A stretch of 64,000 nucleotides of DNA, taken from positions 32,001 through 96,000 of the forward strand of contig CAVTET010000006.1 of assembly GCA_963733675.1 (NCBI GenBank), given 5' to 3'. The number at the start of each line of letters is the position of its first letter. Within the stretch, counting starts at the first letter, position 1. Positions 1 through 64,000 of the stretch are shown piece by piece. The position numbers were made by a program, and so were the translations under genes. The DNA comes from an uncultured Methanosarcinaceae archaeon (GTDB lineage Archaea; Halobacteriota; Methanosarcinia; Methanosarcinales; Methanosarcinaceae). The notes beneath the pieces are model-generated. The model was not told where the DNA came from and did not search any database. It saw nothing but the letters and a program-made list of their open reading frames with translations.

Positions 1-2
1 TG

Positions 3-698
3 GCTTTTGCCCACGGCTTCAACATTCACTATAACCAGATCGTGCCCCCTAAAAATGTGGATGTTTTCATGGTTGCTCCCAAAGGTCCAGGTCATATTGT
101 AAGAAGGACCTACACAGAAGGTATAGGAGTCCCAGGCCTTATTGCAGTCTACCAGGACGCAACCGGAAGAGCGAGGGATCTTGCTCTTTCCTACGCCAAA
201 GGTATTGGTGCAACCAGGGCAGGCGTTTACGAGACAACCTTCCGTGAGGAAACAGAAACCGATCTTTTTGGAGAACAGGTGGATCTCTGCGGAGGGCTAT
301 CAGCGCTTATCAAGACAGCTTTTGAAGTGCTTGTAGAAGCAGGCTATCAGCCTGAAATGGCTTATTTTGAGACCTGTCATGAAGTCAAGCTAATAGTAGA
401 CCTCATCTACGAAGGGGGACTTGAGAGAATGTGGCACTCTGTTTCCAACACTGCAGAATACGGGGGCATGACAGTCGGGCCTAAGATAATCAATGAGCAC
501 TCACGCGAAGCTATGTGCAAAGCGCTCGAAAGAATTCAGAACGGCAAATTTGCCAAAGAATTCATTCTTGAAGGCATGGTCAATCATCCTGTGCTCAAAG
601 CTATGGAACGCCAGGAAAAGGAGCACCAGCTCGAAATTGTTGGGAAGCAAGTCCGGGAATGTATCCCCTGGCTCAACAAAAAAATTGACGATGATTGA
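3..698 (+). CDS. ilvC: Ketol-acid reductoisomerase, 5'-partial (runs off the window start)
   Basis: Frame is open from position 3: [46 protein letters not shown], all class I KARI motifs. Confidence 0.97.
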
Positions 699-768
699 TC
701 ATACTCCATTAACCGTCTTTGAACATAAAGTTCATAAACCTAAAATAAAAAAATAACTTAAAGGGAAA

Positions 769-1314
769 ATGATGCCAAAAAAGGGAGAAAGTAAAGTTAT
801 TGACACTATCCTTAATAGACGAAGTGTCCGGGAGTTTATGGATAAACCCATCAGCAAAGAAGATATCAACACAATACTAAATGCAGGGCACTGGGCTCCG
901 TCCGGGTTGAACAATCAGCCCTGGCGTTTTATTGTTATACGAAACCAGGAAACTATTCAGAGAATCTCGGAATGCACTCATTATTCCGGTATCGTAGCAG
1001 GGGCTCCCCTGCTTATTGCAACTTTTCTGGACACCGAAAATTCCTACAACAGGACAAAGGATATAGAGGCTATAGGGGCTGCAATCCAGAATATGCTCCT
1101 TACGTGCTGTGAATTGGGCCTTGGCGGAGTCTGGCTTGGAGAAATTCTGAATAAAAAAGAGAAAATAAATTTTATTCTTGAATGCCCTTCAAATCTTGAG
1201 CTGATGTCAGCTCTCGCAATCGGAGAACCGATTCCAAAGGAAAGGACTTCAACACGCAAAGCTCTTAATGAAATTGCATTTGATGAAAAGTATGGAACGA
1301 GATGGGAAGAATAA
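769..1314 (+). CDS. Nitroreductase family protein
   Basis: RRSVREF, APSGLNNQPWRF and QNMLL..ELGLGGVWLG motifs. Confidence 0.93.
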   Translation: MMPKKGESKVIDTILNRRSVREFMDKPISKEDINTILNAGHWAPSGLNNQPWRFIVIRNQETIQRISECTHYSGIVAGAPLLIATFLDTENSYNRTKDIEAIGAAIQNMLLTCCELGLGGVWLGEILNKKEKINFILECPSNLELMSALAIGEPIPKERTSTRKALNEIAFDEKYGTRWEE

Positions 1315-1516
1315 ATCATGCTATAGACGGCTGAAACATATGTGAGTAACTGGGGGAATTCCCAGGCTAAGCTCCGGGAAGATTTTCTGTTTTAACTACA
1401 TTCCATGAAAATACATTATTCCATTAAGGATTAAATTTATAAGCCATTTAACATTATAACCAGCTAATTGAATGCAGCTTGTCTGTCGTTAACTTGTTCG
1501 AACTTTTTCACAATGA

Positions 1517-1588
1517 AGGTCTGTGGTGTAGAGGATATCACTGGAGCTTCCGAAGCTCTGAACCTGGGTTCGATTCCCAGCAGACCTG
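1517..1588 (+). tRNA. tRNA-Arg(CCG)
   Basis: Acceptor stem AGGTCTG/CAGACCT, anticodon arm GGAGC-TTCCGAA-GCTCT, T arm CTGGG-TTCGATT-CCCAG. CCA is not encoded. Confidence 0.93.
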
Positions 1589-1779
1589 TTACTGGAAACG
1601 GCCAGATTGTGAGACCTAATATAAACTGTATCTTTTGTACTTTAGGCTGCAGTACTTTTATTCTATCTTAATTATAAGCAATTAAGTCACTTTCTATATA
1701 GGCTTTACAAGGCACAAAATAAAAAAGGATATAATTATTGATGGTATCTATAATGTCTCACTGTATGGAAGGTATATAA

Positions 1780-1962
1780 ATGGTTTGTGGATTGGATCGT
1801 CGCTTCCTGTGTGTTGGGAAAAAGAGACTCTCCTTAGTCCAGTTGATTGTTATAGCATTGATACTATACGTCCTAGTACGGATACTTTTACCGCTTTTGT
1901 GGCTGCTCATTTTGATAGCAGCTTTGATTTTGCTACTAAAAGTAGTGATAAAACATATTTAG
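1780..1962 (+). CDS. Small membrane protein, two predicted TM helices
   Basis: 60-aa ORF with two long hydrophobic stretches and GGAAGG upstream. Confidence 0.55.
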   Translation: MVCGLDRRFLCVGKKRLSLVQLIVIALILYVLVRILLPLLWLLILIAALILLLKVVIKHI

Positions 1963-2270
1963 AGGGTTTTGATAAACTCCTAAATTCCGTTCTATTCTTA
2001 TAAATGGTATATTGCACATACAACAGGATGTTTAATTATGGATTCAAAGTGGACATCAAGAGATCTACTGACATTTAGGTATTTTTAAATTCAACCTGAT
2101 AAAATGGAAGACAAAAAAATAAGACTTAAGCACTTAAGGGCCAGAATCAAGCACAACATACTGTGGGGATAAATCATTAGTTTAGAGATTTAAATTTTTA
2201 ATCCTGTTTGTTTCCAGTTCAACCACGTAATTCCAGAGAGATAAACCAAAATTCTCAAAACCGAGATGTT

Positions 2271-2879
2271 ATGTTCGAAATAGAATATGCAAAAGCCCGG
2301 GTCAAGCTCGCGGATACAAATCTTATCTATGAACCAGCAGAAGACTCTTTTTTACTTGCCGATGTAGCCCTTAAGGAAGCAAACCAAGGAATGCGAATCC
2401 TTGAAATCGGAGCAGGTTCAGGCTTTGTATCTGCTGTACTCCTTGCCAACGTAAAGGAGATTATCCTAATTGCAACAGAAATTAATCCACATGCAGCTCT
2501 TTGTGCTAAAATAAATGGCTTGGAGTTGATCCGTACAGACCTTTTCAGAGGGATAAGATCCGAAAGCTCGGAAAATTGCTTTGACCTTATACTTTTTAAT
2601 GCACCCTACCTTCCCACTTCTAAAGAAGAAAAGGTTCCCGGGTGGTTGAACTATGCTTTTGACGGCGGTATCAATGGGAGAGAGACCCTATACCGATTTC
2701 TGGATGAAGTGAGGGGCTATACAAGGCCAGGGGGAAAGATTCTCGTACTAATATCCTCAATTACCGGGTTGGAAGCTGTTAAAAAAAAGATGAAAAATGT
2801 GGGATTCAAGACTGATATCGTAGGGAGGAAAAAGGTCTCTTTCGAAGAGTTGATGGTGGTAAGAGGGAAACTTTTGTGA
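2271..2879 (+). CDS. HemK2/MTQ2-family SAM-dependent methyltransferase
   Basis: YEPAEDSFLL, LEIGAGSG and FNAPY (NPPY-like) motifs. ATG at 2271 is preferred over TTG at 2208. Confidence 0.92.
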   Translation: MFEIEYAKARVKLADTNLIYEPAEDSFLLADVALKEANQGMRILEIGAGSGFVSAVLLANVKEIILIATEINPHAALCAKINGLELIRTDLFRGIRSESSENCFDLILFNAPYLPTSKEEKVPGWLNYAFDGGINGRETLYRFLDEVRGYTRPGGKILVLISSITGLEAVKKKMKNVGFKTDIVGRKKVSFEELMVVRGKLL

Positions 2880-3638
2880 ATCTCAAGAATACTTTGTTAC
2901 TATCTGATATTTTGAAGATAAATACAGATTTAGATTTTATTTTCTTATTTGCTCACTATTATCCATTGAAAGCTGGACTGATTTTTTAAGGTACTATCAT
3001 ATTGAAAAAATGTATGGTATTCTTGCGTACATCTGTGGAAAGCGGGTACTGTCATTATTTTTAAGAATAAAATACCATTTGATGTTTACTCTAAGGGAGT
3101 TACAATCTCGCTCTCAAGTATTTTTCACCTCAAGTTCTATATTCTATAAAATCAAATATGAAGTTCTTCGAATAAAAGGCTCAAATTACTGAAAGTATTA
3201 ATCCAATTTACTTTTTTGAACACTGATTTCATCGTTACTTTGGGTAGGAAGTCTGTTCTAGTTTGGTTTTCAAAAAAGTCTAAAAAACAGTCAATAGATT
3301 GCTACATAAAGCTAAAATGTGACTTGATTATGGATGTCAAGTTGGTCTTTTAGGCAATTCCACTGCCCAATTAATTGGTGATTCAAATTGGTAGAAGTAG
3401 TGAGCAAGTCTTGTGGTTTTGATACTCACAAAAGTTTTTATTCACTCATACTATTCTCTGAATATCCAGTGAAAAACAGTAGCAAATTTCAGTTAGCGAT
3501 GATTATGGTATCTTAGCCCTAAAAAGGGAGGTCATATAAGAAAATATGATGCTGTTGCTTGCGAGTCAACAAATGATTTTAGGCTTTCTATTTATGGTCC
3601 ATTGATAAAGAATCTATCTATTATAAATGGATACTATA

Positions 3639-4346
3639 TCAATTAATGTGATTTGTATAATTTAGGTTCCTAAATGTTATTTTAGGAAGAAAACTTATAT
3701 TTAGGTCGTGTGGATTCACACAAGTAATGACAGAAAGTATATATTTTTCATTCAAAATATAACTTGAATGGAAGACATTGCTAAGGTCAAGTTCTTTATT
3801 AAGATTGGCTAGCATACTTTTATTCGAAAACTTACTATATGCTTCTTTGAGAGTCCATACAATTAAGAGGTTATGATCATTTTCGAAATTTTTGGTTCTT
3901 AAAATTGGTTTGTACAGGTACTTCGAGATTTTTTTAGGAGAAAACAATTTTTCGAGCTCGATATCTATGCCAACTTTTATTTTAGATATCGCCAAGGAAG
4001 CAATGTTCCCAGTATATGATAGACATATATGTAGTTCTTCATGACCTCGCACATGAACCTTCCCATATTCATCTTTATATGTGCTTACGCTAGAGATGGA
4101 TTGTTCATTAAACAAGCAACATATTATATATTTTAAAACTTTCCTAGAAACTAGATACCTTTTCTTAAAATAGCTAGTTTTAAATATATCCATCTCTTCC
4201 TTTTCGGTTTCATCTAGGTGCTGAGTACTTAAAACATTATAATTATCCAGATCGACCAGCAAGATAATTATATCATTCTGTTCCCATAAATGAGGTATGT
4301 TTTTCAGAGGAATCTGAAATGGTAAATTTAAATATCTAATGAACAT
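3639..4346 (-). CDS. 4'-phosphopantetheinyl transferase, Sfp-like
   Basis: YGK, (I)CLSYTG, VGIDIE and WTLKEAYSK motifs; 235 aa, the size of an Sfp-type monomer. Confidence 0.85.
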   Translation of the reverse strand: MFIRYLNLPFQIPLKNIPHLWEQNDIIILLVDLDNYNVLSTQHLDETEKEEMDIFKTSYFKKRYLVSRKVLKYIICCLFNEQSISSVSTYKDEYGKVHVRGHEELHICLSYTGNIASLAISKIKVGIDIELEKLFSPKKISKYLYKPILRTKNFENDHNLLIVWTLKEAYSKFSNKSMLANLNKELDLSNVFHSSYILNEKYILSVITCVNPHDLNISFLPKITFRNLNYTNHIN

Positions 4347-4828
4347 TACAACTCACAATATATTTACTACAATCAACTCGTATATAAAATCCAGTTAATA
4401 AAATTTAATAAGTTTTAAAAGCCACAGGTCTTTATTCTAGCAAAATATTTCGTGAAGCTTACGGCCTGGAAGGAATTACAAGATGAATAATTGCTGATAA
4501 TTTTTAGAGTTTTGACGACTGATTTTTCACATTTATCTGACATATCAGTTTTGAACTCCAATATAAATATCTCAAGAAATAATCCTAAAATATATAAACG
4601 ATAAAGATATAGGGTATTCGGTCCTTAGCGACTCTACATGGGAGTAATAATATATTTAGCAATCATAATCATGATATTATAGAGGATTTCGAGAAACCTT
4701 CAATTTTCACAAGTCATTTTACACACCATTTATATGCACATAATGAAATTCAGAGATTTATTGAAATTTTCTATGATCTAATACAAGGCATTTATAACTC
4801 AAAATACCGTTAACTGAGGTGTACGAAA

Positions 4829-5131
4829 CTGCAGACTGCGGAAGAAAGGGTAAGAGCGAGATTGATAAAGTATCTCGGAAGGGACGAAGACGGGATACGC
4901 AAGGTTGTGCTCAATCTCTTCCTGACTGGAGACAAGTTTACCACCGGTGAAGTTTATGACTTTCTCGATAAAGGAAATTTTGAGGTAAGTTACCGTGGAG
5001 TTTCTGCCATGGTCGGGCTCATGAATACAAGGCTAGGAATCCTTAGCATAAATGTCACCGGGGATCATAACGTGTATTCCCTTAAAAGGAATTATAGAAG
5101 CATTGTCGGCTCTGTGCTTGAGAATTACTGA
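4829..5131 (+). CDS. DUF2551-family protein (winged-helix-like)
   Basis: KYLGRDEDGIRK..VSAMVGLMNTRLGIL. The frame extends up to a CTG at 4829, 7 nt after GAGGTG. Confidence 0.8.
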   Translation: MQTAEERVRARLIKYLGRDEDGIRKVVLNLFLTGDKFTTGEVYDFLDKGNFEVSYRGVSAMVGLMNTRLGILSINVTGDHNVYSLKRNYRSIVGSVLENY

Positions 5132-5709
5132 TTTTTGATATTTAAGTTTTATCGACTCCTATCGAAAAATGCCTTGTGGACAGGCTATCAGCTTTTTGCT
5201 GATAACTTCGAAAAACAGGCACTATTAATGACCAAGGATACTTGGGTATACTTTCGAGATAATTGTAATAGTAACCGAAGTCCCTAAATATTTAACTCAG
5301 GGGTAGTTCACTATAACTCAAATTGAACACATTTACATTAGCATATTTATATTACTGGTAAATTATGGATATGAATTACCAAAAAATTAAATTTAACAGC
5401 AAATTTTCCATAATAGTTGGGGTGGATAAAAGGAAAATTAATAAAGAAAACTTCAAAAGCGAAATATATCAAGCTGCTTTTTGATCAACCATTCTGTAGA
5501 TGTATATAGATATTGATTTATTTGCTCAATTGTGAAAATTTGTAGAATGTATAAGATATACTCTAGATCTCTTGAACAGAGACTCACAAACATCCATGTT
5601 AGTACTCTCGAGCGAAGCTAGAAGGACAACATACTACAAGAGCTGCAACTTTGCTAATACAATTATATAAGCCAAGGGAATATATACTTAAAAATAAAAG
5701 AGAACGAAA

Positions 5710-6204
5710 ATGACCTATTACATAGTAGATTCAGCAGTCTTTATAATGAGGAACTCTAATTTAAACAGTTCACTGATGATTACTGTCCCTTCTGTTGTGG
5801 ATGAATTAAAAAGCAGGGACTCGATGCTTTGTTATTATCTAGCAAAAGAAGGAGGTTTACGTGTTGAATGGCCAGAACCTGAGATGGTAAAAGAGATTAA
5901 GAGAAAGGCCGAGCATACCAGGGATTCAGAAGAACTCTCAAAAGCAGACCTAGAAATTCTTGCAAAAGCTCTTGAATATAGGGATAGGGGAGTACTTATT
6001 ACAGATGATTATGCAATCCAGAATGTTGCTTTGCAGCTTGGGATTAAGGTTAAACCTGTTGCCCAGAACAAAATTAAGGACATTATTATCTGGCAAAAGA
6101 AGTGTACTGGCTGCAAAAAAACTTTTGATAAGGGGGATGTCTGTACCATCTGCGGTTCTTCTCTAAAAAAAAAAAGGAAAAGGATAATAAGAGAAAAAAG
6201 TTAA
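5710..6204 (+). CDS. nob1: NOB1-family PIN endonuclease with Zn ribbon
   Basis: IVDSAVFI, LSKADLEILAKA and ITDDYAIQNVA motifs, plus CTGC..CTICG. Confidence 0.92.
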   Translation: MTYYIVDSAVFIMRNSNLNSSLMITVPSVVDELKSRDSMLCYYLAKEGGLRVEWPEPEMVKEIKRKAEHTRDSEELSKADLEILAKALEYRDRGVLITDDYAIQNVALQLGIKVKPVAQNKIKDIIIWQKKCTGCKKTFDKGDVCTICGSSLKKKRKRIIREKS

Positions 6205-6387
6205 TTTTAAGCTTGAAGAAAAAGATATAAAGCTATGATCTCATACTGTCTTAATTGAAAGAATTTATACTTAAACCTAATTTTTTGAGCAGTATTCCAA
6301 GTAATGATTGTGCGTAGAATTAACTACATAACTGCAAAAATAATTTGGAAATACAGCCAGATAAAAACTTCAGGTGGTAATGGAGGC

Positions 6388-7002
6388 ATGAAAAATATAG
6401 AGGATTTAATTCAGAAAGCTTTGGAATTGCAGAGCAATGGCCTTGTAACTGGCCAGATTGCCGATGAACTCAACGTTTCTAGAGAAACCGTTACCTGGCT
6501 ATTAACTCGTTCAAAAAAAGAAGCTGCTGCCCCCGCTCCGAAAGATATTTCTGTAAACTGGAGCAGTATCGGAAAAAGCGCTGCAAGACTCCACTACATC
6601 TCGCTTGCACTCTGCGATATGGTGCATGAGACCCTGGGAAAAACAAACGCTAAAGTGGATGCGGTCGTTGGTGTCGCTGCCAGTGGTATCCCCCTAGCAA
6701 GTATGATGGCAAATGAACTGGGAGCCGATTTAGTCATCTATCATTCAAGTAAAGGACAAGACACAGTACAGCCAGGCCATAAAGGGACTATAAGTAGAAA
6801 CTTCGGTACTGTTGAAGGTAAAAACTGTGTAATCGTGGACGATGTTATCACCACTGGTTCTACTACCATGGAAGTCATTGAGCAGCTAAGAGAAATGGAT
6901 GCAAAACCAAGAGTTGTAGTGGTTCTGGTTGATAAGAAAGGTGCAGATACAATAGCTAATGTTCCGATTCAATCTCTTGTAAGAATTGTGCGCTTGGACT
7001 GA
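6388..7002 (+). CDS. Orotate phosphoribosyltransferase-like (PyrE-like) protein with N-terminal HTH
   Basis: [21 protein letters not shown] and [16 protein letters not shown] loop; GGAGG just before ATG 6388. Confidence 0.9.
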
Positions 7003-7021
7003 AGAAATAGGTTAAAAACAA

Positions 7022-7171
7022 GGTTCCGTTGCAAAAATAATATTTCTGCATTTTGACATTATAATTTTCACCTTTATGTATCATTTTCTTTATAATGAAA
7101 ATGATTAACTTTCCTAATTGTGAAGGTTTTTTCTGATTTTGCAAGAAAGCCAGATTTTTTGCAACGGAACC
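7022..7171. mobile_element. IS6-related MITE, type A copy 1 (150 bp)
   Basis: GGTTCCGTTGCAAAAA ... TTTTTGCAACGGAACC TIRs match the IS6 at 35702-36557. Non-coding; near-identical copies at 7736 and 12440. Confidence 0.92.
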
Positions 7172-7735
7172 ATAATTGCTGCCCAGGGGCTTATGACAAT
7201 GGCGATAATTCTACCTCCTACGGCATGGCCTGAGCTGCCACCTAGAACAGGTATATGAACATCATTATTACAAATGAGACTGCAGCTGATAGTGCTAACA
7301 GTGGTACCTGTTTGGACTTGAGCTATGCGGTCAGCTTCTGTCCTGCATAATACCATATCTGAATCATGATGATCCAAAACGCAATATATGTATGCGGCCT
7401 AAATATCCATCAGGAATGTGCATTTTTTCTCTTCCCTAACTAATTTTAGAACCATCTCCTAAATGTAGATGCAATCTGCATAATCTGTGAAAAAATTTAT
7501 TGTGAAAAAATCAAATTCTGTTTCAAAATGTATTTCTTTAGCGTGTCACTTTTCAATTGGATAATCTTATTCTGTATCAAGAGTTTTCCTAAGAGATCAT
7601 AGAGTATGTTGCCTACACATTAGGTTACTTCATAAATTTGTACAAAAAAATGGATTTAAACAATGAGGTTAACTTATTTCCACATAAATGTTTAACCTAA
7701 ATAATTGACTGAAATACAATTTTGGCAGCAATTAT

Positions 7736-7885
7736 GGTTCCGTTGCAAAAAATCTGGCTTTCTTGCAAAATCAGAAAAAACCTTCACAATTAGGAAAGTT
7801 AATCATTTTCATTATAAAGAAAATGATACATAAAGGTGAAAATTATAATGTCAAAATGCAGAAATATTATTTTTGCAACGGAACC
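7736..7885. mobile_element. IS6-related MITE, type A copy 2 (inverted relative to copy 1)
   Basis: Reverse complement of 7022-7171. Confidence 0.92.
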
Positions 7886-8486
7886 ATAGATAATTATATA
7901 AGGAAATATACTCACTCCTCATTATTAAAATCATATTTAAATAATTATTTTGGAACCTTTATGAAATAAATATTTGATTTTTTGCAAAACATTTGTTTCA
8001 TTATTCAATTCAGGAGAAAAGTGCAGATAATATGGAGTTAATAATTCATAGATCTGGAATAACGATGTAACCTACTTTTGATAGATTATGCGAATCGATA
8101 TAGAATCTTATTACGGAAGACGCATTTTATCGGTACAATATTTTAGAAAAAATAAAAAAGATCAGGAATAAAAAATGCAAGATATAACTTTGAATTATAA
8201 GAAGAAAACAGAAGTTTGGAGCTTATTTATACATTAAGATGTATATGCTTATTTTAAATTTTGGATAAATGAATTTTCAGTTTGGAAAAATCTTTATTTA
8301 ATACTATTTACTGAACTTCACTTTTCTATATAGTATCGATTTTTGGGAATACATTTTTTAAATAATAGTATAAGAATTATAATTTTCAATTTACAATTTA
8401 GGATTTGCAATTTATATAGTAAACACATCTAAATTACATTATTTGATTGTTGTTAACATTACACATAGGTATATGGAGTAACTAAT

Positions 8487-10866
8487 ATGCGGATCGGAGT
8501 ATATATTTGCCACTGCGGACTGAATGTTGCGGGAGTTATAGACGTTGTGGCCTTGCAGGAAATGGCAACTAAACTGGAAGATGTAGTGATTGCTCGGGAA
8601 ATTCAATTTTTGTGTTCCGATTCAGGACAGGAAGGTATTATCAAGGATATAAAGGAAAACAAAATAGAGAGGGTGGTAATAGCCGCCTGTTCCCCCAGGC
8701 TCACGAAAAGACCTTCAGGCATGTAATGGAAAAGGCAGGTTTGAATCCTTATCTTATGGAAATGGTGAACATAAGGGAACAGTGTTCCTGGGTGCACGCC
8801 GGAGATCCACAGATGGCAACTCAGAAAGCCCTTGATCTAATTAGAATGGGAGTTGCAAAGGCCAGGTTTCTGAAGGAACTGAGCGCGACAAGCTCTAAAG
8901 TCAGCAGAAATGTCCTTATTATAGGTGGAGGTGTTGCCGGAATTGAGGCCGCTCTGAACCTCGCAGAGGCTGGTTTTCCTGTAACCATGGTGGAAAAGGA
9001 TTCTACAATTGGGGGTAAAATGGCCCTTATGAATGAAGTATTTCCCACAAACGATTGTTCAATCTGCGTACTTGCCCCTAAAATGACCGAAGTTCAAAAT
9101 CATCCGAACATCACTCTTTATACCTATTCCGAAATAACCGACATTTCAGGGTCTGTTGGGAAATTTCACGTAAAAATTAAACGCAAACCTAGGTTCGTGC
9201 TCGAAAAAGAATGTAAAGGTTGTGTAGATCTCTGTTCAACTGTCTGTCCTGTGGAAATCGAAAATCCTATGGACTACGGGGTAGGAAAGACCAAGGCAAT
9301 ATATATGCCAATTCCTCAAGCTGTTCCTCAGGTAGTGCTTATTGACCCTGATCATTGTGTGGGCTGTGGACTCTGTTCGCAGGCTTGTCCTGCAGATGCT
9401 GTTGATTATGAGCAAAAAACCGAGGACATTGAGTTAGAAGTCGGAGCTGTCATTGTTGCAACTGGGTATCAGCTCTTTGACGCGTCCAGGAAAAAGGAAT
9501 ACGGGTTCGGGAAGTACCCGGATGTTATAACAAATATGCAGCTTGAGCGCATGCTGAACTCTTCAGGACCTACAGGTGGAAGAGTGCTTGTGCCTTCTAC
9601 TGGCAAGCCTCCGAAAAGAGTGGCATTCATTCAGTGTGTGGGATCTAGGGACAAAACCGTTGGAAACGAATATTGTTCAAGGGTCTGCTGCATGTCAGCA
9701 CTCAAGAACGCCCAAATGATCAAGGAACGCTACCCTGATACGGATATCACAATTCATTATATAGATATCAGGGCTGGGGGGAAATGTATGAAGAATATTA
9801 TGTAAGGACTCAAGAAATGGGCGTGGACTTCATCCGCGGGAAGGTTGCCGAAATTTACGTAGGAGAAGACGGTAAGCCTGTAATCCGTTATGAAAATACC
9901 CTTGAGTGCCGGCCCGAGGAAGAGGCCTATGATCTTGTTGTGCTTTCAACAGGTTCTGAACCAAGCAAATCCGCAGAAGGCATCGGAAGGATGTTAAACC
10001 TTTCACGGCGTCAGGATAGATTCTTTGCGAGTGCACATCCTAAAATGCGTCCTGTTGATGCGCCTGTTAGTGGGGTTTTCTTGGCAGGCTGCGCATCTGG
10101 ACCCAAGGAAATTCAGGTTTCGATTGCTCAAGGCAGTGCATGTGCCTCCAAGGTTATGCAGTTGCTTGGAACAGGCGAACTTGAAGCAGATCCAATGGGA
10201 GCTCATGTTGATTCAGAGAAATGTATCGGCTGCAAGACCTGTTTAGAAGTTTGCAAGTTTGGAAAAATTAGCATTGAAGACAAAAAAGCTATAGTAGACG
10301 AGATCTCATGCCATGGTTGCGGAGATTGCAGTGCCGTTTGTCCTGTCGGGGCAATTCAGATGAGAAACTTCGAAAACGAACAGATTCTAGCCCAGGTTCG
10401 GGAGGCAACTGCGAATAAGTCCCAGAGCCCTTTTATTGTGGCATTTCTATGCAACTGGTGCAGTTATGCTTGTGCAGACCTTGCCGGGATGTCCAGGCTC
10501 AGTTATCCAACAAATATCAGAATAATCCGCACAATGTGTTCCGCAAGGGTAAGTCCGGAATTTGTGCTTGAAGCTTTCAAAGGCGGAGCAGACGGGGTAC
10601 TTGTTGCAGGTTGCAGGTTGGATGAATGCCATTACATCTACGGTAATTTTGATGCAAAGCATCGTTTGGACGTCCTGAAAGAAATTCTTACAGAAATCGG
10701 GCTTGATCCTAGAAGGCTCAGAACCCTCTGGATCTCAGCTGCAGAGGGGGAACGTTTCGCAAGCACTATAACCGAGTTTGTGGAAGAACTCAAAGAAATT
10801 GGGTCAATAGGGACTGAACTCCAGAAGGACGAATCAATATCTACATCTGAGGAAGTGGCACAGTGA
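8487..10866 (+). pseudogene. hdrA: Heterodisulfide reductase subunit A with fused C-terminal MvhD domain (HdrA2 type), split by two single-base deletions (about 8701 and 9776-9781)
   Basis: MRIGVYICHCG, NIREQCSWVH, IIGGGVAG, FPTNDCSIC, QCVGSRD, YCSRVCC and the MvhD motifs FLCNWCSY/AGCRLDECHY are spread over three consecutive ORFs. Could be true lesions or sequencing errors. Confidence 0.93.
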
Positions 10867-12398
10867 ACGAAGAATACGACGAACAAAAGACTCACAAACG
10901 TGATGGATGCTGCAGACCCAGAAAAATCGAAACTGAAGAGCCCAAAAAAGAAAAAAATGAAAATGAAAAATCTGAAGCTTGGGGCTACAAACCCGAAGAA
11001 GTTGAAGCAGAGGAGCTTGAATCTGAGGGACTGGAATCTGTAGTGCCCGAAAACAAAGAGGATGAACACCAGGAAAAAATTACTGTCACAAATAGCATGG
11101 ACCTACAGGGTACACATTTTTGCTATAACCAGGCAACAGAAAAGTCCATAAAGACTTTGGATTACGATTACAAGCGATGCAACGGCTGCGGAATCTGCGT
11201 AGAAGTGTGCCCAACAAAAGCCCTTGAACTCGGACCAGTGCATGAAATTGCAACCGGGCTTGATGCTCCTCCGGTGATTATGGACCTAGAGAAGTGCACC
11301 TTTTGCAGGATGTGCGCAAATCTCTGCCCCGTGCATGCCATCACCTTTGATGCTGTAGGAGAGGTTCCGGATGAGAAACAATATCCAAAGTACGATGCAT
11401 ACGTTAATATAAACGAAAAATGCCTTCCATGCGCTCTCTGTGAAGGGGCTTGCCCTCAAAATGCAATCGAAGTCGAGTTTACCTTCCCGAAAAAAGAAGA
11501 AATTGCACCTTTTAAAGAAGGGGCAAAAGGAGAGATAGTAATTGACACTGATAAATGCAATTTCTGCGGAATATGTGCCCGTTTCTGTGACGCTATTATC
11601 ATGCTCGAGCGTGAGCCTACGCCTGAGAACCCTTTGCCTTTCGAACAGATTCTTGTGGATGAGGATAAATGCGACTACTGTGTACTCTGCCAGGAAATCT
11701 GTCCGGAAGAAGCAATAAAAGTCAAAGGGGAGCGTTCCGTTGAGGCCCCTAAAGTTGAAGGAAAAATTAAGGTGGACAAAGCTAAGTGTACACAATGTGG
11801 TCGGTGCAAGGTTGTCTGCCCTTATGATGCAGTAGAGCTGCAAAAACCTATGGAAGGGACACTGAACCTTATATCTGTTAACTTGGATGAATGTGACCCC
11901 CAGGGTTGTCATGGCTGCTTTAATGTCTGCCCCTCTAAACTCTGGTACGTGCCAAAGGACCCCGAAGATCTGCGAAAAATTGCTTTTGTTGAAGATTTCT
12001 GTACTTACTGTGGAGCTTGTGTAAAAGCCTGCCATCTGGCTGCTATCAAAGTGGACAGATCCGATGTTCACCACACAGATATTGCGGATACCCCCTGGGC
12101 TACCCAGTGGAGAGACGCAATTGAGTCCCTTAAAACAGGAGTTAGAAAAGGAGTTGATAGATCAGTATTCCGGAAAATCGATATACTTAAAGGCCAGAAG
12201 TTTATGGGTATAGAATACCCAAGCATTAACGAAGAGATACTTGCAGCCGTGCAGGCAAAAATAGATGCCTTAATACCAGCTCTTAAAAGTGCAAAGGTCA
12301 GAAAACTCTGGGAAACTGAATCCCCTAAAAACGTAGCTGCAGCCGTAAAAAAGAAACTAGAAGGCAGAAAACAAAAAGATTCGAAAATAAAAGTTTGA
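10863..12398 (+). CDS. Polyferredoxin (multiple 4Fe-4S), coupled to hdrA
   Basis: About ten CxxCxxCxxxCP-type motifs; GTGA overlap with the hdrA stop. Confidence 0.93.
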   Translation: MNEEYDEQKTHKRDGCCRPRKIETEEPKKEKNENEKSEAWGYKPEEVEAEELESEGLESVVPENKEDEHQEKITVTNSMDLQGTHFCYNQATEKSIKTLDYDYKRCNGCGICVEVCPTKALELGPVHEIATGLDAPPVIMDLEKCTFCRMCANLCPVHAITFDAVGEVPDEKQYPKYDAYVNINEKCLPCALCEGACPQNAIEVEFTFPKKEEIAPFKEGAKGEIVIDTDKCNFCGICARFCDAIIMLEREPTPENPLPFEQILVDEDKCDYCVLCQEICPEEAIKVKGERSVEAPKVEGKIKVDKAKCTQCGRCKVVCPYDAVELQKPMEGTLNLISVNLDECDPQGCHGCFNVCPSKLWYVPKDPEDLRKIAFVEDFCTYCGACVKACHLAAIKVDRSDVHHTDIADTPWATQWRDAIESLKTGVRKGVDRSVFRKIDILKGQKFMGIEYPSINEEILAAVQAKIDALIPALKSAKVRKLWETESPKNVAAAVKKKLEGRKQKDSKIKV

Positions 12399-12439
12399 AG
12401 TACAGAAGCTGAAGATAAAAAAGGGATAATGCAAAATAG

Positions 12440-12589
12440 GGTTCCGTTGCAAAAAATCTGGCTTTCTTGCAAAATCCGAAAAAACCTTCACAATTAGGAA
12501 AGTTAATCATTTTCTTTCTAATGAAAATGATACATAAAGGTGAAAATTATAATATCAAAATGCAGAAATATTATTTTTGCAACGGAACC
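12440..12589. mobile_element. IS6-related MITE, type A copy 3
   Basis: Same TIRs and same 150-bp body as copy 2, with a few substitutions. Confidence 0.92.
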
Positions 12590-12761
12590 GGTTTAATTCA
12601 CCCTGCTCTAATTTAAGTTGATATTTTATTCCAGCAAGCTGTGGATCATTTTTACGCCGACTTTTATCTTTTTCAATCTGTATTTGTTCAGGCTCCTCTA
12701 CTCCAAGCTCCTGAGATCTAAGACTTTCACCTATTTCTAATATACGTTCTACCATACGCAT
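12590..12761 (-). pseudogene. 5' fragment of an unidentified gene, cut off by MITE A3
   Basis: Coding-like ORF MRMVERILEIGESL... runs directly into the MITE end and stops inside it. Confidence 0.45.
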
Positions 12762-13174
12762 TTTTTATTTAAGTTACTATTTTTTGCATCTAGTTTCACT
12801 TTTCATGCAGCGGTTTTTAAGCTTTGTTTTCTTGTAATCTATTTTGCTAACAAAAAATATATTAACGTAGTACCAATGGAAGCATTAAAATTACGACGAA
12901 AATAGAAAAAATTAAAATGGAAAGGTAATTATTATCAAGATGGTCTTAATTTAATTGAAAATAGATTGTTGCACATTCATAAATAAGTTAATTTGACTAT
13001 TTCAATTTAAAATTTCTTCCACATTTTCAGGTATTCTATATGCTAAAAACGCTTGAGCATAGAAATTAGTAAATTTTCTTCAAATGCAATAAATGTACTC
13101 TTTTTGGGATTTATCTATAACTTGTGGACACGAAAAAATGATATATAAATTTAGAATAAAAGTGGAAAAAAGTT

Positions 13175-14014
13175 TCAATCTCCCCTGAGTTCTTTTGAGC
13201 GTTTATTTTCCCTCATTTCTTTTGAGCGTTCACTTGCCCTTATTACTGCGCTCATAAATGCAGCCCTGATTCCGGCTTCTTCAAGAGAATGAATGCCTTG
13301 AATCGTAGTTCCGCCAGGAGAAGTGACCATATCCTTGAGTTCTCCTGGATGTAGACCTGTTTCAAGAACCATTTTTGCAGCTCCAAGCACAGTCTGTGCT
13401 GCCAGTGTCTGGGCACTTTTTCTATCCATTCCTTCCAGAACAGCTCCATCGGCCATTGCCTCGATAACAGGAAAAATGAATGCTGGCCCGCTTCCTGAAA
13501 GGCCAGTAACAGTATCCATTAGAGATTCCGGCACCTGGACTGCTGTACCAACTGCCGAAAATATCTCGAGAGTAATCTTCAGGTCTGCAGGAGTGGCATT
13601 CTTGCCAAGAGCAATTCCTGAAGCAGCTTCCAAAACTGTGGCTGCAATATTCGGCATTACACGTATAATCCTGGTGCCTTTGAGGAGGGCATGCTCATAA
13701 GTGAAAAGAGGCACTCCTGCAGCAATCGAAATCACGAGTTTGTCGGAAGTTATGTAATCCCTTAAATCTGCAAGCACTGATTCGAGTTTATCGGGTTTCA
13801 CTGCAAGAATAAGAATATCCGATTTCTGAACAATAATAACATTGTCCATCGATACCATTATACCCATCTCTGCTTGCAGATCTCTCAGAAAAGGCTCATA
13901 TACATCACTTGCACCAATATTTTCATTTTTTACGATTTCGGCTTTAATAATGCCCTTAATAAGAGCAGATCCCATTTTTCCTGCTCCTATAAATCCTATA
14001 TTTCGGTTTTCCAT
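13175..14014 (-). CDS. proC: Pyrroline-5-carboxylate reductase
   Basis: GFIGAGKMG, LAVKP, RVMPN, GLSGSGPAF and VTSPGGTT motifs. Confidence 0.97.
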   Translation of the reverse strand: MENRNIGFIGAGKMGSALIKGIIKAEIVKNENIGASDVYEPFLRDLQAEMGIMVSMDNVIIVQKSDILILAVKPDKLESVLADLRDYITSDKLVISIAAGVPLFTYEHALLKGTRIIRVMPNIAATVLEAASGIALGKNATPADLKITLEIFSAVGTAVQVPESLMDTVTGLSGSGPAFIFPVIEAMADGAVLEGMDRKSAQTLAAQTVLGAAKMVLETGLHPGELKDMVTSPGGTTIQGIHSLEEAGIRAAFMSAVIRASERSKEMRENKRSKELRGD

Positions 14015-14164
14015 AAATTATCCTCCTCATTTCCAACGATAAATATGATATAGACAGATACTGTCTATATTAATTGTAAAATAATTTCACAGAACATCAT
14101 AGGATCGAGATAAGATTCCAGATGATAAGAAATTTATCTAAACTTTTCAAGCCTATATATGGCT

Positions 14165-15322
14165 TTAATTTAATTCTTCCAATATGCCAATATTTTCTTT
14201 TTTTATTACATTATCATAATTTTTATAGCCTAAGATACTTTCAATTTTGTTTGTATGGGCGCCTTTTATTTTAATAAGTTCTTGAGAGGTGTAATCTGTT
14301 ATTCCCTTTGAAAAAACCCTGCCACCACATTCTATTTTTACTATGTCGCCCCTGTCAAAAATTCCCTCAACCTCTACAACACCTGCTGGAAGAAGGCTTC
14401 TTTTTCCTAGAATCGCAGCCTTTGCACCTGCATCTACATGAATAGTGCCTGAAGCCCTTGAAAGAATGATCCAACGGGAGCGATTTTTCGGTATACACCT
14501 CTCTGCGAGGAAGAAGGTTCCGATATCTTCCCCTGAAATAGCATTCAAAACTACATTCTCAATTTCACTGTTCGCAATTAGCATGTAACAACCTGCCATG
14601 TTACATATCTTTGCAGCTTGTATCTTGGTTTTCATTCCGCCTACACCCTTGAAGCTTGTAGAGTCACCCCCATAACTCTCTATTTCAGGTGTGATCTTTT
14701 CCACAAGTGACAGAAGTCTGGCATTGTTATTCGTCTTGGGGTTCCTGTCAAACAGACCGTCGATGTCCGACAGAATGATCAGGAGATCAGCATCTATTTT
14801 GCTTGCAACCATTGCAGAAAGTTTGTCATTGTCCCCAAATATTGCTTCAATCTCATTTGTGCATATACAGTCGTTTTCATTTATTATTGGAATGACCCCA
14901 TACTCCAGAAGGGTAGATATACTGTTCCTCAAGTTGAGGTAAGATACTCTATCCGAATAGAATTCATAAGTAAGAAGGATCTGAGCGACTTTCAGATCAT
15001 GTTTCAAAAAAGCTTCGCTCCAGTACTGCATCAGAATACTCTGCCCAACAGCTGCCGCTGCCTGCCTGATAGGTATTTCACGAGGCTTGGGAGCAATACC
15101 TAGTTCTTGAAGTCCTACGGTTATTGCTCCTGAACTTACTATAATTATTTCCTTCCCCTGCTTTCGAAGCTCGAAAACCTGGGCTACAATACTTTCCATA
15201 AATATGGGATCAATACTACAATTTTCCTTTGTATCGGCACAATTTTTTTTTGTAATAGAGGAAGTACCTATTTTGATGACGATTTTATTCACATCATTAA
15301 GAAATTGTTTTCTATCTGCCAC
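14165..15322 (-). CDS. proB: Glutamate 5-kinase with PUA domain
   Basis: IVIKIGTSS, VSSGA, PIINEND, FGDNDKLSA and GGMKTKIQAA motifs. Confidence 0.97.
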   Translation of the reverse strand: MADRKQFLNDVNKIVIKIGTSSITKKNCADTKENCSIDPIFMESIVAQVFELRKQGKEIIIVSSGAITVGLQELGIAPKPREIPIRQAAAAVGQSILMQYWSEAFLKHDLKVAQILLTYEFYSDRVSYLNLRNSISTLLEYGVIPIINENDCICTNEIEAIFGDNDKLSAMVASKIDADLLIILSDIDGLFDRNPKTNNNARLLSLVEKITPEIESYGGDSTSFKGVGGMKTKIQAAKICNMAGCYMLIANSEIENVVLNAISGEDIGTFFLAERCIPKNRSRWIILSRASGTIHVDAGAKAAILGKRSLLPAGVVEVEGIFDRGDIVKIECGGRVFSKGITDYTSQELIKIKGAHTNKIESILGYKNYDNVIKKENIGILEELN

Positions 15323-15462
15323 TCATAAAGCCTCATAGGGTATTTTGAAAATACGGCTGAGATAAATTTTTAACCGCAATCTAAGTTTATATTACTTTTA
15401 ACAAATTTCAATTAAGTTTTCAATTAAGATATTATACTCTCATTGCAAATATTAAAGGACTT

Positions 15463-16806
15463 TCAATTAACATCTCTAAATTTAATGTCAAGTTTTCGAT
15501 GGGTATAGGCCTGTGCATTATTACCTACATAATTCGCAACGATGTGCCCCTTTCCCAAAAGTATATATTTATATATCAGCAGTCCTTCCATCCCCACAGG
15601 TCCGCGGGAATGGATCTTGTTTGTACTGATTCCGACTTCAGCTCCTTTCCCGTAACGATAGCCGTCTGCAAAACGAGTTGAGGCATTTACCATAACACTT
15701 GAAGAGTCAACAAGTCCTATGAACTCTTTTCTACTTGAGGCATTTTCAGTTATTATTCCATCAGTGTGATGGGAACCGAATTTGTTTATGTGATCAATGG
15801 CTTCTTTTATGGAATCAACGAGTTTTATCGAAAGGATTAGATCATTGTACTCTAGACTCCAGTCCTCTTCAGTTGCCTTTTCAAGCGGAGAAAGCCCTCT
15901 ACTTGCAAGTAGAGTGTAACTTTCATTATCACAGCGCAGTTCAACACCTGCCTCAAGATATATTTTTGCCATTTTAAGTAAAAATGCATCTGCAATCCTA
16001 CGGTTTACCAGGAGAGTTTCGATGGCATTGCATGCAGCAGGGTATTGCAATTTGGCGTCAAAGCATACCTTAAAAGCCGTATCGAGATTCGCATATTCAT
16101 CCACATATATGTGGCATACTCCGCTAGTGTGTCCAAGTACAGGTATTTTTGTATTGTTCTGTATAAACTTAACAAACTCATTGGAACCTCTTGGGATAAG
16201 GAGGTCAATATAGGTATCAAGATTCAAAAGGTCCATCACTTCTTCTCTAGTTTCCATGAGCTGGAAAGCACCTTCTGGCATACCACTAGTAGATTCGATA
16301 GCGTTTAAAAGAATTTTGAAAATAGTGCGATTTGACTCTCCTGCTTCGCTTCCACCTTTAAAAATCGTTGCATTCCCACTCTTCAAGCAAAGCGACATTA
16401 CCTGAGGTACTACATCAGGTCTAGATTCAAAGATAACTCCTATCAAACCTATGGGGCAACTTACTTGGTAGAGATTTAGATCCCTGTCAAGTTCAATAGT
16501 AGAGATAGTATCTCCTACAGGATCTTTGAGCTTTATGACGTCTCTTATCCCTGCTATCATTTCATCAATCTTCGAGTTATTTACTTTGAGTCTGTCTACA
16601 AGGGCCTGAGTAAGCTTCCCTTTATTTTTCAGCTCCCTTGCATATTTAAGATCCTTTGAATTTGCGTCTAGAATAGCCTGTCTCTCTTTATCGATGGCTT
16701 CAGCCATAGACTCTAAAGCTATATTTTTGATCCTCTCGCTTAAATTGGCAAGTTCGATTGACGCTTTTTTTGCAATTACTACTTTGTTTATAATATCTTT
16801 AGCCAT
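15463..16806 (-). CDS. proA: Gamma-glutamyl phosphate reductase
   Basis: IGVIFESRP, IPRGS, ACNAIETLLV, NASTRFADG and HSRGPVG motifs. Confidence 0.97.
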   Translation of the reverse strand: MAKDIINKVVIAKKASIELANLSERIKNIALESMAEAIDKERQAILDANSKDLKYARELKNKGKLTQALVDRLKVNNSKIDEMIAGIRDVIKLKDPVGDTISTIELDRDLNLYQVSCPIGLIGVIFESRPDVVPQVMSLCLKSGNATIFKGGSEAGESNRTIFKILLNAIESTSGMPEGAFQLMETREEVMDLLNLDTYIDLLIPRGSNEFVKFIQNNTKIPVLGHTSGVCHIYVDEYANLDTAFKVCFDAKLQYPAACNAIETLLVNRRIADAFLLKMAKIYLEAGVELRCDNESYTLLASRGLSPLEKATEEDWSLEYNDLILSIKLVDSIKEAIDHINKFGSHHTDGIITENASSRKEFIGLVDSSSVMVNASTRFADGYRYGKGAEVGISTNKIHSRGPVGMEGLLIYKYILLGKGHIVANYVGNNAQAYTHRKLDIKFRDVN

Positions 16807-16974
16807 ATAATCACCATCTTTATCTGAAAAAGCCTTAGGTCTCAGTTATGTAGCTAGGAAACTGAACTCTTTAAGCGTGTCATTAATTTAAAGAATATTG
16901 GGCGTTATCAGTATCTTGATGCAGAGTTCATATTTTTCGGCAAATTCTATTATATACTCCTTAATTTTCTTTTT

Positions 16975-17570
16975 TGATTACTGTGCCATTAATATACTTG
17001 TTTCCTATTTTCCAGTCTTCAGTTGTATCAATGAGTATTGAGCCTGTTCATCTCAATATTGATCTCTTGTTAGGTGATGCCTCTATAACTCTACTTCTTG
17101 TTTTGAGTTCCTTGTTAGACCTTTCCATCATATTTATTGTTCTTATTTTTTTCCAGTGATTCTTTGGAAACTACATATAATTCATCATATTTTACTGGAA
17201 GCTTTCAAGCGTGTTAACTGCACTTTTATACCCATAATATCAAGTTCCAGAACAAGATCGTACCGTTTCTGATGATCTATCAAATGCTTCCTTCAATTTC
17301 TCAATCACTTATTTTTGCTTCTTTTTTGGCACCGTCTCGAGTACTTGTCTTATTAGATGACGCGATATATCTGAAAGCTTAATCCAAGAAAGATTTTCCG
17401 ATTTCTTTATGTATCACTTTAAGCCCATCAGAAACTATTAACTTTACACCTCTTAAACATCTTTCTTTCAGATCATCAAAAAAACCTTGAAAAAACAAAG
17501 AATATTCAAAGTCTACTAATCTTGCTTCAAGGATTTTACGGTAACCATTATCTTTTATCCAAACAACTGA
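16975..17570 (-). mobile_element. IS256-family transposase remnant (C-terminal half, with stops and frameshifts)
   Basis: Minus-strand pieces GYRKILEA..DLKERCLRGVKLIVSDG and HWKKIRTINMMERSNKELKTRSRVIEA..RSILR match the IS256 DDE domain. Confidence 0.85.
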
Positions 17571-17639
17571 GGATGGCCAAGCCCCTGCGCTGGATATCAA
17601 AAAAGTTATACAAAGTCAAATATATTCATTTGTTTAGAT

Positions 17640-18150
17640 TCTTCTTTTTTCCTGGTCCCTTGAATTCCAAAATAGCTTTTAATTACATAGGAAGTTGTAC
17701 AATAATTCATAGTTCAATGTTACCTATATCTATCCAAAATTTATAATTCCCTAATTATGTTTTACTCTCATACTATTTTTAAAGATTGTTCATGCTTTGA
17801 TACTTTTTATAATCCGCAGCAATCCTTAAGGGAGTGTTTTGTCTCAGCACCAACAAAAAATATACGTTCTCTCGATCATTACTGATTGCATCAAACTCAA
17901 AAAATATATTTTCCCAATTTGAAGGAATATATTTTTGAATTGTTGATGATGTAATTGTCTAAATAAAAATCTTTTAGATATTTCTCACAAAAAAGGTGTT
18001 AATCCGTTTTATTGACATAAATTTTTGCATTACTTACTTCTATTTTATAGTGAAAATGTAGATTAAAATATAAATAAGTTAGTTAATAAAGGTTATCAGA
18101 GAAGTTTCCGCCCCCGTAACAAGCTGAGGGGTATTCGAATGGAATAAAAT
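17640..18150 (-). mobile_element. Degraded IS200/IS605 TnpA (HUH) remnant with terminal palindrome at about 18108-18148
   Basis: Minus-strand fragments FEFDAISNDRENVYFFVGAE..IIKSIKA resemble the TnpA D-H-V-H region. Hairpin CCCC..AAGCTGAGGGGTATTCG..GAATAA lies upstream. Confidence 0.6.
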
Positions 18151-18370
18151 TATTTAAAAATTCTAAAGTATTTAAGGGTAAGTACAGGACGAATTTGACA
18201 GTGTAGCCAAAGTTCTATCAAAAATGAATGACTCGTTATCCTTTTCTTTCACTGCAAAAAGTATGATGCAAATCCAATAGCTTTACTGACAAAGTTTTTG
18301 TTTCCATTGTTTTCATTGATGTATAGGTTTATAAAGTAAAACTATGCATCTTGTATTAGTTGATGTTTGT

Positions 18371-19132
18371 TTATTTTTCTATTACTGTGAACCTCATAGT
18401 GAATTTCATACCATTGTCCCTTTTTAAGACAAATTCCCCATCTAATTGATCTACTAGGGAAGCTATTAGCTGAAATCCAAGACTATTAAGACTTTCAATT
18501 TCAAAGTTCTCAGGAATGCCAACGCCGTTGTCTGATACGTCCACGGTAAAACTTGTGCTCTTAAAGCGATCTTTTTTGTGCCCTTCTCTACGAAGTTTGA
18601 TTTGAATTTCCCCCTTAGCTCTACCGGAAAATGCATGTTTGAGAGAGTTGGAAAATAGTTCATTAATAATCATTCCCAATGGGACTGCAGTATTCATATC
18701 AAAGAAAAAGTTTTCTTCCAGATCCATATTTAAACTGATATCGGTATTTCCAAGTCTGTATGTCATAAAAATATTCTCAACGAGTTTCCCAAGGTATGAT
18801 GAGAAACCAACTGTATCGCCTCCATTCCCTTCATGCAGTTCCTCATGAATAAGAGCCATAGATATTACTCTGTGCTGGATTTCCCTGAAGGCATCTAGGA
18901 CTTCTGAGTCCATTATATTCTTTCGGTCTTTGAACTTTTCAGCCTGAAGGTCAAGAAGGGAAGAGATAACCTGAAGATTATTCTTGATCCTATGATGAAT
19001 TTCCTTTCTCCGGACATTTTCAATATTTGTTAGAGATTTTCCTGCCTTTCTAGTCTTCGTAATATCCTGAACTGTTGCTCCCATTTGAATAGGGATATTT
19101 TTTTTCATTAAAAATAACTTCACTTTGCTCAT
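18371..19132 (-). CDS. Sensor histidine kinase (HisKA_2 + HATPase_c), probably truncated, with an eroded PAS remnant upstream
   Basis: EIHHRIKNNLQVISSLL, NELFSNSLKHAF and DNGVGIP motifs. PAS-like residues at about 19140-19200 are not in frame. Confidence 0.85.
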   Translation of the reverse strand: MSKVKLFLMKKNIPIQMGATVQDITKTRKAGKSLTNIENVRRKEIHHRIKNNLQVISSLLDLQAEKFKDRKNIMDSEVLDAFREIQHRVISMALIHEELHEGNGGDTVGFSSYLGKLVENIFMTYRLGNTDISLNMDLEENFFFDMNTAVPLGMIINELFSNSLKHAFSGRAKGEIQIKLRREGHKKDRFKSTSFTVDVSDNGVGIPENFEIESLNSLGFQLIASLVDQLDGEFVLKRDNGMKFTMRFTVIEK

Positions 19133-19409
19133 TGACTAAACATTCTCCCCATTGGCTAAAATAATCCTATAATCCATGTTATATTGCATTTTTTTTAAAG
19201 TTATTTTAATTGCATTTCTCGAATATATACTGAGATAATTTTATGGAATAGGTCGTTGCTATGTAGTAACAGATGAAAACATAAACTAGAGTAGGGTCTT
19301 AATATATATAATATTTTTAGCGTATAACATTATTCTATCTTCTGATTTTTTTACTCAATAGATTATTGAGTAGAGAAATCTCACATCTAAAGAAACCAGT
19401 AAGGTAGGT

Positions 19410-20185
19410 AGGTAAAGCACCAGCCTTTCCACAACTACACATTGAGACAGTCGATTCATGAAGGTTTCATCTTGGACATGCTCAGCTATTACACGCCTTA
19501 AAAAGCTACTAGAAACTGATTAAGACAATCGAAAATCATCCGGAATTCGGCATCAAAGAGCGAAGAAGAAACTTACAAGTATGCCGAAAGCCACGATTAT
19601 GCTATCCAGCTTAAGGCCGAGATCATGATAGTTCACTTCCACGAACAAGTGATCGCACTTAGAAAAATTTAGGATCAGGAACGGACAATGATAGTTACGG
19701 ACAGGGACGAATGCACCATTCAGTATTATCACTCTATCCGCAACTATCTCATCGAGGAGAAGTCCCTATCAGGCAATTGTCACCTTTTCGGAAGAGCACG
19801 AATACTGCGGAGTGAAAGTCACCGAAGCTTCGCCAATGGCTTCCCGTCAAGTAAGATTGAAGATCAGATCAAAGAAAACCCATAAGGTTCCTTATCTGTA
19901 CCGATAGATTCCAGACCTGTTATGATGAACTGCTTCTGACACGATGTACGCAGATAAGGTACTGTCTGACATTAAAGCTTTCCAGACATTCTCGCGGTTG
20001 AATCGGGCACATCCACAGAAGCACGAGGTTTTTGTACTTGACTTCATGAACGATACAGATACCATTCAGGTTACTTTTTCTGATTATTACCGTACTACAA
20101 TCCTGAGTGAGGAAAACGATCCTAATAAACTTCATTATCTGAAATCAGACCTCGATAGTTATCAGGTATTCCCCGGAAGATATAG
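19410..20185 (+). pseudogene. hsdR: Type I restriction enzyme R subunit, internal fragment with many stops and frameshifts
   Basis: PFHNYTLRQSIHEGFILD, IQLKAEIMIVHFHEQV and FQTFSRLNRAHPQKHEVFVLDF..DPNKLH. Locally higher GC than the flanks. Confidence 0.85.
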
Positions 20186-20756
20186 AGCAATTAATTTACC
20201 TCTATCTATCGTGTGCTTAAGGTTAAGAACATGATTTAATATCAATGGAAATCCATGCGTCTAAAAAGGCAAACTCAGAATACAGATATTTATGAAATCG
20301 TGGATTAAAGGATGGGTTTATCATGATAAATAAGACTGGGGGAAGGCTAGCGATCATTGATTGGCTTTTAAACCAAGAGAATGAAAATATGTTTAAAGAA
20401 AAATTACCTATAAATAGAAGAATTAGATGAGCTTGAAGATGCTTTTGACAATTCATTAATACAAGAACAAGAAGTTATTACAAAACCTAACGTTTCCTCA
20501 AGGAAATGATATTTGATATCTCTAATGTTACTGGAAAAACACCAACTTGAAACTAAAAATTAATAAGTTAAATGAATAATATGCAGAACATAATGGTGTA
20601 CAAAAAAAAATCTGGAAATGATTGAATGCGGACAGAGGTCAAGATAAGAATTTTTGGATAGGAGCATGTAATTAAGGAGTTGAACTTATTAATAAAGTAA
20701 AAGAGCAAAAACTCGATGTTCAATTAATTCAGAAAAACGAAGAAAATATAGAGACA

Positions 20757-21173
20757 ATGCTTAAAATCGATTATGAAGCTTTCAATGAGAATTTGCTCAG
20801 TAACTGGTCGTTAGTACCTTATATTAGATATGGACAGGTTTTCGGTCTCTTTGCTCGCAATACCCTGAAAGGTTTTGCTATATTTGTGAGAGCCTGGGAA
20901 AATCCAAAACTTGCTTATCTAGTGGAGATAGCAATAGAGAGAGAAAGTCAAGGAAAAGGATATGGATATTATCTCTTATTACAATCACTACTTCATCTAA
21001 AAAAGAACGAATTATCTATTGTTGTTTTAACAGTTGACCCAAACAATTCACGGGCTCAGCATATTTATTGTGATAAATTTGGATTTGAATTTGTAGAATA
21101 TCGAGAGAATGAATATGGGCAAGGACATGACAGAATGTTCCTAAGATTAGACTTGGAGAATTGGGCCCATTAG
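20757..21173 (+). CDS. GNAT-family acetyltransferase
   Basis: QGKGYG acetyl-CoA motif and LTVDPNNSRAQHIY..FGF. The true start may lie further upstream. Confidence 0.88.
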   Translation: MLKIDYEAFNENLLSNWSLVPYIRYGQVFGLFARNTLKGFAIFVRAWENPKLAYLVEIAIERESQGKGYGYYLLLQSLLHLKKNELSIVVLTVDPNNSRAQHIYCDKFGFEFVEYRENEYGQGHDRMFLRLDLENWAH

Positions 21174-21446
21174 CCCTCATTTTGGCATCGGTTAACGAAT
21201 TTATGCATAACTTCGAATACCATATATATCGATTTTTCGACTTTGATGTTGGATATTTAGCTTAAATAGTAACACTTTTTAGATTTCTGCGCCTCAACCA
21301 AATACAAATGAATTACTTTCAACCCTAAAACTTGATTATTATTCAAAATACGAAATTCAAAAAAGAGAATTTTGAGTTTTGGGATAAGCTTATCAAGTAT
21401 TAAATAGGACAAAATAGAAAAAAATTACTTTGAACAAAAGTTTAGA

Positions 21447-21557
21447 TGCCCGGAGCGTGACTCGAACACGCGACCTCCAGATATCTCAGGAGATTAAAGA
21501 CGCCTTATCTAAAAGTCCCTATGAGTCTGGCGCCCCAACCGACTAGGCTATCCGGGC
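21447..21557 (-). tRNA. tRNA-Met(CAT), elongator type, with a 37-nt intron at position 37/38
   Basis: GCCCGGA/TCCGGGC acceptor stem; CCAGA-CTCATA[GGGAC...CTGAGAT]A-TCTGG; the CTCA/TGAG central helix forms a bulge-helix-bulge. Confidence 0.92.
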
Positions 21558-21636
21558 CTTCAATCAACACACAAATGTACGAAGCTATATTAAAGGATAG
21601 CGATTGGAGGAGTAAAACGAGATTTTTATTAAATCG

Positions 21637-21672
21637 TTATTCAAGGCGAATACCCCGCAGCTTTCTGAGGAG
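21637..21672. repeat. Solo IS200/IS605-type terminal palindrome
   Basis: Its reverse complement shares AAGCTGnGGGGTATTCG...GAATAA with 18111-18147. Confidence 0.55.
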
Positions 21673-22149
21673 ATGGGAACTTTCAAGAACCATTATAATC
21701 TAGCAGATTTATATTTTGATCTACCTTTGCACTATAAAATGGAACTACTTCATGCAATCCGTTGTGCCTATAAAACAAGATATCAAATGTTTTTTTTAGA
21801 CAATGACAGAATCAATTATTCCAAAATTATATGCTTTTAGATTGGTTTAAAACCCTAAAAAGATGATTAAGAATTTTTTTTAATTTCGTCTAAGATTGCC
21901 TAAATTTTACCATTAATTATACTAATAATTGACTACAATAAATTAAAAACTTCGAAAAAAATAAAAAATCTCCGAATTGGAAATGCTAACTGCGAATCAA
22001 AAATTTTATAAAACTGCATCCTAAAAGCAGCACTAAATCATGGATTACAATGTGATAGGAGACTAAAAAAATTTAGAGTCGGTAATCTACAGTGAAGTTC
22101 TCCAGATAAGACATTTAAGTAGCATTATCTAAAGGGTAAAAGGAAAAAA

Positions 22150-22512
22150 TCAAGCAGAAGAAAGTTCTACGATGGCTTCTGCCAGATTCCCGTTTGACTT
22201 TATTAGAGCTTCACGTGCCTCTTTTTCAGAAACACCTGTCTGTTCTATTACGAGTTTTATATCATCTGCGGGAATTTCCAGTTCTTTCGGGATTTCCTTT
22301 GCATCACCTACAATCTGGTATGTTTCTGAGCCCTGAACATTCATGATAGTGACATTTGCATTTTCGATAACGATATTTAAGTCTGCAGTCTTTATTATTA
22401 CTTCCTGAACATCCTTAAGCTCTTTGACATTAATCCCCATCTGCTTCATCATTTGCTTCATTTTAGCCGGGTTCACACCTCGGCCCCCCACTCCTCCAAT
22501 TCCTGGAAACAT
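22150..22512 (-). CDS. nac: Nascent polypeptide-associated complex protein
   Basis: MKQMMKQMGI NAC domain and C-terminal UBA (DIKLVIEQTGVS..AREAL..GNLAEAI). Confidence 0.96.
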   Translation of the reverse strand: MFPGIGGVGGRGVNPAKMKQMMKQMGINVKELKDVQEVIIKTADLNIVIENANVTIMNVQGSETYQIVGDAKEIPKELEIPADDIKLVIEQTGVSEKEAREALIKSNGNLAEAIVELSSA

Positions 22513-22593
22513 AGATTTGCTTCTCCTTTGTTGATGGTTTTTGTTTGCTCTTTTAGGTTCTAATTCGCATGCTCATCAATATTTTATTTACCT

Positions 22594-22914
22594 TTAATGA
22601 CATCCTCCTCCACATGTGCCGCATCCACCGGCTGTGGGGTTACTAATAAGGAATCCTTTCCCATTTTCATCTTCAATAAAGTCAATGCTGCCCTGAGAAA
22701 AGTTTCTTTCAATATCTTTTGCCATCACGAGTTTGATCCGATTGCTTTCCATCGTTACATCTTCTTCCTTTACTTCACCATCAAAGGAAAGTCCATATTG
22801 AATTCCACTGCATGAAACCCCGGCAACAAATATTCGGAGAGCAATTTCGGGATTTCCTTCCTGTTCAATGAGTGTTTTAAGTTCTGAAGCAGCTTTATCT
22901 GTTACTTCTATCAT
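22594..22914 (-). CDS. HesB/IscA-family Fe-S cluster assembly protein
   Basis: MIEVTDKAA, LRIFVAGVSCSGIQYGL and NP..GGCGTCG motifs. Confidence 0.93.
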   Translation of the reverse strand: MIEVTDKAASELKTLIEQEGNPEIALRIFVAGVSCSGIQYGLSFDGEVKEEDVTMESNRIKLVMAKDIERNFSQGSIDFIEDENGKGFLISNPTAGGCGTCGGGCH

Positions 22915-23210
22915 TTATATACCTCTTTTTATTTTGAAAGTTTCCTAAATGGATGTCTCCTTTAATTTTGATACTATTTATCCGTTACAGCTTACAGATA
23001 ATTTCCAAATGGTATATGTTCTTGCATCTGAGACATATAACGTTTATTTAGAATTGAGGCTTTTATTCTTCAGAAAGATATTTTTAGAGAAAATATATGG
23101 GAGAGCAGGACACTATTCCTTCTGAATAAATGTCATTATTTTACGAATATACAAATATAGTATATATATTGATTACATACTTTTCCGGATAGTTTTCCAT
23201 AACTTTTAAT

Positions 23211-24371
23211 TCACAGAAATTCGGCATCCTCATCCATAGGCTGTTCCAGAACCTTTGCATTATAAGCATTTATTTCCAGAGAGTTACGCTTTCCCCTCAC
23301 TTCCCAGATAGGAATATACACAAGCTCCATGTCGAGCTCTATATCTTCAGCTCTTGGACCGATGTTCCTATGTTCATATATAATTGCTTGCCCGTCCATA
23401 TTGTTAAAGCGTATTTCACGTGTATTTTCCTCAATAATTAAATCTAGAATGATCTTCTCAGCCTGTTTCCTGTTAACATTTTGCCTTCTGATCTCATGTT
23501 GTACTGCTGGGATTCTTGTCGGCATTCTAAGACCTTCAATTTCCATATCCTCATTTGATTTATTTAACGCGTTAAGAAAACCTTTCCCTTTGCCGGCAAT
23601 GCTTAAAACTTTTGATCGAAATCGCTTTTCTACCTCAACATTATATATGTATTTCCAAAAAGGTACAAATTTCAAAATTGCATCCTCAGGATTGCTGAGA
23701 TAGGACTTTGCAATGTCTATCGCCTGATTTTTAGAAATATTTGGTTCCACTGACAGTATATTAAGCATTCCGTATGAATCAACTTTAGGAATCTCAACAT
23801 GTGCCAGTTTGTTTGGATTATTCATCTTCTCATAAGGTCTTAGCAGAGATTTGGCTTCAAAAAAGGTATTATCTGCTCCCAATGACTGGCTCTGGAGTGG
23901 TAAGAGCTCTCTGCTAGAGTCAGATTCCTGCCTGAATATATCTTCTTTCCAACCTTCTGAATGCAATTCAAAAGTTATTCCGGTGGATGAATCCAGTGTC
24001 TTATTTGTTGATGAAGCTTCTGGTCCAAAATGCGAATTTTTTATTTTCCTTTCTATATTTATGAGAACCATCCTCCCTATCTGAAGGGCCAAATCGTCTC
24101 TGTCCCACAAATGGATCCCGAATTCAGCTGCATAGTTACTTAATTCTCCAGAAGTTTTCTGGGTCATCACATATATTCCTTTACAGCCTCTTAACTTTTC
24201 GTAAAAGGCTTTTATTTCTTCATAATCTGGCCTTGAGGCATACCTGACATAAGCATGATGCCGGTTTTTCTCCACAATGATATCACACTGACTGGATATT
24301 GTAACATTGTATCCAGATGATTTGAAGATATCCACAAGAATTTTTAAAAGGTCTTGCTCCATTATTCTCAC
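23211..24371 (-). CDS. Hypothetical protein with a restriction-endonuclease-like (Mrr/PD-(D/E)XK-type) N-terminal fold
   Basis: IFKSSGYNV..CDIIVEK..YAAEFGIHLWDRDDL pattern; the catalytic set looks incomplete. Confidence 0.65.
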   Translation of the reverse strand: MRIMEQDLLKILVDIFKSSGYNVTISSQCDIIVEKNRHHAYVRYASRPDYEEIKAFYEKLRGCKGIYVMTQKTSGELSNYAAEFGIHLWDRDDLALQIGRMVLINIERKIKNSHFGPEASSTNKTLDSSTGITFELHSEGWKEDIFRQESDSSRELLPLQSQSLGADNTFFEAKSLLRPYEKMNNPNKLAHVEIPKVDSYGMLNILSVEPNISKNQAIDIAKSYLSNPEDAILKFVPFWKYIYNVEVEKRFRSKVLSIAGKGKGFLNALNKSNEDMEIEGLRMPTRIPAVQHEIRRQNVNRKQAEKIILDLIIEENTREIRFNNMDGQAIIYEHRNIGPRAEDIELDMELVYIPIWEVRGKRNSLEINAYNAKVLEQPMDEDAEFL

Positions 24372-24627
24372 TCTTCTATATTCTGCACAGCTAAAATAGT
24401 TTATGTTTTACACTTAATAAATATAGAAGACTTTGACAAACCCCTGAATTTCGTCATATGTCCATAAATTGTATATGAATGACTCGCAAAAACCAGAAAT
24501 TTATCAAAATCCTCTATAATAATTTTATAGTCTATTAATATACGTCAAGTTTATCTCTTTTAATGCTTTTTTATTATTTTTCTAAGCATACAACTATTTA
24601 AGAAATCGAATCATAATCAATTACATT

Positions 24628-26607
24628 ATGAGTGGGATCAAGCTTGGAGCAGACTCGTTTTCAACATATGAAGAAGGAATAAAGAGAGAATGGATAATAG
24701 GAAATGGGCTTGGAGGATATGCTTCCTCTACAGTTATTGGGGTAGGAACAAGGACTTACCACGGACTACTTGTAGCAGCTCCAGAAAATTTACCGGGAAG
24801 GTTTTTGCTCCTCTCATCCCTTGATGAAGAAGTTTCTTCCAATAAAGAAATTTATCGACTTGCAACTCATAAGTATCAGGATACCATTTTCCCAATGGGC
24901 TTCAATTATCTTTCCAAATTCATTCTTGCCCCATTTCCACTATGGGTTTATCAATCAGACATTTTTACCGTAAAAAAAAAGGTATTTATGATTCATAACA
25001 GTAATACAACCTGTATTCTCTATGATATAAATTCCAGAACAGAGGGAACTGTGCTAAGAATTTTTCCTCTGGTAAACTCCAGAAATTTCCATTACACTAC
25101 TCACTCAGGAGACATCTCCTTTTCCCAGAAGGCTGATTCTACAGGAGTAAAACTAGAAAGCTCTAATGGTTTAACTTTATCGCTATCATCCAATCTTCAG
25201 TATCATCCTGATCCTAAGTGGTACTACAATTTTGTTTATGACACTGAAAAACAAAGAAAATGCAACTTCCTGGAAGATAATTTCAATCCCGGCTATTTTG
25301 AAAGCAAAATCAAAATGGGAACTTCAAGATTTTTTATTGCTGCTTCAACCGGCGATATTTCCTTATTTACTCTCGAAAAAGTTGATGAACTTTATAGTAA
25401 AGAAACACATCGACATAAGCATCTCAATTTTAATTCAAAACTTAATGAAACCTTTGCTCTCAAGCTTCTGAGAGCAACAGACTCTTTTATAATAAAAAAG
25501 ACCTCCTCAGGTGAGAGTACAGTGATTGCGGGATATCACTGGTACTCTGATTGGGGGAGAGATACCATGATTTCTTTGCCTGGCCTACTTTTAATTACTC
25601 ACCGCTTTGATGAAGCCAAGTACATTCTCCAAAACTTTTCCAGACATTGTAGAAAAGGCTTGATCCAGAACGCTTTTCTGACTCTTGGAGGAGAACCAAT
25701 CTACAATACAGTAGATGCTTCTCTCTGGTTTATTCATGCCATTGAACGCTATTTCGCATATACAAAGGATTTTCTGCTTCTAGAAGATCTCTGGAATACC
25801 ATAGATAGTATCATAGATAATTACCTTAACGGCACAGACTTTGGAATTGGCATGGATTCTGATTACCTTATCCGTCAAGGGCCTCAACTAACCTGGATGG
25901 ATGCCAAAATAGGAGAACTAGCAGTAACCCCAAGAGCAGGTAAAACCTGTGAAATCAATGCACTCTGGTATAATGCCCTGAAAACTGCCTCCAATCTGGG
26001 AACTCTTCTCGCCAAAGACATTTCTTCATATGAGGCTCTTGCAGCTGGGGTAGCTTCGAATTTTGAGGATTTATTCTGGAACTTAGAAACTAACTGCCTA
26101 TTTGATTTAGTATATAAGGACGAAGGAGGAAAACAGGTTAAAGATCCTGCTATCCGGCCTAATCAGATCTTTGCTGTAGCGCTTCCTTACACTATGCTTT
26201 CTCCGGATAAAGAAAAAGCTATTGTGGACAGAGTCGAAAAAGATCTTTTGACACCTTTTGGGCTCAGAACTCTTTCGAGTGATCACCCATCTTATGTAGG
26301 ACACTATAACGGAGATGCCATAACTAGAGATACAGCCTACCACAACGGGACCGTCTGGCCTTGGCTCCTAGGCGCCTATGTGAAAGCCTATAGGAAAGTA
26401 CACAATTACTCAAAAAATAGTTTTGAAGATATGCGGACTCTTCTACAGGGATTTGAGATACACCTTGAAATCGCCGGCATCGGTACCATTTCCGAGGTTT
26501 TAGACGGGGACTATCCTTACTCTCCAGGTGGCTGCATTTCCCAAGCCTGGAGCGTTGCAGAGATTTTAAGGGCATATGTAGAGGATGTACTTGGGATCAA
26601 ACCTTGA
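24628..26607 (+). CDS. Glycogen debranching enzyme (amylo-alpha-1,6-glucosidase, archaeal type)
   Basis: EWIIGNGLGGYAS, TRTYHGLL, IAGYHWYSDWGRDTMI, LTWMDAK, YHNGTVWPW and QAWSVAE motifs. Confidence 0.95.
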   Translation: MSGIKLGADSFSTYEEGIKREWIIGNGLGGYASSTVIGVGTRTYHGLLVAAPENLPGRFLLLSSLDEEVSSNKEIYRLATHKYQDTIFPMGFNYLSKFILAPFPLWVYQSDIFTVKKKVFMIHNSNTTCILYDINSRTEGTVLRIFPLVNSRNFHYTTHSGDISFSQKADSTGVKLESSNGLTLSLSSNLQYHPDPKWYYNFVYDTEKQRKCNFLEDNFNPGYFESKIKMGTSRFFIAASTGDISLFTLEKVDELYSKETHRHKHLNFNSKLNETFALKLLRATDSFIIKKTSSGESTVIAGYHWYSDWGRDTMISLPGLLLITHRFDEAKYILQNFSRHCRKGLIQNAFLTLGGEPIYNTVDASLWFIHAIERYFAYTKDFLLLEDLWNTIDSIIDNYLNGTDFGIGMDSDYLIRQGPQLTWMDAKIGELAVTPRAGKTCEINALWYNALKTASNLGTLLAKDISSYEALAAGVASNFEDLFWNLETNCLFDLVYKDEGGKQVKDPAIRPNQIFAVALPYTMLSPDKEKAIVDRVEKDLLTPFGLRTLSSDHPSYVGHYNGDAITRDTAYHNGTVWPWLLGAYVKAYRKVHNYSKNSFEDMRTLLQGFEIHLEIAGIGTISEVLDGDYPYSPGGCISQAWSVAEILRAYVEDVLGIKP

Positions 26608-27264
26608 AAGCTGAATTCGGAGTAATGCTCCTTATTTTTAAAAATTAAATACTGAGTTTTATGGAAAAAGCAAACACTAATGACTTACTTAAAGTCTCTA
26701 CAATCCCATAAAAAGGTAAATTGACTATAATTTCCCATATGCTGCCAGAGGACCAAAAAATTAAGCAGATCTTTCAAAACAACAAATATTTGATTTTCAT
26801 CCTGTTTTTCAAACCCGCTCTTACATATATTATTGTAAAAAGATTGATTGTTGAGGGGACGAATTCAAAGGAACTAATGAGTGAGCTGAAGGTGAGTTAA
26901 AGTAAGTTACAGAAAGTGAGTTGTGAAAAGAAGCTATAGGAAATAAGGCCTAGTAATCAAGGTCATGTATGCACTTTGTTGACCAAAATTAAAAAAGTAC
27001 TTCTCAAATGTTTGAAAAAAAAGATCTATATTTTTGTGCTCATAGTCTTCAATAACTAATCCGCAAATCCATAATTCAGGAAATTATATACTCGTAATTT
27101 TTTTATTCCGGATTTTAAAGGCAAAGACTATTTAACAGCTTTATTTATATATTGCTCCAATCTCTTATTTATCAGCATATTCTTAATCTTGCTGCTTTAA
27201 AACGAATATAAATACCCTCTAAAGTATTCTAAATTCATCTGTCTTAACCAATATTATAAAGGAG

Positions 27265-28642
27265 ATGGTAGGCATAAAATCAATAGTTCTTGCAGGTGGC
27301 TCAGGAGTGCGACTTTGGCCTCTCAGCAGGGAAAGGCATCCCAAACAATTTTTAAAATTGGGTAAATTTTCTCTTTTCCAGGAGACTGTGCTTCGCTGTC
27401 TTGAAATTTCCGATATATCGGAAATTTTTGTTGTGACCAATGAAGATCAAAAATTTTTCGTTATTGACCAAATTAAAGAAATCGGATATTCGATTCCTTA
27501 TGAAAATATCTTAATAGAACCTGAAAGCAAGAATACACTTCCTGCAATCTTCTTCGGAATGAGAGAAATTGAGAAAAAATTTGGGAATTCCATAGTAGGA
27601 GTCTTTTCTTCAGATCATGTCCTTGACAGATCTGCGATGAAAGTAATTTCTTCAGCTGAAAATCTGACTTCTGATTATCTTGTTACCTTTGGAGTTGTTC
27701 CCGTTTTCCCTCATACGGGATATGGCTATATTAAAACATCAGAGTTTTGTGAACCGGGATATAAGGTTTCAGAATTCAGAGAAAAGCCAGATTTAGAAAC
27801 TGCCAAGAAATATATTAAAGAAGGTTGTCTCTGGAATAGTGGAATGTTCCTTTTCAAGACTGTAGCTTTTCTTTGAAGAAGTTAAAAAACATGCGCCATC
27901 TGTATTCGCCTGTTTTGACAAATATGATAACATTAATGAAATTTATGAAAATGTGGAGAAAATCTCCATTGATTATGGAATAATGGAAAAATCCGATCGA
28001 GTAGTAGTTGTAAAGCTAGACCAAAAATGGAGCGACCTTGGGAATTTTTCGGCAATTTATGATGAGCTCGAGAAAGACTCTGTAGGAAACGTTATCTATG
28101 AATGTGATCCTTTGCTGCTTAATTCTGATGGGAACTTTATATATTCAAAATGCGGTAAGATTGTTTCACTAATCGATATTAAAGACATGATTATCGTCGA
28201 TACCAGTGATGCTCTATTGATTTGTCCCAAATCTAGTTGCGAAAAGGTGAAGGAAATTGTCTCTGAGCTTAAGAACAAGAATGATGAGAGGGCATATATC
28301 GGGCAGACAGTCTACCGGCCCTGGGGTTCTTACACCTTACTAGAAGAAAATCAAGGGCATAAAATAAAGAACATTACTGTACTTCCTGATCAGAAGTTAA
28401 GTCTCCAACTTCATTATCATAGAAATGAGCACTGGGTAATTGTAAAAGGTATGGCTTGGGTTGAAGTTAATAACCAGCAATTTTTCCTGAGACCTGGAGA
28501 AAGTACTTTTATAAAAGCCGGTGAAAAACACAGGTTGTCTAATCCTGGCAAGATATCGCTTGAGATTATTGAGGTGCAGTTCGGAGAATTTTTGGAAGAA
28601 GCGGATATTATTAGGTTTGATGACTTGTATGGGAGGGACTGA
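27265..28642 (+). pseudogene. manC: Mannose-1-phosphate guanylyltransferase / mannose-6-phosphate isomerase, with a +1 frameshift at about 27862-27870
   Basis: LAGGSGVRLWPLSR, TGYGYI and WNSGMF are in one frame; FFEEV..SIDYGIMEK, WSDLG, RPWGSY and LSLQLHYHRNEHW are in the next. Confidence 0.92.
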
Positions 28643-29340
28643 TGCGAAGCTCATGATCCAGCAACATTAGACTGAAAATGTTTGTTTCGCATATTCTTCA
28701 TAAGGAGAACCCTGTTATGTATATTGCTGGGAAACCAACTATAAGTCATAATTTATGTTGAATAATCGATATTAAACCTGAATAAATTATATTTGTAGGA
28801 GGCCACAAGGAGCAAAGAATATTATACACTAGCATATATTATAAAGAGAAAATAAAATTCAAGTAGTCTTGTGGATAACTAAATAAATTTATTTATTAAT
28901 AACAAAAATTTGTGTAATGACTCAAACAACTACACAAGAAAATTTATTCAAAATTCTATGTATTTAAGCATTAGGAAGCTTTAATCTTTTAATGATAATT
29001 TTAACTCGTGAAAACTTTTACTGATTTGCTCTTCAAGATGAATATTACACTTATCCTGTCTGAAGCAGACCTGAAGCTGAAGTAATCACCATGTTTAAAC
29101 TGATTTTTTTTATAGCAAGGAAAATTACCACAATAGTATGGAATTTTGCTACAAATAACGAGATATACTAAGATGAAATCGGATATCAAAAGGGCGAAAT
29201 TTGGAAAAAAGATTGTTGAGACTGAGACATTCTCAATTGATACACGTATAAAAATAATTGATGGAATAACCGCAATCGTGGACAACTGGAATGGAGAGAG
29301 TACTTTAGGAGCCAGTTTAGTCACTTACTTACATTTTAAA

Positions 29341-30027
29341 TCAGGAGTGAGATATCAATAAAGCTCTTGCAGGCGCGCCGTCACAATCTTCAATTTTCAG
29401 AGGCAAGCACAGGAAGAAATAAATCCCTACCTCCACTAAACTGAACTCTAGGCATTCCACTATGTTTACGTTTCCTGAAAGAAGTATTCTGTGAGCAGGC
29501 AGAATTTTGGAATGAACACTATCTATGGAAAAGTTATCTACTCCAATAGTTTTAAACTTCTTTTCAACAATCCATGATGCTGCACTTTCATCAAGATATG
29601 TGGAACCAAACTTTTTTTCTCCGGAGTCCTTATTTTGATAACTTATATCTTCGGAACCTTTTTGTTTACGGAATGAACTTTTTGTTTTCAGAAGTAGAAT
29701 TGAGATATCTTCAGAAACCCCTGCATTCTGGAAAGCTTTTTCAAGAATATCGGCGGTTAATGAACCTTCCATTGGAGAACAATCGATAATTAACGCCATT
29801 CCCATCAGGCTCTCAAGTTTCAATTTATCAACAGGTATACCATTACTCAGGACATGAGAAGGAGCATCTACATGCGTGCCTGTATGACTCCCAAAACTCA
29901 ACCTAGATACCATACAGCCTTTGTTTTCAAGAGTACAGATACTCTCAATTATAGGTTCTGGGTCTCCTGGGAAAATTTTCATAAAAGGAGAAATTGGGGT
30001 TGAAATGTCTATGACTTTTCTCTTCAC
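29341..30027 (-). CDS. Cyclase / kynurenine formamidase family protein
   Basis: FPGDP, HTGTHVDAP and DGAPARA motifs; GTG start at 30027 is preferred. Confidence 0.92.
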   Translation of the reverse strand: MKRKVIDISTPISPFMKIFPGDPEPIIESICTLENKGCMVSRLSFGSHTGTHVDAPSHVLSNGIPVDKLKLESLMGMALIIDCSPMEGSLTADILEKAFQNAGVSEDISILLLKTKSSFRKQKGSEDISYQNKDSGEKKFGSTYLDESAASWIVEKKFKTIGVDNFSIDSVHSKILPAHRILLSGNVNIVECLEFSLVEVGIYFFLCLPLKIEDCDGAPARALLISHS

Positions 30028-30223
30028 CAGAATTTTCTCCACGATAAGCACCTTTTTCCATATGGATGATGTATTTGTTCATGCACTCATCATTATATTC
30101 CATGCATGGAGTGAATTTTTTGTCGATTTTTGCAAGCTCTTTTTCCTCATTAATTGCGCTCACAGTACAGATAATCTTGTATTTTCCACACCCTTTACAA
30201 CCAAAAACAGATATACATATCAT
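29945..30223 (-). CDS. Small Cys-containing hypothetical protein overlapping the cyclase start
   Basis: ORF with CKGC and a coding-like composition; no family recognised. Confidence 0.35.
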   Translation of the reverse strand: MICISVFGCKGCGKYKIICTVSAINEEKELAKIDKKFTPCMEYNDECMNKYIIHMEKGAYRGENSGEEKSHRHFNPNFSFYENFPRRPRTYN

Positions 30224-30568
30224 ATCTTTTCTGACATTAATAAATCTTTGATACCTAATTGATACCTAATTATATGTTTCTGAGATATATGGTTTCTTTA
30301 ATTAAATTTTCCCCATCCAGGTATATATAACCAAAAAAAGCTGATTTTCCACTACCATTTAGTTGATTTTATTCCCGAAATACACTTAGTAGCATTTTGC
30401 GATTTTTTTTGTTCTGCGCTTCAATTATGTTAGTTAGAGAATATCTGCTTCAGTGAATGAAAACGCAAACTTTCGTTACATTGGATATCTAATTATGAGA
30501 ACATCAACCACTTAATAGTAGAAAACCAACAAATCTTATATATAAAAAAAGAATATGGAGACTCAGGT

Positions 30569-31630
30569 ATGGAAAAGCGCAATGAATACGAGACTGGCTC
30601 TTTTAGTAGCTACCTTTCCAAAGGCTGCAGGCTATGCCAGGAGGGGGCGACGATGGTACTCTTTGTAACAGGTCTTTGCCCAAAAAGCTGTTTTTACTGC
30701 CCACTTTCCGACGAAAAACGTGGAAAAGATCTTGTTTTTGCAAACGAGAGACCCATAAAAAGAGACGAAGACATACTTAAGGAAGCTGAGCTCATGGATG
30801 CCCTTGGGACTGGAATTACTGGTGGCGAACCACTTCTGAAAATAGAAAAAGTCCTACACTACATTCGAATTCTGAAATCTTCTTTCGGACAGGATCATCA
30901 TATTCACCTATACACTTCTCTGAGTCCTGACAAACAGATAATTAAAAAACTTGCTGATGCTGGTCTTGATGAAATTCGTTTACATCCACCACAAGCAATC
31001 TGGGGAGATCTAAAACACAGTCCTTATGTGGATAGCTTACAAAATGCAAAAAACTTGGGTATAGAAACTGGAATTGAGGTTCCTTCCATTGAAGGAGCAG
31101 AAAAAGTTGCAGCTTTTGCAGAATACATGGGAGTTTTCCTTAACCTAAATGAATTGGAGTTTTCCGACAATAATTCAAAAGCTCTCCTAAAAAACGGTTT
31201 TTCCCTTGAATCAGACACATCCAACGCAGTTGCAGGTTCCGATAAATATGCTGGGACTACTCTCTTCATATGCAAAAAAGTACATTTTTGTTCTTCAACC
31301 CATAAGGATGCAGTCCAGTTACGTAAAAGGTTTCAGCGAATTGCAAAGAACATAGCACGAAAGTTTGATGAAATCACAGAAGACGGTACTCTAGTATATG
31401 GGATTATTGAATACGTAGATCAAAAACTTACAGAAAAAATTCTTGAGGACATCAAAATTCCATTAGAATTGTTTGAAGTAAAAAAAGGGAGAATAGAAAT
31501 AGCTTGGTGGGTTCTTGAAGAGCTAAAGGAAGAGATTAAAGAAAAATTAAAATCACTTGGGGCCAAGATTCTCATTGTTGAAAGATATCCATTTGAAGAT
31601 GGATTACTTGTAGAAATGACTCCTCTTTAA
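30569..31630 (+). CDS. Radical SAM protein (archaeal, PFL-activase-related family)
   Basis: GCRLC, GLCPKSCFYCP (CxxxCxxC), TGGEPL, LDEIRLHP and NLNELEFS motifs. Confidence 0.93.
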   Translation: MEKRNEYETGSFSSYLSKGCRLCQEGATMVLFVTGLCPKSCFYCPLSDEKRGKDLVFANERPIKRDEDILKEAELMDALGTGITGGEPLLKIEKVLHYIRILKSSFGQDHHIHLYTSLSPDKQIIKKLADAGLDEIRLHPPQAIWGDLKHSPYVDSLQNAKNLGIETGIEVPSIEGAEKVAAFAEYMGVFLNLNELEFSDNNSKALLKNGFSLESDTSNAVAGSDKYAGTTLFICKKVHFCSSTHKDAVQLRKRFQRIAKNIARKFDEITEDGTLVYGIIEYVDQKLTEKILEDIKIPLELFEVKKGRIEIAWWVLEELKEEIKEKLKSLGAKILIVERYPFEDGLLVEMTPL

Positions 31631-32056
31631 GGATTGCGTACCTGGAAAATTCCGAATTAAATAAACTTGCATGGGTATATATTCGTAGTGACTTTATGAG
31701 GATATCAGTAAACACAAATCTTCAAGGCTTTCCTTCAATCTTTTTTAATGCGCTTGATTTGGGAGCGTGCATAACTTTGTGCAAAATCTGCACTCTATCT
31801 CCTAATATTCTTTTTTGATTGTCGTTCCATAATTATTAATATTTATTTTCTGTTATTTAATCGATTTTTCTGTCCTGCAATTTAATGGTTATAGTCTAAT
31901 TGCTCCAATGCATGAGAATGCAATCATTTCTAATTGGAAACTTAATACTGGAAATATCAACTAGCTAATATGCCACTACTGAATAACGAATATTATATAA
32001 AATTAACCCGGGTTACTTTGTTAGAAAAACAAATGTTAAAGTTTGGGAGATATTTG

Positions 32057-32173
<117 letters not shown>

Positions 32174-32434
32174 GGGCTAATATAAAATTGTTTTTAGCTT
32201 TTAAAATCTTTTATTGAGAAGTAAGTTTTATTCAGAAACTATTTTTTGTAGTGAAAGAAAAAGGATGTAGAGCCAATTATATTTTACAGAACTTTGGTAC
32301 ACTCCCTAGACTGTCTCAATAGGTAATGAACTCGTTCAATCTTTGAAAATCTAGCCTTTTAATTCATCAGAAAAAAGCTAAGGCTAGAAAAAGGAATAAG
32401 ATGGTTGAGTACGGACACATGATATGCCACTCTT

Positions 32435-32614
32435 TTACTTCCCCAGGAACTTCTTGATTCTACCCACCTTTTCTTGCGCCTTACCTTCTATCTTTTCAAC
32501 ATTACCTTCGGCTTTCAAGTGGGGATTATTGATGAGTTCCCCGACTGTTTCCTTGATCTCTCCCTTCACTTTGTGAAGCTTACCTTCTGCTTGATCCCGA
32601 ATGCTTGTTTTCAT
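32435..32614 (-). CDS. CsbD-family general stress protein
   Basis: DQAEGKLHKVKGEIKETVG..LKAEG..EKIEGKAQEKVG; AAGGGAAG upstream of ATG 32614. Confidence 0.9.
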   Translation of the reverse strand: MKTSIRDQAEGKLHKVKGEIKETVGELINNPHLKAEGNVEKIEGKAQEKVGRIKKFLGK

Positions 32615-33978
32615 GGTACTTCCCTTTCCTAAAGTTTCTTTCTGATCTTGCGAAATTATCAAAGCTGTGGCTTTGTATCCCAAATAGGCAGAATTTAGGG
32701 TGTTGCAAGTGTTACTCTCTTGCTTTTCTGGCTGATCTGCACAAAACAAATATCGTGAGTTTGTTGATGTAATTACTTTAAGTTAATTGTATGGAAAATT
32801 GTTTCTGAACAAAAGCTACTCATGCACAAATTTTTTTAAGTTAAAAACTAATTAAACATTAGTAATATTTTTTTATGATTTTTGGGATCTTCAACATTTA
32901 GTGCTAATTTAGTCCCTAAAAGCAATGCAAATTAATTTCATATCAAATTCTGATCGTGCCCTTGAGTCATTATAGAAGATTTCGATAAACCTCTGATTTT
33001 CAAGAGTAATTTATGTATTATTTAGAAAGTTTATTAATAGCAATCACTCGTTCATCATCTTATGACCCAAAAGTTAAAAGCTTATTTAATTGGCTTGGTA
33101 CCACTTACTTCTTAACCAGAGATGAAGTATTCACCCATTACGTTTCATCGCGGCGTTGCTCCTGCTGAAAGCACTCTAGTTTTCGATTAGATAGATACTA
33201 ATGCAGTTATCCCAAAAATCTGTCTCGACAAATGCGAGCTAAATTTGAATTTTTTGCGAAAGATAGGAGACCAATGAAAAACAGAAACTTCAATCCGTCA
33301 ATATTGGCCAAATACCTCGCTAGTTTAGGATTCTAGCTTTATGAGGACCTGAGCCCAACAGGCATCGAAGTACATTACTTGCAAGTACGCACTTATGGAG
33401 GCATTATTAGCATGGGCACTTTGCACGTACAATCGTTGAATTTTCATGAATTGTGTAAAATCCGTCATTCATTGAAAGTTAGATTAATTTTTAAGCTACT
33501 TCCATATTGAGAAAATATATGAAATTTTTGTGTACATCTGCGGAAAATGGAAACAAATAAACTATCGATCTCATTTACTTTCTTTATCCACCACATATGA
33601 ATTAGACCAGTTGGTTCTACTACATGAATTTAATTAAATAAAATTTATTTAATTAGCTAAATAATTATCTAAATTAATTATATCAAAAACTTCTTCTGAA
33701 CAAAGGAACTCCCACATCAAATGTAGTAAAATTTAACAATATTTAAATATTACCAATGTTAGTATTATATCAGGTGTCGTTTATGGCTGGTTTAACAGCG
33801 ATGGCATTAACTATACTAAGATTACTGAACCGTAATTTGTTATTTAATGGCTTGAGTTTTTTAAATAAATATGAAAATATAGTATTCAATACATTTTTGC
33901 AATCTATACTAAGTAATGATGCAGATGATAGAGCTCTGCAGAGAAAATAGAATATGTCATTAGCAAATCAGACAGAAT

Positions 33979-34182
33979 GAGGAAGATAATATGATATCCG
34001 AAGGTCACGGAGAACTATTCCAAAGATATGAGACCAATCCTACACTTACCTTTGAAGATAGGCCATACCAGGTCCACTCAGAGGAAGGTAACAGTATATT
34101 GAAAGGCCACAGAGAGCTGTTTCAAAGGTATAAGAAAAATCCTATACTTACCGCTGAAGATTGGCCATATCAGGCCCACTCA
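33979..34182 (+). repeat. Diverged 102-bp tandem duplication covering the RBS and first 30 codons of the GH130 gene
   Basis: 33979-34080 and 34081-34182 both begin GAGGAAG and end CCACTCA. Confidence 0.9.
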
Positions 34183-35067
34183 GTCTTCAACCCTGCAGCA
34201 GCTATAGTTAATGGTATAACTCTATTACTGGTACGTGTCGAAGATCACAGGGGCTTTTCTCATTTTACGGTAGCCAGGAGTAAGAATGGAATTGACGGCT
34301 GGGAGATTGACAGCAAACCAACCTTTGCTCCAGATCCTATAAACTACCCTGAAGAGATATATGGAATTGAAGATGCGCGTATAACTTACATTGATGAGAT
34401 GGAAAAATGGGCCGTAGCATATACGGCGTATTCGGATTCGGGGCCCCTACCAGCTCTTGCCTTTACAGAAGACTTCTGTAATTTTGATCGGGTAGGAGCT
34501 ACCATGCCTCCTGAAAATAAAGATGCTGCTGTTTTTCCTATAAGATTTGATGGCATGTGGGCAATGTTACATCGGCCTGTATCTCGCATGACTGGTTCGA
34601 AGGCAAATATCTGGATATCCTTTTCTCCAGATATGAAGTACTGGGGAGAACACGAGGTTCTTCTGTATGCTCGGGAAGGCGGATGGTGGGATGCCAACAA
34701 GATAGGTCTGTCTCCGCAGCCAATACGCACATCTGATGGATGGTTAATTATGTATCACGGGGTCCGCCAGACGACATCTAAGGCAAGTTATCGACTTGGG
34801 TTAGCTCTTCTTGATCTTGAAAATCCTAGGAAAGTGCTCCACAGATCTGAAGGATGGGTTTTCGGGCCTCGTGAAATGTATGAACGTAGTGGAGACGTTA
34901 ATGATGTTGTTTTTCCTTGCGGATGGGTTTTAGTGAATGATGAAATCCGCATTTATTACGGAAGTGCGGATGTGTCAGTATCAATGGCCGGTGCAAAAAT
35001 GAGCCACATCTTGGAGTATATACATAAGTGCCCTGAGACTCAATGTCCTGAAGAATACTATAGATGA
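33991..35067 (+). CDS. GH130-family glycosidase/phosphorylase with a duplicated N-terminus
   Basis: VFNPAA, GIEDARIT, ENKDAAVFP, MLHRP, WLIMYHGV and VVFPCG motifs. Confidence 0.92.
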   Translation: MISEGHGELFQRYETNPTLTFEDRPYQVHSEEGNSILKGHRELFQRYKKNPILTAEDWPYQAHSVFNPAAAIVNGITLLLVRVEDHRGFSHFTVARSKNGIDGWEIDSKPTFAPDPINYPEEIYGIEDARITYIDEMEKWAVAYTAYSDSGPLPALAFTEDFCNFDRVGATMPPENKDAAVFPIRFDGMWAMLHRPVSRMTGSKANIWISFSPDMKYWGEHEVLLYAREGGWWDANKIGLSPQPIRTSDGWLIMYHGVRQTTSKASYRLGLALLDLENPRKVLHRSEGWVFGPREMYERSGDVNDVVFPCGWVLVNDEIRIYYGSADVSVSMAGAKMSHILEYIHKCPETQCPEEYYR

Positions 35068-35248
35068 TTTGAAGAGAACAATGATTATTCTAGATACAAA
35101 AAAAGTGATATTAAATTAAAGAGGATTTTCGATAACTTCTAATTTTCACGAGTCACCAATATACCATTCATAAACATGACGAAATTAAAAAATTTATCGA
35201 AATCCTCTATATTCCTAGTTTCTTTATAGATTGTTGTCTGCGTTAGGT

Positions 35249-35701
35249 TTATAAAAGGTTTCTCTGAGATTCTAGAAACTGCTGCTTTAGTGATTTAAAA
35301 AGGAATGGGAACTCCTCTTTAAGTTGTATGAGGAGTTCTTCATCTAATTTTACATTATAAAGCCCTCTAACTTTAGATAGCTGGTCAATTGATAAATTGA
35401 GAGCTCCTCTCAGATTAGCTCCTTCAAGATTAGTTCCTTCAAGTTTAGCCCTAAACAAGTTCGTTCCTTGAAGATTAACTTCTTTAAGGTTAGCTCCTTT
35501 AAGGTGAGATCCTACAAGATTAGCTCCATAAAAATTAGCTTTTATAAAATCAGTTTCTTTAAGGTTAGCTTCTCTTAAATTAGCTCCTTGAAGTTTAGTT
35601 TCTCTAAGATTAGCTCTCTCAAGGTTAGCCCCCTCAAGGTCAGCTCTTTTAAGGTCAGCTCCGTGAAGATCAGCTTTTATCAAAGTAGTTGCTCTAAAAT
35701 T
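35249..35701 (-). pseudogene. Pentapeptide-repeat protein, 3' part only; 5' end removed at the IS6 boundary
   Basis: A(N/D)LxG/E pentapeptide repeats continue up to the IS6 TIR at 35702. Confidence 0.85.
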
Positions 35702-36557
35702 GGTTCCGTTGCGAAAAATTCAAAAAAATATGTAAATCTATAAGTAATGAATAAAAATCAAAATATTCAAAGAAAATGCACTAACATTATAAAACCATAC
35801 CAAACAATTGATTAATGTATTTGACTTCATTACGAACCGAGTAATTGAGATTATTGACTTGTCCTTTTTTGACCATATTCATAGCTTCAATTCCTTTTAA
35901 AGTCTTATTAGCAGATTGAAAAGACTGAAATCCTAACATTGGATTAACGATTCGCTTTATAAATCTATGATCTTGTTCTATAATGTTATTCAAATACTTG
36001 ATTTGTCTAATGCCTACGTTTTTAGGTAGTATTTTATCATTTTTCAGTTTATCTATAGCAGGTGGATAAGCTGGATTCTTATCAACTGTTATTACTCTTG
36101 AAATTTGATTATGATTAGAACTCAAAGCTTTCTTAAAGAATCTATTCGCTGCTATTCTATTTCGTTTTGCACTTAACATGAAATCAATTGTATCTCCATT
36201 TGAGTCAACTGCTCGGTAAAAATATTTCCATTTACTTTTTATTTTGATATAGGTTTCATCAACTCTCTACGAATCATTTGTGGGTCTTAAATGTCTTCTT
36301 ATTCTTCGTTTCTAGTTCAGGAAAATATTGATGTACCCATCTCATTATAGTACTGGGATCAACTTGAATTCCTCTTTCTATCATCATTTCCTTTAAACTT
36401 CTATAGCTCAATGGGTATTTTAAGTACCATCTTACATTCAATAAGATAATTTCTCCTTCATAATGCTTCCATTTAAAGGAATGAGATAGCATATTACTAT
36501 CTTTGGTTTTCTTTTTATTTTATTATATCATTAGAAAAGATTTTTTGCAACGGAACC
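35702..36557 (-). mobile_element. IS6-family insertion sequence (856 bp) with a disrupted transposase (35787-36492)
   Basis: TIRs GGTTCCGTTGC(G/A)AAAA. Transposase motifs FKWKHY..VRWYLKYPLSYR, DETYIK, YRAVDS.GDTIDF, TVDKNPAY and YLNNIIEQDHR. A +1 frameshift near 36310 and a TAG in place of Trp at about 36268-36270. Confidence 0.96.
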
Positions 36558-36666
36558 GCAAATCTTCTGTTTCAACAAATACATTAATAATGAGTTATGA
36601 CTATTCACTTACGCTTCAGCTTCACTTTTACATTTCATTTAATTTGTCCTTAATCAAGGTGAATTT

Positions 36667-38001
36667 ATGTCTTTAGCAAATCTTAGAACACATTACACAG
36701 CCGATATCAGGCCTGAAAAAATAGCAGATGGCCAGAAAATCACCCTTTCAGGCTGGGTCCATGAAGTTAGAGACCTAGGTGGGATCTGTTTTATAGTTAT
36801 CAGGGACCGGGAAGGGAAGGCTCAGGTTACAATGGTAAAGAAAAAAGTTGATAAAGATTTATTTGATGCTGCAAGGAAACTTGTTCGCGAATCAGTAATA
36901 ACAGTAATTGGATCTGTCAAGTTTGAAGAAAAAGCTCCAAACGGATATGAACTGCTTCCTGATGAGATTCGTGTCCTAAGTATCGCAGGATCTCCACTAC
37001 CAATGGACACAACGGGAAAAGTTGAAGCTGAATTGGATACAAGGCTTGATTCCCGTTTTATAGATTTACGAAGAGAGGAGACTACTGCGATTTTTAAGAT
37101 AAGACACCAGGTTCTTCAATCTAGTAGGGAATACTTCATAAAACATAAATTTATCGAAACCTCAACTCCAAAGGTTGTGGCAACTGCAACAGAAGGTGGG
37201 ACTTCACTTTTTCCGATCACCTATTTTGACAGAGAAGCTTTTCTGAATCAGAGCCCTCAGCTTTTCAAGCAAATACTTATGAGTGGTGGTTTTGACAGGG
37301 TCTTTGAAATCGGCCCTATTTTCAGGGCAGAAGAACACGATACTCGCAGGCATTTGAACGAAGCCACATCTATAGACGTTGAAGTTAGCTTTGCAGATCA
37401 TTTCGATGTAATGGAAATTTTGGAAAATCTAGTGGCTTATATCTACAGCCGAGTTATCAAAAACTGTCAAAATTCTCTTGAAATCCTGGGAGTCAAACTA
37501 AAGGTTCCTAATATACCTTTCCTGAAGCTTACCTACGGTGAAGTAATAGAGATCATTAATGCCCAGTCGGAAGATAAAATGCACTGGAAAGATGATATCG
37601 GTACTCTAGGAGAACATATTGTGGGCGATCATGTCTACAAGACCACAGGAGAGTCCCATTATTTCATCATTGACTGGCCTACGGAGATTAAACCATTCTA
37701 TGCAATGCCTCATGAGGACAGGCCTGAGTTAAGTAAATCATTTGATATGATGCATCGCACAATGGAGCTTTCCTCAGGAGCTCAGCGTATTCATATTTCT
37801 GGTTTGCTTAAGAGCCGAATCGAATCCCAGGGTATGAATCCTGACAACTTTGAGTTTTACCTTAAGGCTTTCGAATATGGTATGCCTCCACATGCTGGTT
37901 GGGGTCTGGGTTGTGAACGATTTGTTATGACCATGCTTGGAACAGACAACATAAGGGATACAGTACTCTTTCCTAGAGACAGGAGAAGACTTTCTCCCTA
38001 A
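36667..38001 (+). CDS. aspS: Aspartyl-tRNA synthetase, archaeal type
   Basis: [43 protein letters not shown] and PPHAGWGLG motifs. Confidence 0.98.
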
Positions 38002-38088
38002 GGTCCTTAATTTTGAATTTTGCACAATTTTTCAATCTTAAGAATGGTTATAATTATTTTCTTAATATTTGAACCTGAAGGGAATCAT

Positions 38089-38787
38089 ATGGCTGAAAGA
38101 AATATATCAACTGACTCCGTGGAAAAACGTGCAGCTGGCATTGCAACATCGCTAGTAGTTAAATCAGGGATGGTAGTGGGACTCGGGACAGGCTCAACAG
38201 TTGCGAATACTATAAGAGAACTCGGCAGGCGGATATGTGACGAGGAACTCGAGATCCTTGGTGTTGTTACATCTTACCAGTCCGAAATGCTTGCAATAGA
38301 AGCCGGCATTCCTTTGACTACCCTTGCCCAGCATCCGGAAGTGGATCTTGCAATTGATGGAGCTGACCAGATCGATTCAAATCTTTATGCGATCAAAGGT
38401 AAAGGAGCAGCTCATACAAGGGAAAAAATAGTCTCCCTTTCAGCAAAACGTTTTCTTGTTGTAGTTGACGAATCAAAAATGAGTTTGCATCTTGATAAGG
38501 AAGTGCCAGTCGAAGTCCTGCCCTTTGCAAAAGAACTTGTGATGAAAAATATATTTAAAATGGGGGGAAAGCCAGAGCTGAGACTTGCTCTGAGAAAAGA
38601 TGGACCAGTGATAACCGACAATGGGAACTTAGTACTCGATTCGAGATTTGGTATAATAAATGATCCTAAAAGACTTGCTCACCAACTATCTTTAATTCCT
38701 GGAGTTGTGGAGCATGGTATTTTTTCCAATGTAAATGAGCTTTATATCGGGAAAAAGGATGGATCAGTGAAAATAGTCCGGAAATAA
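38089..38787 (+). CDS. rpiA: Ribose-5-phosphate isomerase A
   Basis: GLGTGST, DGADQ, REKIV, PVEV, TDNGN and PGVVEHGIF motifs. Confidence 0.97.
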
Positions 38788-39144
38788 TGAATCCAAATCT
38801 TGGATAGTAAAGCATATTCATTGGGAGATCAATCTGTTCTATAGTTCATGAGGAGAAAAACTTATAGTAAGAATGAAATCTTCAAAGTATGGTTTTTGTT
38901 ATCTTTCAGAATACGATGAGGATACATATTTTTATACTTAATGATTAGTATTTATAATCGGTATGTTTTTATAGAAGTATTATCAGTAATTTCTGAGTAA
39001 ATACTGCTTTGTATCAGTCAATCATTAAATTACGTTTTCATGTTGATCTCCTGCTAAAATTGACTACAAGTCAGAACAACTTCAAATTAATTTCTTTAAT
39101 ATATACACTAATATATACACTATATTTTAAGGAGGTTTCTCTAG

Positions 39145-40788
39145 ATGGATAAAGGTGCCCAACCAATCATAATAATAGATCCCAAAAAAGAGCAGACTAA
39201 GGGAAGAGAAGCGCTTAATATGAATATTGCGGCTGCAAAGGCAGTGGCAAAAATAGTCAAAAGCACGCTCGGGCCGGGTGGTATGGACAAAATGCTTGTC
39301 AACCCTATTGGAGATATAACAATCACAAACGACGGTGCTACTATCTTGCATGAGATGTCCATCGAGCATCCGGCAGCCAAGATGGTAGTTGAGGTTGCTG
39401 AGTCACTTGAAAGTTCAGCAGGCGACGGAACTACAAGTGCTGTTGTATTCACAGGTTCCTTGCTGGAAAAAGCAGAAACCCTTATTGACAATGGGGTTCA
39501 CCCAACAATTGTTGTCAAAGGATACAATCTCGCAGCTGATAAGGCCATTGAGATTTTAGAGAATCTAGCGACCTCAGTTGGTGAGGGTGAAAAGGAGATT
39601 CTTGTAAAAGTTGCTAAAACCTCCATTACAGGTAAAGCTTCCGAAAAATACAATATATTGATTGCGAATCTCTGCGTAGATGCAGTTCTTGCTATACACG
39701 AGAAAGGAAAGGCTGACCTTAAACGCATTATTCTCACGAAAGATGTAGGCCACACTATTGATGAGACGGAGTTTGTGGAAGGTATTGTAATTGATAAAGT
39801 TTCCCTGGAGAAAGATTACCCTCTAAAAATTCAGAATCCAAATATTGCACTTATAGATGCCCCTATGGAGATCGGCAAAACTACAAACAAAGCAAAACTT
39901 CAGATAAATAATGCAGTGGATTTTGAGAATTTCATAATACAAGAGAATGCAGCTCTTTTAGAGATGGCAGACTATATCATTAGGGCAGGTGCAAATGCTG
40001 TTTTCTGTTCAAAAGGTATGGATGACAAAATTGCGGCTTACTTGCAAAATAGGGGAATTTATGCCACTCGTAGGGTCAAGAGTGAAGATATGCAACACCT
40101 TGCTGACGCCACAAACGGAAAACTCGTAAGAAATATCAAGGAACTTACCGAAAAAGAACTTGGGCATGCAGGAATGCTTGAACAGGATCGCGATGGAGAC
40201 CAGGGGAAAACATATTTAAGATCTTGCAAGGGTGCTAAATCCGTATCAATTGTCATCCGAGGTGAAACCGAACATGTCGTTGATAATGTGGAGCGTGCAA
40301 TTGACGATGCACTCAAAGTAGTGAAATGCGTTGTAGAAGACGGAAAAGTTGTTCCAGGTGGTGGGGCTTCGGAAATAGAAGTTGCACTTAGGCTTCGCTC
40401 TTATGCCGCTAGCATAGGTGGGCGTGAGCAGATGGCAATTTTGGCATTTGCAGATGCCCTTGAAGAAATTCCGAGAACGATTGCCAAAAATGCAGGTTTA
40501 GACGCAGTAAATTCTATCGTGAACCTCAGGGCAAAGCACGCAGAAAACGAAAGTGCAGGCTTAAGCATTCCAACAGGCATTATAGAAGATATGTTTGAAA
40601 AAGGTGTTGTTGATCCACTTAGAGTGAAGGTAGAATCCATCAAAGCCGGTTCCGAAGCTGCGGAGATGATACTCCATGTGGACGATGTTCTCAGTGCCAA
40701 GAGTTCGTCAATGCCTGATATCAACCCAGAACATATGGCAAGTACTTATGACGGCATGTCAGCTCCTCAACTTAACATGCGCAGGTAA
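39145..40788 (+). CDS. ths: Thermosome (group II chaperonin) subunit
   Basis: [27 protein letters not shown] and VPGGGASE motifs. Confidence 0.97.
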
Positions 40789-42017
40789 GTCTGAGTTTCT
40801 GCATCGTTAGCGATAACAATCCTAGATACAATAAAAGAAGGGAAGATGGAGGTTTATCCTGGAGTTCCGATTTTATAATCATTTTATTATCATTTTTTTT
40901 TGATTTATATTTTTTGCAACTATTTCTCAAAGGAAGACAATATCAATAGCCATATCTATTAAGATTCACGGAGCAAATTTTCGATAAACTGATTTTATTT
41001 AACTGTAAGATCTTGATAATGATTTTTATTTTTTTCATCAATTAATCGTCAAAAGTATCTGATGGTATTGAAATAACTATTCTTAACGGATTTTTTTGAG
41101 TCCGAATAGTTGCCATCAGAAGCTAGATTATTTTTCAATCTTCTGTAAAATTAGTAAAATGGATGGCTTTCTTTAATAGATGGCTTTCTTTTATAGTACC
41201 TCTTTAGAAATTGGGTATTAATGACTTAATAAAACTTTATCAGAAAAGAAATTTAGCTGCATTGTGCATCATTTTCTGTAAAATAACGGATTCATAGATA
41301 CAATGCCATTAATATTCAAAAAGATTGGGAAATGAGTAGACACTATGCTAAAGTGTGACTTTTCAATACATAGATTTAAAGTAAAACATGTGTATAGTTA
41401 CACTGGAAATTTGATCATGAAGACATCATATATTAATGGTGGAAAACCACTGCTTTTAGTAAATAACCTATGTAAACAACATCTTGAAAAAAAGTATTTA
41501 CTTAGAACTATTTAAAATATATTTATAGTCCCGATGGGTTGATCACAGAAAAGCCTGTTATTACCCCTCAAATAAAGCAAGCTCTGAAGAAAAAACATTA
41601 CAGAGGCCAAAGACATCGGTTCATACATAAAAACTATGCAGGGGGAAATACCTTAACAGAGAATGGTTTCCATATGCCCAAACTTAACAACCAAGGGCGA
41701 TAGTCAAAATTTTGACTGCTGCTGCTTCTAATATTTCACTTCTCTGCCACATACACCTTTTTTGGTACAACCTTTTGAGTTAAGGGTTTTTTGATATTGA
41801 TTAAATGACATATTTTTGTCAGCTTTTATTCCGTATACTCCCACTTTTCCTTTAATTATGTCCCACAAACTAGTTTGTCTTTTTAATTATATTTATATAG
41901 TGTTGTTGTAAAGAAAGGTCTCCTTCTAGTACCGCTACATTTAGAATACTATTTTCCATACGGTACCAATTCTTATATCGGAACTCTGTCCGATATGGTT
42001 CCCTCAATGATGAAAAC

Positions 42018-42830
42018 TCAATTTTTAGAAACTAGAGCTTGAAACCTATCCCCATGAGCTTTAGGCAGTAAAGCTTTTTCTTCTTGTTCACACTCCATTC
42101 CATTTTCAACGGCTTCCCTTATGATATATCCGGCTTTGTGCAGGATAGTATCTCCGAGCTGAGGATCTTTGTCCATACTTCCGGTACAGGGATAGGAATG
42201 ATGTGCACTTGAAATGGTTTCTTTATAGCCTGGAATATCTGACCAACCTAGTTTTTTTGCCACAAACCATGTAGAACCGCAGGGAGCATCACTAATTACC
42301 CCTGCTCCTATGAACATCTTCCCATCATGACTCGTTTCGATCCTCAGCATAGGCTTTCCGAAGCCAAGGTCAACAAAAGAATCTATGATCGGTTTTCCAG
42401 TTTTTTCAAGTGAACAGAAAGGCTTTGGTCCTTCAAACTCGACTCCCATAGCCTCAAGCTCTTTTCTGAGTTGCTCAAGGACCCCAGCCGGGGTTTTCTT
42501 CGAGTCTTCAGCGGGTGCAATTACAGATTTTGCCTTAGTTTTCTTCACGACATCCGGAAGAGCTGCAAGAAGGTCTGGATGGATGCCAATAGCAAGTATC
42601 AGGTCACAATCCGGAAGTGTTGTTGGAATATACTGTTCTGGCTCTTCTATGAATGTGGGTAGGTCTTCAGGGAATTCATGAATTCCCACAATCATGTTTG
42701 CATATGACTTTCTAGCTTGCCTGCAGTGGTTACATAGATCTCCGCAGGACACACAGAAATTGCTCGAGTTAATAAGGTTTTGGATAACTTTTTTCCCAAG
42801 TTCACCTGTGTAGAGCACAAGAATTCGCAT
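42018..42830 (-). CDS. DUF166-family protein
   Basis: CVSCGDLCNHCR, HPDL, PKPFCSL, APCGSTWFVA and HHSYPCTGSM motifs. Confidence 0.85.
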   Translation of the reverse strand: MRILVLYTGELGKKVIQNLINSSNFCVSCGDLCNHCRQARKSYANMIVGIHEFPEDLPTFIEEPEQYIPTTLPDCDLILAIGIHPDLLAALPDVVKKTKAKSVIAPAEDSKKTPAGVLEQLRKELEAMGVEFEGPKPFCSLEKTGKPIIDSFVDLGFGKPMLRIETSHDGKMFIGAGVISDAPCGSTWFVAKKLGWSDIPGYKETISSAHHSYPCTGSMDKDPQLGDTILHKAGYIIREAVENGMECEQEEKALLPKAHGDRFQALVSKN

Positions 42831-43036
42831 AGATTTACTCCTTGTAATGGGGATTTAAAAATCATTTTGTAACTTTTCTTTCGTTGTAGAAGAAAATTTT
42901 GAATCTCTTTGCATTTCCAACAAAAACGCTCAAAGAACGGAAACTGATTTTTGCTGGACTGTTAACGAAGCTATTTACGAAACTTTTAATGCCCAGTTCT
43001 TAAGTATTCATTTTTAATGCCAATTCTTTTATCTTT

Positions 43037-43095
43037 AGGACTTACGAGGTTGAACTGAAAAACAAAACCAGTAAATGTTTAACTGTCTAAGTCTT
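43037..43095. mobile_element. Degenerate short MITE (AGGACTTAC.../...TAAGTC family)
   Basis: Imperfect IR AGGACTTACGAGGTTGAAC / GTTTAACTGTCTAAGTCTT; shares TTGAACTGAAAAAC with the element at 56580. Confidence 0.5.
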
Positions 43096-43820
43096 AATTA
43101 TTCTGGAGAGGCTGCATACCCTTGATTTTACCCCTCAACCGCATAAGTACTATTCTCCATACTATACAATTATTTATTTCAATGTATTAATAATGAGAGT
43201 TTCGAAATAGAAATTGGTATTCATAACTGAACCAACATTTTAATTTAAGATAATAAGATCTTTAAAGTCCGATCACTACCGATCTTCCAGGAAAATTACG
43301 AACATATAAACGCAACCAAAAATCGTGTTGTAGAAAATGTCTTGATAACATCAATCAGAAATTATTGGACGATCAATAGCAACAATGAAACCTAAAAGTA
43401 GGATACAAAAAGTTAAAATTCTATAGCCTTTTAGATGGGTTACATATGAGACTTGTTTATATTAATATACTTGAAAGTATGTAATCGGGTATTCATAACT
43501 CGGGTTGAAAAATCATTACATGTGATTCAAAGATGTACATAAAATTCGTTAAACGATAGCAAATAAATGTAGGGTTCTTTAATTAAAATTTACGCACTTG
43601 ATGATTAAAATCAATCACAATGAACGTTGTAATTCAAATGCCTAATTTAGACAGTTGAAGGTTTAATGCTATAAATTTTTCATTCCAACTAGGTAAGTTT
43701 TATAATGTTTAAAAATTGCACGACATAATTCCGAGTTAAACCGATAACTTTCAATCCTCTCTATTACAATCAACTTTATTTATACTTCTTTGCTTGGTTT
43801 TCTATTTGCACTCGACTCGC

Positions 43821-44177
43821 TCAGTGGTCACAATACATACAAATAGCCTTCTCACAATCTTCATTCTGGAATTTCCACTTCAGCCCCCAGAGTTTAATTG
43901 CCTGTATTATCTTCACAAAATCCACCCCACTTTCAGTTAGATAATACTCGGATTTTGGTAGATTTGTCGAGTCGTCGATCTTATTTGCAATCAAGCCTTC
44001 TTCTTCTAGTTCTCTCAGCCTTTCCGAAAGTATTTTTGGGGTTATGTACGCGAGCTTTCTTTTTAATTCGTTAAAACGTTTCTCCTTCTTTTCCCCTTTG
44101 TGCAATTCGAGAAGTATATGAATCGTCCATCGTTTACCAATTATATTCATAGTTTTATAGACTGTGCAGTCTTTCAT
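43821..44177 (-). CDS. HxlR-family winged-helix transcriptional regulator
   Basis: CTVYKTMNIIGKRW, RFNELKRKL, ITPKILSERLRELE and YYLTESG motifs. Confidence 0.93.
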   Translation of the reverse strand: MKDCTVYKTMNIIGKRWTIHILLELHKGEKKEKRFNELKRKLAYITPKILSERLRELEEEGLIANKIDDSTNLPKSEYYLTESGVDFVKIIQAIKLWGLKWKFQNEDCEKAICMYCDH

Positions 44178-44529
44178 AGTATATATGTAGAAACTGTTCA
44201 AAATATAAATATATATATCTAATATACTAATATCAAAAGCATACTTAAAAATAATTTGATTTATAAAATTCATCTAAATAAATATAGTAAAAGCTTTCTA
44301 ATGCATCTATTCTGAAGTACATCAATAAATCTGGACTTGCAAGTCTGGCCATTGATCAACTAACTTCCCGCAAAAGAGATAATTATTTTGGAATCGATGC
44401 ACTAGTATCATAGCAAAAAGATTCATAATCAGTTTACGACTGAGACATTTTGCTTTAGCTACACAAAAACTATCAAGTAGTTTCATTATACATTAAAATC
44501 CAAGATATAAATTTGGAGAAAGGATAAAT

Positions 44530-45189
44530 ATGAAAGATAATTTACCAGAAAAAGGCGCAATTGTTCAGAGAGACCGTGAAACATACGCAATCGCCCCTCA
44601 TCTCCACGGAGGAATTGTAGACCCTGCAACTCTCAGGAAAATCGCTGATGTCGCGGAAAAGTATGAGGCTGCAGCCCTCAAGCTGACTTCTGCTCAAAGA
44701 ATAGCAATCGTTGGTCTGAAAGAAGAGGATCTCGATAATGTGTGGGCAGATCTTGGTATGAATCCTGGAGCGGCGATAGGGCTTTGCGTAAGGAGTATCA
44801 AAATTTGCCCAGGGACAACTTTCTGCAAGCAGGGGAAGCAGGATGCAGTTGGCTTGGGCCTGAAACTCGATGAAAAGTATCACGGAATGCCCATGCCTTC
44901 CAAGCTAAAAATGGCTGTATGCGGCTGTCCTAATTCCTGTGCTGAACCTGCTATCAAGGACATAGGGATAATGGGCACTCCCAAGGGATATACCTTGATG
45001 GTTGGAGGCTCTGCGGCTGCAGCGCCAAGACTTGCCGAAGTTGTTGCAAAGGAATTATCTGAAGAGGAAATTCTTGAAGCGGTCGATAAAATATTTAATT
45101 TATACAAAAACTCAGGCACAAAAAAGAGACTCGGAAAGTACATTGAAGAGATCAGCCTCGATAATTTCAAAACCCAGGTTGGTCTGTAA
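44530..45189 (+). CDS. Nitrite/sulfite reductase-like protein (single siroheme-4Fe-4S module)
   Basis: LKLTSAQRI, CPGTTFCKQG, KLKMAVCGCPNSCAE and DIGIMG motifs. Confidence 0.9.
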   Translation: MKDNLPEKGAIVQRDRETYAIAPHLHGGIVDPATLRKIADVAEKYEAAALKLTSAQRIAIVGLKEEDLDNVWADLGMNPGAAIGLCVRSIKICPGTTFCKQGKQDAVGLGLKLDEKYHGMPMPSKLKMAVCGCPNSCAEPAIKDIGIMGTPKGYTLMVGGSAAAAPRLAEVVAKELSEEEILEAVDKIFNLYKNSGTKKRLGKYIEEISLDNFKTQVGL

Positions 45190-45524
45190 AATTACAGTTT
45201 TTAGATCGTTAGATCGATGATATCTGCAATTAAAAAATATTTCAGCCTGTAAACCTTTAATCCCAATAAATTTGGAGTTTAAAATTTTTAAATTCAAAAG
45301 ACTATCTATAGATCGATAGAGGTTTTTGCTGATAAGGCATAATATTGGACAGATGTCATAATGGAATTACAAAATAAAAAGAATAGGTAACTATTTAGCC
45401 TGGGTAAAACAACATCATTGGACATCTTATTTAATAATTAATGTACAAATTTATTGAATCTATTGTCGTTAATAACAGGAAATCAGCAGGGATGTGCTAA
45501 TTGAAAATCCTCTAAAGGTTCTCC

Positions 45525-45549
45525 CCGCCTCCTGAATCCTGGAGGCGGA
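45525..45549. repeat. GC-rich hairpin CCGCCTCC-N8-GGAGGCGG, probably an IS200/IS605-type end
   Basis: Perfect 8-bp GC stem in an AT-rich intergenic region. The family assignment is inference. Confidence 0.45.
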
Positions 45550-45638
45550 ATCTTCGGGGTGCTTGTTGTTAAAGTCCAAGGCGAACTGGATCCACAGCTT
45601 GTTGTAAGACTGAATTATACAAAATAGATTGTATGGTA

Positions 45639-45948
45639 ATGACAAAACAAAATCCTACAAAGATAGCTGTTGTCCGTTGTGACACGTCTCTGAAACCTGC
45701 CTTGCAATGAGCTGCTGTAAGGCTTTCAACGAGAGAAAATCGCACTTTAAGACATATTATATAAACGCGCAGATAATCGCTTTTTTTACTTGCGGGCGCT
45801 GCTCTGGGAGAAGAGCATACCGTCTGATAGATTCCCTAAAAAACATGATCTTGATGTTGTGCACCTCAGTTCCTGCATGCTTATGAAAGATACTTACCCT
45901 AAATGTCCCAATCTAGATAGCATCAAAAAAGCTACTATAAATACCTAA
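45639..45948 (+). pseudogene. CGGC-domain protein pseudogene
   Basis: KIAVVRCD / SETC..CCKAFNER..FFTCGRCSGRR / VVHLSSCM..PKCP across shifted frames, with an early stop. Confidence 0.85.
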
Positions 45949-46080
45949 ACTGTTTACAGCTATATTTTGACATCATTTGAAAATTAATTAATGTTTCTAT
46001 CGTAAAATAAGACTCTAAAATTGAGTTCCTCAAACATTTAATATTTTTTATATATAGGAGGTTTTATCAATAGTTTAGAG

Positions 46081-46229
46081 GGTACTGTTGTAAAAATAAT
46101 TTTACTGCCTTTTTAGGTTATAACTATTGCTTTTTGTATCATTATTGACCTGTTTATGGCATATAAATATCTTATTTGTGATGTTTTTTACTTGTTTTGT
46201 AAAATAGCCAGATTTTTTGCAACGGAACC
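46081..46229. mobile_element. IS6-related MITE, type B copy 1 (149 bp)
   Basis: GGTACTGTTGTAAAAATAAT ... AGCCAGATTTTTTGCAACGGAACC; an inverted near-identical copy lies at 56305. Confidence 0.92.
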
Positions 46230-46236
46230 GTTTCCT

Positions 46237-46725
46237 TTAAGTCAGTCCTAAGGAGCATGCTTTTTTCCCTACAACCATGACAGGAATTTTTGAGTGCCGG
46301 ACCAAATTTCCAGCAACGCTGCCCATAAGCATTCTATTTACTCCTATCTTTCCGTGAGTGCCCATAATGACAATATCCATTTTTTCTTCATTGGCGTACC
46401 GGATCAACTCTTCCGATGGATTGCCTTCAAGCAGGATAGATTGTACATTGATTCCTTTTGCCTCTCCTAAATTTTTTATATAATCTACAGCCTGTTGTCC
46501 TTGATTTTTCAAGGCTTTACGTATCGATGCCCAATAAGGATTTGTGCTCACAGAAGAATAGGCACCACCATCCATATCAAATGAATAGGCTGTTGACATC
46601 ACATGGACTGCATAAACTGTTCCCCAACTTAATCGAGCTAGCTCTATTCCTTTGTCAATCGCTAGGTTAGAGCAGTCAGAGCCATCAGTTGCGATCATTA
46701 TTTTCTTATAATCAATCGTTGTCAT
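46237..46725 (-). CDS. Universal stress protein (UspA family)
   Basis: KKIMIATDGS, GNPSEELI and DIVIMGTHG..MGSVAGNLVRHSKIPVMVV motifs. Confidence 0.95.
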   Translation of the reverse strand: MTTIDYKKIMIATDGSDCSNLAIDKGIELARLSWGTVYAVHVMSTAYSFDMDGGAYSSVSTNPYWASIRKALKNQGQQAVDYIKNLGEAKGINVQSILLEGNPSEELIRYANEEKMDIVIMGTHGKIGVNRMLMGSVAGNLVRHSKIPVMVVGKKACSLGLT

Positions 46726-47351
46726 GTAAAATCCTTAGTCATATCCTTTCTTTTAATAAATATAATAGCATCGGAATTTGCAACATGAAATGCCTATCGA
46801 ACTTTTAGAGCTTCTCTCCAAGAAATAGATAAAATAACTTCTAAACAAGAAAACTTTAAATATAAACATCAGCTTCTGCATAGTTTTTATGCTAAATTTT
46901 TTATAAAATGTAATCGACTTGGTATTCTGTTTTCATTTCCCGCAACAAATAGAGTGTAGATAGATTATACTCACAAGAATTAGGTCTTTACAGGTTTCAA
47001 TGATGCACATGTTTTATAGCAAAAACTCTCATTTGTTTGAGTTATTACATATGCAAACTTCTACAGCCTCTCAAAACTGACTGATAAGGGGGTAACAGCT
47101 ACATTTTGTGGCGAGACGTAGCTTTTCCCTGACTTTATTGTGTTGAATTTTCTCTACAATAATTTTTTGATATTAGTGATTTCACAGAAAAATCCGCGCA
47201 CTGCCAACATATACAAACTTATATGATGCAAATAAATATAATTTGTCAAAATATTATAGTTCTTATTTCGTTTTATTGCCCTCACACGGCAACTCTATGT
47301 TCAAATTACATTGCATCCGGTGCTTGTATCTAACTGTTTTTGAATTTGATA

Positions 47352-48248
47352 TTATTTTTTACAGACCTGGTTCTTTGCATACAGGTAGGACTTCCTTGCT
47401 ATTTCCATACTACCTTTAATTTCAACGATACTCATATCAAAAGTTCGGGAAAAATTTATGATATTTGTGTCGAATTCTTCCCCGTTAGAGATTTCATTAC
47501 TGATTTTGACAACCTTTTTATACATTTTTTTATACAAAGGATTTTTCAAGAAACTTTTATCGAAGCTGGCAGTATCGCTGGATCCCGTTTTCATTTTCCC
47601 CCAACTGGAGGCCCACATAGGTGTCAAGTAGAACATACCTATACCATTTCCACTCTGCATAACTTCTGCATAGATATCATTGCCACCAAGAGCGACACTA
47701 ATACAGTCGTCCACTATATCTTCATTTCCATCTTTGAGAAAATAGAGTGGGCAACCAAGATTTTTAAAATCAGCTTTCAAGCTTCTTAAAGAGTGTCCAC
47801 AGTTCCCATAAAAAAGAAGAATGCCATCTGAAAAATTTGCCATTTCTCTGATATTCCGACAGATTTCGGATCTTAAGATTTCACAATTTATGTGCAAGCC
47901 AAGCCTCAAAATGTTTACTACTACAGTGATTATTTCTCTATTCTTATTCTTCATATTTTCGAGTACTTTCCCAACAAATGGGACTCTTAATAGAATATTC
48001 GGAATTTTCACGGACATGTGAGTATTTATCTCTTTTAAAAAGAAAGATGCCCTATCGAGAGGAAAAAGTCTAGGATGGCAATTTTTGGATCTAAGCTTTC
48101 GGACAAACCTGAAGCATTGCCTGTTTTCAGCTACTAATAATTTGTTTAAGCTTTCGTCTTTTAAAAGAATATATACGAGTTCATCTTCAAGCATTTCACA
48201 GGCAATTATGCTCAGCACAGGCATCAGTAACTCTCTTTTAGATTCCAT
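47352..48248 (-). CDS. DUF1638-family protein
   Basis: IIACEMLEDE, LGLH, ILLFYGNCG, IVDDCISVALGG and FYLTPMW motifs. Confidence 0.85.
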   Translation of the reverse strand: MESKRELLMPVLSIIACEMLEDELVYILLKDESLNKLLVAENRQCFRFVRKLRSKNCHPRLFPLDRASFFLKEINTHMSVKIPNILLRVPFVGKVLENMKNKNREIITVVVNILRLGLHINCEILRSEICRNIREMANFSDGILLFYGNCGHSLRSLKADFKNLGCPLYFLKDGNEDIVDDCISVALGGNDIYAEVMQSGNGIGMFYLTPMWASSWGKMKTGSSDTASFDKSFLKNPLYKKMYKKVVKISNEISNGEEFDTNIINFSRTFDMSIVEIKGSMEIARKSYLYAKNQVCKK

Positions 48249-48641
48249 TGTTTTTGGTAAATTATAATCTTTTTTGAATTTCTTTTATTTATCAGGGAGG
48301 AAGAAAACTATCAAAATTGAATGTAAAATCGTAATCTTTCAGTTAGGTAAAAACAATATCAATAGCTATCTTAATTATAATTCAATAGGCAAATTTCATA
48401 GAGTTAGCTTTTTAATATTGGCTATTGATTCTTTTTTTCTTTTTTTATTAATCAGACACATCAATGATATCCAAATCAATAGCAATAAACTCCTAACTTT
48501 TTAAATTCCGATTTTAACTATGAGACCTATCATACTTTATTTTGCATCATAAGTGTGTAAGTCCTAAAATAAATATGATTTTGTCTATAATTATAGATGC
48601 TTTATATTTTATAGTGAATTTGGATCAGCTCTTAAATTTCG

Positions 48642-48682
48642 TTATATATATATATATACGCATATATATATATATATATATA
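48642..48682. repeat. Interrupted (AT)n microsatellite in the DUF302 promoter region
   Basis: TATATATATATATATA-CGC-ATATATATATATATATATATA, directly visible. Confidence 0.9.
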
Positions 48683-48704
48683 ATTTTATGGAGGAAAAGA
48701 AAAC

Positions 48705-49199
48705 ATGACTATCACAAAAGTCCAGATCGATTGATTCAGCGTGATATCTTCCAAGCCATTTGAAGTGATCGTGGCAGCTCTAGAAGCAGCTGTTGGGCCC
48801 CAAATATGGTCAAATTCGTGGAAGCAATTCAGTTGCGCACTAACCTTTGCTGAACTGAAGAATGTGATTCATAGGAGCCTGGGTAGAACGGGGCTAATGA
48901 TGTTCATGGAATTCGATCTCGGCGCTATTTTGCGTAAGGAAAACGGGCTCAACACGCCGAAAGTCGTGCGTTTTTTGATCGGCAATCCGCTCATCATGAA
49001 AGAAATGGTAAAGCATATTCCCGATGCTGGATCATATGCACCGGTTACAATTCTGATAGATGAGCGGCCAGACGGCGTGTATTTGTCGTATGACAAGATA
49101 GCCAGTCTTCTGGCTCCATACGGAAACCCCGAAGCTCTAGTAGTTGCTAGGGATCTAGACTCGAAAATCGAGTGCCTTCTTCGAGAGTTTGTAGTTTAA
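48705..49199 (+). pseudogene. DUF302-family protein with a premature TGA at codon 10 and a probable compensated frameshift segment
   Basis: GGAGG precedes ATG 48705: MTITKVQID*FSVISSKPF; then IGNPLIMKEM..AGSYAPVTILIDE. Confidence 0.8.
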
Positions 49200-49629
49200 A
49201 GATCCCGAAAAATATTAAATAGCATCATATTTTTAAAGAAAAAAAATTGTCAAATCAAATCAGGAATTTTAATGGCTAATTTGAGACCTTCTGATAGTAA
49301 CCACGCTTAAATATAATTATGTTTAATATTTAAAACAACTTATTTTAAGAAAGTAAATTTAGAAATATGATCACTTTTAAACCTTATAATTATTTTGAAT
49401 ACACACAAAATGGCGAAGAGTCAGATTTTTGCCTATGCGTCTGTAAAATCAATCATTCCATTTCATATGGGAATAGCCAAGTTTCTATCGATTACATCCC
49501 CAGTAAATGCAAAAAAAGGTATTAAAAAAGCATAGCGAAATTCAATAAATCCAAAAGCCATCGATTTTGATTAAATTAATTTTTAAAAATTAAAAAAAGG
49601 AATCTCATATCAGAAAAGATTAATTTGAT

Positions 49630-49756
49630 GGTTCCGTTGCAAAAATCCTTTCTAATGATACAATAGAATAAAAAGAAAACATAAGATAGCATATTACTAT
49701 CTTTGGTTTTCTTTTTATTCTATTGTATCATTAGAAAGGATTTTTGCAACGGAACC
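49630..49756. mobile_element. 127-bp fold-back (palindromic) mini-IS6
   Basis: 51-bp perfect inverted arms, 2 mismatches, 7 more paired bases and a 7-nt loop. The arm sequence equals the 5' end of the IS6 (about 36481-36557). Confidence 0.93.
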
Positions 49757-50271
49757 CGGCCCACCACAGGGCTCCACAGAAAACACTCTCCAGAGGTCAG
49801 AAGAAAGCCAGATTTGACTTTATGAATATTAACTACATTTGACCCTAGCAAACTCTTACTCTCTTGATTGTTGAGGTCCTAAAAATTATAGAATTTAAAG
49901 GCTAGACAAAATTGCGCATAACCATTAACTCTTCACCCACTGTATTTTATAGAACTGATAGTGCACTACAGTATCATAAAGTTCTGCAAAATCTGATTAA
50001 CTCTATGTTCTTTTTCTGTCACTACAAAATATAGAATTTATCGTTTTGTTTATGCGGAAGTTTTCATACAAAAACTATGTATCTTGTATTAAGACACCTT
50101 TACTGTTTAGAGTAGCTAATAATTATTGTTCAATGTTAAAATCTTCCTTAGTGAATGATTTTTTGTTTAGAAACTGTTTTTCTGATGAATTATTTTAAAT
50201 AATATATTTAATTGATATATAATTGCATTCATTAAAATTAATAAAAAGGAAATCAAAAGGAGTTCGAACAA

Positions 50272-50670
50272 ATGAAAAAGACACTTAGTGTTTTGCTAGT
50301 AATTTGTTTTTTAATGTCTGTGACCGCTGCAATAGTAAGTGCAGAAAACGGGAATAGTAAAGAAATAGCTATGAAAAAAGTAGTGGCTATGAAGACTGAC
50401 GACGGTAAAGATATAGCAATGGGGAAAGTAATGGCTATGACGACCGACGATGGTAACGAAATTGCTATGGGAAAAGTAGCAGCTATGGAGATAGAGGGTG
50501 GTAACGCTATAGCTATGGGAAAAGTAATGGGTATAAAGACCGATGAAGGTAAAATAATAGCTATGAAAAAAGTAAAAGCTATGAAAACCGACGATGGTAA
50601 AGTTATAGTTATGAAAAAAGTAGTAGCTGTAAAGACCGATGATGGTAAAGAGGTACCTATGGCAGCGTAG
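50272..50670 (+). CDS. Secreted Met/Lys-rich protein made of 16-aa tandem repeats
   Basis: AAGGAG RBS, signal peptide ending VSA, and six full repeats of consensus K(E/D/I)IAM(G/K)KVxAMKTDDG plus a partial one. Confidence 0.85.
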   Translation: MKKTLSVLLVICFLMSVTAAIVSAENGNSKEIAMKKVVAMKTDDGKDIAMGKVMAMTTDDGNEIAMGKVAAMEIEGGNAIAMGKVMGIKTDEGKIIAMKKVKAMKTDDGKVIVMKKVVAVKTDDGKEVPMAA

Positions 50671-51543
50671 GGTTATGAAGACAGAAAATAATAAATTAAA
50701 TTTCTAGAATAAACGTATATTCAATTTTGAAAGTAATCGATTAAAAGTCTATAAATACTAAAGAGAATTTTGAATAAATCTCAATTTTAGTTGGTATTTA
50801 TAAAACCTATATAAAAAATTCATTGAAAATCAGAGATTTATCAAATTCTCTAAATTTTAATTTTGCTTAGAGTACTATATTATTATCTTGTACATGTTTC
50901 TGTTTTGGGATTGTGGTTTATGGTAATTAGTTCCAGATGTTCCAGGAGTTCCATGTGTTCTAGGAGTTCCATAGGCTCCAGGGGTTCTAGATCTGGAATC
51001 GTTTCTTATTACTGATAGCAACTAGGAAATCCAGAGATTTAGACACAAAAACTATGCATAGAATTTCAGTATTAAATAATAGTAAAACTCACAGAACAGA
51101 AAGAAATAATGCTAAAATCCAATATTCCCTTCATTTGATAAAGTGCTACTTTTATTGCAAACGATGTCAACGACAATTCAAATATAATCCAATAAATGGT
51201 ACACTAGAATGCGCTGGTAAATTTCTAAGCTGTGATCGTATATGATATAAATTAAAATATCCGTCGAAAAAAAAAGCATATAATTTTCGTTGAAATAGAT
51301 CGGAGAAAATACTGAAGAGTGCCGCTCCTTCTTATTATAAGGCTTTGGATTATCAGTAAATTCTATTTTTATTGATATGGACCCTAACATATAGGAAAAT
51401 AAAAATATAGCCATCAATTCAAGGCAGCTTCTCAGATATTTATTCTCAATGCCTTGAAAGTGGCTATGATGCTGTTTTATCCTACTCTCAATAGCTCTTA
51501 GATCCAGTTACTGTTCTAATTAGCTTAATCAGTTATGATGGTG

Positions 51544-53805
51544 TCACAAATAGCCATTCACTAGTGGTGCCCTATAAGGATACAAGTTACCAGGGTAAGG
51601 GTATAAGTTACCAGGGTAAGGGTATAAGTTACCAGGGTAAGGGTACAAGTTACTAGCTTGAGAAGTTACTTTGATTGTAACAGTCTTTGATGCTATATTA
51701 TAATTTACGAGATCAGTTGGTATGAATAAAACATTCAACATTTGTGTACCTACATTCAATACAGTTCCTGCTGATGGGATATATGCAAATGTTCCAGGTA
51801 CCGTAGCAGTCGCATCTAGTTGAGTACTACTCAATGGTGTTCCATAGACTATGTCAGCAGGGTTACTCCAGGTAATTGTAGGAGTAGTATTTTGAGGAGT
51901 TGTTGTCAAAACATTTATTGTAGCGAGCATTGAATTTGTGCCGTTTGTGTTGCTTACAGTCTCGTTAACGGTATAGACTCCTGCAGCAAGATAGGTATGC
52001 GTTGGATTCGGTTCAGTTGAAGTAGCTCCGTCTCCAAAGTCCCATCCCCATCCTGTGGCATCTGTCGAGAGGTCTGTAAATTGAACCGTAAGGGGAACAT
52101 TACCATTGGTTGTGTTGGTATCGAAATTCGCAATGGGTAAACCTTTTTCAGAACTACTTTCTGGATCAGTAAATGCCTTGATGCACACATCAGTATTTGA
52201 GTAACCCGGCTCTGTTGTTATATCGGTCCAGGTATTTCCATCAGAACTTACAAAACTTTCGGATGTATTTGCTGTTGCCTGACTACTATGGCCACTGATA
52301 GGCATTTCCACAGGAATCGGGTATTGATATGTAGGGTTTGTAAGCTCCAGTACTACTGAAAATTTTTGGCCGGCGTTGAGCTGAACTTCGGAATTCAGTG
52401 GAACTGTATGATAACCTGCACTTGAAATTGTTCCACTTTGGGTAAGAGCAGGACCAGTTTGACTAATGGGGTTGGATCCTATATTATTGTAGATATTAAT
52501 TACATAATTGCAGTTTAGGTCTGTTGTATAGAAACTTATTGCTTTGAGAACTTCATTAGAATTTGCAGTAAAGATGTTTGCACCCCAGCCAGTTGTGGGA
52601 TTAGTTTGCGATGTGTTAATTTGCTGGGTCCATCCAAGTGGATCGTATTGGTAGATGTTTGTATAATCTTTAGGGTTTTCAGCCGTGAATTGTGTATTCA
52701 TATCGTATCCCACCTTAGAATCATAATAGGAAACATAGAAATACCCATTATCATTGTTTACATTACCCCAATCTGCTGCAGTTGTACCCCAGCTATTTTT
52801 TATGATAAATGCTCCATCTCCGGGTGGAGTTGTGGAGAAATTATTTTTGCTATAAGAGTCGTCCCAGCCAACAATGGTCACTGCATGGTCAGAAGCTGTT
52901 GTTCCACTATAGTAATAACCGTATGTGTTTTGGTTATAACTAGTAGTATCGGTGGGGTCAAAATAAAGGGCAGTAGCTACTGCTCCATAATTCATAATTG
53001 CTTCTTTTATGTCCTGATTGTCCGTCGGACCATTTCTGTTCGGAAGGAAAGTTACGTTTTGTACATGTTTATGTACAGGAAGTCCGAGCTCACTGGACGA
53101 AAAACTTGATGTAGCACTATAAGGATCATCGCTGGTGTTTACAGGTCCGCTCCAACGAGCTTCGTAAGCAGTTGACATCACAAAGTCTCCCCCGTCACTG
53201 GGACCGCGATCAAAACCTTGCGGGCTATTTGCAGAAGAAAGCACGTTTTTAATATTATTTTCTGAAAAACTCCAGGATTCTCCTGGCATTAAATATGATT
53301 CAAGGGATCCGTCAGTTGCAAATGTCCAACAAGAACCTGCAGAACCCTGATTTTTCACAGGAGTTACCCTGTTCAGAGTTCGTAAGTCATAGAAAGTTGG
53401 AATAGATGTGTTTGCGGAAGCATATACGTCTGGGACTGAAGTATGTTTGAGATGGCTAAGGTCTACAGGTGAAGGTGCGAAACCAGATTTATGTCCAACG
53501 GAGGAGTGTGTTATTTTATAGACAGATTTGTTATTCAGGTATTGGGTAAATTTAGGGTTTTCTGGTGCAAGTCCTATATTTAAAAAAAATTTAGTTTGGT
53601 TTACAATATCTTTGTGAATAAATTTGTGATCAGTTGGTACGGGTATTGGTTTATTTTCTTCTGAAAATCCTGCATATGCCATTGCTATTGATGAACCTAT
53701 GACTGAGAACAAAATCAAGAATCCAGTGAAAATCATTAATTTGTTTAGTATGTTAACATCATTATTTATAGTTTGATTTTTTTTCATATTTATCTCCTTA
53801 TCCAT
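51544..53805 (-). CDS. Secreted papain-like (C1A) cysteine protease with lectin-like, PKD and C-terminal beta-sandwich domains
   Basis: YDLR, NQGSAGSCWTF, DHAVTIVGWDD, IKNSWG and the PKD motif WDFGDG; N-terminal TM/signal segment. Confidence 0.95.
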   Translation of the reverse strand: MDKEINMKKNQTINNDVNILNKLMIFTGFLILFSVIGSSIAMAYAGFSEENKPIPVPTDHKFIHKDIVNQTKFFLNIGLAPENPKFTQYLNNKSVYKITHSSVGHKSGFAPSPVDLSHLKHTSVPDVYASANTSIPTFYDLRTLNRVTPVKNQGSAGSCWTFATDGSLESYLMPGESWSFSENNIKNVLSSANSPQGFDRGPSDGGDFVMSTAYEARWSGPVNTSDDPYSATSSFSSSELGLPVHKHVQNVTFLPNRNGPTDNQDIKEAIMNYGAVATALYFDPTDTTSYNQNTYGYYYSGTTASDHAVTIVGWDDSYSKNNFSTTPPGDGAFIIKNSWGTTAADWGNVNNDNGYFYVSYYDSKVGYDMNTQFTAENPKDYTNIYQYDPLGWTQQINTSQTNPTTGWGANIFTANSNEVLKAISFYTTDLNCNYVINIYNNIGSNPISQTGPALTQSGTISSAGYHTVPLNSEVQLNAGQKFSVVLELTNPTYQYPIPVEMPISGHSSQATANTSESFVSSDGNTWTDITTEPGYSNTDVCIKAFTDPESSSEKGLPIANFDTNTTNGNVPLTVQFTDLSTDATGWGWDFGDGATSTEPNPTHTYLAAGVYTVNETVSNTNGTNSMLATINVLTTTPQNTTPTITWSNPADIVYGTPLSSTQLDATATVPGTFAYIPSAGTVLNVGTQMLNVLFIPTDLVNYNIASKTVTIKVTSQASNLYPYPGNLYPYPGNLYPYPGNLYPYRAPLVNGYL
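51574..51651 (-). repeat. 21-bp tandem repeat encoding (NLYPYPG)x3 + NLYPY
   Basis: ACCAGGGTAAGGGTA(T/C)AAGTT units on the + strand. Confidence 0.95.
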
Positions 53806-54698
53806 TTATTTAAGAATGTTTCATTAACTCTTATCCTTCAATTTATAAATATTTTAAAAATTATCTAGTCTCAAAAACTGAAATCACTTCTTAAATTTTA
53901 TATAGTCTTTGATAGCTATTTATCAGAGATTAAAAATGAATAATCACTCTCTAGTATCCAATTTTGGAGTTGATAGAGCTTACTAATTCTAGTAATTTCT
54001 GATAGTAATTTCTATATATTTCAATTTTTTTCTAAATATATTGTATAATGTTTGGTGCATAACTTATACAATAATCTATCAATGTGTTGATTCTATATAT
54101 AATTATTTTTTGAACAATCACGTTTCATGTTTTATAGATATTAATATAATTAGACATATATATTATATTGAAACGGGCTAAGAAATAAAATTTCTACAGA
54201 TTGAAACTTTCATCTGAAAAATATCAACAGCTTTTGGTTGCTGAAACGAGATTAAAAAGTGCTAAAATTTACAGAAGGATTTAAGCATTTGGGATGCTTA
54301 AGATTGGTTATCTAAACGCATAGGTTGCTGAATTTTTTCCAGTTTTTATAAACACAATTTCAAATTGGGTATTTATTCAGTTAGTGTGCCAACTTTTCTG
54401 TAAAAACACAAATATCAAGAAGTTGTGAGAAAGGAAATCACACCTCTTAAGAATCCGATTACACAAATTATGTCTAAATTTAGCCTTGGATTTATAGCAA
54501 ATTTTCAATACTATCAAAGTCAGCAGTATACTGAAAGGTCTGTAACAATAACTGTTCTCCATTGTTTTTCTTTTATTACAAAATAGGACTTCTTGTTTTC
54601 ACTAATGCAGTGATTTTATAGCATAAACTATGCATTATATCTTAAATCATTATCAAAGGTCTAATGTTACTAAGTGACTCTTTTTGAAGGGAAAAGTT

Positions 54699-56063
54699 AT
54701 GAAAATCAAATCCATTAATCCTTATACTGAAGAAGTAGTAATGGATATATGATTCGTTTTCTATTAAGGAATGTAGGAACCATATTGAAAAATCTCGGGC
54801 TATGTTTTCAGGATGGTGTTCGTTGTCTGCCGAGGGACTGGCAAAATATTTTTTAAATGTTGGTGGAGTGCTCAGGCTGAATGTCGATAATTATGCTAAG
54901 ATTATTACGACGGAAATGGGAAAACCTATCAGACAGTCGAGAAACGAAGTTCAAAAATGTGCTTGGCTCTGTGACTATTACGCAGAAAATGCGGCTAGAT
55001 TATTGAAAGATGAGCTTGTAGATATCGGTGTTGAGAAAAGCTATGTGACTTTTGAACCTGTTGGAGTTATTTTCGGAATCATGCCCTGGAATTTCCCATT
55101 TTGGCAGGTTTTCAGGTTTGCAGTACCTGCAATGTGTGTAGGAAATGTCTGTGTGGTCAAGCATGCTTCAAATGTACCAAGGTCAGCTTTAGAGATTGAG
55201 AAGGTTTTCTGGAGGCTGGATTCCAGAAACACATTTTCAAGACTCTGTTAATTGACTTAAAAACTGCCATGCGAATTATTGCAGAAGATCGAGTGAATGG
55301 TGTATCGCTTACTGGCAGCATAACTGCGGGCTTGGAAATAGGGAGACTTGTGGGAGGAATTATCAAACCTCTGGTACTGGAATTGGGAGGATCTGGTCCT
55401 TTCATAGTGCTTGAAGATGCTGATATCGAGAGGGCTGCGCAGGTTGCTATGGAGTCCCGTTTTATCAATACCGGACAGAGCTGTATTGCTGCCAAGAGAT
55501 TTATTGTTGTGGAAGACGTTGTAGTTGATTTTATCGAAGCATTTAAACTCAATATCCAAAAACTGAAAATTGGGGGTCCTATGGATGAGGAAACAGATAT
55601 AGGACCTCTGGCAAAAAAGGAATTTGTTCACAGTCTTGAAAAGGTTCTGAAAGACGCGAGAAAGAAAGGAGCAGAACCCCAAACTTACGGGAAGAAATGT
55701 GGAAAAGGCTTTTTCTTCAATCCTACTATTATTCCTGCAGCTAGTACAGATATGAAAGCATGCAATCTTGAGGTTTTTGGGCCTATTGCACCGGTTATCA
55801 TTGCAAAGGACGAAGAGGAAGCAGTGATAATTGCTAACTCAACAGAGTTTGGGCTCGGGGCTGAGATCTGGTCTGGAGACCTTGATAGAGCTGAAAGGGT
55901 AGCAAAACGGATTCAGTCAGGATTTGTAGCTATAAATGGTATGGTTAAATCTGATCCCAGACTGCCTTTTGGCGGGGTCAAGAAGTCGGGAATTTGGAGG
56001 GAGCTTTCCCACTATGGGCTCAAGGAATTTGTGAATATAAAAACTGTCGTGGTTAACAAATGA
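54699..56063 (+). pseudogene. NAD(P)-dependent aldehyde dehydrogenase (succinate-semialdehyde dehydrogenase-like), frameshifted at about 54740 and 55207
   Basis: MKIKSINPYT / IMPWNFPFWQ..KHASNVP / LTGS..LELGGS..NTGQSCIAAKR..EVFGP..PFGGVKKSG in three pieces. Confidence 0.92.
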
Positions 56064-56099
56064 AGGGGTTCTGAATAGCCTTACTAACTAAGGATCATG

Positions 56100-56275
56100 T
56101 TCCGCATCCCGTATCCATTCATAATTTCGGGCTGGTTAACAGTGATTTTATGAGGTAAATAGTCTCCTGATGTAAAGATCAGTAATAAGGAACAACATCG
56201 GATATCTGAGCATCGTAATCTTCTGGATGATGGAGAGTCGAATTTTTTGTAGGTTGTACAGGAATCATAACAATA
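56100..56275 (-). pseudogene. Class I SAM methyltransferase, 5' remnant
   Basis: Minus strand reads YDAQISDVVPYY*SLHQETIYLIK...*MDTGCGT. Confidence 0.6.
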
Positions 56276-56304
56276 GATCCTTTGAATTCTAAGATAAGTA
56301 AAGT

Positions 56305-56453
56305 GGTTCCGTTGCAAAAAATCTGGCTATTTTACAAAACAAGTAAGAAACATCACAAATAAGATATTTATATGCCATAAACAGGTCAATAATGATACAA
56401 AAAGTAATAGTTATAACCTAAAAAGGCAGTAAAATTATTTTTGCAACAGTACC
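56305..56453. mobile_element. IS6-related MITE, type B copy 2 (149 bp)
   Basis: Reverse complement of 46081-46229 with a few substitutions. Confidence 0.92.
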
Positions 56454-56579
56454 AGTTAAGGTTCTAGTTTCGTTATCAAAGGAGTGAGCACTAAGTAGTC
56501 GTAAAAGATGTGGATCACGGAGATTTTTTATACATTATAAAGTATATGTTCCCGTTGAATTAGGATTATAATGAATTAA

Positions 56580-56689
56580 GGATTTACACATTTGAACTGA
56601 AAAACGATAGCTTTAAACCATTAAATGTCTAGAATGTAAATTTAAACCAGATGTTTTCTGGATTTGATTTTACTCAAGTGTGTAAATCC
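56580..56689. mobile_element. 110-bp MITE with 11-bp TIR GGATTTACACA and TAA target duplication
   Basis: TAA|GGATTTACACA ... TGTGTAAATCC|TAA. Confidence 0.75.
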
Positions 56690-56720
56690 TAAGGATCTTT
56701 TAATATAATGGAGCAAAAAG

Positions 56721-57776
56721 ATGCTTAAAGTTGCATTGATCACCGGAATTACAGGTCAGGATGGGGCCTACTTAGCTGAATTTCTTCTTAACAAGGGCTA
56801 TACTGTACATGGTATAAAGCGGAGATCTTCTTCATTTAATACTGCAAGGATCGATCATTTTTATAAAGACCCTCATGAAAGAAACGTAAATTTTTTCATG
56901 CATTATGGCGATCTTACAGATTCTACTAATCTTATCCGCATAATACAGGAAACCCAGCCAGATGAAATTTACAATCTGGCAGCTCAGAGTCATGTCCAAG
57001 TATCTTTCGAAACCCCGGAATATACGGCAAATTCCGATGGGCTGGGAACACTGCGTCTTCTAGAAGCTATTCGAATTCTGGGCCTTGAGAAAAAAACAAA
57101 ATTCTACCAGGCTTCAACCAGTGAACTTTATGGGCAGGTTCAGGAAATTCCCCAGACAGAAACAACTCCTTTTTATCCTAGAAGCCCTTACGCAGTAGCT
57201 AAATTGTACGCATACTGGATTACAGTCAACTACCGGGAAGCTTATGATATTTTTGCATGTAATGGTATTTTATTCAACCACGAATCTCCTATTCGGGGGG
57301 AAACGTTCGTTACCAGAAAAATTACAATGGCAGCCACAAAAATAGAGCATGGACTGCAGGAGAAACTTTATCTTGGAAATCTTGATGCAAAAAGAGATTG
57401 GGGATATGCAAAAGACTATGTGGAAGCAATCTGGTCGATTCTCCAGCAGGAATATCCCGAAGACTACATAATTGCGACAGGAGAAACTCACTCGGTAAGG
57501 GAGTTTACTGAATTAGCATTTAAGGAAGTAGGGATCAAAATTTTGTGGAAAGGCAAAGATAGCGAAGAAGTCGGAATCGATTCCAGTACAGGCAAAACCC
57601 TGGTAGAAATCGATCCCAGATACTACCGGCCTACAGAAGTAGATTTACTGATGGGAGATCCCTCAAAAGCAAAGGAAAAACTTGGATGGAAGCCTAAAGT
57701 AAAATTTGAAGAGCTGGTGAAAATTATGATAAAAGCCGATGAAAAAACTGTAAAGCAAAATCACTCTTTTGAATAA
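56721..57776 (+). CDS. gmd: GDP-mannose 4,6-dehydratase
   Basis: [34 protein letters not shown] and FNHESP motifs. Confidence 0.98.
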
Positions 57777-57791
57777 GGAGAGGTGAAGATT

Positions 57792-58757
57792 ATGGGTAAA
57801 AAGTCAAAGATTTACTTAGCTGGCCACAAAGGCCTTGTAGGTTCAGCCCTTAAAAGAAAACTTGAGTCAAAAGGCTACTCTAATCTTATCTTCCGTACCC
57901 ATAGAGAGCTTGACCTGACAAATCAACAGGCAGTCAATGAATTTTTCGGACTGGAAAAGCCGGAGTATGTTTTATTAGCCGCCGCAAAAGTCGGTGGAAT
58001 TCTTGCCAATAATACCTACCCTGCCGAATTCATCTATGAAAATATTATGATCGAAGCAAACATCATCCATGCTTCGTATATATACGGTGTAAAAAAATTA
58101 CTTTTTCTGGGTTCTTCCTGCATTTACCCTAAACTTGCTTCCCAGCCCTTAAGAGAAGAATACCTATTAAGCGGTCCCCTCGAAGAAACAAATGAAGCCT
58201 ATGCAGTAGCAAAAATCGCAGGGATCAGGCTCTGCAAACATTACAACCAGCAATATGGGACTAACTTCATCTCGGTAATGCCGACCAATCTTTATGGGCC
58301 GAATGATAATTTTGACCTTGAGACTTCGCATGTAATGCCTGCACTGATCAGGAAGTTTCATGAAGCGAAGGTGAAGAATGAGCCTGAAGTTGTAATATGG
58401 GGTACCGGAAAACCATTTCGGGAGTTTCTTCATGTCGATGATATGGCTGAAGCATGTGTTTATTTGATGAAAAACTTTAATGCGGACGATATCGGAGAAT
58501 TTGTTAATATCGGGGTAGGTGAAGATATTACGATAGGTGAATTAGCTGAATTAATCAAAGAGATTGTCGGGTTTGAAGGTGAAATTAGAAAAGATCTTTC
58601 AAAACCTGATGGTACCCCACAGAAACTGCTTGATATTACAAAATTGAGTTCACTTGGATGGAAAGCTAAAACCTCATTGAAAGATGGAATTGAGCAAACT
58701 TATGAGTGGTACCAGAGTAAATCAAATAAAAACTTGAGAAAAATAAGTGACTTATGA
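57792..58757 (+). CDS. fcl: GDP-L-fucose synthase
   Basis: [46 protein letters not shown] and KPDGTP motifs. Confidence 0.97.
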
Positions 58758-58824
58758 GAAAAGTACTCTCTGGCTAATGGAACAGAATGAACCAACAACT
58801 CAAAATAGGTAAATGTGTTCTCTT

Positions 58825-59661
58825 ATGACTGAGCATGCAACTGATTACAAATTGATCATCCGGCCTAAATATGGACCTCTGGATCTTAACTGGCAGGAAC
58901 TCAAGGAGTATAGAGAGCTTCTTTTCTTCCTTGCCCTGAGAGAAATCAAGATCAGGTATAAGCAGACTATTATGGGTGCATCCTGGGCGTTGTTGCAGCC
59001 TTCTTTTACGATGATAATCTTCACGCTCATCTTTAGCCGGCTTGCGCTGATGCCCTCAGATGGAATACCCTATCCAATTTTTTCTTACTCAGGACTTCTG
59101 CTCTGGACATATTTTTCAAATGCACTTTCTCAGTCAAGCAACAGCCTTGTTGACAATGCGTCCCTTCTTTCAAAGGTCTATATGCCAAGAATATTTCTCC
59201 CGACTGCACCATGTCTCTCAGGTCTCCTTGATTATGGAATTGCCATGAGCATTCTTGTAATAATGATGGCTTATTACCGATTTGTGCCTGGAATTTCAAT
59301 ACTCCTGTTGCCGTTCATCATACTCTTGACATTCATGCTTGCAGCAGGAGTTGGTTACTGGCTCTCATCCATCTGTGTGAAATACAGGGATGTGAAATTT
59401 ATTCTGCCGTTTTTTATTCAATTGCTGCTGTTTGTGTCACCGGTAATCTACCCTGTAACTATTGTGGGTGAGAACCTGAAGTGGTTACTCTACCTGAACC
59501 CTATGACAGGTTTGATAGGCGCTCATCGTGCATGTCTGCTCGGACATATTCCAGTGGATTTTGTCGGCTTTGGAATTTCTGCAGTGCTGACGATATTAAT
59601 CTTTTTGAGTGGCATACTCTACCTCAAACATACAGAGAAGTACTTTGCGGATTTGATTTAA
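58825..59661 (+). CDS. wzm: ABC-2 polysaccharide export permease
   Basis: REIKIRYKQTIMGASWALLQP, KYRDV, SPVIYP and LNPMTGLI motifs; six TM segments. Confidence 0.93.
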   Translation: MTEHATDYKLIIRPKYGPLDLNWQELKEYRELLFFLALREIKIRYKQTIMGASWALLQPSFTMIIFTLIFSRLALMPSDGIPYPIFSYSGLLLWTYFSNALSQSSNSLVDNASLLSKVYMPRIFLPTAPCLSGLLDYGIAMSILVIMMAYYRFVPGISILLLPFIILLTFMLAAGVGYWLSSICVKYRDVKFILPFFIQLLLFVSPVIYPVTIVGENLKWLLYLNPMTGLIGAHRACLLGHIPVDFVGFGISAVLTILIFLSGILYLKHTEKYFADLI

Positions 59662-60896
59662 TGACGGCGTCAAAAAAAAGAGAACCGATAATCGAAGTAA
59701 AACACCTCTCCAAAAAATACGATATCGGGGTGGACACGGCGTACAGGACTCTCTCAGAAAGCGTTACTTCTGCTGTGAGGCACCCAATAAAGACGTTGAA
59801 AGACTTTCACAAGAAAAATGAGACTTTTTGGGCTCTCAAGGACGTAAATTTCGAGGTCAAGCAAGGAGAGGCTCTTGGTATTATCGGCAAAAATGGCGCA
59901 GGGAAGAGTACACTTCTTAAAGTACTCTCACGGATCACCCACCCTACGGAGGGGGAGGTCATAATGCGCGGCAGGGTGGGAAGCCTTCTTGAAGTAGGAA
60001 CTGGTTTCCACCCTGAGCTTTCTGGCAGAGAGAATATCTATTTCAATGGTGCCATTCTTGGGATGAAGAAGAAGGAAATCGACGAAAAGTTTGATGAGAT
60101 CGTGAAGTTCTCAGGCGTCGAAAAATTCCTGGACACACCAGTTAAACGGTATTCGAGTGGGATGCAGGTTCGGCTTGCATTCTCCGTGGCTGCCCATTTG
60201 GACCCTGAGATTCTTGTAGTGGATGAGGTACTTGCTGTGGGTGACGCGGTATTTCAGAAGAAGTGTCTAGGGAAGATGAATGAGGTGGCTGAAAGAGGGC
60301 GGACAGTGTTGTTTGTAAGTCATAATATGGGAGCCATAAGCGAACTATGTGATACAGGGATATTGTTAGAAGAAGGGAAAGTCATTGTAAATGATTCGAT
60401 AGAAAAGACATTGAGCTACTATAGTGGTTTCAATAAATTAACTTCGCTTCATTATGCTTCTTCAGAAAAATCAAATAAACCATATTTCAAAGAAATTACA
60501 ATTATACAAGCTGATAATACTAGTACTAATGTATTAGATATTGATAAAGCAATATCTATAAAGTTTGATATAGAAACGTATGGAAAAAAAGAGTTAGTAG
60601 TTAGTATTGTTATACGCAATAAATTAGATATTTGTGTTCATCATTCAAGTGATGAGTTTAATAATCTAAAATCGGATCTCAATTCATCACTGCGTATTTG
60701 TGAAATACCCTCCTATGCTTTATCAGATGGAATATATTATTTAGATGTTTACATTGCTCAACGTAATTATGAATTATTCCAAGAAATATCAAATGTATTA
60801 GCTTTTGAAGTCCAATTTTGTGGTATTGTATCAGATCGTACAACTTCAGAACAATGGAAAGGAATATGTGGGCCAGGATTGCTAAAATGGGTTTAA
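59661..60896 (+). CDS. wzt: ABC polysaccharide export ATPase with a C-terminal Wzt-C domain
   Basis: GKNGAGKST, GTGFHPELSGRENI, YSSGMQVRLAF and VVDEVLAVGD motifs; TAATG coupling to wzm; about 150-aa C-terminal extension. Confidence 0.95.
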   Translation: MTASKKREPIIEVKHLSKKYDIGVDTAYRTLSESVTSAVRHPIKTLKDFHKKNETFWALKDVNFEVKQGEALGIIGKNGAGKSTLLKVLSRITHPTEGEVIMRGRVGSLLEVGTGFHPELSGRENIYFNGAILGMKKKEIDEKFDEIVKFSGVEKFLDTPVKRYSSGMQVRLAFSVAAHLDPEILVVDEVLAVGDAVFQKKCLGKMNEVAERGRTVLFVSHNMGAISELCDTGILLEEGKVIVNDSIEKTLSYYSGFNKLTSLHYASSEKSNKPYFKEITIIQADNTSTNVLDIDKAISIKFDIETYGKKELVVSIVIRNKLDICVHHSSDEFNNLKSDLNSSLRICEIPSYALSDGIYYLDVYIAQRNYELFQEISNVLAFEVQFCGIVSDRTTSEQWKGICGPGLLKWV

Positions 60897-61438
60897 AAAT
60901 TATATTTATTCAAATTATCTGGATTCTTTCTGAAATCGAGTCTTTATTTTCGATACCGAATGATTTTTTATTTTTTAGAAAAATATACCTCCGATTGATG
61001 AAAGTAAAATTTGGAAAAGAAATATGGGTAGGAAAAGGTCTAAGTCTATTATATCCAGGTAATTTGAGATTAGGTGAAAGATGTGCTTTGGGAGAATTTG
61101 TACGAATAGAAAATCATTCATTAATTCAAATCGGCAATGATTTTATAGCGGCTCCAGGTTTACATCTAAATTCTGGAAGTCATGATCCTACAACAATGGA
61201 ACCAAAATGTTTACCAATAAAAATAGGTAATAGAGTATGGTGCGGTGTAGAGGTTACAATTTTGGCTGGTATAACAATAGGAGATGATGTGGCAATTGCC
61301 GCAGGAAGTGTTGTTGTTAATGATATTCCTTCTAATTCCATTGCTGCAGGGGTGCCAGCAAGGGTAATTAATACATTAAAACGAGAAGAAAAATTATGGA
61401 CGTGGGTTAAATCGATTAAGAGAAGTTGTGATTATTAG
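60887..61438 (+). CDS. Hexapeptide-repeat (LbH) O-acetyltransferase
   Basis: PIKIGNRVWCG..TILAGITIGDDVAIAAGSVV..AGVPARVI. Confidence 0.9.
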   Translation: MGLKIIFIQIIWILSEIESLFSIPNDFLFFRKIYLRLMKVKFGKEIWVGKGLSLLYPGNLRLGERCALGEFVRIENHSLIQIGNDFIAAPGLHLNSGSHDPTTMEPKCLPIKIGNRVWCGVEVTILAGITIGDDVAIAAGSVVVNDIPSNSIAAGVPARVINTLKREEKLWTWVKSIKRSCDY

Positions 61439-61628
61439 CTCTCTAGTAGGGAATACTGGCACAGCTTTATAAAAAATATGGAGTTTGGCAACTATCAATT
61501 ATTGTGAAAAAAACGTTAAAACGGATACACATAATAAATTGTATGCAATAACATGTGCTTCCTTATAAATATTTGAATCAAAGTTTAAATTTATCATTTC
61601 TTTGGAAATTGCGGGAATTTTAGAAATT

Positions 61629-62480
61629 ATGACACAATATCTTAATCTAGGGTGTGGAACTCGCTCCCATCCGTCATGGACAAATATTGATTTCGGATCA
61701 ACAGGTACAGATGTTATTGCTCATGATCTTAAACAAGGAATTCCATTCCAAAATTCTTCATTTGAAGTTGTTTATCACTCTCATCTTCTGGAGCATTTCC
61801 CAAAAACCGCAGCACTTCCATTTTTGTTCGAATGCTATCGTGTTCTAAAATTCGGCGGCATAATAAGGGTAGCTGTACCTGACCTTGAGCGCATTGCAAG
61901 AATATACTTACAAGCAGTGGAAGAGGCTTCAAACGGTGATATTATGTGGAGGCATCATTATGAATGGGTGAAACTTGAAATGTATGACCAAACGGTTCGT
62001 GAGCGATCTGGTGGAGAAATGGTCACATACTTAAATCAGGAAACAATACCAAACAAAGAATTTGTACTGAATCGGATTGGAATTGAAGGAAAGAAAATTC
62101 TCGAAAATGCTGAAAGAATACGGAATAGAGGGCTTCAATTTAAAGAAACTGAAAACAAACTAGTTCCTATTTTGTATACTTTCCTTCAAACTCTGCGAAT
62201 ACATTCAACCCTAAAAGAATTACTTATACGGCTTATACTGGGGAAAGAATACGAAATGTTACAGTTGGGGCGATTTCGTAGTAGTGGAGAAATTCATCTC
62301 TGGATGTATGATCGATATTCACTATCGAAGCTTCTTACAGACGCAGGATTCAAGAATCTACAATTTTTCGGTCCAGCTGAAAGTCATATTGTAGGATGGG
62401 ACAAGTTTAATCTCGACACTGAACTGGATGGGACCATATACAAGCCTGATTCAATATATATGGAAGGAGTTAAGACGTGA
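61629..62480 (+). CDS. SAM-dependent methyltransferase (type 11-like), glycan-cluster associated
   Basis: LNLGCG, YHSHLLEH and ECYRVLKFGGIIRVAVPD motifs. Confidence 0.9.
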   Translation: MTQYLNLGCGTRSHPSWTNIDFGSTGTDVIAHDLKQGIPFQNSSFEVVYHSHLLEHFPKTAALPFLFECYRVLKFGGIIRVAVPDLERIARIYLQAVEEASNGDIMWRHHYEWVKLEMYDQTVRERSGGEMVTYLNQETIPNKEFVLNRIGIEGKKILENAERIRNRGLQFKETENKLVPILYTFLQTLRIHSTLKELLIRLILGKEYEMLQLGRFRSSGEIHLWMYDRYSLSKLLTDAGFKNLQFFGPAESHIVGWDKFNLDTELDGTIYKPDSIYMEGVKT

Positions 62481-62517
62481 GTTTTTAATTCTATTTTACA
62501 ACTCGCAGGGGAACACT

Positions 62518-63726
62518 ATGAATATACTTCATATAAGTACTACAGATAATCAAGGTGGAGCAGCCAGAGTGGCATACTCCTTAAAAGACACATATACTGA
62601 ATTAGGTCACAATTCACAAATTTTAGTTGGATACAAAACTGGAAACTTTGATGATATTCTGCAAATCCCAAGTACAAAAATAGATAATATGGCTTCTCTC
62701 CTCGCTAATAAATTATCTTTGCAATATATGGGCTATCTTAATACATTTAATATCAAAAAAAGTCGGGTATTTTTAGATTCTGACATAGTCCATTTTCACA
62801 ATATACATGGGAATTATTTTAATTTTCTTGCACTTCCTGGACTAACAAAATCTAAACCATCTGTATGGACACTTCATGACATTTGGGCCATAACAGGGCA
62901 CTGCGCGTTTTCATATGGTTGTGATAGATGGCAGTTAGGTTGTGGGAAGTGCCCGAATACATCATGTTATCCAGTTATAAATAGAGACACATCAAAATTA
63001 TTGTGGTTAATTAAAAAATGGGTTTATAATAGGTCAAATCTTGTGATTGTGACGCCATCAAAATGGCTCAAAAATTTGGTCGAGAATAGTATTTTAGCCA
63101 ATAAGAAAGTCCACCTGGTTTATAATGGAATTGATCATCGTAAATTTCATCCGGCAAATAAATCAATTCTCCGAAAGAAATTCGGTCTACCTGAAGAAAA
63201 ATTAATTTTGATGTTTATCGCTAATGGAGGAATCAATAATCCTCAAAAAGGTGGGAAATATCTTATTGAGTCATTAAAAAACGTTAATTCCAAAGATGTA
63301 TTTTTCTTGAATATTGGTTCATCAGATGAACTTGATAAGATAATACATAAAAAAATTGATTATTTGTCGATTCCATATATTCATGATGAAAATCTATTAC
63401 CTGAATACTATGCAGCTTCAGACTTATTGTTATTTCCTTCAACTCAAGAAAATTGTCCTTTAACTATACTTGAATCAATGGCATGTGGAACTCCTGTTAT
63501 CTCCTACAACACTGGCGGGATTCCCGAATTAGTCGAACATTTAAAGACTGGCTATGTTGCTAAATATATAGACGTTAATGATTTTTCAAAAGGAATAAAT
63601 ACTTTTATAGAAAATAAGTCTCTGAGAGACAAAGCTGGCCAAAGAGCCAGAACGACTGTCGAAAAACATTTTACCAAAGATAAAATGGTGGAATTATACT
63701 TTAATATATATAATGAACTTCTTTAA
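62518..63726 (+). CDS. GT4-family glycosyltransferase (WcaC-like, with a Cys-rich insert)
   Basis: GGAARVA, VWTLHDIWAITGHC..GC..W..GCGKCP and ENCPLTILESMACGTPV..GGIPE motifs. Confidence 0.93.
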   Translation: MNILHISTTDNQGGAARVAYSLKDTYTELGHNSQILVGYKTGNFDDILQIPSTKIDNMASLLANKLSLQYMGYLNTFNIKKSRVFLDSDIVHFHNIHGNYFNFLALPGLTKSKPSVWTLHDIWAITGHCAFSYGCDRWQLGCGKCPNTSCYPVINRDTSKLLWLIKKWVYNRSNLVIVTPSKWLKNLVENSILANKKVHLVYNGIDHRKFHPANKSILRKKFGLPEEKLILMFIANGGINNPQKGGKYLIESLKNVNSKDVFFLNIGSSDELDKIIHKKIDYLSIPYIHDENLLPEYYAASDLLLFPSTQENCPLTILESMACGTPVISYNTGGIPELVEHLKTGYVAKYIDVNDFSKGINTFIENKSLRDKAGQRARTTVEKHFTKDKMVELYFNIYNELL

Positions 63727-64000
63727 AAATCCTTAATACTAATTTCATAACATTTCTCCAGCCTTAAACCTTTCGACCAACATTAAGGAAATTTCCACTT
63801 TGCTATCTAATACTAGTGTCGCATCAACCAAGACATGGCGTATGAAATAGATTAGAATCACTCAAAAGTTTTATCGATGGGATAAAGAAGTTCTAGCTTA
63901 TTTTAATGGGTTTGGTACTACGAAATTTAGATGAAAGGCAATTTGGGATGTTAATTGGCTTGAAATTGCTAGAAAAGTAGACGCTAAATCTTCAGGAATC

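Follow-up and report, generated by a model that had tools for sequence, protein, structure and literature searches.

Five MITEs lie in the window, by which we mean the whole 64,000-nucleotide stretch of Methanosarcinaceae DNA that was analyzed. Three of them are of type A and measure 150 bp each: e1 (7022..7171, plus strand), e2 (7736..7885, minus strand), which has the sequence of e1 (100% identity) in inverted orientation, and e3 (12440..12589, minus strand), which is 96.7% identical. The other two are of type B, measure 149 bp and are 98% identical to each other: e4 (46081..46229, plus strand), which has one degenerate terminus (GGTACTGTTGTAAAAA), and e5 (56305..56453, minus strand). A preliminary description had proposed these two types with exactly these coordinates, and alignment in a common orientation bears it out, with all five copies full-length and collinear. 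Identity between types A and B is 72.7-73.4% for the window copies, and the invariant columns of their joint alignment are AAAAATAAT, TTATAA, TGTATCATT, TTGTGA and AGCCAGATTTTTTGCAACGGAACC. All five copies are intergenic, lying between the main open reading frames.

The MITE termini (GGTTCCGTTGCAAAAA / TTTTTGCAACGGAACC) match the ends of an 856-bp IS6-family element at 35702..36557 on the minus strand. This IS copy is full-length but broken, its transposase frame being split into ORFs at 36274-36492 (72 aa) and 35787-36179 (130 aa). Terminal repeats common to the MITEs and this IS, as claimed earlier, were recovered: one end shares 16 bp and the opposite end 19-20 bp, also with the 108 full-length IS copies of the genome. 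Between the A and B interiors and the IS interior no similarity was detected (local alignment score of 22 vs a shuffle mean of 24-25), in agreement with the earlier statement that the interior is not a simple deletion of the IS. The count of seven related elements in 64 kb also stands and is completed by a 127-bp element at 49630..49756, in which the transposase-proximal IS end is present twice in inverted orientation. It is a near-perfect palindrome (hairpin of -87 kcal/mol, z of -22), with about 95% identity to that IS end over 77 nt; judged by its sequence, it is a third, IS-derived MITE type.

Several window elements coincide with breaks in synteny to sister genomes. The left flank of e1 is syntenic with G019:C87 as far as window position 7020, while its right end adjoins a gene fragment (7172..7446, minus strand) that is cut off by e1; its translation suggests a truncated CbiM-like membrane-protein paralog. 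Six other cbiM-like copies, 84-89% identical to the fragment, run leftward past this junction, and the flanks of e1 (AAAAACAA / ATAATTGC) carry no 8-bp duplication. Part of the DNA between e1 and e2 (7551..7735) is inverted relative to G019, where its counterpart (G019:C87:20140-20325, opposite strand) lies about 0.6 kb beyond the ortholog of the e1 left flank in the downstream direction. Together with 12 bp of flank, e1 and e2 form a perfect inverted repeat of 162 nt (7022-7183 / 7724-7885). At e4 a synteny block with G051:C429 stops exactly at 46080, at e5 a match to G051:C312 begins at 56451, and at the IS a block with G019:C35 and G048:C35 starts at 36560.

The partner IS and the genome-wide repeat family

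The transposase of the partner IS, of about 234 aa, matches the NCBIfam model transpos_IS6 (NF033587) with 283.9 bits against a cutoff of 125, as well as Pfam DDE_Tnp_IS240 (PF13610; E 6e-49). Bacterial IS6 members are described as being about 0.8 kb long and having an E-DH---K signature and termini with GG at the start and G at position 7 (PMC6807381), and the 856 bp of the present IS agree with that length. Here the transposase motif reads IIEQDHRSIKR, which is the bacterial signature, and the IS terminus GGTTCCG... fits the terminal pattern. By these matches the partner IS is a bacterial-type (IS240-like) member of the IS6/IS26 family. The "archaeal IS6" clades (a-d, Harmer and Hall 2019; ISH14/ISH29, ISC774, ISPfu1, ISMja1) share with it the IS6 name and archaeal hosts, but differ in their transposase signature: E--F---K-R replaces E-DH---K, and identity to bacterial transposases is reported as at most 25% (PMC6807381). 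Membership in these clades was ruled out by the bacterial motif and by 65-67% identity, over 98% of the length, to IS6 transposases encoded by plasmids of Bacillus mycoides and Alicyclobacillus. Table 5 of PMC6807381 contains no Methanosarcina IS.

These plasmid-borne elements of the IS240 clade resemble the present system at their ends as well. Both ends of the two Bacillus/Alicyclobacillus loci examined carry GGTTCTGGTGCAAA, except that the Alicyclobacillus copy has one additional mismatch on one side; the oldest MITE subfamily in the archaeal genome has the matching terminus variant. The present system differs in its archaeal host, in IS termini that are shifted to GGTTCCGTTGCAAAAA and in a far higher copy number.

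The source genome (G000; 15 contigs, 92% completeness) holds 97 MITE loci on eight contigs, of which 67 are full-length and 30 partial, next to the 108 full-length IS copies. The high genome-wide copy number expected from the window is thereby borne out, and the elements are far from confined to it. A search for intact transposases with the same terminal repeats, which had been advised, was positive: 51/108 IS copies carry a transposase ORF of at least 220 aa. When the whole genome was scanned with the 16-mer terminus, allowing up to two mismatches, 413 sites were found that pair into 168 bounded elements. Two size classes dominate these: 50 elements measure 140-159 bp and 110 measure 840-869 bp, and such terminus-bounded elements are far above chance level. 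Some MITE subfamilies end in GGTTCTGGTGCA or GGTTGTGGTGCA; their IS partner in this genome is one decayed remnant (C3:155317), none being full-length. The subterminal TATCATT motif that had been noted in both element types holds up for the IS, where it is conserved about 32 bp from one end (31 or 32 bp in 88/108 copies, 33 bp in two more). The likeness to the MITEs does not extend to its position, since the distance differs there (57-58 in 39/67 copies). Across the whole genome the 7-mer is present 0.4 times per kb, so that the motif is weak as a sign of a functional site common to both.

One might suppose that the repeats are functional elements selected by the host, such as regulatory RNAs, protein-binding sites or structural elements, and that their IS6-like ends are incidental. 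Such a role would suit their tightly kept length (140-152 bp in the 67 full-length copies and 148-151 bp in most), the interior blocks common to A and B and the intergenic position of the window copies. Against it, the pairing of the two termini is the only one conserved across 62 distinct copies, among which no conserved interior structure was found, and conservation peaks in the terminal 30 bp or so and is lowest in the centre. Presence and absence also differ between sister species, and the two termini, which match the IS over 16-19 bp, co-vary. We consider a host function very improbable as an explanation of the family.

Target duplications and their counterparts in sister species

Perfect flanking repeats of 8 bp were found at 2/67 MITEs and 5/108 ISs, compared with about 0-0.1 at control offsets, and by the flank sequences the target duplication of both element types is 8 bp long. 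About 96% of the MITE copies thus have no flanking repeat, which is in itself typical of the IS6 family. Apart from a few chance 8-mer matches, the flanks of different MITE copies are unrelated, with one exception: in some pairs the left flank of one copy equals the right flank of another, which we term a split duplication. Six such MITE-MITE pairs were observed vs 0.17-0.25 expected, and five IS-IS pairs vs 0.6-1.0 expected. The flank pattern is the same in ISs and MITEs. Where both members lie on the same contig they are oppositely oriented (6/6), and members are near-nearest relatives of each other (100%, 98%, 98%, 96% and 95% identity). No partner was found for 86% of the flanks.

Four split pairs were checked in outgroups; every genome in these comparisons is apparently a draft or metagenome-derived assembly. 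For three pairs, sister genomes have one unbroken copy of the target: G051 for one pair, G019 and G048 for another, and G051 for the last, where G019 and G048 also show the adjacency; the fourth pair gave no outgroup information. In the source genome the target halves, each adjoining a MITE, are separated by 36 kb or by 45.5 kb, or lie on different contigs. One of these targets belongs to e3, which bears one copy of the duplicated 8-mer (GGTTTAAT, 12590..12597, plus strand), the other copy adjoining the MITE G000:C1:357172-357321. In G051:C449, GATTTAAT is present once and the two flanks adjoin it without a break. In addition, a MITE with an 8-bp duplication (C1:357844-357993) corresponds to a clean empty site in G051, so that the search for orthologous empty sites suggested earlier yielded one such site besides the three intact targets. 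The three rearrangements and the simple insertion are species-specific and younger than the split from genomes that are 90-96% identical.

That assembly errors at repeats scrambled the flanks seems barely conceivable to us. The fragmented outgroup drafts and the 15 contigs of a source genome at 92% completeness would leave room for errors, but mis-joins predict reciprocal flank swaps, of which none was seen among the 11 split pairs, and they cannot create an 8-bp duplication. Moreover, the intact targets agree across three different outgroup assemblies, and both e3 junctions are spanned by error-free contigs of run X1, which is possibly the source sample.

A more serious objection is that all copies arose as simple insertions with 8-bp repeats, which were later lost or split by recombination and gene conversion among some 200 copies. 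Homologies of 150 bp or 856 bp in about 100 copies each offer ample substrate for this, and the 12-bp flank beside e2 seems, by comparison with G019, to have been converted to that of e1. Close inverted MITE pairs (<1.5 kb) have a split duplication in 0/9 cases although four of them are 100% identical, old subfamilies included, which points to gene conversion there rather than fresh hops. Furthermore, none of the three verified events could be traced back to its donor site, owing to repetitive flanks or to multiple rearrangement of the region. A simple insertion that later underwent homologous recombination with a different inverted copy would therefore look just like them. However, recombination between two duplicated insertions predicts reciprocal exchange, which was found in 0/11 split pairs. 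Intact duplications are nearly absent even among the youngest copies, those with a nearest neighbour of at least 99% identity (1/21 MITEs, 3/43 ISs), and the characterized IS6-family members are described as forming cointegrates only (PMC6807381, PMC4471558). On balance we hold this explanation to be unlikely. The argument from the youngest copies could in turn be weakened by gene conversion, through which old copies may seem young.

Age, proposed mechanism and relation to known systems

Recent amplification, as proposed in the preliminary description, applies to part of the family. Nearest-neighbour identity is at least 99% in 21/67 MITEs; yet the lowest values are about 0.81, mean pairwise identity inside subfamilies is about 0.90-0.92, a sister species has the ortholog of one old copy and the family is present in 16/24 sampled Methanosarcina congeners. 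By these comparisons it is Methanosarcina-wide and of mixed age. Among these congeners (G001-G024), all seven IS-positive genomes also give MITE matches, as do 9/17 IS-negative ones, mostly with few. The latter figure counts against mobilization in trans by a co-resident IS.

It could be asked whether the MITEs are inert relics of past IS6 activity that are homogenized by gene conversion and no longer transpose in this lineage. The congeners with MITEs and no match to the IS6 transposase, the GGTTCTGGTGCA and GGTTGTGGTGCA subfamilies without a full-length IS partner and a mean identity of merely about 0.91 within subfamilies would agree with this. We nevertheless judge it quite improbable, given 51 intact transposase genes with matching ends, the 21 copies that have a nearly identical relative and the four species-specific events that postdate the split from the sister genomes.

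We consider it probable that the MITE family is moved in trans by the co-resident IS240-like IS6 transposase, most likely by copy-in with an 8-bp staggered cut. Each MITE has an interior that is non-coding and unrelated to the IS, bounded on both sides by an IS6-type terminal inverted repeat. The high-copy, bacterial-type IS6/IS26-family enzyme would act on these ends as IS26 does, by replicative strand transfer into a target cut with an 8-bp stagger. Within one chromosome, such copy-in would produce a second copy together with an inversion (or a deletion) instead of a simple insertion, and the duplicated 8-mer would thereby be split between two copies. Events between chromosome copies, resolved by homologous recombination, may be the source of the small number of simple insertions that do have an 8-bp repeat beside them. 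We infer the identity of the moving protein from the shared ends, the duplication length, the flank pattern and the co-occurrence of both elements, and we likewise infer that the rearrangements arose in one replicative step. An exclusively replicative, cointegrate-forming transposition would account for the scarcity of intact repeats and for the split repeats at inverted pairs; so would insertion with later recombination.

In a wider proposal, to which we give even chances, an IS6 of the bacterial IS240 type was acquired by Methanosarcina and gave rise to the MITE lineages, both would move by copy-in only, and the MITEs would be a main engine of rearrangement. Every intrachromosomal hop of a 150-bp MITE would then be an inversion or deletion, and in Methanosarcina of soil and peat the MITEs would be a main cause of rearranged chromosomes and of lost genes, the cbiM-like paralog cut at window position 7172 being one example of such loss. 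The host is polyploid, and the rare simple insertions would need a polyploid host that resolves cointegrates between chromosomes. If true, this would be the first natural evidence of a MITE as a substrate for IS26-type replicative transposition.

The matched 8-mer logic used here is that applied to IS26 (PMC4471558). As described there, intramolecular copy-in of IS26 "in trans" likewise involves an 8-bp target duplication, direct repeats seldom flank the element, and an inverted segment is bracketed by two copies of opposite orientation that carry matched 8-mers. That case concerns an autonomous IS on enterobacterial resistance plasmids, whereas the present one concerns a MITE on an archaeal chromosome and was checked against intact targets in sister species.

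The earlier remark that few IS6 MITEs have been described is accurate in number, as only two are reported in ISfinder, MITEBth2 of Bacillus thuringiensis and MITEHarch3 of a haloarchaeon (PMC6807381), with sizes of 227 and 336 bp (PMC7986276). The kind is nevertheless already catalogued, in one case from an archaeon; IS6 MITEs as such are known and the Methanosarcina family, which is not among the ISfinder entries as reported in these two sources, is a new member. Like the present elements, both are non-autonomous, have IS6-family ends and lack a transposase. Compared by description only, the present family differs in its size of 149-150 bp, its roughly 100 loci per genome and its at least three subfamilies, as well as in its partner, an IS240-like bacterial-type IS in an archaeon. 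MITEs of another replicative, cointegrate-forming transposase family, as described in PMC4133298, PMC13367494 and PMC6199540, are alike in mode but differ in a 5-bp duplication and in the resolvase system of their parent transposons.

MITE types A and B and their partner insertion sequence

All five MITEs of the preliminary description are full-length and collinear in a common-orientation alignment, with the ends as described. Type A comprises e1 (7022-7171, plus strand), e2 (7736-7885, minus strand) and e3 (12440-12589, minus strand), while type B comprises e4 (46081-46229, plus strand) and e5 (56305-56453, minus strand). The division into two types held as well: A copies are 96.7-100% identical to one another, the two B copies 98%, and A and B share ~73% identity. 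Both types and the 856-bp IS6-family insertion sequence (hereafter the IS) terminate in GGTTCCGTTGCAAAAA / TTTTTGCAACGGAACC; MITEs and IS match over 16 bp at one terminus and over 19-20 bp at the second. The window MITEs are all located between main ORFs (5/5). The transposase frame of the window IS copy (35702-36557) lies on the minus strand and is disrupted, leaving ORFs of 72 and 130 aa. A 144-aa ORF with pentapeptide-type repeats (ANLxxANLxx...; 35249-35683, minus strand) terminates at the left terminus of this copy. In a near-perfect 127-bp palindrome at 49630-49756, the transposase-proximal IS end is present twice, in inverted orientation; its size class amounts to two elements in the whole genome.

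The window corresponds to positions 32001-96000 of contig C6 in the source genome (G000; 3.92 Mb, 15 contigs). According to BLAST, this genome contains 97 MITE loci, 67 of them full-length, which bears out the high copy number proposed from the window. The IS is represented by 108 full-length copies, and another 50 matches to it are partial. A scan for the termini only, independent of BLAST, returned two size classes: 50 elements measure 140-159 bp, and 110 measure 840-869 bp. Of the 108 IS copies, 51 have an ORF that reaches 220 aa or more, with 234 aa as the usual length (46 distinct sequences), so that the intact transposase looked for in the preliminary description is abundant. The MITEs fall into 48 A-like and 19 B-like copies, with a mean identity of 0.90-0.92 inside the main clusters. 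Nearest neighbours are at least 99% identical for 21/67 MITEs and 43/108 ISs, and the lowest values are 0.81 (MITE) and 85% (IS). Activity was therefore both old and recent, and the suggested recent amplification describes only part of the history. An old A-like MITE at C4:732928-733071 occupies an orthologous position in the sister Methanosarcina genome G048 (C111, ~11884-12031) and was thus fixed before the split of these species.

The interior of the MITEs is no more similar to the IS than shuffled controls, and an origin as IS deletion derivatives was rejected, in agreement with the first assessment. The motif TATCATT, previously noted in both IS and MITE, does occur in both; it was rejected as evidence of a shared binding site, since its distances to the ends differ and the 7-mer is common (0.4 per kb). 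A conserved RNA or DNA secondary structure was likewise rejected: across 62 distinct copies only the terminus-terminus pairing is conserved, and this pairing largely accounts for the single-sequence structure z-scores of -6.4 (A) and -4.8 (B).

The protein of one of the 51 IS copies scores 284 bits against NCBIfam transpos_IS6 (cutoff 125) and matches Pfam DDE_Tnp_IS240 with an E of 6e-49. 'Archaeal IS6' transposases are at most 25% identical to bacterial ones and display E--F---K-R, compared with E-DH---K in bacterial transposases (Harmer and Hall, PMC6807381); the archaeal table of that work (Table 5) holds no Methanosarcina IS. Given the transposase motif IIEQDHRSIKR, the GG at the tip and the G at position 7 of the IS termini, and the 65-67% identity, across 98% of the protein, to plasmid-borne IS6 transposases of Bacillus mycoides and Alicyclobacillus fastidiosus, we classify the IS on sequence grounds as a bacterial-type IS6/IS26-family element that is resident in an archaeon, documenting that such an element can thrive there.

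Within the A-like group, an older sub-lineage has both termini changed jointly, to GGTTCTGGTGCA...TGCACCAGAACC or GGTTGTGGTGCA. The two bacterial loci inspected terminate in GGTTCTGGTGCAAA; the Alicyclobacillus copy has a single additional mismatch at one of its ends. In G000, this type of terminus is confined to the old MITE sub-lineage and found in none of the full-length IS copies. At C3:155317 lies the decayed remnant of an IS6 element, which has a GGTTGTGATGCAAAAA end. On the basis of the Bacillus-like terminus in old MITEs and of this remnant, changes in the MITE termini seem to have followed those of successive IS variants. The retention of the Bacillus-like terminus by the oldest subfamily bears on the co-evolution of transposase-end specificity.

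Split target duplications and pre-insertion sites

Perfect 8-bp flanking repeats are present at 2/67 MITEs and 5/108 ISs (0-0.1 at control offsets), and the youngest copies with an intact repeat number 1/21 MITEs and 3/43 ISs. Split 8-mers, where the two occurrences of an 8-bp target repeat lie next to different element copies, were identified by matching the left 8-mer of one copy to the right 8-mer of another, with control offsets providing the expectation. Six MITE-MITE pairs were found vs 0.17-0.25 expected, and five IS-IS pairs vs 0.6-1.0. In five of the split MITE pairs the members are closely related (identities of 100%, 98%, 98%, 96% and 95%); the remaining pair is of low complexity and may be due to chance. 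In all six split pairs that share a contig, the two members are oppositely oriented. For IS26, He et al. interpreted the same matched-8-mer signature as the outcome of intramolecular replicative transposition 'in trans' (PMC4471558).

Four split pairs were compared with the closest sampled congeners, with flank identities of ~95-96% for G051 and ~90-92% for G019 and G048. For the pair of e3 and the MITE at C1:357172-357321, the two MITE junctions of G000 lie on separate contigs and each has GGTTTAAT, and in G051:C449 both MITE-abutting flanks are contiguous with a single GATTTAAT at the joint. The MITEs at C4:336582 (minus strand) and C4:372541 (plus strand), separated by 36 kb, show 100% identity; their flanks are contiguous over a single ATTTATGT in G019:C40 and a single ATTTATGG in G048:C66. 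The type B pair at C4:687110 (plus strand) and C4:732660 (minus strand), 45.5 kb apart, corresponds to contiguous flanks around a single TCTTTTCT in G051:C462, and the same adjacency is found in G019:C39 and G048:C85. The relevant flanks of the pair C1:585107 / C1:675513 had no match in four sister genomes at E<=1e-90. A search for empty sites, as proposed earlier, also revealed a clean one in G051 for the MITE at C1:357844-357993, which has a perfect repeat.

On the most economical interpretation, the MITE ends are used in trans by the IS6 transposase for copy-in strand transfer. Inside a single chromosome, copy-in would generate a new inverted copy together with an inversion, or else a deletion, so that intact target repeats would be rare from birth. 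The main rival, simple insertion followed by homologous recombination, predicts reciprocal flank exchange, which was seen in none of the 11 split pairs. It stays a less probable alternative, since attempts to trace the donor sites of verified pairs ended in repetitive or rearranged sequence: the remaining two flanks of the C4:336582/372541 pair are multi-copy, and for the C4:687110/732660 pair G048:C111 has several nested rearrangements around three B copies.

Under copy-in transposition, the chromosome would display the effect of this mechanism over evolutionary time, with intact target repeats almost absent, many inversions and truncated genes. IS26 and, reportedly, Tn3-derived TIMEs are the closest mechanistic analogues of this MITE/IS system. 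IS26-type elements are clinically important, and to our knowledge the copy-in mechanism has been studied nearly exclusively with autonomous IS on plasmids. Here, a natural system provides more than 100 IS copies and ~100 minimal two-end substrates on one chromosome, with pre-insertion sites kept in sister genomes.

Synteny blocks shared with the sister genomes stop at most 1-3 bp from the element boundaries in the window. They do so on either side of the e1...e2 unit, at e3, and on one side of e4, of e5 and of the IS. These repeats are expected breakpoints in the assembly and comparison of Methanosarcina genomes. The ~230 bp to the left of e5 (56075-56304) are a repeat that occurs at two places in G048, where the match stops exactly at the MITE boundary. 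Among the sequencing runs with public contigs, X1, which may be the source sample, spans both junctions of e3 without mismatch. Contigs of X9 and X10 end at the e3 boundaries, as unitigs do at repeats, and are uninformative on presence, absence or polymorphism. Summed depth over the e3 MITE does not equal copy number. RNA runs matched no more than small shares of the window.

Close inverted pairs

Adjacent MITE pairs less than 1.5 kb apart are inverted in 9 of 11 cases, and no split repeat was found in the inverted pairs at this distance. Four inverted pairs with a spacing of 0.5-1 kb are 100% identical, old sub-lineages included (C1:281651/282785, C1:1138187/1139023, C1:357172/357844 and e1/e2), and closely spaced inverted pairs are mutually 100% identical even where they are just 80-83% identical to type A. 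These patterns clearly point to gene conversion acting on the MITEs as well.

The perfect inverted repeat 7022-7183 / 7724-7885 continues 12 bp (ATAATTGCTGCC) past the right ends of e1 and e2, making this pair the only one among the 8 close inverted MITE pairs examined in which identity runs past the element. Since the G019 ortholog of the e2 flank reads ATAATTCTTGCC, not ATAATTGCTGCC, the e2 flank in G000 looks converted to the e1 (cbiM-derived) flank. A one-step inversion was rejected for e1/e2: the arrangement and the inner segment 7551-7735, inverted relative to G019, would fit, but the expected split 8-mer is missing and the right ends have 12 bp in common instead. A truncated membrane-protein paralog, which we take from its sequence rather than from a family search to be CbiM-like, lies at 7172-7446 and is cut exactly at the MITE end; six other copies in the genome are 84-89% identical to it. 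The truncation looks like a MITE-associated deletion or rearrangement. Precise end-to-end junctions of IS and MITE were rejected as signs of targeted insertion, as the abutting cases are, from their coordinates, nested or truncated insertions at internal positions.

Distribution and known IS6-family MITEs

Two IS6-family MITEs, MITEBth2 and MITEHarch3, are recorded in ISfinder (PMC6807381), with lengths of 227 and 336 bp (PMC7986276). The kind is thus already known, but rare. A large MITE census places Methanosarcina spelaei among the MITE-richest archaea, its text assigning these MITEs to no IS family (PMC11602168 and preprint), and the supplementary sequence files of that study may hold the present elements as anonymous entries. 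The literature searches turned up no account of this IS, or of MITEs of the IS6 family, from Methanosarcina. What the present system adds is a natural, outgroup-verified signature of probable replicative rearrangement that is borne by a MITE, together with a partner IS of bacterial origin.

Type A matches were obtained in 16 of 24 sampled congeners, and only ~29-nt matches at chance level outside the genus. Of 58 other congeners, 24 have the transposase, which is greatly expanded in a few of them (G005, G074, G070, G001 and G048). Across genomes G001-G024, MITE matches are present in all seven transposase-positive genomes and in 9 of the 17 transposase-negative ones, where they are mostly few or weak (10 in G004, 8 in G020). 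Four congeners, G004 (complete, 4.6 Mb), G020, G023 and G024, have 5-10 MITE matches and no IS6 transposase match at E<=1e-20; their MITEs look like orphans whose partner IS has been lost.

When one genome of each prokaryote species was scanned for exact occurrences of the 24-nt MITE end, 72 stretches were obtained. Of these, 67 come from records labelled Methanosarcina or Methanosarcinaceae, one from a record labelled no further than Methanosarcinales, and four from a single Ignavibacteria-labelled MAG. The latter matches (L057, L058, L064 and L104) are exact, lie on 2-5 kb contigs and probably reflect a binning error, that is, mis-binned Methanosarcina DNA. A separate dispersed repeat family of ~140 bp has ~100 matches across G000 at 70-85% identity (query: positions 1398-1538 of stretch L020, G019:C87); one example lies in the window at 33469-33551 (G000:C6:65469-65551).
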